Positions 1-64,000 of a DNA stretch of 64,000 nucleotides are shown here, piece by piece. Source of the DNA: a virus. Below the pieces are notes generated by a model. It had not been told where the DNA came from. It made no database searches and worked only from the letters and a program-made list of their open reading frames with translations. How positions within the stretch are numbered: position 1 is the stretch's first letter; every line of letters starts with the position of its first letter. The stretch is from IMG/VR virus record IMGVR_UViG_3300010885_015027, positions 1 to 64,000 of that record; one strand, 5' to 3'. The position numbers and the translations under genes are program-made.

Positions 1-351
1 AATAACATTAGTTATTCCAGATTGAATGATCCCTCTGGCACAATCTACACAAGGAAAATGAGAAACATACATTGTACAACCAGATATACATGTACCCATT
101 CTTGCGGCATTGTAGATAGCATTTCTTTCTGCATGTTCTGCCCAATAATATTTTTCTGGTCTTTCCCATTTGTGAGGATCTGATTCGTCGACTCCTCTAG
201 GAAAACCATTAAATCCTGTAGATCTAATTTCGTGTTCTTTCCCAACAATTATTGCCGAAGTCTTCGTCTTATCTTTCGATTTAATTGCAATAACATCAAG
301 TAGCTCTACAAAATATTTGTCCCAGGGCATAATACGCAAATCAATTCCCAT
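1..351 (-). CDS. cd: dCMP deaminase (runs off window edge; absent from the ORF track)
   Basis: Manual translation MGIDLRIMPWDKYF..STGFNGFPRG..EHAERNAI..FPCVDCARGIIQSGI; HAE and PCxxC zinc motifs. Confidence 0.93.
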   Translation of the reverse strand, partial: MGIDLRIMPWDKYFVELLDVIAIKSKDKTKTSAIIVGKEHEIRSTGFNGFPRGVDESDPHKWERPEKYYWAEHAERNAIYNAARMGTCISGCTMYVSHFPCVDCARGIIQSGITNVI

Positions 352-373
352 TATACAGGTTTACCTTTTCCTT

Positions 374-763
374 TTAGAAGTGAGTAATTAGAAGAGATTC
401 GATTCTCGAGAAAGGAATATTATGCCTCATAGGATCTTGCGTATGAGTAACATAATGTTGAGCAATATCTTCACACATTCTCTTTGATCCTACTGGATTT
501 AATGAATGGACCATGCAGATTTTACTTGGCCATTTATTATTCTCTTTCATCCAAAGGACAAAATCATAACCAGTTTTGTTAGGAGAATGATAATCAGGGT
601 CCATGTTGGCCTGATAATGATCTTCGGCCAAATCATGGTCCAGCCATGCTTCCTCGATATCATTTTCTTGCATTATAATAACAGCTTCTTCGTAAGACTT
701 GGCGATCTTCCAATCGCCAATAAACGGACAAGGTCTAACATCGTCAAGCCAAAGTTTTTTCAT
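374..763 (-). CDS. cyclic-phosphate-processing receiver-domain protein
   Basis: KLWLDDVR..LDHDL..TGYDFVLW..HSLNPVG motif pattern; start placed at MKKLW. Confidence 0.75.
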   Translation of the reverse strand: MKKLWLDDVRPCPFIGDWKIAKSYEEAVIIMQENDIEEAWLDHDLAEDHYQANMDPDYHSPNKTGYDFVLWMKENNKWPSKICMVHSLNPVGSKRMCEDIAQHYVTHTQDPMRHNIPFSRIESLLITHF

Positions 764-797
764 ATATTTTCCAAAATTATTAAATACCAAGAGAATT

Positions 798-882
798 TGG
801 GGCTGAAAGATGGACTCAAACCATCGAGGGATTTCTCCGCCACATTACAAGTGTGGTCCAATCGTCGCTATGGGATTCCAGC
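798..882 (-). tRNA. tRNA-Thr(UGU) with long variable arm
   Basis: Acceptor GCTGGAA/TTTCAGC, anticodon arm CCACA-CTTGTAA-TGTGG, T arm GATGG-TTTGAGT-CCATC, encoded CCA. Confidence 0.8.
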
Positions 883-887
883 TTATG

Positions 888-1046
888 TTATTTCTTCTTT
901 CGTTTGCAATAGCAATCGCATAAACACTTCTTGACGCAAGGACACTTATCCGCACAACACTTATGTGTTTTACAATATTGTGGAATATCTGCAGTATTAG
1001 AGAATAATAAACCGCAAGAAATAATAAAACTAACAACAAAAAACAT
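888..1046 (-). CDS. 52-aa Cys-rich peptide with hydrophobic N-terminus
   Basis: Manual translation MFFVVSFIISCGLLFSNTADIPQYCKTHKCCADKCPCVKKCLCDCYCKRKKK; AAGGA Shine-Dalgarno. Confidence 0.65.
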   Translation of the reverse strand: MFFVVSFIISCGLLFSNTADIPQYCKTHKCCADKCPCVKKCLCDCYCKRKKK

Positions 1047-1146
1047 AATTTATCCTTTAATATTTTTGGGAATTTTTATAGTCTTTCAGTTTCTGAAACT
1101 TACTCTGGGTGACTAGTGCCGGAAGCCCATCTCGTTATTCAATATT

Positions 1147-1223
1147 TGGTCGGGGCAAGAGGATTCGAACCTCTGGCCCTCTGCTCCCAAAGCAGATGCG
1201 CTACCAGGCTGCGCTATGCCCCG
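1147..1223 (-). tRNA. tRNA-Pro(UGG)
   Basis: Canonical cloverleaf CGGGGCA..TT-TGG-GA..GTTCGAATC..CCCCGACCA. Confidence 0.97.
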
Positions 1224-1256
1224 ACGTCCTCATATCATTATTTATATCCTGTAACT

Positions 1257-2570
1257 TTAAATCTTTTCACCACAATCAAATCCACGCCAACGTAGGAATC
1301 GTGGGAATCGTAGAGAATAAGTTCCATCTTGGTTTTGTGTAATAGTATCTGCTCTAACTTCGGCGATCTGTCCGATCACAGAATCCTTGGTAGACCAGAT
1401 GGCCGCACGGTCTTCATCAGAGAAACCTGTTCCCACATTTACACTAATCGATTTTCCGGATTCAGTTCCTTCACAAACAATAGCACCAAGAGATCCAAGA
1501 TTTTTACCAGTACCTTCTTCAATACCAACCACTTCCAAAGAAAGATCCAAATATGGTTTCAATTTTAACCAAGAAGAAGATCGCTTGCACTCATAAGGCG
1601 CAGCTGGATCTTTAATCATTAATCCTTCATATCCACCTTCGATCGCTTTCTCATTCATTTCGCGAAAGATCTCACGACCAGTTACTGTAGATAAATTAAC
1701 CAAACGATTAGTGAGAATCTTTACATTCGGAAGCGATTCCTGGAACTCTTCAAACCAAATTTCGAGTGACTTAGAACGGATCTCTTGTGAGATCCCACAA
1801 TATCCTGCCAAGAAATCTTGCATTGGAATCATATCAAATATATGAAGAACAGCATCATCAGTCTGAACATTTTCTTTTCTATTGAGTTGTTTCATTAGAT
1901 CTTGAAAATTAGCAGACATCACTTCGCCATCAAACACCCAAGGATCTGAGAGGGATTTGGCAACATCAATAAAGCTTTCACGGATTTTAGGAAAGTTTTC
2001 CATCTCTTTTCCATTCCTGGAAAACTGAGTTACACGCCCATCAGGAAAGACAAATGTCAAAACACGAGCACCATCCAATTTTACTTCAAGAAACTTCTCA
2101 CCAATCATCTTGGTCTGTTGATCAGTGGAATCTTGAGCAAGCTGACAAGAGAAAGTCGGAATAATAAATTTATCCGAAGCTGATAAATTCTTCACAACTT
2201 TATTGACGGTCTTCTCAGAAACACCACAACGAAGATCCTTCATGAGAATCAGACGATACCAATTATTCCACTCATCTTGAGTGGCAAGATTCATGAGACG
2301 TGTAATCTCATCTTTGGCTGTGTTACCTGTAATCTTGCGATTAACTAGTTTGTTTAAAAGTTCGGTGAAGTCAACCCATGGAAGACCTGGGCCAGAATCA
2401 GTTTTTTCCGGAATCTGGCGGACACCAAAAGTCATGAAACTATCAAGAGCATACTTGATACCATAAAATAGGATAGTGTTATCATTGCGAATCTCACGCT
2501 CCAGAATGGCTTCCTTGCCAAGACGGGATCTATCAGCTTGCAATGCACGAATAACTTTAGACGGAATCAT
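1257..2570 (-). CDS. 30: ATP-dependent DNA ligase
   Basis: EVKLDGAR, FDGE, EGLMIK, WLKLKP and SLRFPRF ligase motifs. Confidence 0.95.
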   Translation of the reverse strand: MIPSKVIRALQADRSRLGKEAILEREIRNDNTILFYGIKYALDSFMTFGVRQIPEKTDSGPGLPWVDFTELLNKLVNRKITGNTAKDEITRLMNLATQDEWNNWYRLILMKDLRCGVSEKTVNKVVKNLSASDKFIIPTFSCQLAQDSTDQQTKMIGEKFLEVKLDGARVLTFVFPDGRVTQFSRNGKEMENFPKIRESFIDVAKSLSDPWVFDGEVMSANFQDLMKQLNRKENVQTDDAVLHIFDMIPMQDFLAGYCGISQEIRSKSLEIWFEEFQESLPNVKILTNRLVNLSTVTGREIFREMNEKAIEGGYEGLMIKDPAAPYECKRSSSWLKLKPYLDLSLEVVGIEEGTGKNLGSLGAIVCEGTESGKSISVNVGTGFSDEDRAAIWSTKDSVIGQIAEVRADTITQNQDGTYSLRFPRFLRWRGFDCGEKI

Positions 2571-2767
2571 TAATAGATCTCCATAATTTCACAAAAACGA
2601 GCAACGATGACTTTACTGTCAAGATCTTCTAAATCGAAGATAGGCGAACCCAAACTATCAACACGAATATTTTTGACTTTCACAATACATTCAAATAGTT
2701 TAGAATAAACTAGTTGATTGATTACAATCTCTTTTGTTGGTTTTCGAAACTCAAGGTCGCTAAACAT
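2570..2767 (-). CDS. hypothetical protein
   Basis: ORF coupled to the ligase start. Confidence 0.55.
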   Translation of the reverse strand: MFSDLEFRKPTKEIVINQLVYSKLFECIVKVKNIRVDSLGSPIFDLEDLDSKVIVARFCEIMEIY

Positions 2768-2906
2768 TAGAGCACCGTCGTCGAAAAAATGATAATCAAC
2801 ATCAAAGCGATTAGGGAGAGCAAATCTTTAAAGTTATCCATATTCATATTATACCGTTTCCATAGTGAAAAGTCAAGGAAATTGAAAATTTATCTTCCCT
2901 TTGTTT

Positions 2907-3134
2907 TCAACGATTTACAAATGTTTTCATATCGGTACATTCCGTGTACCCAGACATATATTCTTCCACTTCTGCAAATGAGAAGACTAGTGTTTCCAGT
3001 CCGAGGTACGTTCCTTCCGGCTGTCTCCGCCACCGTGGTTTTGGTTTACGATTATAATAAGCATCGGCGGATCCACAATCGTAAAGACTACCGTTCTGGT
3101 CACGATCGAATTGGATAGATTTTTTCTTTTCCAT
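2907..3134 (-). CDS. hypothetical leaderless early protein
   Basis: ATG 6 nt after TATAAT; GSLYDCGSADAYY motif. Confidence 0.7.
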   Translation of the reverse strand: MEKKKSIQFDRDQNGSLYDCGSADAYYNRKPKPRWRRQPEGTYLGLETLVFSFAEVEEYMSGYTECTDMKTFVNR

Positions 3135-3140
3135 ACATCA

Positions 3141-3169
3141 ATTATACCTTATTGGAACCCCCATAGCAA
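3141..3169 (-). promoter_or_regulatory. sigma70-type early promoter
   Basis: TTGCTA-17-TATAAT. Confidence 0.8.
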
Positions 3170-3184
3170 GGAGGCCTCGAAAGA

Positions 3185-3239
3185 ATATCTCCTTTGTTTT
3201 CAACAGTATTCTGCAAGTGACTGATTCAGAAGGAGATAT
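3185..3239. repeat. 55-bp imperfect palindrome, copy 1
   Basis: ATATCTCCTTTGTTTTCAAC..GCAAGTGACTGATTCAGAAGGAGATAT. Confidence 0.9.
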
Positions 3240-3242
3240 AGA

Positions 3243-3620
3243 TTAATTAATAATTTCGTTCCCAGAGACCCGAGCGTACCCATAGACCTCTGCGTTCCCA
3301 GAGACCCGAGCGTACCCAGAGACCTCGGCGTCCCCAGCGACCACTGCGTCCCCAGCGACCACTGCGTTCCCATAGATCCAGGCGTTCCCAGAGACCATTG
3401 CGTTCCCAGAGACCATTGCGTTCCCATAGACCTCTGCGTTCCCAGAGACCTCTGCGTTCTCAGAGACCACAGCGTTCTCAGAGACCACTGCTTCAGGACC
3501 AACGTAGGCAGTCTCAGCGACACTAGCAGTATTCTCGACCCAGCCTCCTCCATTAGAATGAGGGTGCCACGTCTCAAGAGTAGCGTCAGGAAAAGCAGAT
3601 TTTAAATCTTCAAATGTCAT
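3243..3620 (-). CDS. hexapeptide-repeat (left-handed beta-helix-like) protein, paralog 1
   Basis: MTFEDLK.FPDATLETWH.H.NGGGWV cap followed by V[SY]G[ND]Ax repeats. Confidence 0.85.
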   Translation of the reverse strand: MTFEDLKSAFPDATLETWHPHSNGGGWVENTASVAETAYVGPEAVVSENAVVSENAEVSGNAEVYGNAMVSGNAMVSGNAWIYGNAVVAGDAVVAGDAEVSGYARVSGNAEVYGYARVSGNEIIN

Positions 3621-3628
3621 ATAGAACC

Positions 3629-3657
3629 ATTATACCTTATTGGAACATCGATGTCAA
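3629..3657 (-). promoter_or_regulatory. sigma70-type early promoter
   Basis: TTGACA-17-TATAAT, ATG 8 nt downstream. Confidence 0.85.
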
Positions 3658-3674
3658 GTGAGAATATTATTCTC

Positions 3675-5894
3675 TCAAACAATTAAGTCAATAAATTTTG
3701 ATATCATAGTATTAACTCGTTTCTGTGTGGAGGCCGATTTACAGAAAGTCTCTGCGACAGAAAGAGTTTTTTCTTTTGAATTGTGCGGTTTCGGTTTTTT
3801 GAACATCTCAGTAGAACATATAAATGTAGTATCGAATGATTCTTTATCCACTCGTTCAATCACAATATATTTAGAGTTAAAAGCTTCATGTGTTTTCTTT
3901 CGAAGATAACCGGAATATCGCATATTCTGTATTTCTTCACTAGTGAGGCCCATTTCGGTCAAATATTTTTTCCTTTGATCTTCTGTGATTTCGTACAATA
4001 AATCAGATGTAATTAGAAAATTGATTACTGTGACATCTTTCATTCTAGTCTTAATAATTTTCAAGAAATCCTCAGAAGTGCATCCACTATTATATTCTGA
4101 AAAATAATGATTCAGTTTCGTTTTGGGATCGTGGATAACAATTTTAGATCTATATGAAGGATAGGGATAGCCGTAAGTTTTGGCGTTTTTATATATAACA
4201 GATTTAGCTGGACCTTGGCCGTCGGTGAAATAAACAACATTCACTATTTTCGCAGCACAATCTTCTCTAAATTTTGCCACTAGTGAATCTAGACAGAGAT
4301 GTGTTTCTGATAGGGGAGTTCCTCCTAAACCATACATGTGATTACCTATATGATTCATGAAAATATCAACCATACATTTAAAATTGCTTTCCGACATTCT
4401 AGAACTTAGTAATTCTAATAATCGAAATTTGTCAGTAGTCTCAAAGGTATATTCATTTTTTCCGATATGTGTGTCGAACACGACTTCACAATCTTGTGCA
4501 TCGTACTCGTATTGACGAACTGAATCAAAGAACCCATATAAAACATAAGGAATACCGATCTGTTTACAAAAAAGAATTAATTCTAATGCCTTTGTTTTTG
4601 CTGCACGAAGATATGCAGACATTGAACTAGAAAAATCCATAATGAAAATCAACCCATGGTTTTTTCCATTCGGGCGAACTTCAAAAGTTTTGAATATTTG
4701 ATCGTTATATTTGTAGGAATACAACTTGTTCATATCTAAACTGCCAGTTCTGAACATCATCGTTTTATTATGTTGATCAGCTTTCTTTCGCATTTGGAAT
4801 AGCTGTTTGTGTAAAGAGATGTTATTCTTATGTTCAGTATAGAACGAGGATAACGAGTTGCCAGTCTTACCAAATATTTCGTCTAATTCGGAATCTTCTT
4901 TTATTTCTTTATTTTCTTGACTAGTAGAAAAGATTCTATCAAAATCTTTTTTAATAGATTCAAACGGATAGATAATAGTCCCCAATATGGGTGTAGGCAT
5001 ATCAACATACAAAATTTTACCGACAGATGTATTGACACGATCTGATAGAGAGTTATCTAGATCTCGGAGAGTTTGCGATTTCGATGGAGTGTTTGTAGAT
5101 TCTGTTACAGTTGATGATTCTTTTTGAGTATCGTCATCTACTTTTCTAGAAGTTCTAGCAGAACCGCTCTCAGTGTCTCCAGAATCGTCAGTCGATTCTT
5201 CGGTGGATTCTTCGGTGGATTCTTCGGTGGATTCGTCAGTCGATTCTTCGGTCGATTCTTCGGTCGATTCTTCGTCAGTCGAATCTTCGGTGGATTCTTC
5301 TCCCGATTCCTCTTTCTGAGAAGAGTTATTGCGTTTTCGGTTTTCGTGAAGTTCCGAATCGAAGATTTCAATTGCAATATCAATCACTTCTTTAAAATTA
5401 ACTACAGATTCAATCTTTCGAATATAAGTCTCTTCTCGTTCACTCAGAGACAAAGAAAAGATTCCATTAAATTTGAAATAGACATTCAACCTGTCAATTA
5501 ACGACAGATTCTTGACATCATCTATTACCATTATCTTATTTTCGAGAATCTGTTTATAACCGTGAAAGAAGATTTTCTTCATTCCAGGATAACGTTGTTT
5601 CACAAGAGATTCGATTCTAGCATCTTCGATAATATTAAGATAATCACGAAAAACATCATTCGGTTCTCTCAATTTAAGAGCAGCAATCCATTCGTCAGAA
5701 TTGGTATAGAGAGCGTGGCCGATCTCATGACCAATTAATAATTCAACAATAATATCAGAAAGATTCTCCCAAGTTGGGATAACGAGTACTCGCTTTTGGG
5801 TATCGAAATAAGCAGTCTTCTCAGGCTGCTGGATAACTGTAATGTCTTCGGCAGACATCAATTTCGCGAGATTTTCTTGTACAGTTGTTATCAT
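3675..5894 (-). CDS. CobT-like protein with HExxH metallopeptidase-like domain and vWA domain
   Basis: GHEIGHALYT, NIIEDARIE, MIDAS DFSSSM, GGTPL, FTDG. Confidence 0.85.
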   Translation of the reverse strand: MITTVQENLAKLMSAEDITVIQQPEKTAYFDTQKRVLVIPTWENLSDIIVELLIGHEIGHALYTNSDEWIAALKLREPNDVFRDYLNIIEDARIESLVKQRYPGMKKIFFHGYKQILENKIMVIDDVKNLSLIDRLNVYFKFNGIFSLSLSEREETYIRKIESVVNFKEVIDIAIEIFDSELHENRKRNNSSQKEESGEESTEDSTDEESTEESTEESTDESTEESTEESTEESTDDSGDTESGSARTSRKVDDDTQKESSTVTESTNTPSKSQTLRDLDNSLSDRVNTSVGKILYVDMPTPILGTIIYPFESIKKDFDRIFSTSQENKEIKEDSELDEIFGKTGNSLSSFYTEHKNNISLHKQLFQMRKKADQHNKTMMFRTGSLDMNKLYSYKYNDQIFKTFEVRPNGKNHGLIFIMDFSSSMSAYLRAAKTKALELILFCKQIGIPYVLYGFFDSVRQYEYDAQDCEVVFDTHIGKNEYTFETTDKFRLLELLSSRMSESNFKCMVDIFMNHIGNHMYGLGGTPLSETHLCLDSLVAKFREDCAAKIVNVVYFTDGQGPAKSVIYKNAKTYGYPYPSYRSKIVIHDPKTKLNHYFSEYNSGCTSEDFLKIIKTRMKDVTVINFLITSDLLYEITEDQRKKYLTEMGLTSEEIQNMRYSGYLRKKTHEAFNSKYIVIERVDKESFDTTFICSTEMFKKPKPHNSKEKTLSVAETFCKSASTQKRVNTMISKFIDLIV
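5186..5302 (-). repeat. 12-bp coding tandem repeat (STEE/STDE linker)
   Basis: Repeated GATTCTTCGGT[GC] units. Confidence 0.85.
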
Positions 5895-5950
5895 ATAGAA
5901 CTATTATACCTTTTCCATCCAGGAATAGCAAGGATTTTTTTTGAAAAATA

Positions 5951-6436
5951 TCAACCGATAATTTCGTCCCCAAAGACCCGAGCTTTCCCAGAGATCGTTG
6001 CGTTCCCAGAGACCACTGCGTCCCCATAGACCACTGCGTCCCCATAGACCTCAGCGTCCCCATAGACCACTGCGTCCCCATAGACCTGAGCGTACCCAGA
6101 GACCTGAGCGTTCCCAGAGACCATTACGTTCCCAGAGACCTGAGCGTCCCCATAGACCTCAGCGTTCCCAGAGACCACTGCGTTCCCAGAGACCCGAGAT
6201 CTCCCATAGACCACTGCGTTCCCAGAGACCACTGCGTTCCCAGAGACCCGAGAGTTCCCAGAGACCATTGCGTTCTCAAAGACCCGAGCGTACCCGAAGA
6301 CCAATGCGTCAGGACCAACGTAGGCAGTCTCAGCGACGGTAGCAGTATTCTCGACCCAGCCTTCTCCGTTAGGATGGACGTGCCAAGTGTCTAGGGTAGC
6401 GTCAGGAAAATCGGATTTTAAATCTTCGAACTTCAT
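5951..6436 (-). CDS. hexapeptide-repeat protein, paralog 2
   Basis: Start MKFEDLK matches the paralogs; 18-bp repeat units. Confidence 0.85.
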   Translation of the reverse strand: MKFEDLKSDFPDATLDTWHVHPNGEGWVENTATVAETAYVGPDALVFGYARVFENAMVSGNSRVSGNAVVSGNAVVYGRSRVSGNAVVSGNAEVYGDAQVSGNVMVSGNAQVSGYAQVYGDAVVYGDAEVYGDAVVYGDAVVSGNATISGKARVFGDEIIG

Positions 6437-6487
6437 ATAGAACCAGTATACCTTATTGGAACACACAAAGCAAGGAATTTTCAAACT

Positions 6488-6744
6488 ATATCTCCTTTGT
6501 TTTCAACAGTATTCTGCAAGTGACTGATTCAGAAGGAGATATTCTTTCTTGAAATCCTTGAAGATTCCATCTCTATACCCACCTGTGTTATTGCCCTCAT
6601 GGATCGTCCCAGGGACGCACACAAGCGATCTCTGGATTCAGATGATCCACTAGTATACCTGTGTTCTTCTAGTGATCTTGCGAAAGAATATCTCCCTTTG
6701 TTTTCAGTAGTTTACCGCAAGTCATTGAAAACAAAGGGAGATAT
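6488..6744. repeat. palindrome - conserved spacer (family 1) - palindrome, between divergent promoters
   Basis: Palindromes at 6488-6542 and 6688-6744; the spacer recurs inverted at 57537-57686. Confidence 0.85.
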
Positions 6745-6796
6745 AGTTTCGAGGCTTCCTTGCTATTCCCGGCTGGAACAGCTATAATGGTTCTAT

Positions 6797-6961
6797 ATGA
6801 TGATTACCTTTATTAAGAGCAAAACCAAAGATCAGAAACGTATCGTTCTTTTTCAGATCGGGAATTACCAATACGAAATCTGGAGCCAGACCTCTGGAAC
6901 TGTTCGTAAACTTATGGATACTTCTCATGAAGACGCTCTGGTCATTTTCAATGCACTATAA
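6797..6961 (+). CDS. 54-aa leaderless early protein
   Basis: MMITFIKSKTKDQKRIVLFQ.. after TTGCTA-17-TATAAT (6760-6788). Confidence 0.7.
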   Translation: MMITFIKSKTKDQKRIVLFQIGNYQYEIWSQTSGTVRKLMDTSHEDALVIFNAL

Positions 6962-7017
6962 AGTGATTTTCGGTTCGTCCTTGACACAATAGAAATTTTA
7001 AGGTATATGGGTTCTAT

Positions 7018-7452
7018 ATGACATTCAATGAGTTAAAAACGGCTTTTCCTGGCGCCACCACTGAGCGATGGAGAAAACACTCCTTAGGAGGAGGCTGGGT
7101 CGAGATTACTGCCCGTGTCGCTGAGTCTGCCTATGTTGGTCGTGATGCTATTGTATCTGGGAACGCTCGGGTCACTGCGAACGCAACGATCTCTGGGAAC
7201 GCTCGGGTCTCTGGGAAAGCTTGGGTCGCTGGTAACAGTGCGGTCTCTGGTAACGCAGAGGTCTATGGCAACGCCCAGGTCTTTGGGACCGCAGTGGTCT
7301 CCGGAGACGCTGAGGTCTATGGGGACGCTCAGGTATTTGAGACCGCTCAGGTCGGTGAGGACGCTCGGGTCTTCGGTTATTCCCAGGTTTCTGGGAGATC
7401 TCTGGTCTTTGGAGACACGGTAGTCTGGAACGAAATTATTATTAATCGTTGA
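7018..7452 (+). CDS. hexapeptide-repeat protein, paralog 3
   Basis: Same cap and repeats as the other paralogs. Confidence 0.85.
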   Translation: MTFNELKTAFPGATTERWRKHSLGGGWVEITARVAESAYVGRDAIVSGNARVTANATISGNARVSGKAWVAGNSAVSGNAEVYGNAQVFGTAVVSGDAEVYGDAQVFETAQVGEDARVFGYSQVSGRSLVFGDTVVWNEIIINR

Positions 7453-7558
7453 TATTCTTTTAAAAAGACTTGACATCCTTGACTTTCTAAGCTACAATAG
7501 GTATGTACCAGTTTTAAGTGATAGTATTAAATAATTTGTTAAGGGAAATTTCTACATT

Positions 7559-8737
7559 ATGAAATCTTTTATTGAAGCTGTAAAAATTGAGTTTCCAGAT
7601 AAGCAAGTCTTCACCAGACCAGAATTATCTGCTGTTGCTGAGAAATATTCTCTACGAAAATCGTTTACAGAGTTTATGACAAACGATTCGAATAAGATTC
7701 GTCGTGGCCTCTATAAAATAGAGTCAAATGTAGAATTATCCGAATCAATAGTTAACCTGGTTAAATTTAAACCAGCAGAAAAAATCCGAATCCCACAGTC
7801 TCCTCTCTTAGAGAAGAAAACTGAAAATATCGAAAGCATTAATTTGATTCCAGAAAAGGATCCAGAATTTGTTCCTTTCGGTGATTTCAAGCTACTTAAA
7901 AAAGTAGTTTCGTCGAAGACTTTCTTTCCGATCTATATTTCTGGTGAATCTGGAAACGGTAAAACAAAGATGGTTTATGAAGTTTGTGCTCAATCTAAGA
8001 GGGAATTAATCAGAGCCAATATCACCGAATCTACTGATGAAGATGATCTGATTGGTGGATATCGTCTGATTAATGGTGAAACGATTTGGCAAGATGGACC
8101 TGCCGTAGAAGCAATGAATCGTGGGGCGATTCTTCTTTTAGACGAAATTAATTTGGCTTCTCCTAAGATTATGTGTCTACAGCCAATTCTTGAAGGTAAT
8201 CCCATTTATATTAAAAAGACCAATGTGCTTGTGCATCCGGTACAGGGTTTCAATATTATTGCAACTGCAAATACAAAAGGAAAGTCTTCCGATGATGGTC
8301 GATATATTGGTTCTAATACTCTTAATGAAGCTCTGCTAGACAGATTTGCAATTAATATTGAACACGAATATCCTTCTAAAGATATTGAAATTAAGATTCT
8401 TACAAATATTCTAGACACACATTCTTCTAAAACGGATAACAATATTGAATATGTAGAAAAATTAGTTGAATGGGCCAAGACTATCCGGGACACTTTTGAC
8501 GCTGGTGGAGTCGAAGAAATTATTACCACTCGTAGATTGATTCATATTCTTCGGTTCTTTCTTATTATTGGTGGTAATCGGGTTCGTGCTATTCGTTATG
8601 GAATTTCACGGTTCGACCAAATTACCAAGAAATCTTTCTTATCGCTTTATCAGAAATTAGACGCCAGCGTAGAAGTAGACACCGAGAACTTTAAAAGTTC
8701 TGAGATTGTGTGGGAAGAAATTCAAGGTGCTCAATAA
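7559..8737 (+). CDS. CobS/MoxR-family AAA+ ATPase
   Basis: GESGNGKT, LLLDE, ATANTKG, NEALLDRF. Confidence 0.9.
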   Translation: MKSFIEAVKIEFPDKQVFTRPELSAVAEKYSLRKSFTEFMTNDSNKIRRGLYKIESNVELSESIVNLVKFKPAEKIRIPQSPLLEKKTENIESINLIPEKDPEFVPFGDFKLLKKVVSSKTFFPIYISGESGNGKTKMVYEVCAQSKRELIRANITESTDEDDLIGGYRLINGETIWQDGPAVEAMNRGAILLLDEINLASPKIMCLQPILEGNPIYIKKTNVLVHPVQGFNIIATANTKGKSSDDGRYIGSNTLNEALLDRFAINIEHEYPSKDIEIKILTNILDTHSSKTDNNIEYVEKLVEWAKTIRDTFDAGGVEEIITTRRLIHILRFFLIIGGNRVRAIRYGISRFDQITKKSFLSLYQKLDASVEVDTENFKSSEIVWEEIQGAQ

Positions 8738-8796
8738 TATGCTACTGTCCCATCAGGGACAAACTTTTTTATAAATAATGACTGAGGGAATTGCTA

Positions 8797-9078
8797 ATGC
8801 CATTGTATGATTACCACTGTACTAGAGATGATTGTCAACACTCTTTCGAAAAGAACGTTAAGATGGATGACTGTGATATTCCTTCTACCCAACCTTGCCC
8901 AGAATGTTCTTCTATTACAATAGTAAAAACAGTTACATCTGCTTATTTTGGTGATCCTGTACGTTTGGGTATCACCAAAGCACCAGCGGATTTCCAAAAA
9001 TATGTTTTAGGTAGAATTAAAGAAGCACACCCACTGGGTAATGTCGAACGAACTAGGTCTATTGTAAGAGAAATTTAA
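8797..9078 (+). CDS. FmdB-like zinc-ribbon protein
   Basis: MPLYDYHC..C..PCPEC; late promoter TATAAATA near 8770. Confidence 0.8.
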   Translation: MPLYDYHCTRDDCQHSFEKNVKMDDCDIPSTQPCPECSSITIVKTVTSAYFGDPVRLGITKAPADFQKYVLGRIKEAHPLGNVERTRSIVREI

Positions 9079-9114
9079 ATCTGTGATATTCTTTATTATG
9101 AATAAAGGATACTA

Positions 9115-9858
9115 ATGTCAAGAAAACCAAAAACATTCAAAAATAATCTAGAACCAACTATAGATAATTCTTTCTCATTAAAAAGAATTACCCCAATGAC
9201 TGATGCACAACAAGATGCATTTAATGCGTTTGAAGAGCATTATAATTTAGTTCTTTGTGGTTCGGCTGGTACTGGTAAAACTTTTATATCATTATATTTG
9301 GCTCTATCTGAATTAATGAGAAGAGATCGATCTTCAAAAGATGATCCAAAAAAGATTATGATTGTTAGATCAACAGTTTCTTCTAGAGATGTTGGATTTC
9401 TGCCAGGGACCTTGAAAGAAAAGATGTCAGTATATGAAGATCCTTATCGTGGAATCTTTGCAGAATTATTTGGTAGAGGAGATGCATTTGAAATATTGAA
9501 AACAAAAGGTATCGTTGAATTTTGTTCTACTTCTTTCTTGCGTGGAACAACTATTAATGACTCTTATATTATCCTAGACGAATTCCAGAATTGTTCATCT
9601 CAGGAATTAGAAACAGTTATAACAAGAGTCGGAAAAAATTCGAAAATATTTTTCTGCGGTGATTGGTCACAGAATGATCTCATTCGCTCTAAATGGGATG
9701 TTTCAGGTTTACCAGTTTTCATGAAGATTATAGAAAAGATGCAAGAATTCGATATTATTGAATTCGGAATTGAAGATATCGTGCGTTCAGGAATAGTTAA
9801 ATCTTTCATTATCGCAAAGGCGGAAGTGGAAGACGAGATGTCATCTAATAATAAATAG
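9115..9858 (+). CDS. phoH: PhoH-family ATPase
   Basis: GSAGTGKT, GFLPG, RGTT, DEFQN, GDWSQND, IVRS. Confidence 0.95.
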   Translation: MSRKPKTFKNNLEPTIDNSFSLKRITPMTDAQQDAFNAFEEHYNLVLCGSAGTGKTFISLYLALSELMRRDRSSKDDPKKIMIVRSTVSSRDVGFLPGTLKEKMSVYEDPYRGIFAELFGRGDAFEILKTKGIVEFCSTSFLRGTTINDSYIILDEFQNCSSQELETVITRVGKNSKIFFCGDWSQNDLIRSKWDVSGLPVFMKIIEKMQEFDIIEFGIEDIVRSGIVKSFIIAKAEVEDEMSSNNK

Positions 9859-9876
9859 GTTATATTTACATAAAAC

Positions 9877-10563
9877 GTGAAGATTTTTAAACATAATAAA
9901 ATAGATCTACCTGTATTACAAACCCAAGAGGGCAACGGGAGAAGATATTATATTACCCCTGAAGGTAAGTATTATCCTTCCATCACAACTCTCTTGGGTC
10001 AAGGTTCTAAAGAATCATTAGAAAATTGGAAGAAATCCATCGGGGAAGGAGCTGCCAAAGTAATATCTGATTACGCATGTTCTCTTGGTGAAAATCTACA
10101 TTATGTAGTTGAAAAATATCTAGATAACGATCCGAATTATTTACAGACCGCCACATCACACTCCAAATATATATTCATAGCTCTTCAAGAAACTCTTGAT
10201 AGAATCGACAATATCTACACACAAGAAGCTACTTTATATTCAGATACACTCGGTCTGGCTGGCAGAACTGATTGTATTGCAGAATTCGACGGTGTCCCGT
10301 CTGTTATTGACTTCAAAACATCAAGAAAAGAAAAGAAACAAGAATGGATTACTAATTATTTTGTACAAGGAACTGCTTATTCTTTGATGTTTGAAGAGAT
10401 GACTGGGATTAAAATTCGCCAAATTGTAATCCTTATGGGTACACATGATTCCCAACCTTTAATTTTCACGGTTGACAGAAAGAATTATGTGTCAGAATTG
10501 ACAAAAATTATGGGCAAATATCTTGGAGATTTGAAATATTATGACGTACAAAGAAATTCATGA
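9877..10563 (+). CDS. PD-(D/E)XK exonuclease (Cas4-like, T4-like phages)
   Basis: YPSITT, AGRTDC, IDFKTS, Q..AY. Confidence 0.85.
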   Translation: MKIFKHNKIDLPVLQTQEGNGRRYYITPEGKYYPSITTLLGQGSKESLENWKKSIGEGAAKVISDYACSLGENLHYVVEKYLDNDPNYLQTATSHSKYIFIALQETLDRIDNIYTQEATLYSDTLGLAGRTDCIAEFDGVPSVIDFKTSRKEKKQEWITNYFVQGTAYSLMFEEMTGIKIRQIVILMGTHDSQPLIFTVDRKNYVSELTKIMGKYLGDLKYYDVQRNS

Positions 10564-10972
10564 TTTAGCCCAAGTGGAATTGAAAATAGATAGATTTGCA
10601 TTAGGTGAAGAAGCAACACGAACTCCTAATATCTTAATGAAATTCTTGGACATCTATCGTACAGAAAAAATAATTCTGCATAAGATGAATAGAAAATGCG
10701 ACGAATTAAAGAAAGACAAGTGGGAATACTACGCCGGAAAATCATCAGATGAAGTTTATCTTGAGAAACCTTTTGATATAAAAGTGCTCCGACAAGATCT
10801 TGACATGTATCTTGCTGCTGATCCAGAATTATCCGAATTAATTTATAATATACAAACACAAAAAGAGAAGATATTTTATTTAGAGAAAATCCTTAGAGGA
10901 ATTGAACAACGAGAATTTTCTATTAAAAATGCGATAACAATGATTCGTTTTGATGCGGGTGAAGTCACTTAA
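10541..10972 (+). CDS. uvsY: recombination mediator UvsY
   Basis: KWEYYAGK..PFDIKVL..YLAAD..REFSIKNAI; position before uvsW. Confidence 0.88.
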   Translation: MTYKEIHDLAQVELKIDRFALGEEATRTPNILMKFLDIYRTEKIILHKMNRKCDELKKDKWEYYAGKSSDEVYLEKPFDIKVLRQDLDMYLAADPELSELIYNIQTQKEKIFYLEKILRGIEQREFSIKNAITMIRFDAGEVT

Positions 10973-11046
10973 TAAAACTGTGTAAATATAAATACTAGTG
11001 AGGGAATGGTCATTCCCTCTAATCACACACTAGGAAAATATTTTAC

Positions 11047-11637
11047 ATGTCTGAATTTTATGTCTATGCATATTTGCGAGAAGATGGCTCCCCATATTAT
11101 ATCGGGAAAGGACGAGGTAACAGAGCCTGGAGGAAGTCGGGAAGACAAGTTCCTCCACCTACAGATTCTTCTAGAATAGTTATTGTCAAAGAGACACTTA
11201 CAGAAACAGAAGCCTTCTCTGAAGAAATGCGACTCATCCAATTGCACGGTCGAAAAGATAATGGAACAGGAATTCTGAGAAATCTGACAGATGGTGGAGA
11301 AGGAACTTCTGGATGCAAACGTTCTCAAGAAACCAGAGACAAACAATCTGTAGCTATGTCTGGTGAAAATAATCCTATGTTCGGAAAGTTTGGAGAAAAT
11401 CATCCTAATTATGGAAGGACTGGTATAAGTCATCCTATGTTTGGACAGCACCACACTCCAGAAGCCAGAGACAAAATGTCTGCAGCTGCGTCTGGTGAAA
11501 ATAATCCTATGTTTGGAAGGACAGGTGAAAACAGTCCCAGGTTTAGACAGAAACTATCTCCAGATTCAATAGCCAAAATGATTGCAACCATGAAGAGAAA
11601 TAAAGAAGCTAAGGATCTCACACAGCATCATTTATAA
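11047..11637 (+). mobile_element. GIY-YIG-like/NUMOD3 homing endonuclease
   Basis: [37 protein letters not shown] repeats. Confidence 0.85.
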
Positions 11638-11645
11638 ATATGTAA

Positions 11646-11735
11646 ATGAATGTGACGCTGAAAAATTTTAATGAAACCCATGTAATTGTTGAAGCAGAAC
11701 AAGGAATTATCCAGGAGCTGTACGAACTCCTCTGA
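11646..11735 (+). pseudogene. orphan 5' fragment of uvsW
   Basis: MNVTLKNFNETHVIVEAEQGIIQELYELL* versus UvsW MNVTLKNFNETHVIIDTEPGVLQELYELLS. Confidence 0.9.
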
Positions 11736-11855
11736 GAACAAAATATAACTTATTTTGAAAGTCAAGATCTAGTTTTGTATAAATAATAGTCGAGAGGAGA
11801 ATAGTCTTAGAAACTTTCTCCTCTCTAAACACACAAACTACGGAGAGTAGCTTAT

Positions 11856-12455
11856 ATGTCTAAAACTATTTATACAAAAGATCCGAACAGATTCTATGTC
11901 TATGCTTTTCTAAGAGAAGATGGTTCCCCTTATTATATCGGAAAAGGTACGGGTGCCAGAGCCTGGATCAAGAGACGAAGGTCTTCTCCACCTGCTGACG
12001 TGTCTAGAATATCTATTCTCTTTGAAAATCTGACAGAAACAGAAGCCTTCGATGAAGAAATGAGACTAATAAATTTCTATGGTAGAAAAGACCTAGGAAC
12101 AGGAATCCTGAGAAATCTGACAGATGGCGGAGAAGGAGCTTCTGGCTGCATACGATCTCAAGACGCTCGAGACAAAATGTCTGAAGCACAGTCTGGAGAA
12201 AATCATCCTATGTTTGGAAAGCGCCATACTCAAGACGCCAGAGACAAAATGTCTGCAGCACTGTCTGGAGAAAATCATCCTATGTTTGGAAAGCGCCATA
12301 CTCAAGACGCCAGAGACAAAATGTCTGCATCACGGTCTGGAGAAAAGAATCCTATGTATGGAAAGCGTCGATCTCCAGAAACACTAGCCAAAATGCGTGA
12401 AACCATCAAGAGAAATAAAGAAGCTAGGATTCTCAACGAATTAGAAGTTTTATAA
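11856..12455 (+). mobile_element. GIY-YIG-like/NUMOD3 homing endonuclease (three 72-bp repeats)
   Basis: Paralog of 11047; QDARDKMS..SGE.[HN]PM[FY]GKR x3. Confidence 0.85.
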
Positions 12456-12463
12456 ATATTTGA

Positions 12464-13936
12464 ATGAATGTGACGCTGAAAAATTTTAATGAAACCCATG
12501 TAATCATAGACACCGAGCCAGGCGTTCTGCAAGAGTTGTACGAACTCTTGTCTTTCGAAGTTAAAGGCGCAAAATTCATGCCTATCTACAAGAAGAGGCT
12601 ATGGGATGGATACGCAAGATTATTGAATATCCGAAACAAAACAGTTGGTAAGGGTCTTGCGTATCACATTAAGTCTTATTGCGAAGACAATGGATATATT
12701 TTCAACCAGGAATTCAGCGACGATGGATTCTCTGAAGAGATAGCAGATGCATTTATTAAATCGAATAAGATTCATTCTGCCGATGGTTTCGAGATCGAAT
12801 TGCGTGATTATCAAATAGATTCTATAAAACATGGAATCCGTAACAACAGATCTATTACTGTCTCGGTTACAGGTTCTGGTAAATCTGCCATAATCGCTTC
12901 TCTAATTCGTTTCTATCACGAAAATACAGAAGGAAAGTGTCTTCTTATTTGTCCAACGACTAGTCTTGTTGAACAATTATATTCTGATATAGGTGAATAT
13001 TTCCCAGACTGGGATCACTCCACTAAAATTACTAGAATCTATTCTGGTATGGAAAGAGAAGACAAAAGAATTATCATAAGCACTTGGCAAAGTTTATATG
13101 ATAAACCGACTTCTTATTTTGATGACATCGAAGTTCTCCTTGGCGATGAGTGCCATTTATATTCTGCCAAAGAAGTTTCAAAGTTATTTGAAAAATGCGT
13201 TAATGCTATTTACAGACACGGTTTCACAGGAACATTATCTGGTGAGAAGATTCATCAATTACAGTTAGAAGGAATATTTGGTAAATCAAGAATTCTTACA
13301 ACAACTTCAGAGTTAATCAAAAAATCTCAATTATCGGATTTTAAGATTAATGCTCTTGTCCTTTCTTATTCTGATGCTTCCAGGAAAGCTTCCAAAGATA
13401 TCACATATGAAGAAGAAGTGAAATTTCTTATTGGTAATGACAAGAGGAATCGGTTCATTGCCAAATTAGCTGCAAGTACGAAAGGAAATACTCTCGTGTT
13501 ATTCTCTAGAGTAGAAACTCATGGAGAACTTATCTATAACCTTATTCAGAAGTATACTGATAGACCAGTTTATTTCGTTTATGGTGGAACTGATGTGGAT
13601 ATTCGAGAAGATGTAAGAAAACAAATTAATGATATTAACGATGGAATTATCGTAGCTTCTTCACAGATATTCTCTACAGGAATTAATATTCCTTCACTTC
13701 AGAATATCATATTCACACATCCTTCGAAATCTAAAATAAGAGTTCTACAATCAATCGGAAGAGTGCTTAGATTATCTGCGAACAAAGTCGGACCAGCAAT
13801 TCTGTTCGATATCGTTGACGATCTACAATTTAGGAATAAGAAGAATTTCTCCATGAAACACTTTCTGGAGAGGGCCAAGATTTATGTGCAAGAGAATTTC
13901 AATTACAAAATAATTAATGTAGATTTGGAGAAATAA
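12464..13936 (+). CDS. uvsW: UvsW SF2 helicase
   Basis: LRDYQ, TGSGKS, DECH, GFTGT, QSIGRVLR. Confidence 0.95.
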   Translation: MNVTLKNFNETHVIIDTEPGVLQELYELLSFEVKGAKFMPIYKKRLWDGYARLLNIRNKTVGKGLAYHIKSYCEDNGYIFNQEFSDDGFSEEIADAFIKSNKIHSADGFEIELRDYQIDSIKHGIRNNRSITVSVTGSGKSAIIASLIRFYHENTEGKCLLICPTTSLVEQLYSDIGEYFPDWDHSTKITRIYSGMEREDKRIIISTWQSLYDKPTSYFDDIEVLLGDECHLYSAKEVSKLFEKCVNAIYRHGFTGTLSGEKIHQLQLEGIFGKSRILTTTSELIKKSQLSDFKINALVLSYSDASRKASKDITYEEEVKFLIGNDKRNRFIAKLAASTKGNTLVLFSRVETHGELIYNLIQKYTDRPVYFVYGGTDVDIREDVRKQINDINDGIIVASSQIFSTGINIPSLQNIIFTHPSKSKIRVLQSIGRVLRLSANKVGPAILFDIVDDLQFRNKKNFSMKHFLERAKIYVQENFNYKIINVDLEK

Positions 13937-13938
13937 AT

Positions 13939-14145
13939 ATGGAAATAATCAAAATGCCAAAAGCGTCATATGAAAGAATCATTCCGACTTCACTAGAAGG
14001 AGCGATGACAGAATTAGACAGACGAATTATGATTACTGCGAGAGAAAATCTTGGGCAAGTTCAGGCTCGTGTCATCTTCAGAGAATTGCTGCAAGATTTC
14101 ATGCAAGGACTAGAATCCAAGTCCTCGTATATAATTCGTCCGTAA
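13939..14145 (+). CDS. hypothetical protein
   Basis: ORF with GGAG Shine-Dalgarno right after uvsW. Confidence 0.6.
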   Translation: MEIIKMPKASYERIIPTSLEGAMTELDRRIMITARENLGQVQARVIFRELLQDFMQGLESKSSYIIRP

Positions 14146-14279
14146 CAGTAATATCTATTACTTAAAACTGGTACATACCTATTGTAGCTTAGAAAGTCAA
14201 GGTAGTCAAATTCTTTTATTTGTTATCTCTTAAACACAGAATTTGACTATTCGTGAAATATATTGTATAATAGTTCTAT

Positions 14280-14567
14280 ATGATGTTAATAAATATTTCG
14301 ATGACTGACGAGAACGAGCTATTACCAAGCATAGAAGATATTCTCATTAAACCTGAAGATCTTTTGCGTGATATCAAAGCTCTAGTTTTGAATAATAGAA
14401 TGAATTATTTGGAAGCTGTTGTTTATTATTGTCAGAAGAATAATTATGATATTGAAGCTGTTGCAAAGACGATTCCACAATCACTCAGAACTCTAGTAGA
14501 GGACTCTGCAAAGAAGCTGAAATTATTCAAGAAAATCCATAATAATAGCAAATCGTTACCAATCTAG
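14280..14567 (+). CDS. 33: late transcription coactivator gp33
   Basis: MNYLEAVVYYC..IEAVAK..; 33-59-32 synteny. Confidence 0.85.
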   Translation: MMLINISMTDENELLPSIEDILIKPEDLLRDIKALVLNNRMNYLEAVVYYCQKNNYDIEAVAKTIPQSLRTLVEDSAKKLKLFKKIHNNSKSLPI

Positions 14568-14573
14568 ATATCC

Positions 14574-15206
14574 ATGGATATGATCGAAACATTTTCTGGA
14601 TACGATGCATACGTTACTTATCTTGCATTTAAGTTGCATTTTTCGAGTAACACATACGATTTTTTTAAATTTAATGGAAAAACAAAAGCTAATCCATCAT
14701 CATTTAATTCTAGAAAAGACAAATATCATTTTGAAAAGATAGCTGCTAAAATATCTAGAGAATCATTTATTGAGAGGATGTTAATCGAATATCTAGAAAA
14801 CTCCAATTTTTGGATTAAGGATATCTTAACAGCAGATAACAAAGCAAGACATCTCGTTTGGAGGGGATATGTGGAAAGTTTTCCATATTCTTTCCGCTCA
14901 GAATTAGGTAAGATAAAAGAATATTGTCTTCTAAACGAAATAAGTTATGCAGAACTGTTTAAGACAAAGGGAATAACTCACCCTCTAATTTTCAAGATGT
15001 ATATTAGAAAAACGATTCGTCTTGAAACATTTATTTGCATAGATAGTTTGATTAAGATTTCGGATAAGATGTCTTCTCCAGATTCTCCTCGTGATCCTGT
15101 TTGGGATGAAGTTCAAACACTCATGTCTCATTATTTTTCTTTCGTGCAAAAATTTCTACCAGAAAGAAATATACTTAAGAAAATATTTTTAGAAATTTTC
15201 AATTGA
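14574..15206 (+). CDS. 59: helicase loader gp59
   Basis: YLAFKLHF..YDFFKFNGK..F.SRKDKYHFEK. Confidence 0.9.
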   Translation: MDMIETFSGYDAYVTYLAFKLHFSSNTYDFFKFNGKTKANPSSFNSRKDKYHFEKIAAKISRESFIERMLIEYLENSNFWIKDILTADNKARHLVWRGYVESFPYSFRSELGKIKEYCLLNEISYAELFKTKGITHPLIFKMYIRKTIRLETFICIDSLIKISDKMSSPDSPRDPVWDEVQTLMSHYFSFVQKFLPERNILKKIFLEIFN

Positions 15207-15247
15207 CATAATAATGAAAATAGGTTATAATAAAATTGAGGTGAAAT

Positions 15248-15559
15248 ATGGATGAAGATGAAGTAATTAATTTTGATCCTGAGGAAGAGGATGCTCCTGA
15301 AGATGAAGAATTCGACAGTGTATTTGACATAGAAGATTTTAATGATGAATCAATTGAAGTTTTAATTGATAATGTTTCTGAATCTATTAATACTCTTGAA
15401 AGTATTATGTTGAACATGTATTATTCGTATCATAGATTGAAAGAAGAAACTGATGAACACATAAATAATTTAGTAACAGAAAATGAGAATTATTGTGAAA
15501 CAATTACCAAGCTCTATCAACAATTAGCAACTATTAGCAACCAAGAAAAAGAGGAATAA
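15248..15559 (+). CDS. acidic hypothetical protein
   Basis: ORF with GAGG Shine-Dalgarno. Confidence 0.6.
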   Translation: MDEDEVINFDPEEEDAPEDEEFDSVFDIEDFNDESIEVLIDNVSESINTLESIMLNMYYSYHRLKEETDEHINNLVTENENYCETITKLYQQLATISNQEKEE

Positions 15560-15563
15560 TTAA

Positions 15564-16460
15564 ATGAATTTCGCAGATCTAAAGAAGAAGACAAAGAATA
15601 ATCTAGATAATCTAGTAGCCGAATTAGAAAAGATGTCTACAGGTACTAACAAGTATCAAGACAATCGATTTTGGTCGGTTCCGATGGACGAAAAGACAGG
15701 AAATGGCACTGCTCTAATCCGATTACTTCCGGCGGGACGAAACGATAAATTGCCTTGGGTTTCAGTTTATTCGCATGCATTCCAAGGACCTGGTGGTTGG
15801 TATATTGAGAATTCTTTAACCACAATTGGTAAGCAAGATCCGATTGGTGAGACCAACCAAGAACTTTGGGCCACTGGTATCGAAGCGAATAAAGAAATCG
15901 TTCGCAAGCGTAAACGAAAGCAACAATATATTTCTAACATTTATGTGATTTCGGATCCTAAGAATCCACAGAATGAAGGAAAGGTGATGTTGTTTAAGTA
16001 TGGCAAGAAGATCTTTGAGAAGATTCAAGAATCAATGAAGCCTGTTTTTGAAGGTGACACTGCGATTGATCCTTTTGATTTTTGGCAAGGAGCTAACTTC
16101 CGTCTAAAGATTAAGAAAGTTGAGGGATATCCGAATTACGATAATTCTTCTTTTGAAGCACAAACTGCTTTATTCGATGGTAATGATGAGAAGCTAGAGA
16201 AGGTTTGGGATTCTCTATACACTTTGGGTGAATTTACAGATCCTAAGAATTTCAAGTCTTATGAAGAATTAAAGGTTCGTCTTGATAAGGTTCTTGGATC
16301 TAAGCCTGCCGCTAAGAAGATTGAAGAACCATTACCTTCTAAACCTGCACCGAAGATGGATACCAAGAAAGTAGTCGAAGATGATACTCCTTGGAAGTCT
16401 GACGAAGATGAAGGTGAAGATGATTCACTAGAATTCTTTAGGAAGCTTGCAGAAGAATAA
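15564..16460 (+). CDS. 32: ssDNA-binding protein gp32
   Basis: DNRFW, IRLLP, HAFQGPGGWYIENSLTT, DPFDFWQGANF, acidic tail. Confidence 0.96.
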   Translation: MNFADLKKKTKNNLDNLVAELEKMSTGTNKYQDNRFWSVPMDEKTGNGTALIRLLPAGRNDKLPWVSVYSHAFQGPGGWYIENSLTTIGKQDPIGETNQELWATGIEANKEIVRKRKRKQQYISNIYVISDPKNPQNEGKVMLFKYGKKIFEKIQESMKPVFEGDTAIDPFDFWQGANFRLKIKKVEGYPNYDNSSFEAQTALFDGNDEKLEKVWDSLYTLGEFTDPKNFKSYEELKVRLDKVLGSKPAAKKIEEPLPSKPAPKMDTKKVVEDDTPWKSDEDEGEDDSLEFFRKLAEE

Positions 16461-16467
16461 CTAATAA

Positions 16468-16513
16468 GATTCCCTTCAGAAGATATGTTCACTTTTGAAG
16501 GGAATCCTCTTTT
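16468..16513 (+). terminator. intrinsic terminator
   Basis: GATTCCCTTCA..TGAAGGGAATC followed by a T-rich tract. Confidence 0.65.
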
Positions 16514-16524
16514 GGAAATAACTT

Positions 16525-16710
16525 ATGAATTGTGCAAAAGCCAAACTGATTCTCAAAGAATCAACTAATTATTCAGACAAAGAACTTGCATGTTGTGAAC
16601 CCTGTCACGAAGATGCTGAAGAAGGTTGTAATGATAATCTAGATAACGGAACGGAACCATGTTGCAATTTGATCGCATTACTGGTTAATTCAGGACTACT
16701 GGATCCATAG
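16525..16710 (+). CDS. small Cys-rich hypothetical protein
   Basis: CCEPCH..C..PCC. Confidence 0.5.
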   Translation: MNCAKAKLILKESTNYSDKELACCEPCHEDAEEGCNDNLDNGTEPCCNLIALLVNSGLLDP

Positions 16711-16803
16711 AGGCCTCTGAAGAGTAACAACGAATAAAATATAGGTCTTTTATTTTCAGTAAAAATTGATTTGAGTGTTCCAAATAAGGTATAATGATTC
16801 TAT

Positions 16804-17247
16804 ATGACATTTGAAGATTTAAAAACTGCTTTTCCTGACGCTACTCTTGATACATGGCACGTTCATCCTAGAGGAGGAGGTTGGGTCGAGAATACTGCTA
16901 CCGTCGCTGAGACTGCCGACGTTGGTCCTGACGCATTGGTCTATGGGAACGCAGTGGTCTCTGGGAACGCTGAGGTCTCTGGGAGATCTCGGGTCTTTGG
17001 GTACGCTTGGATCGATGGTGACGCTACGATCACCGAGGACGCTCAGATCTATGGTGACGCTACGATCGCCGGGTTCGCTCAGGTCTACGGCGACGCTTGG
17101 GTCTACGGCGGCGCTCGGGTATTTGGGAGATCTCAGATCTCTGGGAGATCTCGGGTCTTCGGATCCGCTCGGATATCTGGGAGATCTCTGGTCTTTGGAG
17201 ACACGGTAGTCTCTGGGGACCAAATTATTGGTGAAGTGGCCAATTAA
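16804..17247 (+). CDS. hexapeptide-repeat protein, paralog 4
   Basis: Same cap; ATG 8 nt after TATAAT (16790-16795). Confidence 0.85.
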   Translation: MTFEDLKTAFPDATLDTWHVHPRGGGWVENTATVAETADVGPDALVYGNAVVSGNAEVSGRSRVFGYAWIDGDATITEDAQIYGDATIAGFAQVYGDAWVYGGARVFGRSQISGRSRVFGSARISGRSLVFGDTVVSGDQIIGEVAN

Positions 17248-17261
17248 ATTTGATTTGAACT

Positions 17262-17527
17262 ATATCTCCTTCTGAATCAGTCACTTGCAGAATACTGTTG
17301 AAAACAAAGGAAATATTCTTTCAAGATCACTGTGTGCCACTGTGTGGGACGATTTCTGGACATCCAGCGGACCCTGGGTACTCCAAAGCCAACCGATTCG
17401 TTGCAGCTCATCTGGAGGATCGTATGAGGATCGATACTGATGATCATCCGCTTGATTGGTGTTGGGAAAACTATATCTCCTTCTGAATCAGTCACTTGCA
17501 GAATACTGTTGAAAACAAAGGAGATAT
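17262..17527. repeat. palindrome - conserved spacer (family 2) - palindrome
   Basis: Palindromes at 17262-17316 and 17473-17527; the spacer recurs at 36183-36323. Confidence 0.85.
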
Positions 17528-17577
17528 TCTTTCGAGGCCTCCTTGCTATATGGGTTCCAATAAGGTATAATGGTTCT

Positions 17578-18135
17578 ATGGCTATTTTGAATACCACCTC
17601 GTCTCTTGAATATGTTCCGCTTGGCGCTGTCAACCTCCGGGATATTTCTGACAAATATCGTCAATCGGATTTCCCTGAAAACTGGAAATTATACATCTAC
17701 GAGACGCACAATGGTCTCTGCTTGCACGATTACGAACGTAATTATTATGACGATTCAGACTTCATGATGACAGTCTGGAATCTTGAAAAGAATGAACCGG
17801 AAGATATCTGCTTCGCTACGACTCGTGGTTGGTCATATCCTTCTTATGGTTCCAAACCTGACGCAACTCCTGAGATTCAGGAAAAGTATGCTGCTTGGAA
17901 GGAAGTCAAGCGGATCGAGGCTCGGATCGAGGCTCTGGCTGCTGCCGAAGCCAAAGAGGCTGTTACCCCACGGAAAGGCAAGACGATCCGTGTCGTTCGT
18001 GGTCGCAAGGTTCCGATCGGAACTGTCGGTGTGGTGTTCTGGGTCGGATCGAATCGCTTTGGTGTCGCCGTCGGAATCAAAGACGAGACTGGTACAGCGA
18101 TGTTTACTTCTATCAAAAATGTTGAGGTTGTTTAA
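17578..18135 (+). CDS. leaderless early protein with C-terminal SH3/KOW-like segment
   Basis: Start MAILNTT 6 nt after TATAAT; KGKTIRVVRGRKVPIGTVGVVFW. Confidence 0.7.
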   Translation: MAILNTTSSLEYVPLGAVNLRDISDKYRQSDFPENWKLYIYETHNGLCLHDYERNYYDDSDFMMTVWNLEKNEPEDICFATTRGWSYPSYGSKPDATPEIQEKYAAWKEVKRIEARIEALAAAEAKEAVTPRKGKTIRVVRGRKVPIGTVGVVFWVGSNRFGVAVGIKDETGTAMFTSIKNVEVV

Positions 18136-18144
18136 GGAAATAAT

Positions 18145-18750
18145 ATGGCTTCTATTCTAACAGATAATTCTAAGAAAAGCAATAAGCTGATTAACGAAGC
18201 TCTGTCTCCGTATATCGCAAAGGTCGAAAATATCGACAGAAATTCTCCAGATTATGAGAAATTTAAAAACTATCGTATCACCCAGATTGAGAATGGTATT
18301 TTAGATATTGGATCTCTTGCAGAAGTTTGTATGGAATCGCAGAACCCCGAAACACTGAAACGAGTTAAGGGTGCTCAGAACGGTTGGGATTTTGAAGATA
18401 ACAGTGATGCTAAGACGAGCTCATTCGGTAGATACGACCATATGGTCGGCCATTTAGTATACGACCGTTATGAATGTAGCATTGTAAAGAAAAACAAAAC
18501 AGGACTATTGAGGTGTATTATTGGAAACCCATTTAATGATACAGTCGTTTTCTTTCTGATTCCACATTCTGTGTATAGTCAGTTTAAACACAACAGCTTC
18601 AAAATCCGTTATAATCCATCTAAAAATGCTTATGGTAAATTTGAAGAATATCGTGTCGACACCTTTGAAGAATTATGTTCTGATTATGTTGCTCCGGTTT
18701 CTCGATATCAACAACACTCTCGGCCAGTTATTAATTGGAGCTTGACTTAA
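18145..18750 (+). CDS. hypothetical protein (possible PD-(D/E)XK nuclease)
   Basis: AE..GWDFEDNSDAKT pattern; AAGGA Shine-Dalgarno. Confidence 0.5.
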   Translation: MASILTDNSKKSNKLINEALSPYIAKVENIDRNSPDYEKFKNYRITQIENGILDIGSLAEVCMESQNPETLKRVKGAQNGWDFEDNSDAKTSSFGRYDHMVGHLVYDRYECSIVKKNKTGLLRCIIGNPFNDTVVFFLIPHSVYSQFKHNSFKIRYNPSKNAYGKFEEYRVDTFEELCSDYVAPVSRYQQHSRPVINWSLT

Positions 18751-18776
18751 TTTAGACAATACGGTATACTATTAAT

Positions 18777-19745
18777 ATGAATGTGAATAAAGATGTTTCG
18801 CCACTATATTCTCAGATGAAAGCGTATATTACAATTGGACTTCCTGCGTCTGGTAAGTCGACTTGGGCAAAAGAATTCTGTGACACTAACTCGATTACTC
18901 GAGTTAATAACGACGAAATTCGCAATCATCTATATCTACAACAAGGCCATAGAAATTGGTCTCGAAAATTAGAGTCGGTCGTTCATTCAACCCGAGAAAT
19001 CATGATCGCCGATCTTGCTATTACTTGTGCTGATGTGGTGATTGATAATACACATCTGAATCCAAAAACACTGAATGAAACGATCTCCTTCTGTGAGAGT
19101 GTGGGTTATAGTGTCGAATTAATTGATTTTAGACATGTTTCTCTTGAGGAATGTCTTAGACGTGATGCCTTGCGTGAAGGACACACTCAGGTTGGCGAGA
19201 AAGTTATTCTTGATATGTTCAATAAATTTTTGAAGACCCCAGCAGATCGTGATCTACCAGCTTGGGTTCCATCAAATCTTCCAGATTGTATTATCGTGGA
19301 TATCGACGGAACTCTTGCGAAGATGAAAGATCGTGGGCCGTACGAAGAGGCTAAGGTCTATCAAGACGATGTCCGGAAACATGTTTTGTTCACGATTCTA
19401 TCTATGATGAATTCGAATCCAGAATTGAAAGTATTTGTCTTTTCTGGAAGATCCGAGAAAGCTGTAAGCCCAACAGTAAAATGGCTCAATGATAAGTGCG
19501 GACTTGGTGTTGTAAATCATAAGAATTCCGATTTTATCTTTGATAATGAAATCGAATTGCATATGCGCAAAGAAGGCGACCGTCGTCGGGATTCTATTAT
19601 CAAAAAAGAACTGTTTGACTTATATGTGAAAGAACGGTATAATATACTTGCGGTCTTTGACGATAGGCCACAAGTGATTCGCGAATGTTGGAAAGCACTC
19701 AATCTTCCCATTTTCATGTGTGGGATGATAGATGTTGAATTTTAA
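18777..19745 (+). CDS. pseT: polynucleotide 5'-kinase/3'-phosphatase
   Basis: GLPASGKST, DIDGT, SGR, FDDRPQV. Confidence 0.95.
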   Translation: MNVNKDVSPLYSQMKAYITIGLPASGKSTWAKEFCDTNSITRVNNDEIRNHLYLQQGHRNWSRKLESVVHSTREIMIADLAITCADVVIDNTHLNPKTLNETISFCESVGYSVELIDFRHVSLEECLRRDALREGHTQVGEKVILDMFNKFLKTPADRDLPAWVPSNLPDCIIVDIDGTLAKMKDRGPYEEAKVYQDDVRKHVLFTILSMMNSNPELKVFVFSGRSEKAVSPTVKWLNDKCGLGVVNHKNSDFIFDNEIELHMRKEGDRRRDSIIKKELFDLYVKERYNILAVFDDRPQVIRECWKALNLPIFMCGMIDVEF

Positions 19746-19767
19746 TTAAAATGAGGATAACTAATAA

Positions 19768-19992
19768 ATGACAAAGATGACACTAAATGAAATGACGCAG
19801 AAAGAACGAGTATTGCATATTCTAACTCGCCAAAATCGACAGAATACTCTGACTGTCCGTCAAGCAAGGAAGGACCATAATATTGCTAATGTTCGAGCAG
19901 TAGTTTCTAGTTTGCGACGGGATGGTTTCGAAATCCAAACCCGATTTAAGACTAATCGAGATGGTGCCGTAGAATTATTCTACGCACTATAA
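19768..19992 (+). CDS. small winged-HTH protein
   Basis: TQKERVL..LTVRQA..I.NVRAVVSSLRRDGFEI. Confidence 0.65.
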   Translation: MTKMTLNEMTQKERVLHILTRQNRQNTLTVRQARKDHNIANVRAVVSSLRRDGFEIQTRFKTNRDGAVELFYAL

Positions 19993-20002
19993 ATAAAAAC
20001 TG

Positions 20003-20024
20003 ATGGGGCGAAAGCCCCATTTTT
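20003..20024 (+). terminator. intrinsic terminator
   Basis: ATGGGGC-GAAA-GCCCCAT-TTTT. Confidence 0.85.
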
Positions 20025-20039
20025 ACATTAAATTAATAT

Positions 20040-20447
20040 ATGCTATTGAAAACCATAATGAATTCCAAAATTTCAGATACAATGATTAATCAGATCATTC
20101 TAGATCCGAAAGGAATCGCGATGATGATGAATATTTCATTTTTAATCAATATCTTCATGTTCGTTGTTTCGATTTTATCAGTATCATATCTGTGTGTTGT
20201 CCGCCCGGAAAATCCTCTTTTCTATTTCTTGCCGGCATTTCTAGTTGTTTTCTATTTCAAAACAATCTTCGCATACAGAGAATATTTCGTGGTATTCATT
20301 GATGCATTTAATTTGCAATATGATATCTTAAAAAAGATTTCTACTATGAGTGATGAAGAACAAGAATCGTTTTTCTTTGGAATAGATAAAGATATAAAGA
20401 ACAAATTTCTTTCGTATAAAAAGGAGACTTCTGATGAAGAAAACTGA
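20040..20447 (+). CDS. membrane protein
   Basis: Two hydrophobic segments. Confidence 0.6.
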   Translation: MLLKTIMNSKISDTMINQIILDPKGIAMMMNISFLINIFMFVVSILSVSYLCVVRPENPLFYFLPAFLVVFYFKTIFAYREYFVVFIDAFNLQYDILKKISTMSDEEQESFFFGIDKDIKNKFLSYKKETSDEEN

Positions 20448-20709
20448 TTTAAAACTTCTCATCGAGAATCAGAGAAAGATTGTAGTCTCATTAGAGTATT
20501 ACTTCCTAGCATCTGGTTATCTTCCTTCTAAAGACGAACCTCTACAACATCATTTACATAATCTCTGGGCGATAACAGAATTAATTGGCGAATCTTTCGA
20601 TTTAGATTTAATCAGTTTACCAGAAATTATTAAAGAAGGGCAACTCCAGAATGGTATAAATAATATGCATCGGATGGGAAAACATGATGACAAAAATACA
20701 ATTAACTGA
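20434..20709 (+). CDS. hypothetical protein
   Basis: AAGGAG Shine-Dalgarno; overlapping operon. Confidence 0.6.
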   Translation: MKKTDLKLLIENQRKIVVSLEYYFLASGYLPSKDEPLQHHLHNLWAITELIGESFDLDLISLPEIIKEGQLQNGINNMHRMGKHDDKNTIN

Positions 20710-20974
20710 TTGCGCAAAATTCAAGGATACTAATGTCTTTTGCATCCTGGTCTTTGGTGACACAACTTCTGTTTTGACAAAGACACTTTTTACATTGATG
20801 ACTTCTTTCGAAGTTCCAGTTCGTGTTATCGATACTGAAGAAAATCTTCTTACATATTCTGAATTCAGAATTAGAACCACACCTTCCGTCCACATTTATA
20901 AGAATTCTGAAATTGTTGGTAATTTTTCTCTTCCTATAGATATTGAAGGAGTGAAACAATGTTTGAAAACTTAA
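20684..20974 (+). CDS. thioredoxin-fold protein lacking CxxC
   Basis: ID.EE....FRIRTTPSV.IYKN pattern. Confidence 0.5.
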   Translation: MMTKIQLTDCAKFKDTNVFCILVFGDTTSVLTKTLFTLMTSFEVPVRVIDTEENLLTYSEFRIRTTPSVHIYKNSEIVGNFSLPIDIEGVKQCLKT

Positions 20975-21669
20975 ACAAGATCTCGGTAATATTAAAGAAT
21001 TTAAGTATTGTCGCATTCTTTTGCGCTAGTATCTTCTTATTGGTGAAAATTTCTGCCACAGTCAACACTGTTGAAAATGAATTCTTACAAACTAATAATA
21101 TGATTCGAACGGAAATTCCCATACTCCGTGAAGAATTGATGCAGACTGCAAATAATACCATTACTAAGATTGATAAACGTATCTACTCAGTAGAGAAAGC
21201 TCTATTTTCAAGAATCGATGTTATCGAAAATAAAACTTTTAAATCTATCGATCGATTACAATCGAATATAGATAATTTAACAGAAGAATCTATCGCTCTG
21301 TCAAAAGATTACAGAACTATTCCTGTAAGTCTTAATACATTTATGACACCCATTAATTCTAAGATGTCTTGTAAATTTAATGATTCGTGTTGGCCTAATC
21401 TATTCACTGATGTGTTAATAGATACAAGGAATACAGCAAGAACTGCTTCCAGTTCTTTTATTTTGTTTAACAGAGAAATTCCTAAGATTACTTCTGACAT
21501 CAATAAATTATCCACATCGTTTTCAGTTGGACTTCCAACTATTATAGACAATACATCAAAAGTCACAGACAACATTAACAGACTAACGAAACCAAAATGG
21601 TACGATCGTCTCATCGGCGCAGGTGTGAACGGATCCATGATATGGTTCAATATCAATCGCGCAAAATAA
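20959..21669 (+). CDS. membrane-anchored coiled-coil protein
   Basis: N-terminal transmembrane segment then heptad region. Confidence 0.65.
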   Translation: MFENLNKISVILKNLSIVAFFCASIFLLVKISATVNTVENEFLQTNNMIRTEIPILREELMQTANNTITKIDKRIYSVEKALFSRIDVIENKTFKSIDRLQSNIDNLTEESIALSKDYRTIPVSLNTFMTPINSKMSCKFNDSCWPNLFTDVLIDTRNTARTASSSFILFNREIPKITSDINKLSTSFSVGLPTIIDNTSKVTDNINRLTKPKWYDRLIGAGVNGSMIWFNINRAK

Positions 21670-21700
21670 ATATAAATATTAACAGGAGATATTTAAAAAT

Positions 21701-22069
21701 ATGAAATGGATAAAGAATGTATTCAATTCTGCAAGCAGTTTTTTTGGAAAGCTTTTCGATACCGATTCGGACGGATTTCTAGTTCTAATCGAAAAGATTT
21801 CGCCACTCGTGAATAAAGCGTATCCAATTGTGAAGAAGATTGCAGCACTGACCCCAAATAAAACAGATGATGCTATTCTAGCTGCATATGAATCAATGGG
21901 ATTTATTGGTGTATTTGAAGCAGGATCAGACAAGAGTCTGGCTCTTCGCGATCTAGCTAAGAAGGCACTCACTGCTGCGCATCCCGATCCAGTTGCTGAT
22001 TATTTAGCACATGCTGCTATTGAATTAGCTTATTCCAAATTTAAAGAAACTTCGAAAAAGAATGAATAA
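21701..22069 (+). CDS. hypothetical protein
   Basis: AGGAG Shine-Dalgarno; TATAAATA upstream. Confidence 0.7.
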   Translation: MKWIKNVFNSASSFFGKLFDTDSDGFLVLIEKISPLVNKAYPIVKKIAALTPNKTDDAILAAYESMGFIGVFEAGSDKSLALRDLAKKALTAAHPDPVADYLAHAAIELAYSKFKETSKKNE

Positions 22070-22301
22070 TTGGACTAAATTTCTGCGGTCCATAGAAAGT
22101 GAAGGAGGATCTGTATTAATATTGATCCTCCTGATCATTATCTTTGCTGCATTTGTGAAATTAGGATTCAAGGATGTAGAGTCGCAGCTGTATTTTATTC
22201 TAGGTGCACTTGTTGGAATGTTGAAATCGCGAGGAATGCATGCAGCGGATAAAGATCCCAAAGAACCAATCATTGATCCTGATTCTTCCAAGAAACCTTA
22301 G
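22062..22301 (+). CDS. small two-TM protein (holin-like)
   Basis: Two hydrophobic helices and a charged C-tail. Confidence 0.5.
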   Translation: MNNWTKFLRSIESEGGSVLILILLIIIFAAFVKLGFKDVESQLYFILGALVGMLKSRGMHAADKDPKEPIIDPDSSKKP

Positions 22302-22378
22302 TTAAATTTCCATCCAAAATTCGATATTGACTTTTTTTGTTGGAATACGGTATAATAGATGTGTAGGGAGAATTAATT

Positions 22379-22882
22379 ATGAGTGCATTGCAATATTATA
22401 AAATATACGATGATGTCGTTGATCCGAATTATGCGACAGAATCATCTGCTTGTTTTGATATCAGGTCTTATCTGAAAAATGGTAATAGGGTCCGATGTTA
22501 CACTCCATCAAACAGAGAAATTTCGGTCGCAGTTACGGAGAATGCAGTCACGATCAAGCCAGGTGACAGAATGTTGATTCCAACAGGTCTAATCTTCGAT
22601 ATTCCGAAGGATTATTCTGTTAGGATTCATATTCGCTCTTCCGTGGCATTAAAACAAGGTTTATTTCTTGCCAATTCAGAAGGAATAGTTGATTCTGATT
22701 ATTTCCATGAAACATTTGTAATCTTAGCGAATAAGAGTAATAATACAGTTTCGATTAAAGATGGTGAGAGAATTGCGCAAGGTGAACTTGTTAAGATAGA
22801 GTCATCCCTGTTAACTCGAACTTTAGTGAAACCAGAACAGTCAACCGACAGAGTCGGTGGAATTGGTTCTACAGGTAAATAA
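22379..22882 (+). CDS. dut: dUTPase
   Basis: RSS, GIVDSDY, RIAQ, RVGGIGSTG. Confidence 0.93.
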   Translation: MSALQYYKIYDDVVDPNYATESSACFDIRSYLKNGNRVRCYTPSNREISVAVTENAVTIKPGDRMLIPTGLIFDIPKDYSVRIHIRSSVALKQGLFLANSEGIVDSDYFHETFVILANKSNNTVSIKDGERIAQGELVKIESSLLTRTLVKPEQSTDRVGGIGSTGK

Positions 22883-22884
22883 TA

Positions 22885-23886
22885 ATGATTTTAAATCGTG
22901 ATGAATGTTTAGATTTTGATGATGTTATGATCGAACCCAAGATTACTCAGATCTCTTCAAGATCTGAAGTGGATCTTGAATATGTCTATGTTAGACCTTA
23001 TGATGATAAAAAGATTTCCTGGAAAGGAATCCCTATCATTACGGCAAATATGGATAAAATTGGGACACTTAAAGTTTCACGAGTCTTATCAGAATATAAG
23101 ATTTTGACTTTTTTACATAAATATCACACTGTAGATGATTTGAGAGGAAATGATTATGATTCTGAATATATTGGCATTTCTGCTGGGATTTCTCCTAGTG
23201 AATTTGAGAATGTTACACAAATATTAGCTTACAATCCAAACATTAAATTTATTTGTTTAGATGTTGCTAATGGATATATGTCTACCTTCCATGAAGTAGT
23301 TAAGAAGTATGCAATCAGCTTTCCGGATGTCTTCATAGTTGCAGGTAATGTTGTCGAACATTACGGTTCCGAAGCTCTGAAGCGATCAGGTGCAGACTTA
23401 ATTAAATGTGGTATTGGATCTGGTGCTGTGTGCACAACAAGAGCAAAAACTGGAGTCGGTTTACCACAGTTTTCTTGTATCGAAAAATGCACCAAACATA
23501 TGGGCAGTTATCCATTCCGCATGGATATTATTTCTGATGGTGGTTGCAAGACACCGGGAGATATCGCGAAAGCTTTCGGAGCTGGAGCTAAGTTTGTTAT
23601 GATCGGTGGAATGCTTGCCGGACATGATGAAACTGGAACTGAATTTTATGGTATGTCTTCTGATGAAGCAATGAAGGCATATTCCGATGGGCCGAGTTCG
23701 TATAGAACATCAGAAGGAAAGAGAGTTAATATAGAATCAAAAGGACCTCTTGTAAATACAATTAAAGATATTCTCGGTGGTCTCAGATCTGCTCTTTCGT
23801 ATACAAATTCCAAAACTATGGCAGATTTCATTGGAAAACAGACATTTAATGTAGTTCGACGACAGATGAATAATTTATTTGATTAA
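22885..23886 (+). CDS. guaC: GMP reductase
   Basis: LDFDDV, ANMD, DVANGY, GIGSGAVCTTR, SDGG, FYGMSS, SEGK. Confidence 0.93.
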   Translation: MILNRDECLDFDDVMIEPKITQISSRSEVDLEYVYVRPYDDKKISWKGIPIITANMDKIGTLKVSRVLSEYKILTFLHKYHTVDDLRGNDYDSEYIGISAGISPSEFENVTQILAYNPNIKFICLDVANGYMSTFHEVVKKYAISFPDVFIVAGNVVEHYGSEALKRSGADLIKCGIGSGAVCTTRAKTGVGLPQFSCIEKCTKHMGSYPFRMDIISDGGCKTPGDIAKAFGAGAKFVMIGGMLAGHDETGTEFYGMSSDEAMKAYSDGPSSYRTSEGKRVNIESKGPLVNTIKDILGGLRSALSYTNSKTMADFIGKQTFNVVRRQMNNLFD

Positions 23887-23888
23887 TT

Positions 23889-24287
23889 ATGAAAAAGATC
23901 TTCAATGACTTAGTATCATGGGCTTTTAACGAATACGATATTGAAGTTCAGATTGACTCCACATATTATGAGTTTGCACAAACGAAAGAAGAAGATAGAA
24001 TTGTAAATGGTATTGCAGGTGCCGATGGTTATATTACTCTCTATGTAGATCGAAAAAACATAGAGGCCTCTTGGGACAAATTAACTTCTATGTTAATACA
24101 CGAAATAGGTCATGTTATTCTATTTCAAGAAGATAAATGTTGGCATACAGAAAAACAAGCTTGGATTTGTGGAATACAAACAGTTCCAAAGAAATTTCAC
24201 CCGAAAGATCTGGGCATCCATTGTCAGGAATGTCTGGAAACTTACAATTATGTCCGATTTGGTTGGATTTCTAAGGCAATACTTTGA
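23889..24287 (+). CDS. HExxH metallopeptidase-like protein
   Basis: LIHEIGH..HTEKQAW; paralog at 37475. Confidence 0.65.
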   Translation: MKKIFNDLVSWAFNEYDIEVQIDSTYYEFAQTKEEDRIVNGIAGADGYITLYVDRKNIEASWDKLTSMLIHEIGHVILFQEDKCWHTEKQAWICGIQTVPKKFHPKDLGIHCQECLETYNYVRFGWISKAIL

Positions 24288-24355
24288 ATATCTGTATTTT
24301 ATAAATAGATATATATCCTACAATTATAGCTATAGGGATCAAGGAGAAATATCAC

Positions 24356-25087
24356 ATGCCACTATGGGGAAATAAAGAAGTAAAATTTCTATCAGGAACA
24401 TCAGTTAACACAATCGGTGCAACAGGTGTAACTTTAATCGGCTCAACAGGCGCATTATTTTTATCAGAAGTCAGATCTGGAGATCTATTCGTACAAGGGC
24501 CAACTTCGCAGAAAGCTGAAGTCCTTACTGTAAATTCTAATTTTTCTATTACATTGGCCAGTGCAATATATCTAGCAGCCGGTTCAACTGGATTTTTCGT
24601 TTCTGAGATGCCAAAATATCTTTCTGAAACAGAAAAGAAGACACAAACATTCGGTGTAGATACAAAAGAAATGGGCGCAACTGGACCCACAGGTACCAAA
24701 ATCAATCCAGGTCCAGGACATGCTGGATGGGTTAAAGTTGTTCAACAATCAGGATATGTTTCATCAGTTTCGTTAAACACAACTGGTGCTACTGGATATA
24801 ATCCAGCTGTTCTTCCAAATGTTAGTTTTTCTGGAACAGGTGGTGCTTCTGGTGTTGCTGTTGTTTCTTCTGCTGGGGCTGTTACATCGGTTACAGTAAC
24901 AAATGCTGGTTCTTACACAACTACTGCGCCAACTGTTACAATCGGTTCTACCGGGGCAACTGGTGTAGTCGGAACAGTTATCATGGGTGGAAGATTTAAT
25001 CGTAAGATTCATGAAACTTTAGTTGCTTTGCGTGTTCCTGCGGCGACAATGGGTGACGCTGAAGATACGATCTTCCCAGACGCATAA
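24356..25087 (+). CDS. virion structural protein (G/T/S-rich)
   Basis: Late promoter TATAAATA near 24300; MPLWG..HAGWV..ETLVA frame typical of T4-like structural proteins. Confidence 0.65.
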   Translation: MPLWGNKEVKFLSGTSVNTIGATGVTLIGSTGALFLSEVRSGDLFVQGPTSQKAEVLTVNSNFSITLASAIYLAAGSTGFFVSEMPKYLSETEKKTQTFGVDTKEMGATGPTGTKINPGPGHAGWVKVVQQSGYVSSVSLNTTGATGYNPAVLPNVSFSGTGGASGVAVVSSAGAVTSVTVTNAGSYTTTAPTVTIGSTGATGVVGTVIMGGRFNRKIHETLVALRVPAATMGDAEDTIFPDA

Positions 25088-25096
25088 TTGATAACC

Positions 25097-25122
25097 AAGG
25101 GGAACTTCACGGTTCCCCTTTT
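25097..25122 (+). terminator. intrinsic terminator
   Basis: AAGGGGAAC..GTTCCCCTTTT. Confidence 0.8.
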
Positions 25123-25323
25123 ATTAGGATAATTTATGATTGAAATATGTAAAATTCTATTTATGTTGATAATTGTTTGGATTGTAGCATACGTTCTTGA
25201 TTTAATTGGAAAACGAACGAATCTATTTTAAATGCTTGCTAATTTATTGTAAATAAGGTATAATAAATATATGTGGAATGCCTAATTGGATTCCATAATA
25301 TAACTCGCTTTAAATAGGAGACA

Positions 25324-25770
25324 ATGATGACAATCAGACGAATTAACTTAGATAATTTAGACGCAACACTTCCACCACCCCTCTTTTCTTATAATGATGT
25401 AACTTCCTTCTGGACTCAGGAAGCCAAATTAAATGGTTCATTTCCACCATATAATCTTTCAAAGAATTCAGATTCAACAGCCTTCAATCTTAAATTAGCG
25501 ATTGCCGGATTCGGTCCAGAAGACATTTCTGTATCCGTTGAAGATAATCATCTAATTATCAAAGGGGATGCTGAGACTCTGACTCTTGATACAGGCAATA
25601 CTTATGTTCATAAGGGAATTGCTGAGAGATCGTTTACAAGATCTTTCACATTAGGGGATTATGTTGAGGTGAAAGATGTATCTTATAAAAATGGTATTCT
25701 AGATGTCTATATGGAACTAGTCTTACCAGAACATAAGAAACCGAAACAGTTTCAAATTACAAATAAGTAA
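25324..25770 (+). CDS. hsp20: small heat-shock protein
   Basis: FPPYN, AIAGF, HKGIAERSFTRSF, NGIL. Confidence 0.93.
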   Translation: MMTIRRINLDNLDATLPPPLFSYNDVTSFWTQEAKLNGSFPPYNLSKNSDSTAFNLKLAIAGFGPEDISVSVEDNHLIIKGDAETLTLDTGNTYVHKGIAERSFTRSFTLGDYVEVKDVSYKNGILDVYMELVLPEHKKPKQFQITNK

Positions 25771-25823
25771 AAAAATGGGGAACTCCGGTTCCCCAAAATT
25801 AATCTATAACAGGTATTGAATAC

Positions 25824-26090
25824 ATGAAAATTTTGAAATTTGGCGCCGAATGGTGTGCCGCTTGTAAAGCTCTAGAACCCATTATTACTGATTTAATCAC
25901 TCAAAATTTGGATCATGAATTTATTTCAATCGATGTTGATGATCCTGACTCTTCGGAAATAACACAACAATATAAGATTAAATCGATTCCAACAACCATT
26001 TTTGCGAATCGTCGTGACGAAGAATTGTTCAGATTTACTGGTGTAAAGAAGAAGAATCAGATCCAGGAATATATTGACGAGCTGTCGTAA
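25824..26090 (+). CDS. thioredoxin
   Basis: F.AEWCAACK, IKSIPT. Confidence 0.88.
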   Translation: MKILKFGAEWCAACKALEPIITDLITQNLDHEFISIDVDDPDSSEITQQYKIKSIPTTIFANRRDEELFRFTGVKKKNQIQEYIDELS

Positions 26091-26261
26091 ATGACTGACA
26101 AGGAAAAAAAATATACAAATATGAAGAACTTCTACATACGATACAAATGTATGCAGAAGTAAATATGGATAACGAGAAATTATCTAATATTATAAGTAAT
26201 ATTTGTAGATGGTCGTACGTTCACAGAATAGGCAACGGCGAATTAAGTGAGGAACAGCAAA

Positions 26262-26885
26262 ATGATTACATTAGAAAAGCTTTCGACAAATTACTCGAAA
26301 TTAAAAGAAAAAATTGAAGACATTATTTTAGATGTTATTGCTGAGTACAAGAACATAGCTGACTGGTGTGCATACAGGACTGTGCGAAAATATCACATTG
26401 TTGATACGAAATTGAAACCTGGTTATCATGAATCTGATACACTTATCATGCACTCAGTTTTTTCGATTCTAGTAGATTTTGTAGAGATGCAAAAAGCTTG
26501 GATGCATGTAATCTGTGATGATGATTTATATTGCAAATTATCATGGTTTGAAAGAAAATTTCGATATCAAAATTTCCGTTCTGCCCAATATGGTATTGCT
26601 TATCTAAACTGGGAAATAACCGAAACTAATGCAAGACAATCGGAAGCTGCACAAGAAATCTTAGATCTATACACTTGGTGGACAGTAACACGTCCACAAA
26701 GAGTAGATCCTGCCGTCTTATGTGGTTATAATGATGTGTTTACTGATAGTCTAACATCTGCAGAGAGGTTAACTAAATTATCACCAATACTTAGAAATAT
26801 GAACAAGATTGAAGATAAGTATGAAAAGGAAGACGAGAAGATGATGATTCGTCTGATTAAAGTGAGGATATCACTGTGGACGTAA
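26262..26885 (+). CDS. conserved phage hypothetical protein
   Basis: LVDFVE..EILDLYTWWT..RP..RLIKVRISLWT. Confidence 0.7.
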   Translation: MITLEKLSTNYSKLKEKIEDIILDVIAEYKNIADWCAYRTVRKYHIVDTKLKPGYHESDTLIMHSVFSILVDFVEMQKAWMHVICDDDLYCKLSWFERKFRYQNFRSAQYGIAYLNWEITETNARQSEAAQEILDLYTWWTVTRPQRVDPAVLCGYNDVFTDSLTSAERLTKLSPILRNMNKIEDKYEKEDEKMMIRLIKVRISLWT

Positions 26886-27130
26886 CTAATTTAGAAGAAT
26901 CCATTTATGAGAGACCGCTGTCTGTAAGCGGAGATCTATTAGTTGGGACAACATATTTAAAGGTCAACAATAATTCCCATTGTGAATGGGCCAGATTAAA
27001 GGATGATTTCAAAACCTTGATCATTAATCCTGATAATATGTCTTCAGATATTAATATAATTATTCAGATCAGAGAAAAAGAATATTCGATTACCCGAGAA
27101 CAAATTAAGTCCCTTGTGGATAAAATATGA
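26876..27130 (+). CDS. hypothetical protein
   Basis: ORF in operon. Confidence 0.45.
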   Translation: MDVTNLEESIYERPLSVSGDLLVGTTYLKVNNNSHCEWARLKDDFKTLIINPDNMSSDINIIIQIREKEYSITREQIKSLVDKI

Positions 27131-27747
27131 CAAAAGAATTAATGGATCCAATTTTAAAAGCTTTCGTTACTTGCGGAATAGATAATATCTATCTACAGAA
27201 AGCTATCCTTGCTAATATAGAAAAAGAGTGTGGAGGAATTCCTTCTGCGGAAAATCTAAATTATTCTAAAACTTCTAATACAAGAATTAGATCTATTTTT
27301 GGTTCCAGAGTTGCGTCTTTTTCTGAAGAAGAACTTAATAATGTAAAGAAAACACCAGAATCATTTGCAGAAGTTGTTTATGGTGCCAAGACTACTGTTG
27401 GACGATCGATGGGTAATCTGGAACCTGGTGATGGATGGAAATATCGTGGGAGAGGATATATCCAATTAACTGGAAAGGCTAATTATTCATCAAATGGAAA
27501 AGCTAATGGTTTCGATTTAATCAATAATCCAGATATTCTGGTTAATGATAGAATATCTTCTGCTATTGTTTCTGTTAACTTTGTTAAGCGAGGATTGGCT
27601 AAAGTAATCACTTTTGATTCACAAGAATCAGCTAATCGAGCTGTCACACAAGTAATCGGTGGACGAGGATTAAATCTCGATTCGGGGTACGGCGCAGAAT
27701 TGCTCGCAAAAGTAGACAAGTTTGCGACAGATATAAACTTTTCATGA
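27127..27747 (+). CDS. glycoside hydrolase family 19 endolysin
   Basis: ENLNYS, GDGWKYRGRGYIQLTGKANY. Confidence 0.9.
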   Translation: MTKELMDPILKAFVTCGIDNIYLQKAILANIEKECGGIPSAENLNYSKTSNTRIRSIFGSRVASFSEEELNNVKKTPESFAEVVYGAKTTVGRSMGNLEPGDGWKYRGRGYIQLTGKANYSSNGKANGFDLINNPDILVNDRISSAIVSVNFVKRGLAKVITFDSQESANRAVTQVIGGRGLNLDSGYGAELLAKVDKFATDINFS

Positions 27748-28493
27748 AATATTGCGTCAATGCGTTGATTATGTCAGATCTGCATTTGGGTACACATGCA
27801 TGCAATGCAGATCTGATTATTTCTGTACTTAAATATTTTGATGCCAAGATTATAATCTTAAATGGCGACGTCATAGATTTCTGGCAACTTAGTAACACAA
27901 GATCATGGAAAAAAGAACATAATGATATCTTAAGGATACTATTTAAAATAGCCAGAGATGGAAAAACCATAATATATTGTACTGGTAATCATGACGAAAT
28001 CTTAAGAGATTTCAGTCCATTTTCTTTAGACAATATTCACGTTGTTGATCGATATGAATATATTTCAGAAGTCAATAGAATACTGATCGTGCATGGTGAC
28101 GCATTCGATTTTGTTATCAAATCTAATAAATGGTTGGCCAAAATTGGATCCATTGCATACGATTTTCTGATTATTGTTAATAGATATTTCAATAAGTTTA
28201 GAAAAGCCATTGGATTAGATTATTGGTCTCTTTCAAAATATCTCAAAACAGAAACCAAAAAGAGAATTGGGATCCTACATCAATTCGATAAATTAGTTGT
28301 GGCTTATGCAAAAGAAGAAGGTTTCGATAAGGTATGTGTTGGCCACATACACATACCAGAATCCAGGATGATCGAAGGTGTGCAATACATAAACACTGGA
28401 GATATGTGTGAAACAGGTTCGTTTTTAATTGAAACACTTGACGGTCGCTTGCAATTGATAACGGATTTCGAACAGTTTAAACGTAAATTGTAA
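27744..28493 (+). CDS. LpxH-like metallophosphoesterase
   Basis: SDLHLG, GDVIDFW, GNHD, HGD, GHIH, NTGD. Confidence 0.85.
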   Translation: MKYCVNALIMSDLHLGTHACNADLIISVLKYFDAKIIILNGDVIDFWQLSNTRSWKKEHNDILRILFKIARDGKTIIYCTGNHDEILRDFSPFSLDNIHVVDRYEYISEVNRILIVHGDAFDFVIKSNKWLAKIGSIAYDFLIIVNRYFNKFRKAIGLDYWSLSKYLKTETKKRIGILHQFDKLVVAYAKEEGFDKVCVGHIHIPESRMIEGVQYINTGDMCETGSFLIETLDGRLQLITDFEQFKRKL

Positions 28494-28532
28494 GAGTTGC
28501 TTTTTTTGTTACGATAAGGTATAATAGTTACT

Positions 28533-31049
28533 ATGGATAAAATTTATACGAATATTCAGTCCTGGGGAAATACGCTGTATGTTCGATATCTTGAGAATGG
28601 TAAAAAATCACAAGAACGGATAACCGATTTTCATCCTCGTGTCTGGATTCCTGCGTCGACAGTATCAACGCAGACGGATTATAAGAATCTACAAGATTAT
28701 CCTGTAATCGAGTTTGATGCAGGGAATATTAAAGAAACTCGTGATTTCATCGAACGAAACAGGGGTGTAGGAAATTTTGCTGTGTATGGCAATATACAAC
28801 CTCAATATCAGTGGATTTCACAAAATTGTACTGGGTCTATTCCTTGGAAGACATCAGATATTGTAGTTGCTTATATCGATATTGAATGTACTTGTGAGAA
28901 TGGGTTTCCTTCTATCTCTGATGCGGCTGAAGAGATTAATGCCATCACTATTAAGTTCTCTAATCTAGAAAAAAAGATCGTTCTTGGCTTTGATCATTTT
29001 TCTGGTGAGATTGACAATGCAATCTATATTCCTTGTGAGACAGAAGAAATTCTTCTAGATAAATTCTTGAAGGTTTGGAAATCTAATTATCCCGATATTG
29101 TTTCCGGATGGCACGTTAAATTCTTCGATATTCCTTATCTAATTAATAGAATTAGCCGTGTATTTGGTGAATCGAAAACAAAATGTATTTCTCCTTGGAA
29201 TATTCTTCGTGAAGAAACCATCGAGATAATGGGTAAGAAAGTTCAGACATATGATATGTTTGGTATCGCAATTCTAGATTATTTAGATCTATACAAGAAA
29301 TTCACTTATTCTGCGCAAGAGAGTTACAAATTAGATTACATTGCTTCTGTTGAATTGGGTGAGAAGAAGCTAGATTATTCGGAACACGGTTCTCTTCATC
29401 TCCTGTATAAAGAAGATTATAATAAATTCATCCAATACAATGCGAAAGACGTAGATCTTGTTGTCTCGCTCGAGAATAAGATGAAATTAATTGAATTAGC
29501 CATGACAATGGCTTATGATGCTAAAGTTAATTTCGATGATGTTTTCTCTCAGGTAAGAATGTGGGATGTGATTATCTATAATCATCTCTTATCAAAAGGA
29601 TACGTTATCCCTGATAGGCAGGAATCTAGAAAGGAAGAAATTGAAGGAGCTTATGTAAAAGAACCGAAACCTGGATTCTATAACTGGGTCGTGTCATTCG
29701 ATTTACAATCTCTATATCCCCATTTAATCATGGGTGGTAATTTCTCTCCTGATACTATCGTAGATAAAATTATTCCTGGTGTATCTGTTGATCGCTTATT
29801 GACAAAATCTGTAGATCTCACTAATCTGACAGAAAACAATTATTCTATGTCGGCCACTGGCCAGTTATATACACGTGATAAATATGGCTTCCTTGCCGAG
29901 CTTATGTCATGGATGTTCGAACAACGAAAAATCTATAAAACTAAGATGATTCAAGCAGAGAAAGATCTGGAAGAAGCAAAGAAGACTGGCCAGGATACAT
30001 CACAAATTATTAATGATATTTCTAAGTATAAGAATCTTCAGATGGCCAAGAAGATTGCGTTGAATTCAGCTTATGGAGCAATTTGCAATCGCTACTGTAG
30101 ATATTCTGATAAAAGAATAGCAGAATCGATTACTATTACTGGTCAACTAGCTATCCGTTGGATTTCAAATAGATTAAATGAGTATTTACAGAATCTATTG
30201 AAAACTAGAAAGGATTATGTGATAGCTGCTGATACAGACTCGTGTATTTTAAATCTTGAAGATGTTGTTACTAAATTCTTCCCAAATAAAACAAAAGAAC
30301 AGATTATTGATCTGATTGATGAGACTTGTCAAGTTAAATTGCAAAAAGTAATTAATGATTCATACGAAGATCTAGCAGTTTATTTAAATTCATATTCACA
30401 AAAAATGATTATGAAAAGAGAAGCTATCGCCGATCGTGGTATCTGGACTGCAAAGAAGAGATATATCTTATCTGTATATGATTCTGAAGGAGTTAGATAT
30501 ACAGAACCGAAATTAAAGATTATGGGTATTGAAGCGATTAAATCATCAACTCCCAAATTTTGTCGAGATAAGATTAAAGAAGCAATTAAGATTATCATGA
30601 CTGGTAATCAAAAAGATTTACATAATTATATGGATAAAATCAAGGAGATGTTTTTAACACTTCCTCCCGAAGATATCGCATTTCCTAGAGGAGTTAATAA
30701 TCTATCAACATACTCTTCTAATATTTCAATATACACAAAAGGAACTCCAATTCATGTAAGAGGGTCGCTTCTATTCAATAATCTATTGAAGAAAAATGAT
30801 CTACTTAAATCTTATACACAAATTCATGAAGGTGAGAAGATTAAGTTTTTGTATCTGAAAGAACCGAATCCTATTCGTGAGAATGTTATTTCTTTTAATT
30901 CAATTTTACCACATGAGTTTGGATTACACAAATACATAGATTATAATCTTCAATTTCAGAAAACTTTCGTAGAACCAATTTCTACAATTTTAGAAGCTAT
31001 TTCTTGGTCATCGGAAACGAAATCTACTCTAGATTCCTTCTTTGACTAA
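28533..31049 (+). CDS. 43: family B DNA polymerase
   Basis: DIE exonuclease motif, SFDLQSLYP, KIALNSAYG, DTDS, KKRY. Confidence 0.97.
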   Translation: MDKIYTNIQSWGNTLYVRYLENGKKSQERITDFHPRVWIPASTVSTQTDYKNLQDYPVIEFDAGNIKETRDFIERNRGVGNFAVYGNIQPQYQWISQNCTGSIPWKTSDIVVAYIDIECTCENGFPSISDAAEEINAITIKFSNLEKKIVLGFDHFSGEIDNAIYIPCETEEILLDKFLKVWKSNYPDIVSGWHVKFFDIPYLINRISRVFGESKTKCISPWNILREETIEIMGKKVQTYDMFGIAILDYLDLYKKFTYSAQESYKLDYIASVELGEKKLDYSEHGSLHLLYKEDYNKFIQYNAKDVDLVVSLENKMKLIELAMTMAYDAKVNFDDVFSQVRMWDVIIYNHLLSKGYVIPDRQESRKEEIEGAYVKEPKPGFYNWVVSFDLQSLYPHLIMGGNFSPDTIVDKIIPGVSVDRLLTKSVDLTNLTENNYSMSATGQLYTRDKYGFLAELMSWMFEQRKIYKTKMIQAEKDLEEAKKTGQDTSQIINDISKYKNLQMAKKIALNSAYGAICNRYCRYSDKRIAESITITGQLAIRWISNRLNEYLQNLLKTRKDYVIAADTDSCILNLEDVVTKFFPNKTKEQIIDLIDETCQVKLQKVINDSYEDLAVYLNSYSQKMIMKREAIADRGIWTAKKRYILSVYDSEGVRYTEPKLKIMGIEAIKSSTPKFCRDKIKEAIKIIMTGNQKDLHNYMDKIKEMFLTLPPEDIAFPRGVNNLSTYSSNISIYTKGTPIHVRGSLLFNNLLKKNDLLKSYTQIHEGEKIKFLYLKEPNPIRENVISFNSILPHEFGLHKYIDYNLQFQKTFVEPISTILEAISWSSETKSTLDSFFD

Positions 31050-31099
31050 ATATTATAAACAGGTAGCTCCTGTATCAAACAGCAAAAGGTAAACAACAA

Positions 31100-32134
31100 A
31101 TGAATAAACTATTAGACAAGCTTCAGAAAGCTGGTTCGATTAAAAATGCAGAGATTCTTTCTGAATCTTCTTTCTTTAATGTGAAAGATTGCATTAGTAC
31201 CGAACTACCGATTCTCAATATTGCATTTTCCGGAGAAATTGGTGGTGGATTAATTCCTGGGTTAACTGTGATTGCAGGACAATCTAAATCATACAAAACC
31301 CTATTATCTCTGTATTGTATGAAAGCTTATTTCGATAAGTACAAAGATTCAGTTGCGCTTCTTTATGATTCAGAATTTGGCATTACTCCTGAATATCTTA
31401 CTATGAATGGGATTGACGCTTCTAGAATTATTCATATTCCAATCGAACATATCGAACAACTTAAATTTGATATTGTAAAGAGATTAAATGAAATTGTACG
31501 TGGTGATAAAGTATTCATCATGATCGATTCAATCGGATCGCTTTCTTCTAAAAAAGAAGTAGACGATGCCACTGATGAGAAGTCAGTAGCCGATATGACT
31601 CGTGCTAAATCTATCAGATCATTACTAAGAATTATTACACCACATCTTACGATGAAAGATATTCCGTGTCTTGCAGTGAATCACGTCTACCAGACAATGG
31701 AAATGTACAGTAAAGCAATTGTGGGTGGTGGTACTGCTGTTACATATTCCGCAAATCAAATCTTTATCGTCACAAGATCACAAGAAAAAGATGGAACTGA
31801 CTTAGTTGGTTACAACTTCACAATCAACATCGAAAAATCTAGATTCGTTAAAGAAAAGAGTAAATTAACATTCAATGTAAAATTTGATGATGGGATCAAC
31901 AAATACTCTGGCTTAATGGATATTGCTCTAGAATCAGGACATGTCATTAAACCGAAAGTTGGTTGGTATCAGAAACTAGGGGAAGAGAAGAATTATAGAT
32001 TAGATAAAACTAACACTGCAGAATTTTGGAATCCTTTATTGGAAGATAGCTCGTTTAAAGATTTCGTTATCTATAAATTCAAACTAACTAGTAAAATTTT
32101 AGTTGAGGAAGAAGAATTTGTGGTAGAAGATTAG
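31100..32134 (+). CDS. uvsX: UvsX recombinase
   Basis: AGQSKSYKT, YDSEFG, IDSIG, ADMTRAK. Confidence 0.95.
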   Translation: MNKLLDKLQKAGSIKNAEILSESSFFNVKDCISTELPILNIAFSGEIGGGLIPGLTVIAGQSKSYKTLLSLYCMKAYFDKYKDSVALLYDSEFGITPEYLTMNGIDASRIIHIPIEHIEQLKFDIVKRLNEIVRGDKVFIMIDSIGSLSSKKEVDDATDEKSVADMTRAKSIRSLLRIITPHLTMKDIPCLAVNHVYQTMEMYSKAIVGGGTAVTYSANQIFIVTRSQEKDGTDLVGYNFTINIEKSRFVKEKSKLTFNVKFDDGINKYSGLMDIALESGHVIKPKVGWYQKLGEEKNYRLDKTNTAEFWNPLLEDSSFKDFVIYKFKLTSKILVEEEEFVVED

Positions 32135-32145
32135 AGGTAACTTGA

Positions 32146-32493
32146 ATGGCCAAGAAAAAAAGCATTAATGAAGAAAAGAATAAATCTTCGGATAACATTA
32201 AAGTAACATTTTTAATCACCGATCAGAAAAACGAACAATCAGATAAAATAGTATTTAAAATTGATGATGGCCCCTTTTCTGGATGTATTGTCAATATACA
32301 AGATTTTAAATTTTCAGATGAGAATTCTACAATAATGTTGTTTAATTATAATCTCGTTCATATTCCAGATGGAATCACGATTAACGATAAAAAAATCCAA
32401 AGCTTTATCAAGAAAGCTGTTGGAAATATATTACGGCATGCTGTAAGAAACAATTTTGAAGAAACATCAAATTGCGTTTATGTTGAAGAATAA
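32146..32493 (+). CDS. hypothetical protein (gp40 position)
   Basis: Lies between uvsX and 41. Confidence 0.6.
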   Translation: MAKKKSINEEKNKSSDNIKVTFLITDQKNEQSDKIVFKIDDGPFSGCIVNIQDFKFSDENSTIMLFNYNLVHIPDGITINDKKIQSFIKKAVGNILRHAVRNNFEETSNCVYVEE

Positions 32494-32531
32494 ATTTTGA
32501 CTATTACAATGAATTAAGGTATAATATATAT

Positions 32532-33935
32532 ATGAATGTTGAACACCTGGTTTTAAAAAATCTATTACATAATGAAGAATTTGTACGATCTGTATTGCCA
32601 TTCATAAAACAAGAATATTTTTCTGATTCTAATGATCGGGCAATATTTAATTTTATCAAAACATTCGTTAATGAATACAATAAACAAGCTACTCCAGAAG
32701 CCATTAAAATTTTGGCTTCTGAATCCAAAAAGATTAGGATTGAAGATGCAGAAGTAATCTCTAATTTATTGGATTCTTGGCATACTTCTGAATCCACAGA
32801 ATTAGCTTTCTTGATTAATCAGACAGAAATCTTTTGTAAAGATAAAGCTCTGCATAATGCGATCTTAGATTCTATCAAAATCATCACTGATGTTAAAGAC
32901 ACTAGAGAAAAAGGATCAATTCCTGAGATCTTAAAAGAAGCACTTGCTATTACTTTTGATCCTTCAGTTGGCCATGATTTAGTTTGTGATGCTGAAACGA
33001 GATACGATTTCTATCATAAGAAAGAAGAAAGAATTCGTTTTGATATTCAGAATTTAAATTATATTACCGGAGGAGGAATCCCTCGTAAAACACTTAACAT
33101 TATTGTAGCTGGTGTGAATGTTGGAAAATCACTTGCAATGTGTCATATGGCTTCTGCTAATATGATTAATGGCAAGAATGTGTTGTATATTACATGTGAA
33201 ATGGCTGAAGAAAGAATTGCTGAAAGAATCGATGCCAATCTTCTAGATCTTTCGTTAGATACTTTGCGACAAGTAACAAAGAAACAATTTATGTCATTGA
33301 TTGACAATCTAAAGAATAGAACTACTGGTAAATTGGTTATCAAGGAATACCCTACTGGTTCTGCGAACGTATCGCATTTTAGATATCTTCTACATGAACT
33401 TGCCATTAAGAAGAATTTTATCCCAGATATTATCTATATTGATTATTTGAATATCTGTTCTTCGTCAAGAATTAAAAATAACGGACTAGCTAATTCTTAT
33501 ACATTAGTTAAATCTATTGCTGAAGAAGTTCGTGGATTAGCTGTTGAGGCGAATCTACCAATTGTTACAGCAACACAATTTACAAGATCTGGCGCTTCTG
33601 ATTCTGATGCTGATATGTCTGATATTGCAGAAAGTTTCGGAGTTGCCGCCACTGCCGATTTAGCAATTGCTCTGATTAATACTGAAGAATTAGAAACTCT
33701 TGGTCAATTAATGATTAAACAATTGAAGAATAGATATAATGATGTGACCAAGAATAAGAAATTCTTAGTTGGGATTGACAGAAGCAAGATGAGGCTTTTT
33801 GATATTGGGGATATTCAAATTGATGATAGTGATAGCGGTTTACATGATCCTTATAAAGATCATTCGTATGGTAAAACGCAGAGCTCTTCAGGTGGGTCTT
33901 CTTATAAGAAGAATTTTGACGGGTTTAAATTCTGA
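32532..33935 (+). CDS. 41: replicative helicase gp41
   Basis: AGVNVGKS, EMAEERIAERIDAN, IDYLNIC, TATQ, QLKNRY. Confidence 0.96.
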   Translation: MNVEHLVLKNLLHNEEFVRSVLPFIKQEYFSDSNDRAIFNFIKTFVNEYNKQATPEAIKILASESKKIRIEDAEVISNLLDSWHTSESTELAFLINQTEIFCKDKALHNAILDSIKIITDVKDTREKGSIPEILKEALAITFDPSVGHDLVCDAETRYDFYHKKEERIRFDIQNLNYITGGGIPRKTLNIIVAGVNVGKSLAMCHMASANMINGKNVLYITCEMAEERIAERIDANLLDLSLDTLRQVTKKQFMSLIDNLKNRTTGKLVIKEYPTGSANVSHFRYLLHELAIKKNFIPDIIYIDYLNICSSSRIKNNGLANSYTLVKSIAEEVRGLAVEANLPIVTATQFTRSGASDSDADMSDIAESFGVAATADLAIALINTEELETLGQLMIKQLKNRYNDVTKNKKFLVGIDRSKMRLFDIGDIQIDDSDSGLHDPYKDHSYGKTQSSSGGSSYKKNFDGFKF

Positions 33936-33944
33936 TAAAATGAA

Positions 33945-33964
33945 AGGGAACCTTACGGTTCCCT
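33945..33964. terminator. hairpin between convergent genes 41 and rnlA
   Basis: AGGGAACC-TTAC-GGTTCCCT. Confidence 0.65.
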
Positions 33965-35089
33965 GTAATTTAAACGTTCTACGAGAATATCTAAAACTTT
34001 TTCCGGTTGCATAATAGACAACCAATCTACTGCCGTATTAATCTTTCCAGATCTTCTCATATAGAAATATGAGTGTATTTGTAGATTGAAAGTTTTCTGA
34101 ACAAAAAGAGCGAATTCTTTCTGAGTCTTATCAAGCCACTTTTCTTCTACGATATCAGAATCCCATTCAGCATCCAGGAGTTCCGCAGTCCTATCCAAAT
34201 ATATTTTAATATCATCGAATCTAATTTTAAGATCAGGAAAATAAGCAAATAATTCAGAATCTTCCCCAGTACGGATTAGCTCAATAATCCGGATATCATT
34301 GAGACAATTCTTAGAGTGATGAATTAAAACATATTTCTCAGATTTAACTTTGATCCGATTAAAGTTCTTATCAACAAGAACAAATCCTTCTTGTTGCGAA
34401 GGATCCAATTCTTTCGCCGCAATCAAGATCTCTTCGATGGTTGTCATGGGAAATGACCGGACAACATCAAAACACTCACGATATAAATTAACTGGAAACT
34501 CGACACCAGTTTCGTTATCACGAACACCGATAAGAGTTAATTTTCCATTATTGGATAACTGGGAGGTAACGATGCGATTATATTTTGATGTTAATTCGAA
34601 TAGATAAGTGTTCCTAGGATCCAGATTTGCAGTTGCGGAATAAGCCTGCTTATGGAAAGTTTCCCAGAATAGCTCGGCGAAAGTGAATGGATGATCTCCC
34701 ACAGTTCCATTGGCAGCAGGAGATCCTTTGGTGGCAACATTCCACTTACCAACATAATGATACAAGATCATTAATGATCCATCAATCTTCTCCTGCGCAA
34801 CAAATGCGGACCAATCAAACGTGCCGCCATCAATGACGTCCTCACCCCAATTAAAGAAACGATCAAATGGGCGAGAGATTACTTTCCAGTCATTAGCACG
34901 ATCAAGAATGATTCCACGAGATTCCCGAACCATCGGATGATCTTTAATTTTCGAAGAACTAATTTGATCATATGTGAATTGGTATAGATCTGGATAATCA
35001 TTATGTTGTTTTGAGAAGATACCATATTCCGATGATAACTTCAACCGATCACCGTGATTATCTAACAGAAATTTCTGCAGTGTTAACAT
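33953..35089 (-). CDS. rnlA: RNA ligase 1
   Basis: RESRGIIL, FDRFFN, EKIDGSL, FELTS, EGFV, KVKS. Confidence 0.9.
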   Translation of the reverse strand: MLTLQKFLLDNHGDRLKLSSEYGIFSKQHNDYPDLYQFTYDQISSSKIKDHPMVRESRGIILDRANDWKVISRPFDRFFNWGEDVIDGGTFDWSAFVAQEKIDGSLMILYHYVGKWNVATKGSPAANGTVGDHPFTFAELFWETFHKQAYSATANLDPRNTYLFELTSKYNRIVTSQLSNNGKLTLIGVRDNETGVEFPVNLYRECFDVVRSFPMTTIEEILIAAKELDPSQQEGFVLVDKNFNRIKVKSEKYVLIHHSKNCLNDIRIIELIRTGEDSELFAYFPDLKIRFDDIKIYLDRTAELLDAEWDSDIVEEKWLDKTQKEFALFVQKTFNLQIHSYFYMRRSGKINTAVDWLSIMQPEKVLDILVERLNYREP

Positions 35090-35118
35090 ATTAATGTCCT
35101 AAAATTTTATTTAGTTTG

Positions 35119-35397
35119 TCAAAACATATCTACGAAAATTGTATTCTTATTATTTCTCATTTCTTCGACCCAGGTCAAAAATTCATAGATTGCGGATTGA
35201 TTGTAATACCGATTTTCTGATCCGAAACGTACTGCGAGACTTTCCATTTCATCTACACATTGTTGAATCGGATCTGGTGAATTGATAATGCGTGAGGAGG
35301 TAGCCCAATTAAATTGAGGAATCGGAGCTTCTTCGATCATTTCTCCGAAGATAAGATCATTATCTGTCTGCGTGAAAAACTTAACATTCATGCTCAT
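35119..35397 (-). CDS. hypothetical protein
   Basis: ORF in early operon. Confidence 0.6.
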   Translation of the reverse strand: MSMNVKFFTQTDNDLIFGEMIEEAPIPQFNWATSSRIINSPDPIQQCVDEMESLAVRFGSENRYYNQSAIYEFLTWVEEMRNNKNTIFVDMF

Positions 35398-35407
35398 AAT
35401 AGTAGTT

Positions 35408-35689
35408 CTAGAAAAGGCAACCGTTGAGTTCCCATTGATCTAATGTTTCTTCGATTTCAGAATCAGAATCAGAGTCGTCGTAATAAATTCCAAATAGATC
35501 ATCTGGAAGATCTAAATCGATTAACTCGTTTTCGTGTTGATCACGATAATGTCTAGCCCAACGTTGCAGTCGGCGACATTCAAAACGCATAAAGAAATCG
35601 CCTCCGTCATATTTCTTGATCAATAGTACATTTACTGCATCGTCAATCGCCATCAAAAAAAGTTCACGATGATTTGTTGGATATTTCAT
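35408..35689 (-). CDS. hypothetical protein
   Basis: ORF in early operon. Confidence 0.6.
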   Translation of the reverse strand: MKYPTNHRELFLMAIDDAVNVLLIKKYDGGDFFMRFECRRLQRWARHYRDQHENELIDLDLPDDLFGIYYDDSDSDSEIEETLDQWELNGCLF

Positions 35690-35750
35690 ATTAAAAATTT
35701 AGATCCTCTAGTTAATTCTTCTAGACAAAACACATGTTCAAATCGAATAT

Positions 35751-36077
35751 TTAACATTCAAATATAGCTTCAAGAAAATCGTCAGCAAGGGCAAGATCCG
35801 GATACTTCTCAATTAACATCATTTTAATATCATAGTCGCCAGCGGAAAATTCATTCAGATCTTCAATACTGAGAAGAGCTAATGTCTTTTCAATTTTCTC
35901 AATCTGATCAAGATCGAACGATCTAGAAACTTCACGATTCTCCGCATCAGACCAAACCTTATAGGACTTCTTGACAGTTTGGGACTTCGTTTGACGGAGG
36001 TCTTCATCCGCACGAAGAAAATTAATCGCAGCGAGAAGAACGGGGCAATTCATTTTAGTGATAATAATCTTTTCCAT
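35751..36077 (-). CDS. leaderless early protein sharing a domain with the 61769-63655 proteins
   Basis: Start MEKII 6 nt after TACAAT; DL..IE..L..EF..GD..KY..L.LADDFL. Confidence 0.7.
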   Translation of the reverse strand: MEKIIITKMNCPVLLAAINFLRADEDLRQTKSQTVKKSYKVWSDAENREVSRSFDLDQIEKIEKTLALLSIEDLNEFSAGDYDIKMMLIEKYPDLALADDFLEAIFEC

Positions 36078-36127
36078 AGAACCATTGTACCTTATTGGAA
36101 CACCCAAAGCAAGGGAATCTCGAAACT

Positions 36128-36378
36128 ATATTCTATTTAGTTTCAATCACTTGCACCAAGTCGTTGAAAACAAAGGAGATATAGTTTTGTGATCTCTGTG
36201 GACGATTTATTGCGATCCAACGTACCCTAGGACCTCCAAAGCCCACCGATTCGTTGCAGCTCATCTGGAGGATCGTGAGAGGATCGTGAGAACGATCAAG
36301 ACCAAATTAACCAAGAATAAACTGTATCTCCTTCTGAATCAGTCACTTGCAAGGAGTCACTGAAAACAAAGGAGATAT
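36128..36378. repeat. palindrome - spacer (family 2) - palindrome, between divergent promoters
   Basis: Palindromes at 36128-36182 and 36324-36378. Confidence 0.85.
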
Positions 36379-36430
36379 TCTTTCGAGGCCTCCTTGCTAT
36401 TGATGTTCCACTAAGGTATAATGGTTCTAT

Positions 36431-37183
36431 ATGAAAAAGTTAACTGCTGACGAATATCGCCAACTTTCTCGTGGTCAGATTCAAGAGCGTGAGGATTCGT
36501 TCGATCGATGCGACACCGATGGATTTCTCTCTCAATGGGCTTCGGGTATCAATTCAAATCTGAATCTGAGATTAGCCGAATTGGCTGAAGCTGGATGGGT
36601 TTCTGAATTTCCTGGTCTTTTCGACATCAAAACTGGTGAGCGTGTTCAAGCAAAGATTATCTATGTCAAAGATCGGTTCTCTTATAATGGTGCTCTGAAG
36701 TCACTTTGGGCGATTATCGATCCCAAAACTGAAAAGTTCACTGGCGTCTTTCTTCCTGAAGGCGAAAATTCTCGAAAGCAGAAGAAACTAGGATTCTTTC
36801 AGAAGAAAGAAATCGCCCCTGCTTATGCCAAAATCGACGGCGTTGGTCGTGGTCTTTCCGGTTCGGTTTGGATTTCTGTGTATCGCACAGATGGTGGTTA
36901 TCCCAAGGAGATGCGATCGGCGGTCACGACACGTGAAGAAGTTGTTGAATATATCATCCAGAATAAAACGGATAATCTTGAGTTGATTTCAACCTCGAAT
37001 AAAGTTTCTTCCAACGGAAAGGACTATATTCAGATATCCTTCAAAAATGGAAATTGTGGGATTTTGCTCGATGTTTATGGGCCGAAGTTTATTCTTGGTA
37101 AACAAACCATCGATCGTTCTGCTCGACCCACATTTAATTCTATCGATGATACTCTTGAGTATATTAATCGGACCCGTGAATAG
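36431..37183 (+). CDS. leaderless early hypothetical protein
   Basis: TTGCTA-17-TATAAT at 36394-36422; SFDRCDTDGFLSQWA motif. Confidence 0.75.
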   Translation: MKKLTADEYRQLSRGQIQEREDSFDRCDTDGFLSQWASGINSNLNLRLAELAEAGWVSEFPGLFDIKTGERVQAKIIYVKDRFSYNGALKSLWAIIDPKTEKFTGVFLPEGENSRKQKKLGFFQKKEIAPAYAKIDGVGRGLSGSVWISVYRTDGGYPKEMRSAVTTREEVVEYIIQNKTDNLELISTSNKVSSNGKDYIQISFKNGNCGILLDVYGPKFILGKQTIDRSARPTFNSIDDTLEYINRTRE

Positions 37184-37214
37184 TCTTGCTTGATTAAACG
37201 AAAATGGAGTTATT

Positions 37215-37466
37215 ATGTCTAATCTTAGTATCCCATACAGAATAATTAGATGGGCGATTTTTCGCCTGGAAATTTTATTACATCACACACCAGAAGATCG
37301 TGCTCTTGTAGAAGTTAGGGCAAATATCCAAGACAGAAAAGGGTGTGTCGACACACACCGTGCTGTAGTGAGTAATCTATTCGGAGAGTATTCTCAAGAA
37401 CTGAGAGATATTAATACACTCATACGATTTCAAGAGTTTAAGAACAAGAGAAAAGATGGCCTGTAA
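37215..37466 (+). CDS. hypothetical protein
   Basis: GGAG Shine-Dalgarno. Confidence 0.55.
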   Translation: MSNLSIPYRIIRWAIFRLEILLHHTPEDRALVEVRANIQDRKGCVDTHRAVVSNLFGEYSQELRDINTLIRFQEFKNKRKDGL

Positions 37467-37474
37467 CAAAGATC

Positions 37475-37912
37475 ATGATTACAACCGACCAGGGAATCAA
37501 CAATCTAGAAATTCTGATGGATTTCATCCAACAAACTCTGTCCACAGAAATAAATTTTTTCCCATTCGGTGAGGATAATAACGAATTTCCTGTAGACGCT
37601 TGTGTGTTTCTGTGTGAAGGTTCACATGTTATTGACATTTATGTTGATGATATATCCTCTAATCTTGAGGCTATAATATCTTGTCTAATACATGAGATGG
37701 GTCATATTCTGTGTTATGAACAAGTTGGAAATAATCACACTGAACAGGACGCTTGGGACGCCGCAGTACTGGGTCTTCCGAAAGAATTAATCCCAGAAAC
37801 ATTCGAAGGAATTAAGGAATATTCTCTTTCAGAATATGATGAAATAGAAGAGGATAGTAATCGACATCCCAATTTATTCAATATTTTATATAATTTCCTG
37901 AATTATAAATAA
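37475..37912 (+). CDS. HExxH metallopeptidase-like protein
   Basis: LIHEMGH..HTEQDAW. Confidence 0.65.
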   Translation: MITTDQGINNLEILMDFIQQTLSTEINFFPFGEDNNEFPVDACVFLCEGSHVIDIYVDDISSNLEAIISCLIHEMGHILCYEQVGNNHTEQDAWDAAVLGLPKELIPETFEGIKEYSLSEYDEIEEDSNRHPNLFNILYNFLNYK

Positions 37913-37917
37913 TATTT

Positions 37918-38182
37918 GTTGAGTGATGATCTAGACTGAAAGCTTCTTGGACGGGAGTTCGACTCTCCCCTCATCCACCAAAAGTACATTCGATACGAGA
38001 GTGTATTTTTGATGGGTGAGCAATTGGTTTCGACAGGATGAACTAGGAACAGGGAATTCAACCAGTAGACGACTACTGTAACAAGCGTAAACTATAACTG
38101 TCAATACAAATGTAATGGCAATGAGTGCCGCAGCTTAGGCTGTAACACTCGGGGGAATTATCCCTTGCAACAGAAAATAATT
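37918..38182 (+). ncRNA. ssrA: circularly permuted (two-piece) tmRNA
   Basis: 3' piece with T arm GGGAGTTCGACTCTCCC and CTCATCCACCA ends at 37980; 5' piece GGGTGAG..GGTTTCGAC starts at 38014; G3.U70 pair; tag VNTNVMAMSAAA* at 38100-38138. Confidence 0.9.
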
Positions 38183-38184
38183 GA

Positions 38185-38215
38185 AAAATGGAGGGACCCA
38201 AATCCCTCCATTTTC
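38185..38215 (+). terminator. terminator after tmRNA
   Basis: AAAATGGAGGGA..TCCCTCCATTTT. Confidence 0.8.
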
Positions 38216-38297
38216 ACATTTGAAATACAAGACTGATTATAGTAGCAATTTAAAGCTAAATATATGTGTTCTTATGTAATTTAAAGAGACGTGAACC

Positions 38298-39410
38298 ATG
38301 AAACCCACCCCACTAATATTAATCGCACATAAAGATTCAAAAGTACACCACCCAAATGCTTGTCATATTGGTTTAGGTGTAACAGCCAATAACACAGCCA
38401 ATTTCTTAAACAAATATAACATTCCAGCGATAGCAGTATCTGTAATTGATGGATATGATCTTAGGGATGGATTGATAGATAATAGATGGGGAAACGTGAC
38501 ACATGTTGTTATGTGTGCGCCATTTTTTGATACACAATTCTTACATAATTTATGTTTAAAATTTCCAGATATAAGATTTACAATAACATATCACTCTAAT
38601 GCTGGATTTCTTGGTGTTGATCAATGGGCAATGGGTGTTATCGGGGAACAGATAACAGAACAATCATTATGCTCAAATTTTAATGTTTCCGTTAACAGTA
38701 AGAAATTCGCTAATGTCTTGAATAAGATATACGACACTCAACCTATAAATGTATTGCCCAATTTGTATACATTAAATTCAAATACCATTTATCCTGTTAA
38801 GAAGAAGTGGACGAATAGAAAGATTCTTAAGATTGGTACTTTTTGTGCAATCAGATCTCTTAAAAATATTCCAACAGCAGCATTTGCGGCCGCAATATTA
38901 TGTAAGAAATATGGAATTACAGTAGAATTTTGTATTATGAAAGGAAGAGAAGAAGACATATTAGCAGAAAAGATTGTCAACGGAATAGAGAGATTATTTT
39001 CTCATATTCCTAATCTAAGATTGGTACAATACGGGTGGCGTGAATGGAATGCATTTAGGGATGAAGTTGTGTCTGAGATGGATATTCTAATTCAGACTTC
39101 TTTCACAGAAAGTTTTAATATTGTGACAGCTGATGGTATTTATTGTGGTATTCCTTCTGTTGTTGGTGAAGCTATTGATTGGATTCCAAATTATTGGAAA
39201 GCAAATGTTGATGATGCAGCTGATGTTGCGAGAGTAGCAGAAAAATTAATGTTTACTGATTCTACATCAGACGACGGGTATGCGAAATTAGTCGATCATA
39301 ATAATGAAGCATTAGAATTATGGAAGGCTTGGATTACACCTCCTCACCCAGAAAAGAAGAATTGTTATATTAAGAAATTCTTTGGAAAGCTTAAAAATAT
39401 ATTTTCATGA
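38298..39410 (+). CDS. GT-B (GT4-like) glycosyltransferase
   Basis: R.LKN, SFTESFNIVTADG..GIPSV. Confidence 0.7.
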   Translation: MKPTPLILIAHKDSKVHHPNACHIGLGVTANNTANFLNKYNIPAIAVSVIDGYDLRDGLIDNRWGNVTHVVMCAPFFDTQFLHNLCLKFPDIRFTITYHSNAGFLGVDQWAMGVIGEQITEQSLCSNFNVSVNSKKFANVLNKIYDTQPINVLPNLYTLNSNTIYPVKKKWTNRKILKIGTFCAIRSLKNIPTAAFAAAILCKKYGITVEFCIMKGREEDILAEKIVNGIERLFSHIPNLRLVQYGWREWNAFRDEVVSEMDILIQTSFTESFNIVTADGIYCGIPSVVGEAIDWIPNYWKANVDDAADVARVAEKLMFTDSTSDDGYAKLVDHNNEALELWKAWITPPHPEKKNCYIKKFFGKLKNIFS

Positions 39411-39563
39411 ATCATCCATTGTCCAGAAGACTTACTAAGAATTATATACAGAAGTTCTGATTAGAAGAGCATTACTCTTAGCAACAGAAAATAATTGATG
39501 GTGTCGCTTCGGTGACACCATTCACGCATTAATACAATAAATAAATTTAGGAGGAATAATTAC

Positions 39564-40583
39564 ATGATCCTAAATTCTAAAAATCTTTCCGGAAAAGCAA
39601 AAGAACTGCAAGATCGCTTGAATTCTGTTGTTGTAGGTCAAGAAGAAGCTGTTAAAGAATTAGCAATTACTACACAAAAATTCTTCCATGGTCTATCTGA
39701 TCCTAAGAAACCAATTACATCATTATTCTTTGCGGGAAAAACTGGTTGCGGTAAAACCAAAGTTGCAGAAGAATTGGCAAAGTTTTTTGGTATAACTAAA
39801 TTCATGAAAGTTAATTGTGGTGAATTCCAACAATCTCATGAGATCGCCAAATTGATAGGTTCTCCTCCTGGTTATATTGGACACTCAGAAACTAAAGCTT
39901 TCTTCAATAAGAAAGATGTAGAAGGACATTCACCAAATATAATATTATTTGATGAAGTCGAAAAGGCTACAGATTCTCTGTTCCATTTACTCCTCTCTAT
40001 CTTAGATAAGGGTGAGATTAAATTAGGAAATAATGATGTAGTAGATTTTAAAAATTGTTTTATTATCTTCACTTCAAATATTGGTGTAGAAGAAACAAAA
40101 AATAGATCTAAGAGAATAGGTTTCTTAGATAATAAGATTGGTGAAGGTGAAGAAGACCTCCTATTGAATAAATCTATGAAATCTAAATTTCGTCCAGAAT
40201 TTATCAATAGAATCGATTCTACCATACGTTTTAACACTCTATCAAAAGATCATATGAAGAAAATTCTTGAGTTAGAATTATCCAAAATTCAATATAGAAT
40301 TATGTCTTCTAAAATTATTAAAAAGAAGATCTATTTTGTTATGAATGCAGAAACGAAAAACTGGATAATCGATGAAGGATTTTCAGAAGAATTTGGTGCT
40401 AGAAATCTTAAGAGGATTATATCTAAGGCAATAGAAATACCTCTCTCATGTGTCCTCGGAGACGGACAACTTGAATCGGGAGATGTTATTGAGATTAAAA
40501 AAATAGAAGGTGAAGAAGACCTTGTCTTCGAGAAAGCTCTGTTCAAGCGTTCCAATAATAAAATTCTATCATTAGAATACTAA
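39564..40583 (+). CDS. single-module ClpA/B/C-D2-like AAA+ ATPase with IGF loop
   Basis: VVGQEEA, GKTGCGKT, LIGSPPGYIG, LFDEVEKA, FTSNIG, RIGF, FRPEFINRID, FGARNLKR. Confidence 0.9.
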   Translation: MILNSKNLSGKAKELQDRLNSVVVGQEEAVKELAITTQKFFHGLSDPKKPITSLFFAGKTGCGKTKVAEELAKFFGITKFMKVNCGEFQQSHEIAKLIGSPPGYIGHSETKAFFNKKDVEGHSPNIILFDEVEKATDSLFHLLLSILDKGEIKLGNNDVVDFKNCFIIFTSNIGVEETKNRSKRIGFLDNKIGEGEEDLLLNKSMKSKFRPEFINRIDSTIRFNTLSKDHMKKILELELSKIQYRIMSSKIIKKKIYFVMNAETKNWIIDEGFSEEFGARNLKRIISKAIEIPLSCVLGDGQLESGDVIEIKKIEGEEDLVFEKALFKRSNNKILSLEY

Positions 40584-42298
40584 TCCACAGTTATTTTTGT
40601 GAAACCAGCGACTTTCGTGAATCTCAATATTCTGTCAAACTTATCTGTTATGTCCATTTTATGAGAAATAACGAAAGTGTTGGTTTCATCTTTACTAGAT
40701 GTCAAGATTTTCAAGAATTCGTCTATTCCCAATGAATCCAGTGATGAATCAAGAATCTCATCCAGGAGCAACAGATTAGTATTTGCTGCATTCTTCATCT
40801 TAGAAATTTCTCTCCAAGTAAACAGGATTGCAAGATCAATTCTCAGCTTCTCCCCTTCAGAAAATGAATGATACGTGAACGATTCCTTAGTTTTATTCTT
40901 AATCACTTCATCGAAATTTTCATCTAATGTGAAACTAACATAGAATTCCATTAATTGTAGATACTTGTTGATAATCTTATTCATTACAGGAAGATAATGG
41001 CGAATAATCTTAGTCTTGATTCCATCATCTTTCAATAGAATTGAAGCTATGGACTGTAGATGTTGTTTAGACAAACAAACATTGCGCTCTTCAGTTAGAT
41101 TATCTAGTTCCTTCTTGATTAGAGAAGAATCTTCTTGAATCTTTCGCAAATCTTCTTGTTTCTTATTATGAAGATCTTTTATTTGCTTTGATAATTTTTT
41201 AATATATGCGTTGATAGAAGTCGTCTCGAATTCTTTCTGGGCAATTTCAATTTTTCTTGTTTTAACAACTTCTAGACTTTCATTAATAACATCTATTTCC
41301 CTAGAGATAATAGACATTTCAGTAGTACAAGAATCTAATGTTTTGGTATACTTTAATAGATCTGTATTATGATTCTGAAGACTTTCTTGTTTAAAAGATT
41401 CTGGGATAGATTGTGTACACGTTGGACAATTATCATTAAGGTTAAAGAACCGAATCTCTTTATTCAAGTTCTTCATCTTTTCTTTAAATGTTGCCGAGTA
41501 TTGTGATAATTGTGATATCTTCTCAGTAAGTTTAGATAATTTAGAATCATTAATAATGATCTCTTGTATCTGATTCTGTAGGTCTTTAATCGATTCTTCT
41601 TTTGAAGATAATTGTAAGGTATTCCGTTGTATTTCTTTTTCGATTTCTAAGATTTGATTATCTAGATTTGACGAAGAATCTGTTAACAGATTCGTGTGAA
41701 TCTTAATCTTCTCTTTTGTGAGATCTAAACGATATGATGCGTGTGTCAGATCTTCTTTTGTTTTCGATATCTTTGACTTGAGAATAACATTCATCTTAGA
41801 GAAAATATCAATGTCCAAAAGATTCTCTACAATATTCCTTCTGTCGAATGGTGATAACTTCATGAACGGCATGTAAGTTGAACTTCCAATAACAATAATT
41901 TGTGTGAATGTTTTGTAATTCATCTTCAAGATATTTGTTTCAAGGAACTCTTGATAGTCTTTAGACATAGCATCTTGATTTAATAATTTCTTATTCTCAA
42001 AGATCTCAAAGATATTCGGTTTCATACCACGTCTGACTAGATATGAATCCGAATTGATTGTGAAAGTAATCTCAATTAAAAGATCAGAATTATTAGTTGA
42101 GTTAATGAGCTGCGGTTTATTAATTTTTCTGAACGGTTTACCATAGAGAACAAATGTCAGGGCATCAAGGATAGAACTTTTACCTTCCCCATTTTTTCCA
42201 ATGCAGATATTAGTTTTAGAAGAATTCAAAACAACTTCGTTGAATGTATTACCAGTAGATAAGATATTCTTGTATTTAATTTTTTCAAAGACGATCAT
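40580..42298 (-). CDS. 46: recombination nuclease ATPase subunit gp46
   Basis: GKNGEGKS, CPTC hook, FSEGEK, LLDE, ISH. Confidence 0.96.
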   Translation of the reverse strand: MIVFEKIKYKNILSTGNTFNEVVLNSSKTNICIGKNGEGKSSILDALTFVLYGKPFRKINKPQLINSTNNSDLLIEITFTINSDSYLVRRGMKPNIFEIFENKKLLNQDAMSKDYQEFLETNILKMNYKTFTQIIVIGSSTYMPFMKLSPFDRRNIVENLLDIDIFSKMNVILKSKISKTKEDLTHASYRLDLTKEKIKIHTNLLTDSSSNLDNQILEIEKEIQRNTLQLSSKEESIKDLQNQIQEIIINDSKLSKLTEKISQLSQYSATFKEKMKNLNKEIRFFNLNDNCPTCTQSIPESFKQESLQNHNTDLLKYTKTLDSCTTEMSIISREIDVINESLEVVKTRKIEIAQKEFETTSINAYIKKLSKQIKDLHNKKQEDLRKIQEDSSLIKKELDNLTEERNVCLSKQHLQSIASILLKDDGIKTKIIRHYLPVMNKIINKYLQLMEFYVSFTLDENFDEVIKNKTKESFTYHSFSEGEKLRIDLAILFTWREISKMKNAANTNLLLLDEILDSSLDSLGIDEFLKILTSSKDETNTFVISHKMDITDKFDRILRFTKVAGFTKITVD

Positions 42299-43353
42299 GA
42301 TTTAACAGCCTCGATATATAGATCTGATAAGAGTATCTCTAGCTCTTTAATTTTATCTTCATCTGGAATCAAATCTGTGTAATCAGATATAGAATTCTTC
42401 AATAGAGTTAATGTATCTTCAGATAAATCTGCAACTTCTTCAGAAGATTCAATTTCTAGATATTGTTCTGCATAGATAACTGATTGTGGATTAGATTCTG
42501 TTAATCTATCACAATATCTATCGAAAAATAATGGATTCGTTTTCGATTTAATCAAGACTTTTACGAATGTCTTTTCATATGACTTATAGCGAGTATCAGA
42601 GTACAGAACATCTTGAAGCTTCTGCGCAGAAGAATCATCATAATATAATTTATAGAATAATTTATAAGGGTTCTCAATAAAAGTCAACTCAGTTGTTTCT
42701 GTATCTAAGATATGAAATCCTTTCACATCATCAACATCATTGAACATTAAATCCCAAGGACACCCTAGATAATAGATATTAGAAGAATTGTTTTTTGCAT
42801 GAAAGTGACCAGATAAGACTAGATCATAATTATAGAAGATATCTGAAGAGAGACCATGATCGCAGACAGCTCCCTTGAACATGGTGTATCCTTTAACTTC
42901 AAGATGACCAAGAAGGATATTTGCTTTCGATTTAGATATCGTCTCTAGAACTTCTTTCTGTCTATCTTCTGTAATCCATGGAACATAGATTAGATTATCT
43001 TCTTCATAAACATCGTCGAAAATTCGAATATTGTCATAATCACTTAATAGAAGATCAGGGGAATTAATGTCATTTGTATTCTTGAAATAAGTATCATGAT
43101 TGCCTATGATAATATCCATAGTCGCAACTTCTGCAATTCTATCGAAGAATGAAGACCTGGCCCAAGTCAAGGTGTTGAAGTTTACGAATTTCCTGCGATC
43201 AAACGTGTCACCAAGATGGATAATCTTGTCAATTCCTTTTTGTTTCAATGTTGGAAAGAAAATATTATCTAAGAAGCGATCGAAATATTCGTAGAACAGA
43301 GGCGAATCATTTTTAATACCAAAATGTGTGTCCGTGATCAAAGCTACTAACAT
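42295..43353 (-). CDS. 47: recombination nuclease subunit gp47
   Basis: DTHFG, GDTFDRRK, GNHD, GHLE, SGHFH. Confidence 0.96.
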   Translation of the reverse strand: MLVALITDTHFGIKNDSPLFYEYFDRFLDNIFFPTLKQKGIDKIIHLGDTFDRRKFVNFNTLTWARSSFFDRIAEVATMDIIIGNHDTYFKNTNDINSPDLLLSDYDNIRIFDDVYEEDNLIYVPWITEDRQKEVLETISKSKANILLGHLEVKGYTMFKGAVCDHGLSSDIFYNYDLVLSGHFHAKNNSSNIYYLGCPWDLMFNDVDDVKGFHILDTETTELTFIENPYKLFYKLYYDDSSAQKLQDVLYSDTRYKSYEKTFVKVLIKSKTNPLFFDRYCDRLTESNPQSVIYAEQYLEIESSEEVADLSEDTLTLLKNSISDYTDLIPDEDKIKELEILLSDLYIEAVKS

Positions 43354-43890
43354 TTATTCCATGAACTCCTCTAACTTTGTTAGATTCTGAATCACTTCTT
43401 TGATTTTCTTTCTTCTTAATTGCCTTTCTTCATATTTCTGGATAATATGATGAGTATTCTCATTTAAAACTGATTTATTGAGATTAACGAATTTCTTTGA
43501 TTCCATCTTATGATCTGTGAACAGAGGAGAAGCTTCTAAAGACTTAAATTTAACGTATGTCTCAGTGGACTCCTGTTCAATTCTTCGTAAGAAGGCATAC
43601 CAAATAATCTTAGAGAAATATCCGAATGGATTCTTTGAAAGCTTCTCATTAAAGTTATGAAGATAAAGAAGGCAATTCTGAATTGCGTCACCTATCATAT
43701 CTTCTTTAAAAGTGTATCCAGAAAAATTCGGTCTCTTTGCAATATTCTCTGTTATCTTAAGAAGACACTCACCAATGTATTCAGGAACTCGTGGTTTTGG
43801 TGATTCTGATCTTAGAGCTTCAGCAATTTCAATTTTATAAGATATAAGTGCTTCTAAAAATTCTATATTATTTACATAATCTCGTGACAT
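43354..43890 (-). CDS. 55: late sigma factor gp55
   Basis: YVNN.EF, EYIGEC, PNFSGYT, MIGD, NPFGYF, AFLRRI. Confidence 0.95.
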   Translation of the reverse strand: MSRDYVNNIEFLEALISYKIEIAEALRSESPKPRVPEYIGECLLKITENIAKRPNFSGYTFKEDMIGDAIQNCLLYLHNFNEKLSKNPFGYFSKIIWYAFLRRIEQESTETYVKFKSLEASPLFTDHKMESKKFVNLNKSVLNENTHHIIQKYEERQLRRKKIKEVIQNLTKLEEFME

Positions 43891-43972
43891 TATATGATTC
43901 TCCAGCACATACAGTATATTTATATTATAGCTGTTTTACGCAAAAATGTCAAGATCGTGTTTTCATATTTCT

Positions 43973-44491
43973 CTACACCGCAATGTTATTTTTGAATATA
44001 ATGTATTTACTATTATCTCTGATAGATGTCTTGTCAAATTGTCCGCTTTTACCATCTATATAGAAACCACTAGGATCGAGTATCTCATTTCTCAAGATCT
44101 CCACCCAACTGTGTGGAATTAATTTGAATTCATTCTCTAATCCATTATCTTGAACCCATAGCTTAATTGATTCCACGGAATCAGGATCGAACCCAGAATC
44201 TATCATTTTTCTTCTGTCAGAATTAGTTAATGCGTCTGGGGTATATTCTGGCGAGTCAGATAGAAACCAACCATTTTGTTTAAATCCATTCTTATCAATA
44301 TATCCAGTTTTGACTATCTCATTATTCATCTTCTTTCTATAGAGAAATTCGGAAAGATCTTTACTGGCTATTCCACAACCACCTCGTATAAAATAATCCT
44401 TGAGATAATCCTCATGCTCATTCCAAAAATCAATTAGATTCTTATTAAATGCAGTATTTTCTTTGAGGAATTGTTTGAAAGATTTAGGCAT
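43973..44491 (-). CDS. putative head-internal protein with transglutaminase/papain-like C-H-D motifs
   Basis: Leader MPKSFKQFLKE; GGCGIAS, HSWVE, ILDP. Confidence 0.6.
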   Translation of the reverse strand: MPKSFKQFLKENTAFNKNLIDFWNEHEDYLKDYFIRGGCGIASKDLSEFLYRKKMNNEIVKTGYIDKNGFKQNGWFLSDSPEYTPDALTNSDRRKMIDSGFDPDSVESIKLWVQDNGLENEFKLIPHSWVEILRNEILDPSGFYIDGKSGQFDKTSIRDNSKYIIFKNNIAV

Positions 44492-44499
44492 ATAAATAT

Positions 44500-44871
44500 T
44501 CAGTTTTTCACAAAAGTAGAAAAGAGATTAATCAATAGTGTTAAGAAAGATAAGCCACCGATGATCATCCACTTAGATTTTTCTAATTCAGTTATTCGTG
44601 TTTCAATTGTCGTCTTTTCGGATTGCATCTTAATTTTTACTTCATCAATTTCTTCCCAAACATATCTAAAATTCGTTTCCGAATCTGTGATTTTTTGTTG
44701 ATGTTGTGATGTGATTAATGTGATATTGTTTATAAGTTCTTGGATCTTATCGTTTGTGGTGTCTAATTTATCGACTAATTTCTGAAATTGTTGAATATCT
44801 TTCTTTATTAATTCAACTTGAACTTTAATTTCTTGGATATCTTTTTCCATTTGTTCTAGACCTATATTCAT
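44500..44871 (-). CDS. coiled-coil protein with C-terminal TM
   Basis: RITELEKSKWMIIGG followed by a hydrophobic tail. Confidence 0.65.
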   Translation of the reverse strand: MNIGLEQMEKDIQEIKVQVELIKKDIQQFQKLVDKLDTTNDKIQELINNITLITSQHQQKITDSETNFRYVWEEIDEVKIKMQSEKTTIETRITELEKSKWMIIGGLSFLTLLINLFSTFVKN

Positions 44872-44878
44872 TATACAC

Positions 44879-45877
44879 CTACTTCGAAAATGCAAGTTTT
44901 CTTTTGAAGATTTTAAATGTTAGAGGTTTTGCGTAAGTGGCAATATTTGCTGTTGAATTCGCAGGGATATCTTCTGTTCGTACTGTCTTCTGATATTTTT
45001 CAATATCTTTTAACAGTTTTTCTATACTATCACCATTTCTAATTAATTTATATTTAATATCTTTCTTATCTGATTTTCCCAAAAGATCATAGTTGAAATA
45101 TTTAACATCATCTAATGATATAGAGTGGTTGAAAATTTTGTATATATCTAGAGACTTTGTCCTAATATAATTCTTAATATTGTCTACACCTTTCACAATT
45201 AAATCTTTATCAGTTAATGTAGTACATTGAATATTTAGCACTGCATGACCGTCTAATGAAAATTTTATATAGCCATCATCATAAGCTGCAAATTTCCCTC
45301 CACTTGTTTTTGAATATTTGTTATAGAGGGAATCATGATTATACCACTCACCATATGCTATTCTCATAGTTTCATCTGGGAGCAACAAAGCACCGTTCGG
45401 TTTAATCCATCCCCAAAATTTATACCAATCACTCATTTCAAATCGTTCTCTAAGTGGTTCGACTTCTTCATGAGACAGAATTAGATTAAAATTTGGTGGG
45501 AACAACAGAGGTAGGATATTTTCATTTGCTTCGGCATTATATGAAATTGTTATGTGTGGTTTGTAAGTATCATAGTCATAAGAAGCACCAGCATCTAATG
45601 CTGATTTATGTATTTCTTCTAATTCGTCTGAAGTCACTTCTAGAACTAAAGCACGACCATAAGTTGCAATAGAAAACTCTTTATAATCTAATATAATATT
45701 AGTCTTGTTTGATGGTAATATTTCTCGTTTAGGATCAACTTTGGAATAAGTAGTTGTTATGTGTAAATCTTTTGTATCTATCGGTTCGATAATTTCAGAA
45801 TCAATTATCCATTCAGCCACCATCTCTGCCGATGCCTGAGTTAATTTGAAACTGCCATAAACGCCTTCTAGTATCAT
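44879..45877 (-). CDS. acb1: Acb1 (T4 57B-like) 2H phosphodiesterase fused to a GWI.P.G domain
   Basis: LHITTTYS and GASYDYDTYKPHITISYN match the two HxT motifs of Acb1 as recalled. Confidence 0.85.
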   Translation of the reverse strand: MILEGVYGSFKLTQASAEMVAEWIIDSEIIEPIDTKDLHITTTYSKVDPKREILPSNKTNIILDYKEFSIATYGRALVLEVTSDELEEIHKSALDAGASYDYDTYKPHITISYNAEANENILPLLFPPNFNLILSHEEVEPLRERFEMSDWYKFWGWIKPNGALLLPDETMRIAYGEWYNHDSLYNKYSKTSGGKFAAYDDGYIKFSLDGHAVLNIQCTTLTDKDLIVKGVDNIKNYIRTKSLDIYKIFNHSISLDDVKYFNYDLLGKSDKKDIKYKLIRNGDSIEKLLKDIEKYQKTVRTEDIPANSTANIATYAKPLTFKIFKRKLAFSK

Positions 45878-46263
45878 TACATTTCCTTTAATTTTTCTAA
45901 TAAATTGTTATCTATCGATATTGATGATGGTGTTATTGTTCTACCATTTATTCCTATTATTTCATGTGGCATCAATGATAGATATAATAATATAGTTGCT
46001 AATGCATTCCACGAAGAATCGGAAAATTCGGTGAATAGAATCTTGGAAGTCGCTTCTCCAGGAAAAACATTATGGATGCATATTATATGATTTATCAGAA
46101 TACGAATATTAATTTTCTTGTTATTTAAGTATTTATATAACAGTGTCTTTAGGTATTTGATTCTAAGATAATCTTCTTCGAATTCTAAAAACGAAGCGCA
46201 GCCAGGATTTCGGTAAACACTGGCTGCGTATAATTTAACATTATCTTTTGTAAGATTGATCAT
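45877..46263 (-). CDS. conserved T4-like hypothetical protein
   Basis: LT.DN..LYA...Y.NP.C...EFEED..RIKY..ILINHII..NVF. Confidence 0.75.
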   Translation of the reverse strand: MINLTKDNVKLYAASVYRNPGCASFLEFEEDYLRIKYLKTLLYKYLNNKKINIRILINHIICIHNVFPGEATSKILFTEFSDSSWNALATILLYLSLMPHEIIGINGRTITPSSISIDNNLLEKLKEM

Positions 46264-46294
46264 TATTAGAGACTAGGATTGTTAATGACTATCA

Positions 46295-47491
46295 TTACGA
46301 TTTCTCTAAAGATTTAAACATATCATCATATCTATCTTTATAATACGATGTTCGATTAATCATTTGTTCTCCTGCCGGAAATCTTGATTTGATGATTTCT
46401 GTAGCATAATAGAATGCAGCGAAACCATATTGTGCAATTATTGGTTCTGCTTCAGGAAAAGGTTCTTGTGATATATATTGAATATAAGTTATGATATAAG
46501 CAATGTCATTGGATTTAACTAGTTCTGATTCAACGGTCTTTCTATATTGCGCAGAGAGAAAATAAGGTTTAATAAAATTGATAATTCTTATTGATGGATC
46601 GGAGTGCTCGTCACTTAAGACATATACAATCAATCTGTCAATATTTGAAAGCATAAAATCGACACCATCTTTAAATACAATTCCATCTGGTAGCAATAGT
46701 TGATATGTAAGTATGTTTTCGATTCTTGTATCTACAGACATCGAATTCGTTAGTAAAAACTTTTGTAAAGTTTTATGTAATGAGATATCATCGTTATATT
46801 CTCGTTCAGTAATAGGGTTCCTTTGCCTTCGCATAATAAATTTGAGGAATAATCGATCAGGAGATGAATCTTTAATCGCTTTAATTTTGTCTATGAACGG
46901 TTTATAACTTCGAATAATATCATCAAATTTCAGTTTAGTTTGAATTCCAAATTCGTATTCTGTTATTTGTTTATCTTTCTTATCAAAAAAATTAAGTAAG
47001 TCGTCCATATCACCAGGGGAAGTTGGTATTGTTATTGCCCATTTTTCTTTCTTATCATTTAAACAAAAAATTAGATTAATACCACCAGAATAAAAATATT
47101 GATTAAAATAATCGTGTTCTCTTTTTGAGACACACCAGTCCGTCCCAGTTCCATGATAACAACTAGATTCTTTATCTAGAGGAATTATAATATTCCAACC
47201 AGCAGATCTTTGTTCGGGTGTTGTTATATCAATCGATTTACCAGAATCTTTTTTTACGGAAGATTTAGTAACTTCGACCTGTTTTTTATCCACAAATTCT
47301 TTAAAATTAGAGAATGGTTTCTTGGCCCAAAAATCAATATTCTTCTCTTCACCAGCTAATTTTTGTTTGTTAGAGAGTTCCTTGAACTTCTTAATATAAT
47401 CATCAACTTGAGCCTTGTCGATTCCAGAAGCAACGAATTTCAAGGCTGTTGTTTTGTAATCTTCATCGATAAAGGATTTAAATGATAGCAT
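46295..47491 (-). CDS. putative head-internal protein, paralog A (GTDWC domain plus helical repeat tail)
   Basis: MLSFKSFIDE leader; SCYHGTGTDWCVS; FPEAEPIIA/RFPAGE repeats. Confidence 0.7.
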   Translation of the reverse strand: MLSFKSFIDEDYKTTALKFVASGIDKAQVDDYIKKFKELSNKQKLAGEEKNIDFWAKKPFSNFKEFVDKKQVEVTKSSVKKDSGKSIDITTPEQRSAGWNIIIPLDKESSCYHGTGTDWCVSKREHDYFNQYFYSGGINLIFCLNDKKEKWAITIPTSPGDMDDLLNFFDKKDKQITEYEFGIQTKLKFDDIIRSYKPFIDKIKAIKDSSPDRLFLKFIMRRQRNPITEREYNDDISLHKTLQKFLLTNSMSVDTRIENILTYQLLLPDGIVFKDGVDFMLSNIDRLIVYVLSDEHSDPSIRIINFIKPYFLSAQYRKTVESELVKSNDIAYIITYIQYISQEPFPEAEPIIAQYGFAAFYYATEIIKSRFPAGEQMINRTSYYKDRYDDMFKSLEKS

Positions 47492-48671
47492 TGTATTTCT
47501 CCAAAATTTCGTTGCCAGTTACCCTAGTATTCCCCGAGACCTCAGTATTCCCCGAGACCAATGCGTTGCCAGAGACCCGAGCGTTCCCAGAGACTTTAGA
47601 GTTCCCAGAGACTTTAGAGTTCCCAGAGACTCGAGCGTACCCAAAGACCTGAGCGTACCCAAAGACCTGAGCGTCATCAAGGACTATAGTGTATCCAAAG
47701 ACCTTAGCCTTCCCAAAGACCTGAGATCTCCCAGCGACCCCAGCGGATCCAGAGACCTCTGCGTTCCCAGAGACCTCTGCGAGCCCATAGATCTCTGCGA
47801 ACCCAAATACCTGAGAACTCCCAGAGACCAATGAATTCCCAGAGACCCGAGGGTTCCCATAGACCTCAGCTTTCCCAGATACAATAGCGTAAGGACCAAC
47901 GTAAGCAGTATCAGAAACCTTAGCAGTATTCTCGACCCAGCCTCCTCCGTTGGGATGACGGTGCCAAGTCTCAAGAGTAGCGTCAGGAAACTTAGTTTTC
48001 AACTCTTCTAACTTCGCAAGATTTATCTTGTTAAATTTAAGCGTTTTAATTTTGTCTATGTACGGTTTATAACTTCTAAAAATATCAGCGAATTCCAGCT
48101 CAGTTTGTTTTTCGAATTCTAATTCTGATATTTGTTTATCATTAATATCATAAAAAATAATTGTTTTTTCGTTAGATTGTATTTCTATTGCCCATTTTTC
48201 TTTCTTTTTCTTGTCATTCAAACAAAAAATTAAATTAGAATTATACTCATAAAAATATTGATTAAAGTAATCATATTTTCTTTTAGCAACACACCAATCT
48301 GACATACAGTCTAAGTTTCCATAATAAACACTTGCTTTTTTATCTAGTGGAATTATAATATTCCAACCAGCAGATCTTTGTTCGGGTGTTGTTATATTAA
48401 ATGAAGTACCTTGATCTTTCTTCTCAACTTTCTTGTTCGCAACAACAGCAACTTCTTTTTCTTTTGTATCTACGAATTCTTCAAATTCAGAGAACGTCTT
48501 CTTAGCCCAAAAATCAATATTCTTCTCTTCACCAGCTAGTTTTTGTTTGTTAGAAAGTTCCTTGAACTTCTTAATATAATCATCAACTTGGCCTTTATCA
48601 ATACCAGAAGCAACGAATTTCAAGGCTGTTGTTTTATAATCTTCATCGATAAAGGATTTAAATGATAGCAT
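47478..48671 (-). CDS. putative head-internal protein, paralog B, fused to the hexapeptide-repeat module
   Basis: N-half paralogous to 46295; C-half FPDATLETWH..VSGNA repeats. Confidence 0.8.
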   Translation of the reverse strand: MLSFKSFIDEDYKTTALKFVASGIDKGQVDDYIKKFKELSNKQKLAGEEKNIDFWAKKTFSEFEEFVDTKEKEVAVVANKKVEKKDQGTSFNITTPEQRSAGWNIIIPLDKKASVYYGNLDCMSDWCVAKRKYDYFNQYFYEYNSNLIFCLNDKKKKEKWAIEIQSNEKTIIFYDINDKQISELEFEKQTELEFADIFRSYKPYIDKIKTLKFNKINLAKLEELKTKFPDATLETWHRHPNGGGWVENTAKVSDTAYVGPYAIVSGKAEVYGNPRVSGNSLVSGSSQVFGFAEIYGLAEVSGNAEVSGSAGVAGRSQVFGKAKVFGYTIVLDDAQVFGYAQVFGYARVSGNSKVSGNSKVSGNARVSGNALVSGNTEVSGNTRVTGNEILEKYNAII

Positions 48672-48706
48672 TATTGATTTTTCTCCATTTATATTTTCCG
48701 GACAGA

Positions 48707-50713
48707 TTAATACTGTGTAGTATCTGTTACTTCAATTGGATTAATCGAGTGAACAACATACATCGGCATTTCTAAAGCAACAATTTCTTGTACTTCTTCA
48801 ATCGATTCTGCATGAATAATAGAAGATAAAAATCTTCTGGTTGATGGTTTGAATAAGATTACATTGAATACTTTACCTGATTCGAATTCTTCATCAAGAC
48901 CTTCCATTTCGTCTTCCATCACATCAGGTTCTTCTTCGTTATCTTCTGCTCCCACTTCAAAATCAACATCAGTCAAAGCAACAGATTCTCCGTCTTCGAA
49001 ATAAACCATAATCTCAGCAGAAACAGTTACTCCAGTTTCTCCTTCTGAAATTGAAGTCTTCATAAACATATCGCCTTCTAATTTCTCTTCAACAGTTTCG
49101 TCTGCAGAAAATACTGATAAGACTGCATTTCCACCTTCGATAGAATCTAACGGAATATCACCATCAGTTAATTTGTCAAAACTTAATCCAATAGTTGAAA
49201 GAAGAGTTTTAATCTCAGTCTCGGCTTCTTCTAGAGTAGCAAATGGATTAGATGATAAGACTTCTAGACCATTAACAACATCAGTAATTGTACTAATTTC
49301 AGATAAATTTACCGACTCATTAAATTCTTTAAATGTTTTCATTTCTTCCTCATTTGCTATGGTTGTAATTCCATCCCAAGAATCGTAACCTTGTAACCAG
49401 GCTTCCTTGGTAAAATAATGGTTAGAATATTCTTCTGGAACTTCTCGTTTCATCTCTGTTTCAGCAGATTTTTTTCCGGCATAAGTAGCTTCTCGGATCG
49501 CTTTTGCCGCTGGTAACATTCCTTTCATTTCTTTCATGACATTGATTCTGATTCTATTGTATAGAGTAGGATCTTTCTTGATATAAGAGATTAATCTATC
49601 TAATAAATCAAATAAGAGATTTCTCAGATAAGGAACTGTTCCGGCTACTTTCTTATTGGTCAAGGCTTTCTTTGCTCTACTGTAGAGCTTCTGATCAACT
49701 AAACCTAGTTTCAAAAGCATATCCAACTTAACATCAATAATTTCGTCAGAAGTAGCTTTCTTTTTAGAATTCTTAGGAGCTTTTGCTTCTGAGATAATCG
49801 ATTCGGAAACCGATGTTACTGTGGCATTTTTAGAAACTAGTGATGCTAAATTTCTATTGTTAACAATACTATTCATTAAATCTAATAGAAAATCAATTAA
49901 TGCTCTTTGATCTAATTCGCCTGTTGCTTGATTTTCGTCCGAACCAGTTTTAATGTAATTAGTTAGGGTGTTCATAATTCTGGTTGTATCTGCAGGAGAA
50001 TTAGAAAACGGGACGATTAATCTAGGTCTAATAACAGATTTCAAAACTGCCAATTTCTTTTTGATCGTCGGATCAGTAACAGGTTCTTCGGTTTCTTCTG
50101 AATCTGAACTAACTGCTTTAGAGATTATCTCTGCTAGAGTTTCTAAATCATAAGCTTTATCATCAATTGCAACGGAAGTTTTATTGACAGATACTTTCAC
50201 AGATCCTGTTTCAGAATTCCAATCGATAGATAAGGTATCACCATCAACATCGATCTCTTTTCTGGTTAATTTTTTTGTATCTGCAGGAATAGCTTTAATT
50301 GCGGTGGAAACAGAATCTTGTGTTAACTCTTCTGAAATATAATCCTGAAGAATTGCTTCAACAGCACCACGCAAAGCTTCCGGATTAGTCGCAACACCTT
50401 TGATTTCTGTATCATTCACTTTAACAGAAGACTCATAACCATTCCAATTAATGATTATTTTATTGTCCTCTGTTCCGATTTCATAATCAGTTAACTTTTC
50501 AACATCTAATGGAATAGAATTTGTAATCTTTTCAATATCTGTGTCGGAAATTTGTTTTTTTGTGATTAACGAAGCTAGAATTAAATTCTTAGATAAAATA
50601 TCTATTGATTCAATTAAATGGTTATCTGCCACACCAAATACTTTAGATTCTTCAGTCAATAAAGACTTATTGTGGATATTGATTTCTTTTAAAATGTTCG
50701 AAAATGTTTGCAT
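48707..50713 (-). CDS. acidic putative head-internal polyprotein
   Basis: MQTFSNILKE leader, internal MKTFKEFNES, many [IL]xE sites. Confidence 0.65.
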   Translation of the reverse strand: MQTFSNILKEINIHNKSLLTEESKVFGVADNHLIESIDILSKNLILASLITKKQISDTDIEKITNSIPLDVEKLTDYEIGTEDNKIIINWNGYESSVKVNDTEIKGVATNPEALRGAVEAILQDYISEELTQDSVSTAIKAIPADTKKLTRKEIDVDGDTLSIDWNSETGSVKVSVNKTSVAIDDKAYDLETLAEIISKAVSSDSEETEEPVTDPTIKKKLAVLKSVIRPRLIVPFSNSPADTTRIMNTLTNYIKTGSDENQATGELDQRALIDFLLDLMNSIVNNRNLASLVSKNATVTSVSESIISEAKAPKNSKKKATSDEIIDVKLDMLLKLGLVDQKLYSRAKKALTNKKVAGTVPYLRNLLFDLLDRLISYIKKDPTLYNRIRINVMKEMKGMLPAAKAIREATYAGKKSAETEMKREVPEEYSNHYFTKEAWLQGYDSWDGITTIANEEEMKTFKEFNESVNLSEISTITDVVNGLEVLSSNPFATLEEAETEIKTLLSTIGLSFDKLTDGDIPLDSIEGGNAVLSVFSADETVEEKLEGDMFMKTSISEGETGVTVSAEIMVYFEDGESVALTDVDFEVGAEDNEEEPDVMEDEMEGLDEEFESGKVFNVILFKPSTRRFLSSIIHAESIEEVQEIVALEMPMYVVHSINPIEVTDTTQY

Positions 50714-50741
50714 CGTGTTTCCTTTAATCTATTTATTAATT

Positions 50742-53700
50742 TTATACAGACAAAAGTCTAATATTCGTTATCTTACAACCACTGGCAAGTTTCTTGCCTT
50801 TATTGGAGAACACGAAACAGATTTTCTTACCGTCTTTCTTACTATAAGTTGTCGTCTCAGAAATAATTTTAATCGATTCTTCTAGTTTAGATCCAGGAGT
50901 TTTATTGAAAATCGATTCGTTAATTCCATATTCCTCAATATAAGGAGCAATTCTTTTCATAATATCGGCAGAAACATTAGGAACATCTTTTCCAAAAATT
51001 TTCAATAATTCTTGAGTTTCTGGAACATAATTTGCTAATTTTTTTGGAGAAAAACCATCTATATCTTTTACATTATCTAGACGATCCAAAGCTTTTATAT
51101 TCTTAACAGAAATTGGAGCAGCCTTCAAATTAGTAAAATATGTATCGTGATCAACTTTTACTTTATCAGGAGAGTCAGTATGTTCACTAAATGCCTTCGA
51201 TAATATCTTGACAGTTGTTGCAGTTTCTTTTCCAAATTCTTTGCTTAATGATTTAAATGTAATAGAAGCTGGTCCGTCTTCCATAACGTCATGCAATATT
51301 GCTGCTAAAAGAGTTGGTTCATCTGTGAAACCATAATTCATAGCAGTATCAAATACTTCCATTGGATGTATGATGTATTTCGATCCAGTTGATTTTCTGA
51401 ATTGCCCCTCGTGAGCCATATCAGCTAATTTATATGCAGCTTCAATTTTTGGATATAACTTAGGGAATTTCTGTTTTGCTCTTTCTAAAATCGTTTTGAT
51501 GGTAGAATCAACATCAGTTTTTTCACGAATACTGTCAGAAATAATTTTAATCGATTCTTGAATCGGATCTTCTGAATAATTGTAATAATCGAATATTGCT
51601 TCTGCATTATGAGTAGAAACTGAGACCTTATCTTGAATCCAAGCAGGTAGTTCAGTCTTATTCTGGATAATATCCAAAGTCTTCATAGATAAATCTGCAA
51701 TCTTTTTTAATTGTCCAGTGATCATCTCGATTTCGTAATCATCTTCTTCGTTCAAAAGCTTTCTCCTTGTAGCACTAAGTTTTAATATGAAAGCACCTGG
51801 ATCTGTTACTTCTATGCTTTCGTTGTTTCCAGATTTTCCACGCCATTCAAAAGAATATTCTACCGCAGAAAGATGTTTGTTGACTATGCTTCCAATCGCT
51901 TTTTGTAAATTAATATCATTTACGTTCCACTTGATAGTATTAAATCTTAATTCGTTGAATTGTTTATCTAGTAACCAACGGACCCAACCTTTCTTAGTAG
52001 CATCAGTTTCTGTCGGTTTTCTACCCAATGATGTATTAGGATTCATTTCTGCTATTCTTCTGAGTATAGAAGTATGAGTATTATCTAGTTCGTTTGGTCT
52101 TATGGATTCCCCTTGTGGTGTAATCCAACCCCCGTCTGTGTATCCGAACATATGCGCTTCTGCCAGATATTTTCTGGCTTTCTTTGCAAGATCAGCATCT
52201 GTGCTATACCATGTCTTTCCTTTTGTTAAGAAAGAATTTACTCTTGCAAAAGCCCAAGCTGATTGCGGTGCACCTGGTCTGTGGCCAGTTACCCATGCAG
52301 CCATTCCACGATTATAGACTTGTTTTAAGATAGAATAAGGAACACCGGAGGCTTTTGACTTCTTCTGCAAAGCAGTTATAGATCTTTTCTTTTCTTCATC
52401 TAACATAAGATTTCTGAACAGTTTTTTAATTGCAGAAGGCTCTTTAAGAGAATTTCTGAGACGTCTAAGAGAGTTGTCTATTTTTACTGTTTCTCTTCTA
52501 TTTTGTTTGTTATCTTTTGTTTTACTTCTCAAATCCCAAGTTATTTCTTCCGGAAGGCGTATATTCTCGCCAAAAACATCTTTTTTAGTTCCACGAACTA
52601 TACTGTTAATAATATTTTCCACGCCCATCACAATACGATCTTCACTATTCGGAAGATACCCATATATATCTAATTTTTTGGGGGTTTTAGATTCTATAAA
52701 AAATTTTAACCATCCAGCATTTAATGCTTGATATTCGTACAATTTTCCGGGGAGAATATTCGCATGCGAATATTCATCTTCTTTACTATCTTTTTGTTTT
52801 TTTGTCGGGAAAACTAAGTTTCCTTCTAGATCTATCCAACCCCAATATTCATAATATTTTCCCATCTCAAAAGATTCTTTTGTTACAAATTTTGCCCTGT
52901 ATTTCTTGTTATATTTAGATGGTCTAGTCGCTTTCGAATCACCAGGAACTTTATCTGCCTTTTTATATTCATCTTTTGTGAAAGGATAAGTTCCTAAGCC
53001 CTTCCAGAAAGAAGATCTTTTCTTAGAAGTTGATTTAGATAATTTTGCGAAATATTTCTTAGGTTCGGCATCTTCGTCCATATAGTTCTGAAGATAGCTC
53101 TTCACTAAATCAAAATACTTAATCTTCTTACCACCAACAGTTATCAATAAATCAGCAGGAATTCCTGCTGCATCTGAGAAGCTATCTTTATCGTCAGCTT
53201 TAACAGCAGATCGCAAATCTGATGCAGAAGATAATCTTTCTGTAGGTCTCAGAATAATATTTGAGAAGATATATCTCTTTCCATCTTTTAATTCTTTATC
53301 ATTATAATCTTTCAATAGTTGCAATACATATTGTTCATCAGTATAACAGATAAGTGTTATATCATCTTTCTTGTATTTTTCGTAAACATATGTTGCTAGA
53401 GTTAACCAAGTTTGTTCGAAAACAAAATGATCCTTGATGTTTGGATATAGAGTATTAATGACGATTTCTTTAACATCAGAAGGGAGCGGATCTTTTTTAC
53501 CTATCGTACTTTTATTTGTTCCAACATACCAAGCATCTAGATCGGAATCAGCAGCCATCTGTTTCCAAGCTGCAATATGACCCTTATGTGGAGGATTGAA
53601 TCTACCAAACATTACACCAACAGCGAAAGATCCTTCTAGATCTTCTGTTATGGATTCTGTTTTTGCAAAATTACCTTGCAAACCTGATATAATGAATTTT

Positions 53701-54707
53701 CCAGTTATTTTTAGGATCTCGCCATTCTCTCTTTTAATCATCAATCCTTCTTGATCGGATCCCTTTCCTAATTTGGATCCAACGGAATTCATGATGTATG
53801 TCCCAAGAGTAATTGTTGCGTAATACAGAATGTAATCCCTAATTTGATCTGGTGTTAAACCTGTCTTATCACCAGCATCTATCTCTTGATAGACTTTCTT
53901 AGTGAAGATAACTGCCCTATCATTTTTCTTTGGGATTTGATCTATGTCTAAAATCCAATTTTTAAGAGATTTGGATACACCATTCAGAGTCAAATTTGTA
54001 TCTAATGTTGGAGTAAAATTAAGATTTGCAGTCTTCTTAACTTCTGGATTACCTAACACAACAAAGTCGTCTTCGTTGTTCTTTTTCTTTAATAGAACTG
54101 TTAAGGCTTTTGCATATGCATTAATAACATCTACATTGTAAGGATAATCTGATATTTCTCTTTTCTTATTACCAGTTTTTTTAACAATTTCGTCTGAATA
54201 TTTAATGATTCTTAGACCATGTATGGCAATAAAATTCTTGATGTTATATGTTATCTGGTTGGATTTGCCATTTTCAACAAATTCTACATTTAAGATAAGA
54301 TTGGGATTCTTCGTCAAACCTAATTTATCTAAACTCTTCATAGTGGAATCTATTGTCGGATTCAATAAATTGAGAAGAATTGACGCACTCCTTTGTAGTT
54401 CAGGCCTCAGTCGACTTGCGTCTAAGTTATCGACAGTGATTCCTGTAAAATCTTCATCTGCTTGGGTTCCACGATCCAAAGCAAATTCATATTTTCCAGC
54501 GGCATTCTTTACTAATCTCACGGATAGATTTATTCCATCCAACTTCACCCAAGCAGATCCAGGTTTACCAGCAGAACCCTTTTCAATATATTTTTTGACT
54601 TCGTCGAATAAATTTAGAAATTCTCGGCCATTATTGGCGACATCAAATGGGTGGAGAACATGGCCTCCTGCACCACCTTCTGTTAAAAAAGATTTAAAAG
54701 ATATCAT
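50742..54707 (-). CDS. 1321-aa multidomain protein: N-terminal domain, HIGH nucleotidyltransferase, two GWI domains, conserved phage domains, RelA/SpoT-type HD hydrolase
   Basis: MISFKSFLTE; FGRFNPPHKGH; VYNRGMAAW..WAFARVNSF; AHEGQFRK..YIIHP..LHDVMED..K.LDRLDN. Confidence 0.85.
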   Translation of the reverse strand: MISFKSFLTEGGAGGHVLHPFDVANNGREFLNLFDEVKKYIEKGSAGKPGSAWVKLDGINLSVRLVKNAAGKYEFALDRGTQADEDFTGITVDNLDASRLRPELQRSASILLNLLNPTIDSTMKSLDKLGLTKNPNLILNVEFVENGKSNQITYNIKNFIAIHGLRIIKYSDEIVKKTGNKKREISDYPYNVDVINAYAKALTVLLKKKNNEDDFVVLGNPEVKKTANLNFTPTLDTNLTLNGVSKSLKNWILDIDQIPKKNDRAVIFTKKVYQEIDAGDKTGLTPDQIRDYILYYATITLGTYIMNSVGSKLGKGSDQEGLMIKRENGEILKITGKFIISGLQGNFAKTESITEDLEGSFAVGVMFGRFNPPHKGHIAAWKQMAADSDLDAWYVGTNKSTIGKKDPLPSDVKEIVINTLYPNIKDHFVFEQTWLTLATYVYEKYKKDDITLICYTDEQYVLQLLKDYNDKELKDGKRYIFSNIILRPTERLSSASDLRSAVKADDKDSFSDAAGIPADLLITVGGKKIKYFDLVKSYLQNYMDEDAEPKKYFAKLSKSTSKKRSSFWKGLGTYPFTKDEYKKADKVPGDSKATRPSKYNKKYRAKFVTKESFEMGKYYEYWGWIDLEGNLVFPTKKQKDSKEDEYSHANILPGKLYEYQALNAGWLKFFIESKTPKKLDIYGYLPNSEDRIVMGVENIINSIVRGTKKDVFGENIRLPEEITWDLRSKTKDNKQNRRETVKIDNSLRRLRNSLKEPSAIKKLFRNLMLDEEKKRSITALQKKSKASGVPYSILKQVYNRGMAAWVTGHRPGAPQSAWAFARVNSFLTKGKTWYSTDADLAKKARKYLAEAHMFGYTDGGWITPQGESIRPNELDNTHTSILRRIAEMNPNTSLGRKPTETDATKKGWVRWLLDKQFNELRFNTIKWNVNDINLQKAIGSIVNKHLSAVEYSFEWRGKSGNNESIEVTDPGAFILKLSATRRKLLNEEDDYEIEMITGQLKKIADLSMKTLDIIQNKTELPAWIQDKVSVSTHNAEAIFDYYNYSEDPIQESIKIISDSIREKTDVDSTIKTILERAKQKFPKLYPKIEAAYKLADMAHEGQFRKSTGSKYIIHPMEVFDTAMNYGFTDEPTLLAAILHDVMEDGPASITFKSLSKEFGKETATTVKILSKAFSEHTDSPDKVKVDHDTYFTNLKAAPISVKNIKALDRLDNVKDIDGFSPKKLANYVPETQELLKIFGKDVPNVSADIMKRIAPYIEEYGINESIFNKTPGSKLEESIKIISETTTYSKKDGKKICFVFSNKGKKLASGCKITNIRLLSV

Positions 54708-54862
54708 TACTTTTACTTTTTCACCAATGTAATCTTCAAAATATATTCAGATTCATCTTTTTTGGACTTGTCTATTCCTTGCTTGATCAATTTCTTGATC
54801 TCGTCCATATAATATTTGTATAGAGTTAAATCGTTTGATTTGGTTGCTAGATTGATTGTCAT
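54707..54862 (-). CDS. 51-aa hypothetical protein
   Basis: Manual ORF MTINLATKSND..; GGAG Shine-Dalgarno; stop overlaps the next ATG. Confidence 0.55.
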
Positions 54863-54895
54863 GATAATCTCCAAAAGTATTTATTAAAACAGGAA

Positions 54896-54916
54896 ATGGG
54901 GACCGAAGTCCCCAAA
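54896..54916. terminator. intrinsic terminator hairpin
   Basis: TGGGGAC-CGAA-GTCCCCA. Confidence 0.75.
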
Positions 54917-54954
54917 TTTAAATTACATGCGTTAATGTCTATTTCACACGATCG

Positions 54955-55314
54955 TCAATCATTGTGAATATCATTTACAAAGTTATTTCTGATAAAAAGA
55001 TATTTTACATATTCCTCAAAATCCTGGATTGAATCAAAATCTTCTAAAGATAGAGTAATGCGAATACTTCGATTATGATTGTCATAGAAAACCATCTCAA
55101 ACGAAATTCGTATTTCTCCTACCAAAGTATTATATTTCGAAAAATCGTAAATATATGCATTAATGAAGTATTGTGTTATACCTTCAAGAGTTCTTACTCT
55201 TTTTTGAAAGAACTTATCACAATTCTTATAATCTAGAGAAGAAGAATCGTCAAATTCAAATTCTCGATAATTATTGCTGAGTAATTTAGTAATTGTGTTT
55301 TCCATGGTGTTCAT
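54955..55314 (-). CDS. hypothetical protein
   Basis: ORF in operon. Confidence 0.6.
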   Translation of the reverse strand: MNTMENTITKLLSNNYREFEFDDSSSLDYKNCDKFFQKRVRTLEGITQYFINAYIYDFSKYNTLVGEIRISFEMVFYDNHNRSIRITLSLEDFDSIQDFEEYVKYLFIRNNFVNDIHND

Positions 55315-55315
55315 A

Positions 55316-56083
55316 TTAAATTATTGTGAGGATTTGGGAGGAATTAAGATCAGGTGTTGATTTACAGTCTACTACATACCATGCATTCGTGTCAAGATGG
55401 ATCTTTAGATAATGATTCAGAGCGGTATCGATGTTAATGTTACGAGCGTGCATTTCAGTACCCATCCACAGCGGGACAGTATGTTGTGTATGTCCGACAA
55501 CCTGAAAAAGTCCTTCGATCAATTCTAGATTGGTCCAATCTATCCAAAGAAATCCACCGTGTTTCTGACGGCCACCACGATCCTGACCAGCATGAAGCAG
55601 CGGATGGTTCGAGTCGATGTCGACGTCTAGTGAATCAAAAAAATCTACTAGCGAATCGTGCTTGGTCGCATCAGTAAATACGGTAAAATGACTAGGATGA
55701 ATACCAGCATGAGAAAAGAGAACAGACTTTCCAGCAATCTTTTGTAATTCATAGAGTTTAATTTTTTTTCGAAATTCCTTTGAAAGATTCTTTTTGATAT
55801 ATTCGTGATTGTTACTAGAGTATCCAGAACAAAGATTATCTTTGTTTGTTGACAGATAATGGATATCATGATTGCCCATCAAGAAGGTATAGCGAGGATT
55901 ATCTGCATTCTCATTCAAGAAGGCGACGGTATATTTAAATTGATCTTGATGATAAAATGAATCAAAATAATCACCAAGAAAAATCACTTCTTCGGCAGTT
56001 TTGATATCTTCCCGGTCTAGAAGAATATCTAACTTAAAAATCTGTTGGTGGATATCTGGTATAACAATCTTATGAGTGGACAT
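55316..56083 (-). CDS. calcineurin-like metallophosphoesterase
   Basis: DIH, GDYFD, GNHD, SHAG, VGHT, IDT. Confidence 0.88.
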   Translation of the reverse strand: MSTHKIVIPDIHQQIFKLDILLDREDIKTAEEVIFLGDYFDSFYHQDQFKYTVAFLNENADNPRYTFLMGNHDIHYLSTNKDNLCSGYSSNNHEYIKKNLSKEFRKKIKLYELQKIAGKSVLFSHAGIHPSHFTVFTDATKHDSLVDFFDSLDVDIDSNHPLLHAGQDRGGRQKHGGFLWIDWTNLELIEGLFQVVGHTQHTVPLWMGTEMHARNINIDTALNHYLKIHLDTNAWYVVDCKSTPDLNSSQILTII

Positions 56084-56089
56084 AATAAT

Positions 56090-56296
56090 TTATTCATGAA
56101 ATTCATCTATTTCCAATTGTTCTATTTCTAATAGTGTGAACAATTTAAAACTTTTACATTCTCTGCATCTTCCAACATATTGTTCTGCGAATTCTCTAGT
56201 AGAGAATGCCCCCAGATTGTAAGTGATCATTGTGTCATTATAATCATCCCAATCGATTTCTTGTCTGGTTTCTTTTACTAAGAAGATAGTAGTCAT
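56090..56296 (-). CDS. hypothetical protein
   Basis: ORF in operon. Confidence 0.55.
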   Translation of the reverse strand: MTTIFLVKETRQEIDWDDYNDTMITYNLGAFSTREFAEQYVGRCRECKSFKLFTLLEIEQLEIDEFHE

Positions 56297-56315
56297 AATT
56301 TTAAATTAATTTATA

Positions 56316-56450
56316 TAGAGGGAAACTACAAAGTGAACCATCCAATATTTCAGAATGGCAGCAGCTCATCTTGACTTGCTCTCGGTTCTGCTTTTCACCC
56401 TATTCTCTCTTTGTTTGGTTTCTGCCAGGCTGTTAATCCGTTTCCCTCTA
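56316..56450 (-). ncRNA. candidate structured RNA
   Basis: 11-bp closing stem TAGAGGGAAAC/GTTTCCCTCTA; inner TGGCAG/CTGCCA; intergenic. Confidence 0.45.
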
Positions 56451-56469
56451 CTATTTAATTATATACTAT

Positions 56470-56883
56470 TTACTTCCTGGTGTCAAGATCTATTTTAGGA
56501 GAAGTCTTCATAAAAATATCATGACAGATATCACAATTAGTTTTGATCCATGATCGACCGTCTTTCAACGTCCGAAGCTTGGCCCCATCAGCCCCACAAA
56601 CTTCGCAGACCGTCTCAGAAAGTTTTTCGTATCTGAAAACGATTTCATAGAGTTCATCATAACCAGTATATTCTTCATCTAACCACCTTAGATAGACTCG
56701 GAGTGTACCGAACTTTTCTTTGACTTGTGCAATCCCACCATCCCAACCAGCCTCAGATAATTCTTGAAATAATTTACGAAGGATTCCATCCCAACCTCTA
56801 TCACATTGGGCATATCTAAGATTTAAAAAATCCTCCACTGAACATGTATTTTTACCGCCACGTCGTTCGATTGACAACATCAT
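56470..56883 (-). CDS. conserved phage protein (QVKEKFG.LR, CxxC..CxxC)
   Basis: GW..I, QVKEKFGTLRVY, CEVCG, CDIC. Confidence 0.75.
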   Translation of the reverse strand: MMLSIERRGGKNTCSVEDFLNLRYAQCDRGWDGILRKLFQELSEAGWDGGIAQVKEKFGTLRVYLRWLDEEYTGYDELYEIVFRYEKLSETVCEVCGADGAKLRTLKDGRSWIKTNCDICHDIFMKTSPKIDLDTRK

Positions 56884-57155
56884 CGAAGACCTCCACCAGA
56901 TTCACGTTCATTTTCGCAAACTTTATAACGAGTCAACAGCGAGTATTTAATCAAAAAACAGATCCTTGAATTATCGGTATCTTTACCGAATTCGCCTAGA
57001 TAAGTGAATCCTTCATAATTACCAGTGTCATGAAGAATATTGCCCGCAATGCTGATATAGGCATTTCGTTCACAAACCGAGTGATCCGGGGAATTCTTCA
57101 AAAACCAATTCGTCTTTTCCAGAAGATCCGCCACTTCAAAAGTCTTTCGTGTCAT
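56880..57155 (-). CDS. hypothetical protein
   Basis: ILHDTGNYEGF motif. Confidence 0.6.
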   Translation of the reverse strand: MTRKTFEVADLLEKTNWFLKNSPDHSVCERNAYISIAGNILHDTGNYEGFTYLGEFGKDTDNSRICFLIKYSLLTRYKVCENERESGGGLR

Positions 57156-57190
57156 ATAATTATTATATATCTTCCTATTCTAAATGTCAA

Positions 57191-57406
57191 CTACGAAGTG
57201 AAAGAAAATCTAACATTCATTGTCCGTCGATTCATCGCGATCAAATATATTTCATTATACATAGCAACGAAAGAAATATTCAGAGGCTGGTCGACGCAAG
57301 GATGCAATGCTCGATAATGTTCAAGAACTTGAATACCATTCATCTTTCCTTTTGGATTCAGGTCAAAGAATTCTTGGAGGTTGCTGATTCGTTGTTTAAT
57401 ACTCAT
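57191..57406 (-). CDS. hypothetical protein
   Basis: Follows a TTGACA-17-TACAAT promoter. Confidence 0.55.
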   Translation of the reverse strand: MSIKQRISNLQEFFDLNPKGKMNGIQVLEHYRALHPCVDQPLNISFVAMYNEIYLIAMNRRTMNVRFSFTS

Positions 57407-57481
57407 ATAGACTATCCCTTTAAAACTGGTACATACCTATTGTAGCGTGAGAAGTCAAGGATGTCAAGTCTTTTTAAAAGA

Positions 57482-57741
57482 ATATCTCCTTTGTTTTCAA
57501 CGACTTGGTGCAAGTGATTGATTCAGAACGAGATATTCTTTTTGAGATCGCTACAGAGATCTCGAGAGACCAGGTATACCTATGGACCACCTGAATCCAG
57601 AGATCGCTTGTGTGCGTCCCTGGGACGATCCATGCAGGCAATAACACAGGTGGGTATAGATGGAACCTCCATGGATTTCGAAAAGAATATCTCCTTTGTT
57701 TTCAACGGCTCCTTGCAAGTGATTGAAAACAAAGGAAATTT
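57482..57741. repeat. palindrome - spacer (family 1, inverted) - palindrome, between divergent promoters
   Basis: Palindromes at 57482-57536 and 57687-57741. Confidence 0.85.
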
Positions 57742-57791
57742 AAATTTAGAATTTCCTTGCTAAACTCCCCGCTCTATTATATAATGGATGT

Positions 57792-58025
57792 ATGGTTATC
57801 AAAGGAACAGTTCCTGAATGCGACATTACTGGGAAGAAGTATAATCCTCCCGTTTTTGGTGGTCACTGCGTTGTCGCTGGTGCGACTGGTCGTCACTGTG
57901 TTGTGATGCTTATTGGTCCGGAAGTGATTGAACGGGCGAACTTTAAAGTTCTCGACTTCGAAGAGACGATGGATTATCGGGAAGAGATTGCTGACAAGTT
58001 TGGTTGGGGAAACGTCGATTTCTAG
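57792..58025 (+). CDS. leaderless cassette ORF
   Basis: TTGCTA-17-TATAAT, 6 nt, ATG. Confidence 0.7.
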   Translation: MVIKGTVPECDITGKKYNPPVFGGHCVVAGATGRHCVVMLIGPEVIERANFKVLDFEETMDYREEIADKFGWGNVDF

Positions 58026-58032
58026 GAAAAGA

Positions 58033-58087
58033 ATATCTCCTTTGTTTTCAGTAGTTTAGTGCAAGTGATTGATTCAGAAGGAGATAT
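58033..58087. repeat. 55-bp palindrome
   Basis: Same family as 3185-3239. Confidence 0.9.
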
Positions 58088-58139
58088 TCTTTCGAGGCCT
58101 CCTTGCTATTCCTGGATGGATAAGGTATAATGGTTCTAT

Positions 58140-58643
58140 ATGACATTCGAAGATTTGAAATCTACTTTTCCTGACGCTACTCTTGAGACGTGGCATGTTC
58201 ATACTAACGGAGGAGGCTGGGTTCAGAATACTGCTACGGTCACTGATAGTGCCTACGTTGGTCCTGACGCAGTGGTCTCTGGGAACGCTCAGGTCTCTGG
58301 GAACGCTCAGGTCTCTGGAGACGCTAAGGTTTTTGGGGACGCAGAGGTCTCTGAGAACGCATTGGTCTATGGGAAAGCAATGGTCTTTGAGAACGCATTG
58401 GTCTTTGAGAACGCTATGGTCTTTGAGAACGCTATGGTCTTTGAGAACGCAATGGTCTCTGGGAATGCTCGGGTCTTTGGGGACGCTGATGTCTGTGGGA
58501 ACGCAGTGGTTTATGGGAACGCAGTGGTTTATGGGAGATCTCGGGTCGCTGGGAACGCATTGGTCTCAGGATTCGCTCAGGTCTCTGGGAACGCAGTGGT
58601 CTCTGGGAGATCTCGTGTCTGTGGGAACGAAATTATTAATTGA
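58140..58643 (+). CDS. hexapeptide-repeat protein, paralog 5
   Basis: Same cap and repeats; leaderless. Confidence 0.85.
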   Translation: MTFEDLKSTFPDATLETWHVHTNGGGWVQNTATVTDSAYVGPDAVVSGNAQVSGNAQVSGDAKVFGDAEVSENALVYGKAMVFENALVFENAMVFENAMVFENAMVSGNARVFGDADVCGNAVVYGNAVVYGRSRVAGNALVSGFAQVSGNAVVSGRSRVCGNEIIN

Positions 58644-58646
58644 TCT

Positions 58647-58701
58647 ATATCTCCTTTGTTTTCAACGGCTCCTTGCAAGTGACTGATTCAGAAGGAGATA
58701 T
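58647..58701. repeat. 55-bp palindrome
   Basis: Same family as 3185-3239. Confidence 0.9.
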
Positions 58702-58751
58702 TCTTTCGAGGCCTCCTTGCTATTGATGTTCCACTAAGGTATAATGGTTCT

Positions 58752-59012
58752 ATGAGTATGAATGACGTATTAATTCCCAAAACTTTCACGATGACTTCTG
58801 GTTTGGGCGGCGATCGTGACAATATGTTGAATTTTATCTGTTTCAACATCGATGGAGAGTTGGCAATGAGTTGGTATTCGGACGATGATGCGTTGTATAT
58901 CTTTCTCGATAAAGATGGTACGACTAGAATCGATGCTGTTAAAATTAAAAATGTGAAAAGTTCTATTGGGGCGATTCGATATTTCACCAAATATTTCAAA
59001 AATATTCTCTAG
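58752..59012 (+). CDS. leaderless cassette ORF
   Basis: Promoter 58717-58745 is identical to 36394-36422. Confidence 0.7.
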   Translation: MSMNDVLIPKTFTMTSGLGGDRDNMLNFICFNIDGELAMSWYSDDDALYIFLDKDGTTRIDAVKIKNVKSSIGAIRYFTKYFKNIL

Positions 59013-59469
59013 TCAGTCAAAGATTGATTTGACTTATAAAATATTCACGATACAATCATAATTAGGAGAATGGATTTATGTTGCTATTTAAGACCAAGAC
59101 GGTAGCTGTAGACGATCTCGCCGAGATTACTTTTCTTCTGGAGAGCGGATGGGATCTTGACGTCGAGAATTCTGATGAGACTGTAGTTTTGTTCTCACGG
59201 GAGATGTAATTCGGCTGAAATGTAGTTGACAAAATTTCCTGGATAGGCTATAATGACTATATGATGACTTTCAAAGATATGAAGATTATGGACAAGATGA
59301 AACCAGAACAATTGGATCGAGTGATCTGCGATGATATCGAAGAAGAATATTCTCAAGATCAATACGATGATTATTATTGGAAACCACCTCGCTAACTGAT
59401 TTTTGGGTTCCAAATTGATTTTCTGAAAATGTATTTGACATTTACCTTGCGATAAGGTATAATAGTATT

Positions 59470-59889
59470 ATGAGTGATCTGAAAATAAACAGGATTTTCG
59501 ACATTTTACGAGAAGTGGCAATTGCCACTCCTAAAGTTGCTGGTGCCAGGGTATCGGCTGCTATTGTTATCAAAAACAAAATTATTTCTATTGGTGTAAA
59601 TTCTCTAAAATCGTCTCCCTTACAGGCAAAATATGCAGCTAATAAAAATTTATCTATTTTCCTTCATGCTGAAATTGCAGCAATTAAAAATGCGCTACGC
59701 AAATTGGATGTAGAAGACTTTTCTAAATCTTCTCTTTATATCTGTCGTATGAAAAAAGATATATACGATAATCGAATGATTCATGGACTTGCGAAACCTT
59801 GTCCTGGTTGCCGTCGAGCAATCGCAGAATTTAATATTAAGAGATCTTTCTATTCTCTAGATAATTATGGATGGGAGGAAGTGGCGTGA
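59470..59889 (+). CDS. CMP/dCMP-type zinc deaminase-family protein
   Basis: LHAEIAAI, AKPCPGC. Confidence 0.85.
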   Translation: MSDLKINRIFDILREVAIATPKVAGARVSAAIVIKNKIISIGVNSLKSSPLQAKYAANKNLSIFLHAEIAAIKNALRKLDVEDFSKSSLYICRMKKDIYDNRMIHGLAKPCPGCRRAIAEFNIKRSFYSLDNYGWEEVA

Positions 59890-60803
59890 TCTATCCTGGA
59901 TATTGTTGTATGAATCTGACTTTACAGAATTCTTTGTCCATCATGACTAATCGGACTATGCGACGAGCCACCCTCTTAGAGAAAGGTATCCGATACGCAT
60001 CTGATCTTATTGTTGAGAATGTTTCAGATCTTGTGAGAATTGTTGATTGGAACGGTCAAAATAATATTAAGAATTTCCGAATGTCTTCTAATATGTTTCC
60101 TTGGGCTTCCGAGTACAAACTAGAAGATCTCCCTAAATGGGATAAGATCAAAAATACTCTTCTAGAAATCGGATCTCTTGCGAAAGAATATGATATGCGA
60201 TTATCTTTCCATCCTGGTCCATTTGTGAAGCTAGCTTCTGCGAAAGAAACAGTTGTCCATAATTCCATCAAAGAATTAGAGATCCATGATTCCATTATGA
60301 ATCATATGGGTCTCCAAGCAAGTGATTTTTATCCTATCAATATACATGTAGGAATGTCCTATTCAGAAAAAGTCTCTGATAGATTTTGCGCAGCTTATCT
60401 TCGTTTATCTGATACTATGCAGAAGAGATTGGTTGTAGAAAATGATGACAAGCCAGCATCATATTCAATATCTGATCTATTTCTAGATATCCATTCGAAA
60501 ATTAATATTCCTGTTACGTTTGATTTTTTTCACCATTCCTTATATAATGGTCGTGACGATTGGAGATTAACTGAAGAAGAAGCTTTTTCTATGGCTGGTT
60601 CGACTTGGAAATCTATTCCTCTGTTTCATTATTCTGAATCGAAAGCCCTACACGAAAGTATTAACTGTAATCGTACTGCACATTCGGATTATATAAATAC
60701 ACTGCCTACAGATTATGGTGAAGATATCTATCTAGATATAGAAGCAAAAGCAAAAGAATTAGCTCTAATAAAGGTTTTACAGGAGAATATGCAATGCAAG
60801 TAA
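59886..60803 (+). CDS. uvsE: UV damage endonuclease
   Basis: GYCCMN, FRMSS.MFPW, RLSFHPG, INIHVG, RLVVENDD, FD.FHH, HYSES, AHSD, IEAKAKE. Confidence 0.93.
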   Translation: MIYPGYCCMNLTLQNSLSIMTNRTMRRATLLEKGIRYASDLIVENVSDLVRIVDWNGQNNIKNFRMSSNMFPWASEYKLEDLPKWDKIKNTLLEIGSLAKEYDMRLSFHPGPFVKLASAKETVVHNSIKELEIHDSIMNHMGLQASDFYPINIHVGMSYSEKVSDRFCAAYLRLSDTMQKRLVVENDDKPASYSISDLFLDIHSKINIPVTFDFFHHSLYNGRDDWRLTEEEAFSMAGSTWKSIPLFHYSESKALHESINCNRTAHSDYINTLPTDYGEDIYLDIEAKAKELALIKVLQENMQCK

Positions 60804-61036
60804 CTTATTCTGATAATTATTTCTCGATCTACACGAAAGAGTCTCTTTCGGTCAGGATCAAGACTAACGAAACGACTTTTGACGAGATTCTATCATTATT
60901 CTTACCCACATCTCAAACTGAAGGGAAGAAGAAATCGAACAAGATTAGATTCTATTAAGATCTTCCGTCTTTAATCCACTTATTGCTATAAATATTTCTG
61001 TTAGAGTTCGAGTCCACAAATTAAATGAGGATACTA

Positions 61037-61615
61037 ATGGAAAATAATAATTCACAATCAGACATTCCTAAGATTTATATTTCATTTGAAGGTGCGGGAT
61101 ATTATTTACTTTCGGGTGAGATAGAAAACGAAAATACTTCTGATGCAATTAAATATATTGTAGAAAGAAATTTCAATTTTCGTGTTCTTAAAGAATCTAC
61201 TGAAATTCGAATGATGATTAATTCGATTGGCGGAGATCTGTGCTCCGGATTCGCTTTAATTGATGTGATGAAATCTTCTGAAATCGATATAGCAACTTTC
61301 GGTCTTGGAACAATTGCTTCTGCGGGACTCACGATTTTTATGGCAGGTAAGAAAGGAAAGAGATTTGTTACTCAGAATACATCTATTCTCTCACACCAAT
61401 TCTCCTGGGGATCGTATGGAAAAGAACATGAATTGTATGCAAGAAATAAGGAGTTTGAATTAACTACTAGCAGAATGCTTAATCATTATAAGAAGTGCAC
61501 AGGAATGAATGAAAAGAAGATCAGAGAAATTCTGCTTCCCCCGCATGATGTTTGGTTATCCGCAGAAGAAGCAGTAAAGTATGGAATTGCCGATAAGATC
61601 GTAGATTGGTACTAA
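61037..61615 (+). CDS. clpP: ClpP-family protease
   Basis: INSIGG, IASAG (Ser), SHQ (His), DVWLSAEEAVKYGIAD (Asp). Confidence 0.9.
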   Translation: MENNNSQSDIPKIYISFEGAGYYLLSGEIENENTSDAIKYIVERNFNFRVLKESTEIRMMINSIGGDLCSGFALIDVMKSSEIDIATFGLGTIASAGLTIFMAGKKGKRFVTQNTSILSHQFSWGSYGKEHELYARNKEFELTTSRMLNHYKKCTGMNEKKIREILLPPHDVWLSAEEAVKYGIADKIVDWY

Positions 61616-61620
61616 AAGAC

Positions 61621-61643
61621 TGAGAAGCTCCCGGAGCTTCTCA
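61621..61643. terminator. hairpin between convergent genes
   Basis: TGAGAAGCTC..GAGCTTCTCA. Confidence 0.6.
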
Positions 61644-61768
61644 TCATACTTATAGATTTAATCTAATCATAATTTAAAGTGTAGTAATCGTCTTTTGGAG
61701 CAAATTTTGATGCGCCCAATTTGACGGTTTGTTTTTTAAAATCTTACCAATGAGGTAAGACACCATCT

Positions 61769-62245
61769 TCATATATTTTTAATACTATTCTGTTTTTTTC
61801 CGAAAGCGCCTCTGAAGCTGCTTGTTTTTAACCAGTTAAGAAAATCGTTCACCATCTGAAGATCTTGTTTGAATGGTGTACCATCTTTATATTTATCAAT
61901 AATCTTGGATCGATCCATCGCTCCACCTAGTCCACCGGCACCGACTGGCACGCCGTGAATGAAGTCAAAATAATCGTCATTAGACAGCTTGTTTTCAATA
62001 CGCTCCGCCGCAGCGCTAACCTTTTTATAATCAGAATATGATTTGTTCCGAGGAATACTCGATGGATGAGGTACATACCCTCCTGTCCTTTCGATCATGT
62101 CTTCAATACTTGAGTTACCATCGTCATCGTCATCTTCTTCTTTCATAACTTCTTCAACAATCGATCTGATATAAGCTTTGAGATCTGTATCGGTCGATTC
62201 TGTGATTACCTTGAGATAATCTTTTCTGAAATTTTCTAGGTTCAT
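61769..62245 (-). CDS. putative head-internal protein (MNLENFRKDYLKVITES family)
   Basis: Leader identical in three tandem genes. Confidence 0.7.
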   Translation of the reverse strand: MNLENFRKDYLKVITESTDTDLKAYIRSIVEEVMKEEDDDDDGNSSIEDMIERTGGYVPHPSSIPRNKSYSDYKKVSAAAERIENKLSNDDYFDFIHGVPVGAGGLGGAMDRSKIIDKYKDGTPFKQDLQMVNDFLNWLKTSSFRGAFGKKQNSIKNI

Positions 62246-62254
62246 ATAGGATGC

Positions 62255-63121
62255 CTAAGTGTTGACTGCCCAATTCAAGAATTTGCTTGCGTCATCAAGA
62301 TTAGTAATTGATTTATAGTCGAAAAGTATTTGTTCCTGATCATCTTCATCGCCGTCAATGAAGTCATTATATTTTTCCTTAGATATCTTGTTACTAAGAG
62401 TCTTTAATGCAACTTCAATCTCGTCAAGATTGAAGTCCATCATTTCCTCCGACGATCCTCCAATCATGTCAAGAATGTTGACATCATTTGAGTCATAGCC
62501 TGTCACCTTTTCGAGAGCGGCTATAGTGAACGGGATCGGCCCTGGATAAGTATCTGCAAAAAGATCGCCATCATGTGCTTCAGTGAGTCTCGATCTCAAC
62601 TTAGATAAGACGGTCTCATCTTTAGGATTTTTTTCTAGAGCATTTTCCATTCTATCTAGATCGGATTCTTTCGCGGACATCTTTAGTGATAACTTGTTTT
62701 TTCCTGATAGTGTATTTACTGCTTTAAGAATAAAAGGATAATTTCCAGCACTAATAGTATGTTTCTCAGAAACATTATAATTTTTAGACTGTACTCCTTC
62801 TCCAAGTGTGTCTTTAGTGAGTTTTTTCAAGTTATCTAAGACTTTCTGTAGAGCATTTTCCATTCTATCTAGATCGGATTCTTTCGCGGACATATTTATT
62901 GATAACTTCTTTTTTCCTGATTGTGTATTTACTGCGTTAAGAATAAGAGGATAATTTCCAGCATGAATATTATGTTTCTTAGAAACATTATAATCTTTAG
63001 ACTTTACTCCTTCTGTAAGTGTGTCTTCTACGACTGATCTGACATATTTTCTAAGATTCGCATCAACTGTCGATTCTGTGATTACCTTGAGATAATCTTT
63101 TCTGAAATTTTCTAGGTTCAT
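62255..63121 (-). CDS. putative head-internal protein with internal duplication
   Basis: Same leader; EGV.SK.YNVS.KH...SAKESDLDRMENAL x2. Confidence 0.7.
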   Translation of the reverse strand: MNLENFRKDYLKVITESTVDANLRKYVRSVVEDTLTEGVKSKDYNVSKKHNIHAGNYPLILNAVNTQSGKKKLSINMSAKESDLDRMENALQKVLDNLKKLTKDTLGEGVQSKNYNVSEKHTISAGNYPFILKAVNTLSGKNKLSLKMSAKESDLDRMENALEKNPKDETVLSKLRSRLTEAHDGDLFADTYPGPIPFTIAALEKVTGYDSNDVNILDMIGGSSEEMMDFNLDEIEVALKTLSNKISKEKYNDFIDGDEDDQEQILFDYKSITNLDDASKFLNWAVNT

Positions 63122-63250
63122 ATATACTCCTGTTATTTTTTATTTTTTTTAAACTTCACTATCAAAAACTATTTTATAAGTTTTTTGTTGGAAACCAGCT
63201 TTTTCTGCATCAACTGGTATTACTAGGATGCTTGTGTGATGTGAAATTGT

Positions 63251-63655
63251 CTAGTTATCCATTAAATAATTTAAGAAATCGTTTGCTAGGTTAAGATTGT
63301 CAATATTATTATATTTTGAAAGTAATTTTTTCTGGGCCTGATATTGCATGCCGCCAATGAATTCCTTATATTCATCCTTCATCTCTTTTTTAGCAGCTTT
63401 CAATGCGGCTTCAATCTTGACGAGATCATATTCCGTAGGAATCATAGAGACGTTAATAAATGCACCTGGCATCATAACATCGACAGCGGCAGCAGTTTCT
63501 TTACCTATCTTTGCGTATCCTGGTTTATCGGCCGCATGCATACGACCTTCTCTCATTACTTCTTCAACAATCGATCTGATATAAGCTTTGAGATCTGTAT
63601 CGGTCGATTCTGTGATTACCTTGAGATAATCTTTTCTGAAATTTTCTAGGTTCAT
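63251..63655 (-). CDS. putative head-internal protein
   Basis: Same leader; first 34 aa identical to the 61769-62245 protein. Confidence 0.7.
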   Translation of the reverse strand: MNLENFRKDYLKVITESTDTDLKAYIRSIVEEVMREGRMHAADKPGYAKIGKETAAAVDVMMPGAFINVSMIPTEYDLVKIEAALKAAKKEMKDEYKEFIGGMQYQAQKKLLSKYNNIDNLNLANDFLNYLMDN

Positions 63656-63679
63656 AAATTTTTATATTTTCTCCTATTC

Positions 63680-64000
63680 TTATTTAGGTATTTTCAGAAT
63701 TCTACCAGGAAAGAATCCTGGTGGACTGTCATTTGGAAGGCACCTGATAGTCACTAGAGTTATGGGATTATGGAACCAGCGGGTGCCGATAGCAGATTTA
63801 ACGAATGAGTTTTTTTGTTTTTGGGAACGATTAATATTATATTCTGCTATTTTTCGTTTAGTTTCTTCAGAATGCGATTTCCCTCTAAAATTTCCAGGAC
63901 CAGGTTTACCTTTCTTTGATTCAGAAATTTTCTTTCTCGCGTCTTCTGAGTGCGTTTTACCGTAGAAATGATTGTTGTCACCAGATTTCTTTTCAGACAT
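63680..64000 (-). mobile_element. NUMOD3 homing endonuclease, C-terminal part
   Basis: NNHFYGKTHSEDARKKIS, GKSHSEETKRKI, RWFHN..GFFPGR. Confidence 0.75.

Follow-up and report, generated by a model that had tools for sequence, protein, structure and literature searches.

Palindrome-promoter units in an uncultured freshwater T4-like phage resemble PeSL cassettes and are probably shuffled by homologous recombination

The window, i.e., the whole stretch of DNA analysed here, comprises 64 kb of a 76.7-kb fragment (about 42% of the genome) from an uncultured T4-like lake phage. Over its whole length, the gp43 DNA polymerase shares 50% identity with the cyanomyovirus proteins, which places the genome among the T4-type phages; PHROG family matches include a gp46-like nuclease, a DnaB-like helicase, an RNA ligase and a DNA ligase, and a gp33-like coactivator gene is present in the contig as well. 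The general recombination genes of the phage are a UvsX-like RecA-family recombinase (31100–32134, + strand; outside the cassettes described below), a gp46/SbcC-like recombination nuclease subunit (40580–42298, − strand) and a UvsW-like helicase. The habitat is called as lake/freshwater only, with run shares and depths left out of that call. A cultured-phage database gave no DNA match to 56000–60000 or to one cassette, and single-protein locus searches with ORF 18777–19745 and the phosphatase at 55316–56083 returned no relatives.

An imperfect palindrome of about 55 bp (PAL), asymmetric and with a canonical orientation, is dispersed over the window. All 11 copies listed in the earlier note were recovered by a core-motif search and by an nhmmer profile built from the copies, in + orientation at 3185, 6488, 6688, 57482, 57687, 58033 and 58647 and in − orientation at 17262, 17473, 36128 and 36324; the half copy noted near 2892 lies at 2890–2911, consists of arm A only and overlaps the stop codon of ORF75 (2907–3134, − strand), with a homologous half copy in a related contig, L001. 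When arm A was searched at up to three mismatches, 11 matches came up, where 100 dinucleotide shuffles predict 0.07. Please note that this search reaches 10 of the 11 elements, since 57687 is counted twice through its symmetric arms and 6688 is missed because of a 1-nt insertion. The remainder of the contig (64–76.7 kb) holds no further copy. PAL sites follow stop codons at a distance of 0–10 nt and are flanked on both sides by A-rich and T-rich sequence, and the four PAL pairs flank GC-richer spacers of 128–143 nt, of two types.

On both strands PAL is predicted to fold into hairpins of −14 to −24 kcal/mol (z −2 to −6) with an outer stem of 11–13 bp, an internal loop of about 4x4 that most copies keep, and an apical stem that is short. 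Among 55 unique copies, pairing reaches 73.5% vs 74.2% for column shuffles; because it is no better than the shuffled value, covariation lends no support to a hairpin function. Arm A and a central GCAAGT are near-invariant in the 55 copies, which come from phages with gene identities of only about 75%, and both orientations retain the asymmetry. A plain terminator has no need for such conservation of arm A and the GCAAGT centre as sequence. A simple intrinsic-terminator scan left PAL unflagged; even so, the palindrome may act as a terminator, given its place after stop codons. A promoter inside PAL (TTGCAA ... TATAGT) was considered and dropped, its spacing of 14 or 20 nt being unsuitable. Variants of the centre, right arm and ends occur in all combinations, and the 37-nt promoter at 36394 is identical to 58717–58753, 22 kb away; the copies thus seem to recombine mutually.

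Most PAL copies adjoin a promoter of the sigma70 type (TTGCTA-N17-TATAAT), in which the −10 box is followed by an ATG after 6 or 8 nt. The promoter string that had been noted after PAL is indeed present on the + strand downstream of 6688, 17473, 36324, 57687, 58033 and 58647, and on the − strand adjoining 3185, 6488 and 36128. The pattern TTGCWW-N17-TAWAAT-NNTTNTAT has 11 matches against 0.05 expected, and a more general prediction (TTGCTA or TTGACA, N17, TATAAT) yields 20 sites of putative sigma70-like early promoters. Matches with an ATG-led ORF 3–8 nt past the −10 box number 20, and in 18 of these the distance is exactly 6 or 8 nt; taking every TATAAT, an ATG stands at +6 or +8 in 23 of 136 sites, against 1–9 in 20 simulations. 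Such a distance is too short for a leader or a Shine-Dalgarno sequence, and the mRNAs of these promoters would therefore be leaderless, as judged from the promoter spacing. Genes of this design include those for the DNA polymerase, a helicase, a peptidase, the gp33-like protein and dCMP deaminase, and a relative of about 75% identity likewise has it upstream of its polymerase and peptidase genes. In the literature on T4-like phages we did not find a report of an early regulon with leaderless mRNAs.

The units are laid out as follows. In the leftmost group, ORF75 is served by a predicted leaderless early promoter (3133–3169, −), which lies on the arm-A side of a PAL (3178–3244, +) with the stop codon of the next gene, LbH125, at its other end; LbH125 (3243–3620) and its own promoter (3621–3657) fill 3243–3661 (−). 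This arrangement, half-PAL-ORF75-PAL3185-LbH125, agrees with the tandem single-ORF units that had been described at 2907–3620. A collapsed PAL remnant, a 15-nt mini-palindrome that is longer in L001, stands at 3660–3675 after the peptidase gene. Further on, the peptidase promoter (5895–5931) and LbH161 (5951–6436) occupy 5895–6446 (−), and the putatively leaderless LbH161 promoter (6437–6473, −) is followed by a PAL (6482–6548, +), a type-1 spacer (6549–6680, −), the most symmetric PAL (6681–6751, +; a compensated 1-nt insertion in both arms) and a promoter with ORF54 (6797–6961) at 6760–7001 (+). The next locus consists of a promoter with LbH147 (16804–17247) at 16766–17247 (+), two PALs (17257–17323 and 17467–17534, both −) enclosing a type-2 spacer (17324–17466, −), and a promoter with ORF185 (17578–18135), seemingly leaderless, at 17543–18135 (+). 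At 36 kb, ORF108 and its presumed leaderless promoter (36076–36112) at 35751–36112 (−) are separated from a promoter with ORF250 (36394–37183, +) by two PALs (36121–36189 and 36318–36385, both −) and a type-2 spacer (36190–36317, −). The rightmost locus opens with a PAL (57476–57541, +) and a type-1 spacer (57542–57680, +) and continues with three units of PAL, promoter and ORF, all on the + strand: ORF77 (57792–58025) at 57681–58025, LbH167 (58140–58643) at 58027–58643 and ORF86 (58752–59012) at 58643–59012. The order PAL57687-ORF77-PAL58033-LbH167-PAL58647-ORF86 bears out the tandem array claimed for 57687–59012. The LbH cargo genes are YdcK-type beta-solenoid paralogues (PF18836; phrog_7964 and phrog_5070, no assigned function), and the other cargo ORFs have no family match, i.e., they are small ORFans of the kind that accompany PeSL elements.

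According to the earlier note, its idea would fail if the genes between the repeats were invariant; we find that content varies among relatives, and the idea survives. Across eight metagenomic contigs (L001, L065, L068, L071, L067, L072, L035 and L061) with flanks of 86–99% identity, single promoter-ORF-palindrome units are gained, lost, replaced or relocated at five PAL loci, and the mapped breakpoints are inside the repeated units. The LbH genes at 3243–3620, 5951–6436 and 16804–17247 are all missing or replaced in relatives. L001 lacks 5903–6446, with a crossover within a repeat of about 21 nt spanning ATG and −10, and there the LbH161 promoter would directly drive the peptidase gene; it also lacks 6800–7001, an absence in common with L068, and it carries a type-2 spacer in place of 3245–3650, with the boundary exactly at the palindrome end (3244/3245). 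L065, 99% identical, is without LbH147 and PAL17262, and its joint recurs in runs X2, X3 and X15 from three studies. L071 and L067, from different samples, have in common an extra PAL-flanked unit with a 118-aa ORF (ORF118) at 58.7 kb, just before the ORF86 unit, and L072 has an extra promoter-ORF56-PAL unit at its 36.2-kb PAL locus, where a homologue of ORF54 (87.5% amino acid identity) is found, i.e., at a different PAL locus. Two of the variants in the eight contigs reappear as joints in assemblies of independent public runs. Mapped base by base, the crossovers fall in the −10/ATG segment or at the outer PAL end, which suggests that the promoter is at least equal to the palindrome as a recombination substrate. 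In relatives of 75–83% identity, larger rearrangements have breakpoints at PAL sites, and PAL copies occupy homologous intergenic sites in relatives about 25% diverged. A ligase junction is common to five contigs, and a search of five larger related records did not turn up the ligase. Indels also occur away from the cassettes, i.e., a NUMOD gene duplication and a 3.3-kb insertion in the relative G001.

Cassettes of a similar logic are known as PeSL (promoter-early stem-loop) elements in the T4-type phages RB49/phi1, PST/T4 and nt-1/KVP40 (Arbiol et al. 2010, PMC2839356; Comeau et al. 2014, PMC4122927). A PeSL combines a stem-loop with a strong sigma70-like early promoter in the intergenic spaces of variable regions, beside small uncharacterised ORFs; the stem-loop is described as a terminator or attenuator, a Shine-Dalgarno sequence and start codon stand at the 3' end, formation of excised mini-circles is counted among the features, and a dedicated recombinase is not known (PMC2839356; PMC4122927). 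Close relatives differ by insertion, deletion or replacement of ORFs between two copies, with crossover between −10 and ATG (PMC2839356; PMC4122927). The present units agree with PeSL in the T4-type host phage, the repeated composite of predicted stem-loop and predicted early promoter, the small cargo ORFs, the cassette indels between close relatives and the crossovers inside the elements, in the −10/ATG segment. They differ in that the Shine-Dalgarno sequence is missing and the ATG is 6–8 nt past the −10 box; the palindrome is about 55 bp, asymmetric and conserved in sequence instead of a short GC stem, and is upstream of the −35 box instead of within or over the promoter; its sequence is kept across phages about 25% diverged; and palindrome pairs enclose promoter-less spacer units.

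We consider these units PeSL-type composite regulatory cassettes shuffled by homologous recombination in an uncultured freshwater T4-like phage, with a probability of about 0.75. The proposal of recombination-shuffled, PeSL-like cassettes stands on the varying content, qualified in that the promoter would be a substrate no less than the palindrome. Three parts make up a full unit: the palindrome, directly after the stop codon of the preceding gene; a GC-rich linker of short length; and an early promoter of near-consensus sigma70 type, from which the transcript would start at, or 1–2 nt before, the start codon, such that a ribosome-binding site would be unneeded. About 110 bp of near-identical sequence is present at many intergenic sites in both orientations, amid T4-type homologous recombination genes. 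Unequal exchange between copies could delete, insert, replace or relocate the single gene between two of them, and opposite-orientation copies could invert larger blocks. As every unit brings a promoter and probably a stop signal along, a gene that has just arrived would be expressed early and leave its neighbours undisturbed.

Every relative is a short-read metagenome assembly, in which mis-joins are possible at the repeats of about 110 bp; Logan contigs end at repeats, and many joints have short sides of 20–33 nt. PAL-to-PAL joints with short sides may be repeat cross-matches and were left out of the evidence. That the apparent shuffling as a whole is an assembly artefact is nonetheless highly improbable: variants recur independently (L071/L067, L001/L068, L065 with the three runs from three studies, and the five contigs with the ligase junction), one deletion junction relies on a repeat of merely about 21 nt, and inserted sequence is not present in the 76.7-kb contig. 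Least credible to us is that the PALs are selfish miniature elements of the MITE or REP type with an incidental promoter association. Like REP/BIME and MITE repeats they are short, dispersed, intergenic palindromes in multiple copies and both orientations, often paired about 200 bp apart, but no target-site duplications were seen in the flanks of 55 aligned copies, no Y1 transposase (PF01797, RAYT) was matched in the 76.7 kb, homologous sites are occupied in the relatives about 25% diverged, and a strict PAL pattern hit only one mis-binned phage contig in 185,579 prokaryote genomes, i.e., the repeat seems confined to one phage clade.

An integron-like system, with PAL as the attC analogue of a hypothetical recombinase or nuclease encoded elsewhere in the genome, is very unlikely in our opinion. 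Tandem arrays of single-ORF units with imperfect palindromes at their boundaries, varying in content between close relatives, do recall attC/IntI; arm A and GCAAGT are near-invariant with the asymmetry kept, sequence and not pairing is conserved, some boundaries are exactly at the palindrome end, e.g., 3244/3245, and the sequence in hand is 42% of the genome. The integrase noted as lacking in the window is, however, lacking across the whole contig, where the tyrosine integrase profile (PF00589) has no match, all control genomes being matched, and no serine recombinase or resolvase was found; the host is a lytic-type T4-like phage. Moreover, a base-mapped crossover is in the −10/ATG segment outside the palindrome, the junction positions vary instead of being fixed in the palindrome, each unit has its own promoter whereas integron cassettes are promoter-less and use one common promoter, and distant relatives have palindromes at the same intergenic sites. 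A search with the endonuclease VII family failed to detect even the control genomes. From the gene content, the general recombination genes of the phage would be sufficient for shuffling, and nothing points to a dedicated capture machine. A possible but rather doubtful alternative is that PAL serves chiefly in RNA processing or stabilisation, or in early-gene control as a protein operator, rather than as a terminator, with shuffling as a passive by-product. The predicted stem with internal loop and short apical stem, the negative terminator scan and the conservation of sequence rather than pairing are in its favour, one candidate being a hairpin of the RNase III type whose internal loop is conserved. 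In T7, RNase III processing hairpins lie between early genes, and these are likewise long and intergenic with an internal loop; their sequences are unrelated to PAL, and the present hairpin comes with a promoter and recurs as a recombination substrate. The position directly after stop codons between A-rich and T-rich flanks also fits a bidirectional terminator.

With PeSL-type cassettes as the preferred reading, the logic is known, and what is new is best taken to be the Shine-Dalgarno-free start and the long, asymmetric, sequence-conserved palindrome. PeSL-mediated modular shuffling has so far been documented in only a few pairs of cultured T4-type phages; the same logic would now extend to a clade of lake phages that is abundant and uncultured, and whose polymorphism can be seen directly in natural populations across many studies. 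This offers a view of accessory early-gene turnover in the wild, including a multi-copy beta-solenoid family, and the cargo likely has host-takeover or anti-defence functions. A promoter fused to the start codon makes a cassette without any 5' UTR, and if this is true, the entire early regulon, with the DNA polymerase among its products, would depend on leaderless mRNAs for translation. The conserved palindrome offers a defined place at which a regulator, a processing enzyme or a recombination factor may act. A bolder idea, which we regard as quite unlikely, is that the 55-bp element is the recognition site of a hypothetical phage or host factor (a structure-specific recombinase, nuclease or RNA-processing enzyme) and forms with the start-codon-precise leaderless promoters a purpose-built cassette system, where genes would be gained, lost and relocated at PAL sites by catalysis and not by accident.

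The spacers between paired PALs are probably relics, as far as their sequence tells. As structured RNA, type 1 is slightly more stable than its shuffles (z −2.5 to −3) and type 2 is not, with few variants to compare; Rfam matched neither palindromes nor spacers (gathering thresholds over the whole window, E<=10 over 57400–58200) and returned only one tmRNA and one tRNA. As small ORFs, they have substitutions that look synonymous in one frame, yet in L065 and L035 the type-2 frame is interrupted by an indel of 1 nt. Clustering of GATC in the spacers (4–5 per 150 nt) was dropped, other stretches being equally high; genome-wide, the 437 GATC sites match a first-order Markov prediction.

The single viral contig of 76,732 bp, whose first 64 kb form the window, is ~42% complete according to CheckV. 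Its gp43-type DNA polymerase (28533-31049) shares 50% identity over the full length with the polymerases of Synechococcus and Prochlorococcus myoviruses, and the window also codes for a gp46/SbcC-like nuclease subunit, a DnaB-like helicase (32532-33935), a UvsW-like helicase, a UvsX-like RecA-family recombinase (31100-32134), DNA and RNA ligases, a CobS-like ATPase, a gp33-like late coactivator (14280-14567) and a dCMP deaminase (59470-59889); together these genes mark the window as part of a T4-like phage genome. Queries with positions 56000-60000 and with one cassette gave no DNA-level match in the cultured-phage database; near-identical sequence was found across 19 studies of lake and freshwater metagenomes and metatranscriptomes.

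The ~55-bp imperfect palindrome (PAL) was found at all 11 positions claimed for it in the earlier note (3185, 6488, 6688, 17262, 17473, 36128, 36324, 57482, 57687, 58033, and 58647), and a half copy proposed near 2892 was located at 2890-2911. A search with the 19-nt arm A allowing up to three mismatches returned 11 matches against 0.07 expected, and the remaining 12.7 kb of the contig contain no copy. Once aligned in a single orientation, the copies are asymmetric: a near-invariant left arm, GAAAGAATATCTCCTTTGTTTTCA, is followed by a variable 10-nt center, an invariant GCAAGT, and a right arm in alternative forms (..ATTCAGAAGGAGATAT, ..AAAACAAAGGAGATAT, ..AAACTAAAG..), while the outer end is either ATATTCTTTC or ATATAGTTT, and the promoter-side end is almost always ATATTCTTTCGAGGCCTCC, followed by the -35. 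Seven copies point one way and four (17262, 17473, 36128, 36324) the opposite way, and PALs start 0 to 10 nt past the stop codon of the gene that precedes them. Folding of the RNA of either strand predicts a hairpin with energies between -14 and -24 kcal/mol (z -2 to -6), whose outer stem spans 11-13 bp, whose apical stem is short, and in which most copies keep an internal loop. A strict PAL pattern matched 16 IMG/VR contigs, whereas 185,579 prokaryote genomes yielded it only in a phage contig that had been binned with a Phycisphaerales MAG, indicating that PAL is specific to this phage clade. That contig, L073 (JBIKJV010000303.1, 12,969 bp; Lake Mendota), belongs to the same clade and carries the peptidase gene, PAL, and the phosphatase gene; mis-binning is a more likely explanation of its placement than a host signal.

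The promoter string described as following many PAL copies is real, with 11 pattern matches against 0.05 expected. A scan for promoters resembling TTGNNN-N16-18-TANNNT found 20 with an ATG-led ORF 3 to 8 nt past the -10, in 18 of which the ATG lies at exactly 6 or 8 nt. This set spans the cassette ORFs together with the genes of the DNA polymerase (28533), DnaB-like helicase (32532), peptidase, gp33-like coactivator, and dCMP deaminase; the polymerase, helicase, coactivator, and deaminase genes all start 6-8 nt past a consensus -10. Among 136 TATAAT sites, 23 have an ATG at +6 or +8, compared with 1 to 9 in 20 Markov simulations, and G001, an 89-kb relative of ~75% identity, has the same -10/ATG arrangement ahead of its polymerase and peptidase genes. 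Bacterial RNA polymerase typically initiates ~7 nt past the -10, so that the mRNAs from these promoters would be predicted to begin at the AUG or 1-2 nt ahead of it. Conventional AGGAG ribosome-binding sites do occur in the window, at other genes. Judged from these promoter positions, the leaderless design appears to be general for early genes and to extend to their whole regulon.

The tandem single-ORF units delimited by PALs proved to be real as well. Their main cargo is a multigene family of YdcK-type β-solenoid proteins (hexapeptide, 18-bp period; PF18836; phrog_7964, phrog_5070), encoded at 3243-3620, 5951-6436, 7018-7452, 16804-17247, and 58140-58643, and also in parts of 46295-48671. 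Paired PALs enclose GC-richer spacers of 128 to 143 nt in two types that are kept in relatives, type 1 at 6549-6680 and 57542-57680 and type 2 at 17324-17466 and 36190-36317. No Rfam family matched these spacers, and their folding shows a weak excess over shuffles or none; their substitutions look codon-like, but two copies have an indel that disrupts the type-2 frame. Spacers act as promoter-less units alternating with promoter-ORF units, and are thus most simply relics of lost cargo; they may represent a relic ORF or a small RNA.

According to the earlier note, its reading of the cassettes would fail if relatives did not differ in what lies between the repeats. We gathered related contigs by pattern and protein searches, and among the near-identical ones the content varies. 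L001 (flanks 94-99%) is without 5903-6446, which holds the β-solenoid gene LbH161 and a promoter; the crossover falls within a ~21-nt ATG/-10 repeat, which puts the L001 peptidase gene under the window's LbH161 promoter. The same contig is without 6800-7001 (ORF54, 6797-6961, and a promoter) and has a type-2 spacer in place of LbH125 and its promoter (window 3245-3650), the left boundary being exactly the PAL end. L068 (98.5%) is a third haplotype, without ORF54 and with the LbH gene retained. In L065 (99%), LbH147 and the PAL at 17262 are replaced by two tandem spacer-PAL units. L071 (91-97%) and L067 (88-96%), from different samples, have in common an extra PAL-flanked unit with a 118-aa ORF between LbH167 and ORF86. 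At the 36.2-kb locus, L072 (92-99%) holds one more unit, promoter-ORF56-PAL, whose ORF56 is 87.5% identical to ORF54 of the window, i.e., the same cargo occurs at different PAL loci. L035 (96%) carries an LbH gene with more 18-bp repeats (255 aa versus 147 aa). All of the relatives compared, here and below, are short-read assemblies, in which mis-joins at repeats are possible and can create variants of this kind; an artefact is nevertheless made less likely by the recurrence of the same variants in independent samples, by the deletion junction of only ~21 nt, and by the novelty of the inserted sequence. Assemblies of three public runs, each from a different study and one a metatranscriptome, contain the L065 joint (16757 to 17347) too.

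Larger rearrangements are also seen at PALs. In five contigs of a clade with ~76-83% nucleotide identity (L015/L041, L039, L040, L042, L044), two PALs and two small ORFs connect the block that ends at window position 16460 with the ligase block, the orientation being opposite to that of the window. In G001 and L015 the phosphatase gene (window 55316-56083) neighbors the peptidase gene, whose end is separated from it by a PAL, and the window counterparts of the rearrangement junctions all hold PALs (2890/3185, 17262/17473, 57482). G001 retains PALs at the counterparts of window 17.4 kb and 36.2 kb, indicating that they are long-lived regulatory sites rather than recent insertions. The 55 unique PAL copies combine center, right-arm, and end variants in many different ways, and two 37-nt promoters separated by 22 kb (36394-36430 and 58717-58753) have the same sequence; both are evidence of exchange between copies.

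As for the mechanism, the view of the earlier note that no integrase is visible was extended to the full 76.7 kb, where searches for tyrosine integrases, serine recombinases, and Y1 transposases found none, all three having matched in control genomes. The phage encodes a T4-type general recombination set, for which less than 50 bp of homology is enough in T4 (PMC2839356, PMC4122927), and its repeated PAL-promoter units are about 110 bp long and 63-100% identical. Crossovers of the mini-circles formed by promoter-early stem-loop (PeSL) cassettes map between the -10 and the ATG (PMC2839356, PMC4122927), which is the crossover position found here. Because none of these three enzyme types was found in the contig, the T4-type set is present, and the crossover position is as in PeSL, we consider it probable (roughly 75%) that the repeated units recombine by homologous exchange, which would use T4-type general recombination. 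The proposed PeSL-like shuffling is supported: single units are gained, lost, replaced, or relocated among near-identical contigs.

The PeSL cassettes of T4-type phages are the closest known system (PMC2839356, PMC4122927). Of the seven features that define them, five were examined and four are present; the Shine-Dalgarno site is missing, since transcripts of this variant would be leaderless. Integrons, REP/RAYT elements, and MITEs each differ from the present cassettes in a defining feature. The cassettes are thus PeSL-type with novel traits, namely predicted leaderless expression and a long, conserved, asymmetric palindrome, and natural cassette polymorphism is documented here for a PeSL-type system. 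A different short hairpin, AGTCAAA..TTTGACT, lies at 59013-59060, 3' of ORF86, overlapping the -35 of the promoter that follows; this arrangement is nearer to the RB49-type PeSL layout.

A simple terminator scan did not flag PAL. Across 55 copies, pairing (73.5% versus 74.2% in column shuffles) gave no statistical support for covariation, and compensated changes are few: CTCG..CGAG, ATATTCCC..GGGAATAT, and an inserted C paired with an inserted G. The sequence is conserved more than the pairing, with the asymmetry retained, and PAL might conceivably be read by a sequence-specific factor such as a regulator, RNase III-type processing, or a nuclease.

Several other features were observed. A phage-encoded two-piece (circularly permuted) tmRNA lies at 37864-38229 on the plus strand (Rfam beta_tmRNA 102.5 bits, tmRNA_permuted 94.1 bits), with VNTNVMAMSAAA as its ARAGORN-predicted tag; similar genes are known from marine T4-like pelagi- and methylophages (PMC9004378). 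Beside the ligase block, tRNA-Thr(TGT) and tRNA-Pro(TGG) are on the minus strand (798-882 and 1147-1223), and read depth there is very high in the public runs, probably due to cross-matching cellular tRNAs. A 1321-aa protein with cytidylyltransferase-like and HD phosphohydrolase domains (PHROG matches) is encoded at 50742-54707 on the minus strand. The peptidase gene (3675-5894) contains, at 5170-5313 on the minus strand, a tandem repeat with a 12-bp unit that codes for an acidic Ser/Asp/Glu-rich stretch and whose copy number differs by 9 nt between the window and L001. Tandem paralogues with NUMOD-type repeats (11047-11637 and 11856-12455, plus strand) look like homing endonucleases; L001 and the public runs X2 and X3 carry a single copy (joint 11732 to 12551, side 99 nt), which makes this duplication a natural polymorphism.

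Follow-up and report, generated by a model that had tools for sequence, protein, structure and literature searches.

Why would a phage gene carry the same 25 nucleotides twice, in one reading frame, on both sides of a single enzyme domain? The locus that raises this question lies in IMG/VR virus record IMGVR_UViG_3300010885_015027, a 76.7-kb sequence estimated to be 42% complete. The window analysed here covers positions 1-64,000 of that record (64,000 nt). The record is a fragment from a freshwater T4-like phage (myophage), metagenome runs from 18 studies contain the stretch, and T4-type replication genes surround the gene in question, which encodes 1,321 residues. In our judgement its product is likely a mosaic multi-enzyme protein of a T4-like phage, and the repeat the duplicated target of an in-frame insertion of an HD hydrolase cassette.

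Modular architecture of the protein

We resolved the gene into the following features:

50742-54707, minus strand: gene for the 1321-aa mosaic ('polyvalent') protein, one open reading frame, stop codon included
54678-54707, minus strand: ten-residue leader MISFKSFLTE, resembling a T4 capsid-targeting sequence in its residue pattern
53643-54677, minus strand: N-terminal domain, residues 11-355, no Pfam match
53028-53642, minus strand: HIGH-motif nucleotidyltransferase module (GRFNPPHKGH), from Pfam and PHROGs
52398-52898, minus strand: WGWI-type module 1, residues about 604-770, which comes and goes among relatives
52149-52397, minus strand: DUF5824 module (Pfam PF19141, 59.9 bits, residues 775-839)
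51783-52148, minus strand: WGWI-type module 2, residues 854-975, from comparison with relatives
51558-51782, minus strand: conserved helical segment, residues 976-1050, ending in ...FDYYNYSEDPIQ, from alignment and model
51535-51559, minus strand: repeat copy A, the upstream one in the protein, (Q)ESIKIIS(D), exact repeat
50882-51534, minus strand: putatively inserted segment with the RelA/SpoT-type HD hydrolase module (HD_4 match at 51009-51437)
50910-50918, minus strand: third, partial joint copy (GAATCGATT, the ESI in ...YGINESIFN), 9 nt common to both full copies
50857-50881, minus strand: repeat copy B, (E)ESIKIIS(E), opening the C-terminal tail, exact repeat
50745-50879, minus strand: basic C-terminal tail (ESIKIISETTTYSKKDGKKICFVFS...), conserved in relatives

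Pfam matches were obtained for CTP_transf_like, DUF5824 and HD_4, and PHROGs matches for a cytidyltransferase and a metal-dependent phosphohydrolase. The nucleotidyltransferase module scored 21.6 bits against CTP_transf_like (cut-off 21) and matched the cytidyltransferase phrog_3041 with an E of 6e-24. A PDB sequence search with the N-terminal domain gave no significant match (best E 0.25); L011, a distant relative, has this domain as a gene of its own, and P0009 lacks it. WGWI-type module 1 is missing in P0003, P0005-8 and P0009, another module takes its place in P0004, and in L013 it is found at the C-terminal junction. The DUF5824 module is the best-conserved block of the protein family, and relatives combine it with M48 peptidase, Zeta/AAA kinase and Cu/Zn SOD domains. 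DUF5824 proteins are abundant in freshwater metagenomes; a full-text search of one collection of papers found no mention of DUF5824. With nucleotidyltransferase, DUF5824 and HD domains next to at least three unassigned modules, the protein shows one hallmark of polyvalent proteins, namely two or more unrelated effector or enzyme domains in a single polypeptide of variable architecture. In one contig of run X8, position 51783 is joined to 52150, which skips WGWI-type module 2 (366 nt) exactly; we treat this junction as weak evidence because its shorter side measures just 29 nt.

The repeat and its assembly

A preliminary description of this DNA had reported an exact 25-bp direct repeat, and our searches confirmed it. 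The 25-mer TCAGAAATAATTTTAATCGATTCTT has two exact occurrences in the window, at 50857-50881 and 51535-51559, with no further match in the window when up to 3 mismatches were allowed (0 matches expected, 100 shuffles). The whole 76.7-kb record likewise holds it just twice. Both copies lie in the same open reading frame and in the same frame, 678 nt or 226 codons apart, and encode (Q/E)-ESIKIIS-(D/E). The perfect 25/25 match is strain-specific, since copy A carries a T>C at 51542 in runs X2, X3 and X8, a point against the insertion reading.

The repeat had also been described as a linker, and this part of the description stood only in half. The repeat is indeed coding, but copy B continues into the first beta-strand of the tail (model strand 309-316) and, according to the model, is the start of a conserved C-terminal beta-hairpin tail and not a free or neutral linker. 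For copy A the model gives a helix of low confidence. GAATCGATT is common to the three ESI sites that surround the HD module, with TCG as the Ser codon, whereas the gene's other three ESI sites use TCC or AGC with ATA. At the site of the partial copy, P0002 and P0311 carry a full third joint copy.

Could the arrangement have arisen in the computer, by misjoining two strains or genes that share a 25-mer, so that an HD module between two copies is unreal? The record is metagenome-assembled, and contigs of run X8 break at or beside both repeat copies, as such an artefact would have it. Against this, a single 6684-nt contig of run X1 covers both copies, and in runs X2 and X3, which come from other studies, contigs run from the flank through the copy into the HD module, for each of the two copies (95-99% identity). 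In ENA, JGI and Logan, at least 20 full-length proteins that were assembled independently show the same module order, one of them on a 167-kb contig, and the open frame continues through both joints. We therefore consider an assembly artefact extremely improbable.

The HD module

Between the copies, and in frame with them, lies the HD domain that had been recognised from its motifs AHEGQFRK, YIIHP, LHDVMED and DRLDN. HD_4 (PF13328) matches residues 1091-1233 with 44.4 bits against a cut-off of 27.2, in keeping with the RSH family, and the module also matches phrog_990 (E 6e-24). Among PDB sequences, the hydrolase domains of Rel/RelA (E 5e-13) and small alarmone hydrolases/Mesh1 (7e-9 to 3e-4) were retrieved, with the motifs H..GQ.RK, YI.HP, LHD..ED and DRL.N all aligned. 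The four motifs, and with them the metal-binding and catalytic residues (H..(G)Q.R, the H of YI.HP, HD and ED of LHDxxED, D..N of DRLxN), match the Rel structures 7oiw, 5xnx and 8acu column for column, and the catalytic-motif columns are at least 90% conserved among 101 aligned homologues. The SpoT/Mesh1-like character proposed at first sight is thus supported by both Pfam and PDB sequence matches, every catalytic motif being kept. Taken as sequence, these data support reading the penultimate module of the protein as an HD pyrophosphohydrolase from the RelA/SpoT family, of the small-alarmone-hydrolase type. Small alarmone hydrolases are free-standing single domains, unlike this module, which spans residues about 1059-1276 of 1321 and would become free solely via cleavage at the flanking [LI]xE sites.

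From homology, the HD module is predicted to strip (p)ppGpp or (p)ppApp-type alarmones early in infection. Stand-alone phage alarmone hydrolases neutralise toxSAS toxins (PMC7229694), and by analogy the module may act on alarmones or NADPH or have a toxSAS-related activity.

Its origin was sought among 1.8 billion representatives, where no HD donor turned up, which counts against the insertion reading; HD proteins from outside this gene reached no more than 36-42% identity. Within the 76.7-kb record, 42% complete, there is no second copy of the HD module or of the tail that could be a paralogous source. At 0.18 the GC3 of the insert is slightly below that of the gene (0.25) and therefore carries little information on a foreign origin. 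We rejected an origin from a transposon or homing element because the insert has no opposite-strand ORF of more than 42 aa and no terminal inverted repeats.

Filled and empty junctions among relatives

Two forms occur among the relatives: those with the HD module have two or three joint copies, and those without it have one. HD together with 2-3 ESI(K/N)IIS joints was found in three 90% clusters, P0001 (5 members), P0002 and P0003 (40 members), in the members listed. One joint and no HD module were seen in eight clusters (P0004-P0009, P0011 and P0013) and also in L001, L002 and L003; our summary count of HD-less single-copy relatives is eight 90% clusters and one IMG/VR contig. One-copy alleles that lack the domain, which had been sought in order to judge the claim of a recombination joint, thus exist, for example P0009 and L001. 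The opposite pattern, with every relative keeping the domain but no repeat, did not appear: there are only the two forms, and the number of copies tracks the HD module. In the HD-less relatives P0004-P0013 the same tail closes the protein with a single joint motif, behind differing modules.

The sequence breakpoint falls at the motif: up to that point the window shares about 97% nucleotide identity with the HD-less contig L001, and identity collapses directly after ATTATTTCTGA. Upstream of the joint, L001 is 93-94% identical to the window, compared with 83-89% for HD-bearing alleles, and the helical segment of residues 976-1050 repeats the pattern (94% to L001 versus 83-87% to the HD-bearing P0002 and P0003). 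Within the HD module, the alleles that carry it are 92-95% identical to one another. The presence of HD is incongruent with the phylogeny of the flanks.

The copies co-vary by lineage at the protein level, with ESIK in both copies in the window's cluster and ESIN in both in the P0002 and P0003 clusters. Copy A differs among strains (IIS, IVS or SSS); copy B is invariant across all alleles listed. The number of joint copies varies even inside one 90% cluster, where P0311 has an extra 17-residue copy compared with P0003.

The same junction is occupied by different cassettes in other relatives, and comparable duplications recur elsewhere in the family. In L013 a direct repeat of 60 nt (85% identity) brackets the WGWI module inserted in the tail, and in P0012 a segment of 197 residues lies between two exact copies of one 13-residue peptide. 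The tandem modules of P0010 have an identical 17-mer in common, and P0011 carries a nucleotidyltransferase at the C-terminal joint junction.

Beyond these relatives, IMG/VR protein scans revealed no other HD-bearing locus, and a degenerate DNA pattern for ESIKIIS(D/E) gave 21 matches in IMG/VR, all in unrelated proteins or non-coding frames. Among the matches listed from a metagenome scan with the C-terminal alignment, L013 was the one true relative, next to three unrelated HD proteins.

Several of these observations support the insertion of an HD cassette: the repeat is exact, in frame and unexpected by chance; filled and empty sites exist, and the mosaic breakpoint falls on the motif; the two copies show concerted evolution, copy A drifting while copy B is invariant; the number of copies changes within one 90% cluster; the ESI sites around HD share GAATCGATT, and other cassettes recur in the family. 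The genomic context also fits, with T4-type replication genes, a gp21-type protease and CTS-like leaders. In this respect the preliminary claim that the repeat is a joint for in-frame gain or loss of modules was upheld by the filled and empty relatives and by the breakpoint. Ongoing recombination was not observed: the contigs of four runs showed no junction skipping the 678 nt. As rare variants are lost from contigs, this does not show that the deletion form is missing. A difference in X8 contig depth between the HD module and the upstream contigs was disregarded, since the depth of contigs gives no ranking of the parts of a gene.

The same two forms could be read in the other direction, with the HD-bearing form ancestral and the single-copy P0009 and L001 derived from it by precise deletion between the repeats, so that their sites had once been filled. 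P0009 comes close to what this predicts. Its sequence, ...SEDNIQ-ESIKIIS-ETITYSKKDGKK, is the left flank of copy A fused to the right flank of copy B bar two positions (N/P and I/T), both of them positions where close relatives diverge; apart from these strain substitutions it equals the product expected from deletion between copy A and copy B. Both of its flanks belong to the HD-bearing lineage (86% and 77% identity), and on the upstream side of the joint, as described, L001 resembles the window more than the other HD-bearing alleles do. However, all deeper relatives have a single-copy tail junction (P0004-8, P0010, P0011, P0013 and L002/3; 55-76% identity), while HD at this junction is limited to one shallow group. 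L001 departs from the window in its tail and downstream gene too, and we therefore read it as a replacement and not as a clean deletion. A precise deletion and an unfilled site look the same in sequence. Overall, we regard an ancestral HD-bearing form as improbable, and favour insertion of the HD cassette into a single-copy junction.

Two routes could lead from a single-copy junction to the observed gene. In either case the HD segment would have been inserted right behind the first seven codons of the tail (ESIKIIS), which now stand on both its sides. A single crossover with a circular or concatemeric donor would yield this architecture, and a staggered template switch at short homology, during the highly recombinogenic replication of T4-type phages, would have the same outcome. 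If the joint is still active today, the identical copies could pair, which would result either in precise deletion of the cassette or in mutual conversion. Recombination between short flanking repeats in T4-type phages, leading to deletions and mini-circles (PMC2839356), lends support to insertion of the HD cassette.

Leader, cleavage motifs and packaging

The protein begins with MISFKSFLTE, which has an aromatic residue at position 4 (F4) together with F7, L8 and E10, as capsid-targeting leaders do. The corresponding T4 leader is MKTYQEFIAE. The same pattern opens four neighbouring genes, so that five adjacent genes in all carry CTS-like leaders. A gp21-type prohead protease is encoded in the record outside the window (Peptidase_S77, 110.8 bits, G000:C1:67206-67655). 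In the IPIII leader of T4, positions 4 and 7 matter for targeting and positions 8 and 10 for processing, and T4 gp21 favours [LI]xE (PMC9026906). Conserved [LI]xE sites are found in the 1321-aa protein at the leader (10) and at 850, 1051 and 1284. Judging from the leader and the protease gene, the protein would probably enter the prohead via its T4-like capsid-targeting leader and then travel with the DNA.

These sites raise the question whether selection on the peptide could have kept the joint. Among 33 non-redundant family members, ES[IV] occurs 39 times versus 16.9 +/- 4.0 times in shuffles, and [LI]xES[IV] 11 times versus 2.0 +/- 1.5 times, although these counts are not independent because they include homologous positions. 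Such sites frequently lie at module borders, and the enriched [LI]xE-S[IV] joint could have been retained by peptide selection, for example as a protease site, instead of serving recombination, which counts against the insertion reading. The repeat would then be a prohead-protease cleavage or junction signal, required on either side of the HD module for its release in the capsid, with no role in recombination, and its nucleotide identity a by-product of recent duplication or conversion. Both IQE|S and LEE|S suit the [LI]xE preference of T4 gp21 (PMC9026906), the protease is encoded in the record, and the other conserved sites and the enrichment agree. Yet selection on seven residues leaves the identity at all synonymous sites and the sharp edges of the repeat unexplained, and copy A drifts to IVS or SSS in other strains. 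Nor does it account for the empty sites, the change in copy number, or the different 60-nt duplication of L013. Taken as a full explanation, a selected peptide element seems rather unlikely to us; it is nonetheless compatible with a recombination joint, the two not being exclusive.

Both roles might indeed be combined. We tentatively suggest, as a possibility that we rate below even, that freshwater and marine T4-like phages use capsid-delivered polyproteins as a protein-level integron, in which the [LI]xE-S[IV] junction is protease cut site and in-frame recombination joint at once. The cassettes may comprise the alarmone hydrolase, nucleotidyltransferases, WGWI domains, kinases, peptidases and SOD. 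Cutting by the prohead protease at the junctions would free each enzyme within the head, and conserved junction codons would let cassettes insert, duplicate, permute and excise in frame. If so, an injected counter-defence payload could re-assort fast among co-infecting phages.

Comparison with known systems

Polyvalent and internal-head proteins, phage alarmone hydrolases and modular shuffling in T4-type phages are all known kinds, of which the 1321-aa protein is a variant. The PeSL system of T4-type phages, with its modular shuffling and mini-circles (Arbiol et al. 2010, PMC2839356; PMC4122927), is similar in that short repeats flank a dispensable unit in a T4-type phage, and close relatives have or lack that unit with borders exactly at the repeats. 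When those repeats recombine, a deletion and a potentially re-insertable circle result, without a dedicated recombinase. However, PeSLs are intergenic promoter/terminator cassettes around whole ORFs, whereas here a coding, in-frame repeat of 25 nt flanks a domain. A PeSL is an intergenic composite of an early promoter and a stem-loop terminator; both repeat copies lie within a coding frame, and the likeness is one of mechanism only.

In the gp38 adhesins of T-even phages (PMC3157838), short conserved coding motifs (glycine-rich) also bound exchangeable segments and keep the frame. Their segments are short recognition loops of one domain and their motifs form the structural core, whereas in the protein studied here whole enzyme domains (120-230 residues) come and go, with a duplication of the site of insertion.

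Polyvalent proteins (Iyer et al. 2017, PMC5512222) likewise hold many unrelated effector or enzyme domains of variable composition in one phage polypeptide, and are likewise predicted to be delivered together with the DNA, which for our protein is suggested by the leader and the protease gene. Their predicted packaging is MuF or portal-associated, in contrast to a T4 capsid-targeting leader (PMC5512222). Neither HD hydrolase nor NMNAT-type modules came up in a text search of Iyer et al. 2017 (PMC5512222), whose one passage on T4-like phages states that the Alt-type ARTs of these phages do not occur in genuine polyvalent proteins.

IPI-III and Alt of T4 (PMC9026906, PMC3012670) share with this protein the ten-residue leader (aromatic 4, F7, I/L8 and E10), a gp21-type protease in the genome, a variable cluster of genes with the same leader and an expected counter-defence role. 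The T4 internal proteins, though, are small and single-function, while ours is a chain of enzymes of 1,321 residues with putative packaging and possible internal cleavage sites. The small alarmone hydrolases of Salmonella phages PVP-SE1 and SSU5 (PMC7229694) resemble the HD cassette in being phage-encoded RelA/SpoT-family HD domains and in the counter-defence logic proposed here. They are produced after infection as free proteins (about 180-200 residues), unlike this fused and putatively pre-packaged cassette, which is 36-42% identical to any free homologue found.

If insertion of the HD cassette holds, multi-effector proteins of phages would diversify by in-frame moves of enzyme domains at short coding joints, duplicating the target, and the idea of intergenic PeSL shuffling in T4 would extend to the level of protein domains. 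An alarmone hydrolase that is possibly in the capsid could blunt defences of the stringent-response or toxSAS type before phage genes are expressed. The ecological reach would be wide, given the abundance of DUF5824 proteins in freshwater metagenomes.

Structure and origin of the direct repeat

The preliminary description of this region noted an exact 25-nt direct repeat that brackets, in frame, a RelA/SpoT-type HD module. Both elements of that description held. The 25-mer occurs twice in the window, and one and the same minus-strand ORF, 1321 residues long (50742-54707), contains both copies in one frame. A partial third copy was also detected:

51535-51559, minus strand: copy A of the joint
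50857-50881, minus strand: copy B of the joint
50910-50918, minus strand: partial third joint copy, with nine bases (GAATCGATT) in common, coding ESI within ...YGINESIFN

Copies A and B are spaced by 678 nt, which equals 226 codons. Both read xAA GAA TCG ATT AAA ATT ATT TCT GAx on the coding strand, in the peptide contexts PIQ-ESIKIIS-D and KLE-ESIKIIS-E, and the edges of the repeat are sharp. No further near-match with up to three mismatches was found in the window, shuffled sequence is expected to contain none, and the count for the entire 76,732-nt virus record is two. The partial copy lies 13 codons upstream of copy B. Since the three ESI sites around the HD module use the same nine bases, whereas the Ser and Ile codons differ at the other three ESI tripeptides of the protein, the former are related by descent rather than by convergence on a peptide.

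It had also been proposed that the linker DNA serves as a recombination joint for in-frame gain or loss of modules. Relatives do come in two forms: wherever the HD module is present, the joint flanks it on both sides, and all HD-less sequences contain the joint once. In the protein database we found three HD-bearing 90% clusters, namely P0001 (the window's cluster, 5 members), P0002 and P0003 (40 members), and eight clusters of clear relatives without the module. Among the latter, P0009 is 86% identical just upstream of the joint and reads ...YSEDNIQ-ESIKIIS-ETITYSKKDGKK. Except at two positions that differ between strains (N for P, I for T), this sequence passes from the left flank of copy A straight into the right flank of copy B. 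In more distant relatives (P0004-8, P0010, P0011, P0013 and the contig loci L002/L003) the same basic tail opens with a single ESVEIISE, while the modules ahead of it differ among them. Because these distant relatives have one motif at the same tail, we infer that the single-copy state is older, and that the HD module was inserted into the tail start with duplication of its target. The AlphaFold model of residues 973-1321 (mean pLDDT 68, moderate confidence) agrees with such an insertion: copy B leads into the first strand of a beta-hairpin tail, and copy A forms a low-confidence helix before the all-helical HD domain.

Probable recombination at the joint

An HD-less relative on an IMG/VR contig (L001) is ~97% identical to the window at the nucleotide level over the 200 nt up to the joint. 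Both sequences contain ATTATTTCTGA and are unrelated from the next base onward, which places the breakpoint at the joint. Over residues 854-1050, identity to the window protein is 93-94% for L001 and 83-89% for the HD-bearing P0002 and P0003; among HD-bearing alleles, the HD module itself shows 92-95% identity. Presence of the module does not track the relationships of its flanks.

The two joint copies co-vary: the window's cluster has ESIK at each of them, the P0002 and P0003 clusters ESIN. Such K-K and N-N pairs would require gene conversion, parallel change, or separate insertion events, each duplicating the local target. Copy A varies further (IVS in P0299, P0301 and the sequencing runs X2, X3 and X8; SSS in many P0003-type sequences), and no variation was found in copy B; this is the behaviour expected for a vestigial duplicate beside a structural original. 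P0002 and P0311 contain a full third copy (…KESINNISETTTYSYSE-KESINIISETTTYS…), which is missing in P0003, though P0311 belongs to the same 90% cluster. A joint skipping the 678 nt was not found in the contigs of four runs.

Two routes could leave the insert between duplicated targets: a single crossover with a circular or concatemeric donor carrying one joint copy, or a staggered template switch at microhomology. T4-type phage replication proceeds by recombination. In the phages RB49 and phi1, recombination of short repeats around dispensable ORFs yields deletions and encapsidated mini-circles (PMC2839356).

Other cassettes in the family

The tail encoded at the contig locus L013 contains an inserted WGWI-type module, the one found at residues ~604-770 of the window protein. 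A 60-nt direct repeat with 85% identity between its copies (L013:3169-3228 and 3736-3795) brackets this module and codes EEKIEEKIVKKDKKY twice, which makes the module a second cassette with a duplicated target. Two distant family members also contain repeats: P0012 has exact 13-residue copies (residues 733-745 and 930-942) around a 197-residue segment, and P0010 has tandem WGWI modules with an identical 17-mer (residues 71-87 and 220-236). A nucleotidyltransferase module occupies the same pre-tail junction in P0011, but is N-terminal in P0013. In a further distant relative (L011:4815-7098), two adjacent, separate genes encode the N-terminal domain (381 aa) and the HIGH nucleotidyltransferase (378 aa); modules of the window protein therefore exist unfused, too. 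A 332-aa protein encoded at 44879-45877 matches phrog_755 ('RNA ligase') with its N-terminal 143 residues (E 8e-25) and the WGWI module with the residues coded at 45002-45454 (E 2.7e-9), and thus the WGWI module is a cassette common to different genes. In one contig of run X8, 51783 is joined to 52150, skipping 366 nt, exactly 122 codons of WGWI module 2; since the shorter side of this contig measures just 29 nt, it gives only a weak hint of a deletion of that module.

The HD module and its possible delivery

Pfam places HD_4 at residues 1091-1233 (44.4 bits versus a cut-off of 27.2). The 226-residue insert matches solved Rel/RelA hydrolase domains (E 5e-13) as well as small alarmone hydrolases and Mesh1 (E 7e-9 to 3e-4), and the motifs previously read as SpoT/Mesh1-like (H..GQ.RK, YI.HP, LHD..ED, DRL.N) align with the solved Rel/RelA enzymes column for column. 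A search of 1.8 billion representatives returned 12,762 matches, none above 42% identity, the top ones being free proteins of 170-210 residues. The module is therefore of the small-alarmone-hydrolase type, with no donor identifiable among these representatives. By homology, it would act as a 3'-pyrophosphohydrolase on (p)ppGpp-like alarmones. Every toxSAS toxin tested is neutralised by free phage members of this hydrolase family (PMC7229694).

The window protein starts with MISFKSFLTE. Capsid targeting of T4 IPIII is directed by leader positions 4 and 7, and gp21 processing by 8 and 10 (PMC9026906); the window protein has F, F, L and E at these four positions. A protease of the gp21 type is encoded 12.5 kb from its gene:

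G000:C1:67206-67655, same record, outside the window: gp21-type prohead protease (T4), Peptidase_S77, 110.8 bits

Given this leader and protease, capsid packaging and delivery of the window protein can reasonably be inferred. Fusion with a CTS-led protein suggests that the HD module acts at the moment of DNA entry.

The joint may have a second role, as a processing site. [LI]xE is conserved across all aligned relatives after the leader (10) and at 850, 887, 1051, 1259, 1264 and 1284. Across 33 non-redundant members of the family, ES[IV] was observed 39 times (16.9 +/- 4.0 in shuffles) and [LI]xES[IV] 11 times (2.0 +/- 1.5), both above all of 200 shuffles, although these counts take in homologous positions and overstate independence. 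Most of these sites in P0001, P0009 and P0015 lie at module borders, and in P0015 ESVD flanks an unrelated HD module on both sides. These data support a motif common to the junctions, which may be a gp21 cut site. Cleavage and recombination at the joint are not rival readings, because neither the identity at synonymous sites nor the empty sites nor the change in copy number can be accounted for by constraint on the peptide.

Polyvalent phage proteins have been described (PMC5512222), and T4 internal proteins with capsid-targeting sequences, phage alarmone hydrolases and short-repeat modular shuffling are likewise known. In the literature searched we found no HD alarmone hydrolase as a cassette in a polyvalent or CTS-led protein, no enzyme chain of 1321 residues that starts with a capsid-targeting leader, no domain inserted in frame at a recurrent coding joint with its target duplicated, and no mention of DUF5824.

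Genomic setting

Pfam further assigned DUF5824 (residues 775-839) and a cytidylyltransferase-like HIGH motif (residues 366-401) to the window protein, and PHROGs assignments were consistent. The window represents a T4-like phage replication region (gp43-type polymerase, gp41-type helicase, gp46/47, UvsW-like helicase) within an IMG/VR fragment of 42% estimated completeness. The stretch is present in runs from 18 studies, labelled almost exclusively as freshwater, lake or river metagenomes.

Four more genes with similar leaders (MPKSFKQFLKE, MLSFKSFIDE twice, MQTFSNILKE) lie together at 43973-50713 on the minus strand, beside gp46/47, so that putative head-targeted proteins are encoded there as a block. 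Tandem paralogs at 46295-47491 and 47478-48671 are identical in their first 26 residues and have a common N-terminal half of ~200 residues (phrog_17056/28193); their C-terminal halves differ, one paralog containing VSGN-type hexapeptide-like repeats. Another paralog family with a common leader comprises three neighbouring genes at 61769-63655 (minus strand), whose first 18 residues, MNLENFRKDYLKVITEST, are identical and include an ITE site. Just upstream of the 1321-aa gene, a 255-aa protein (55316-56083) weakly matches two kinds of PHROG entry, NinI-like Ser/Thr phosphatase and RNA-ligase-type proteins, the latter in their phosphatase part.
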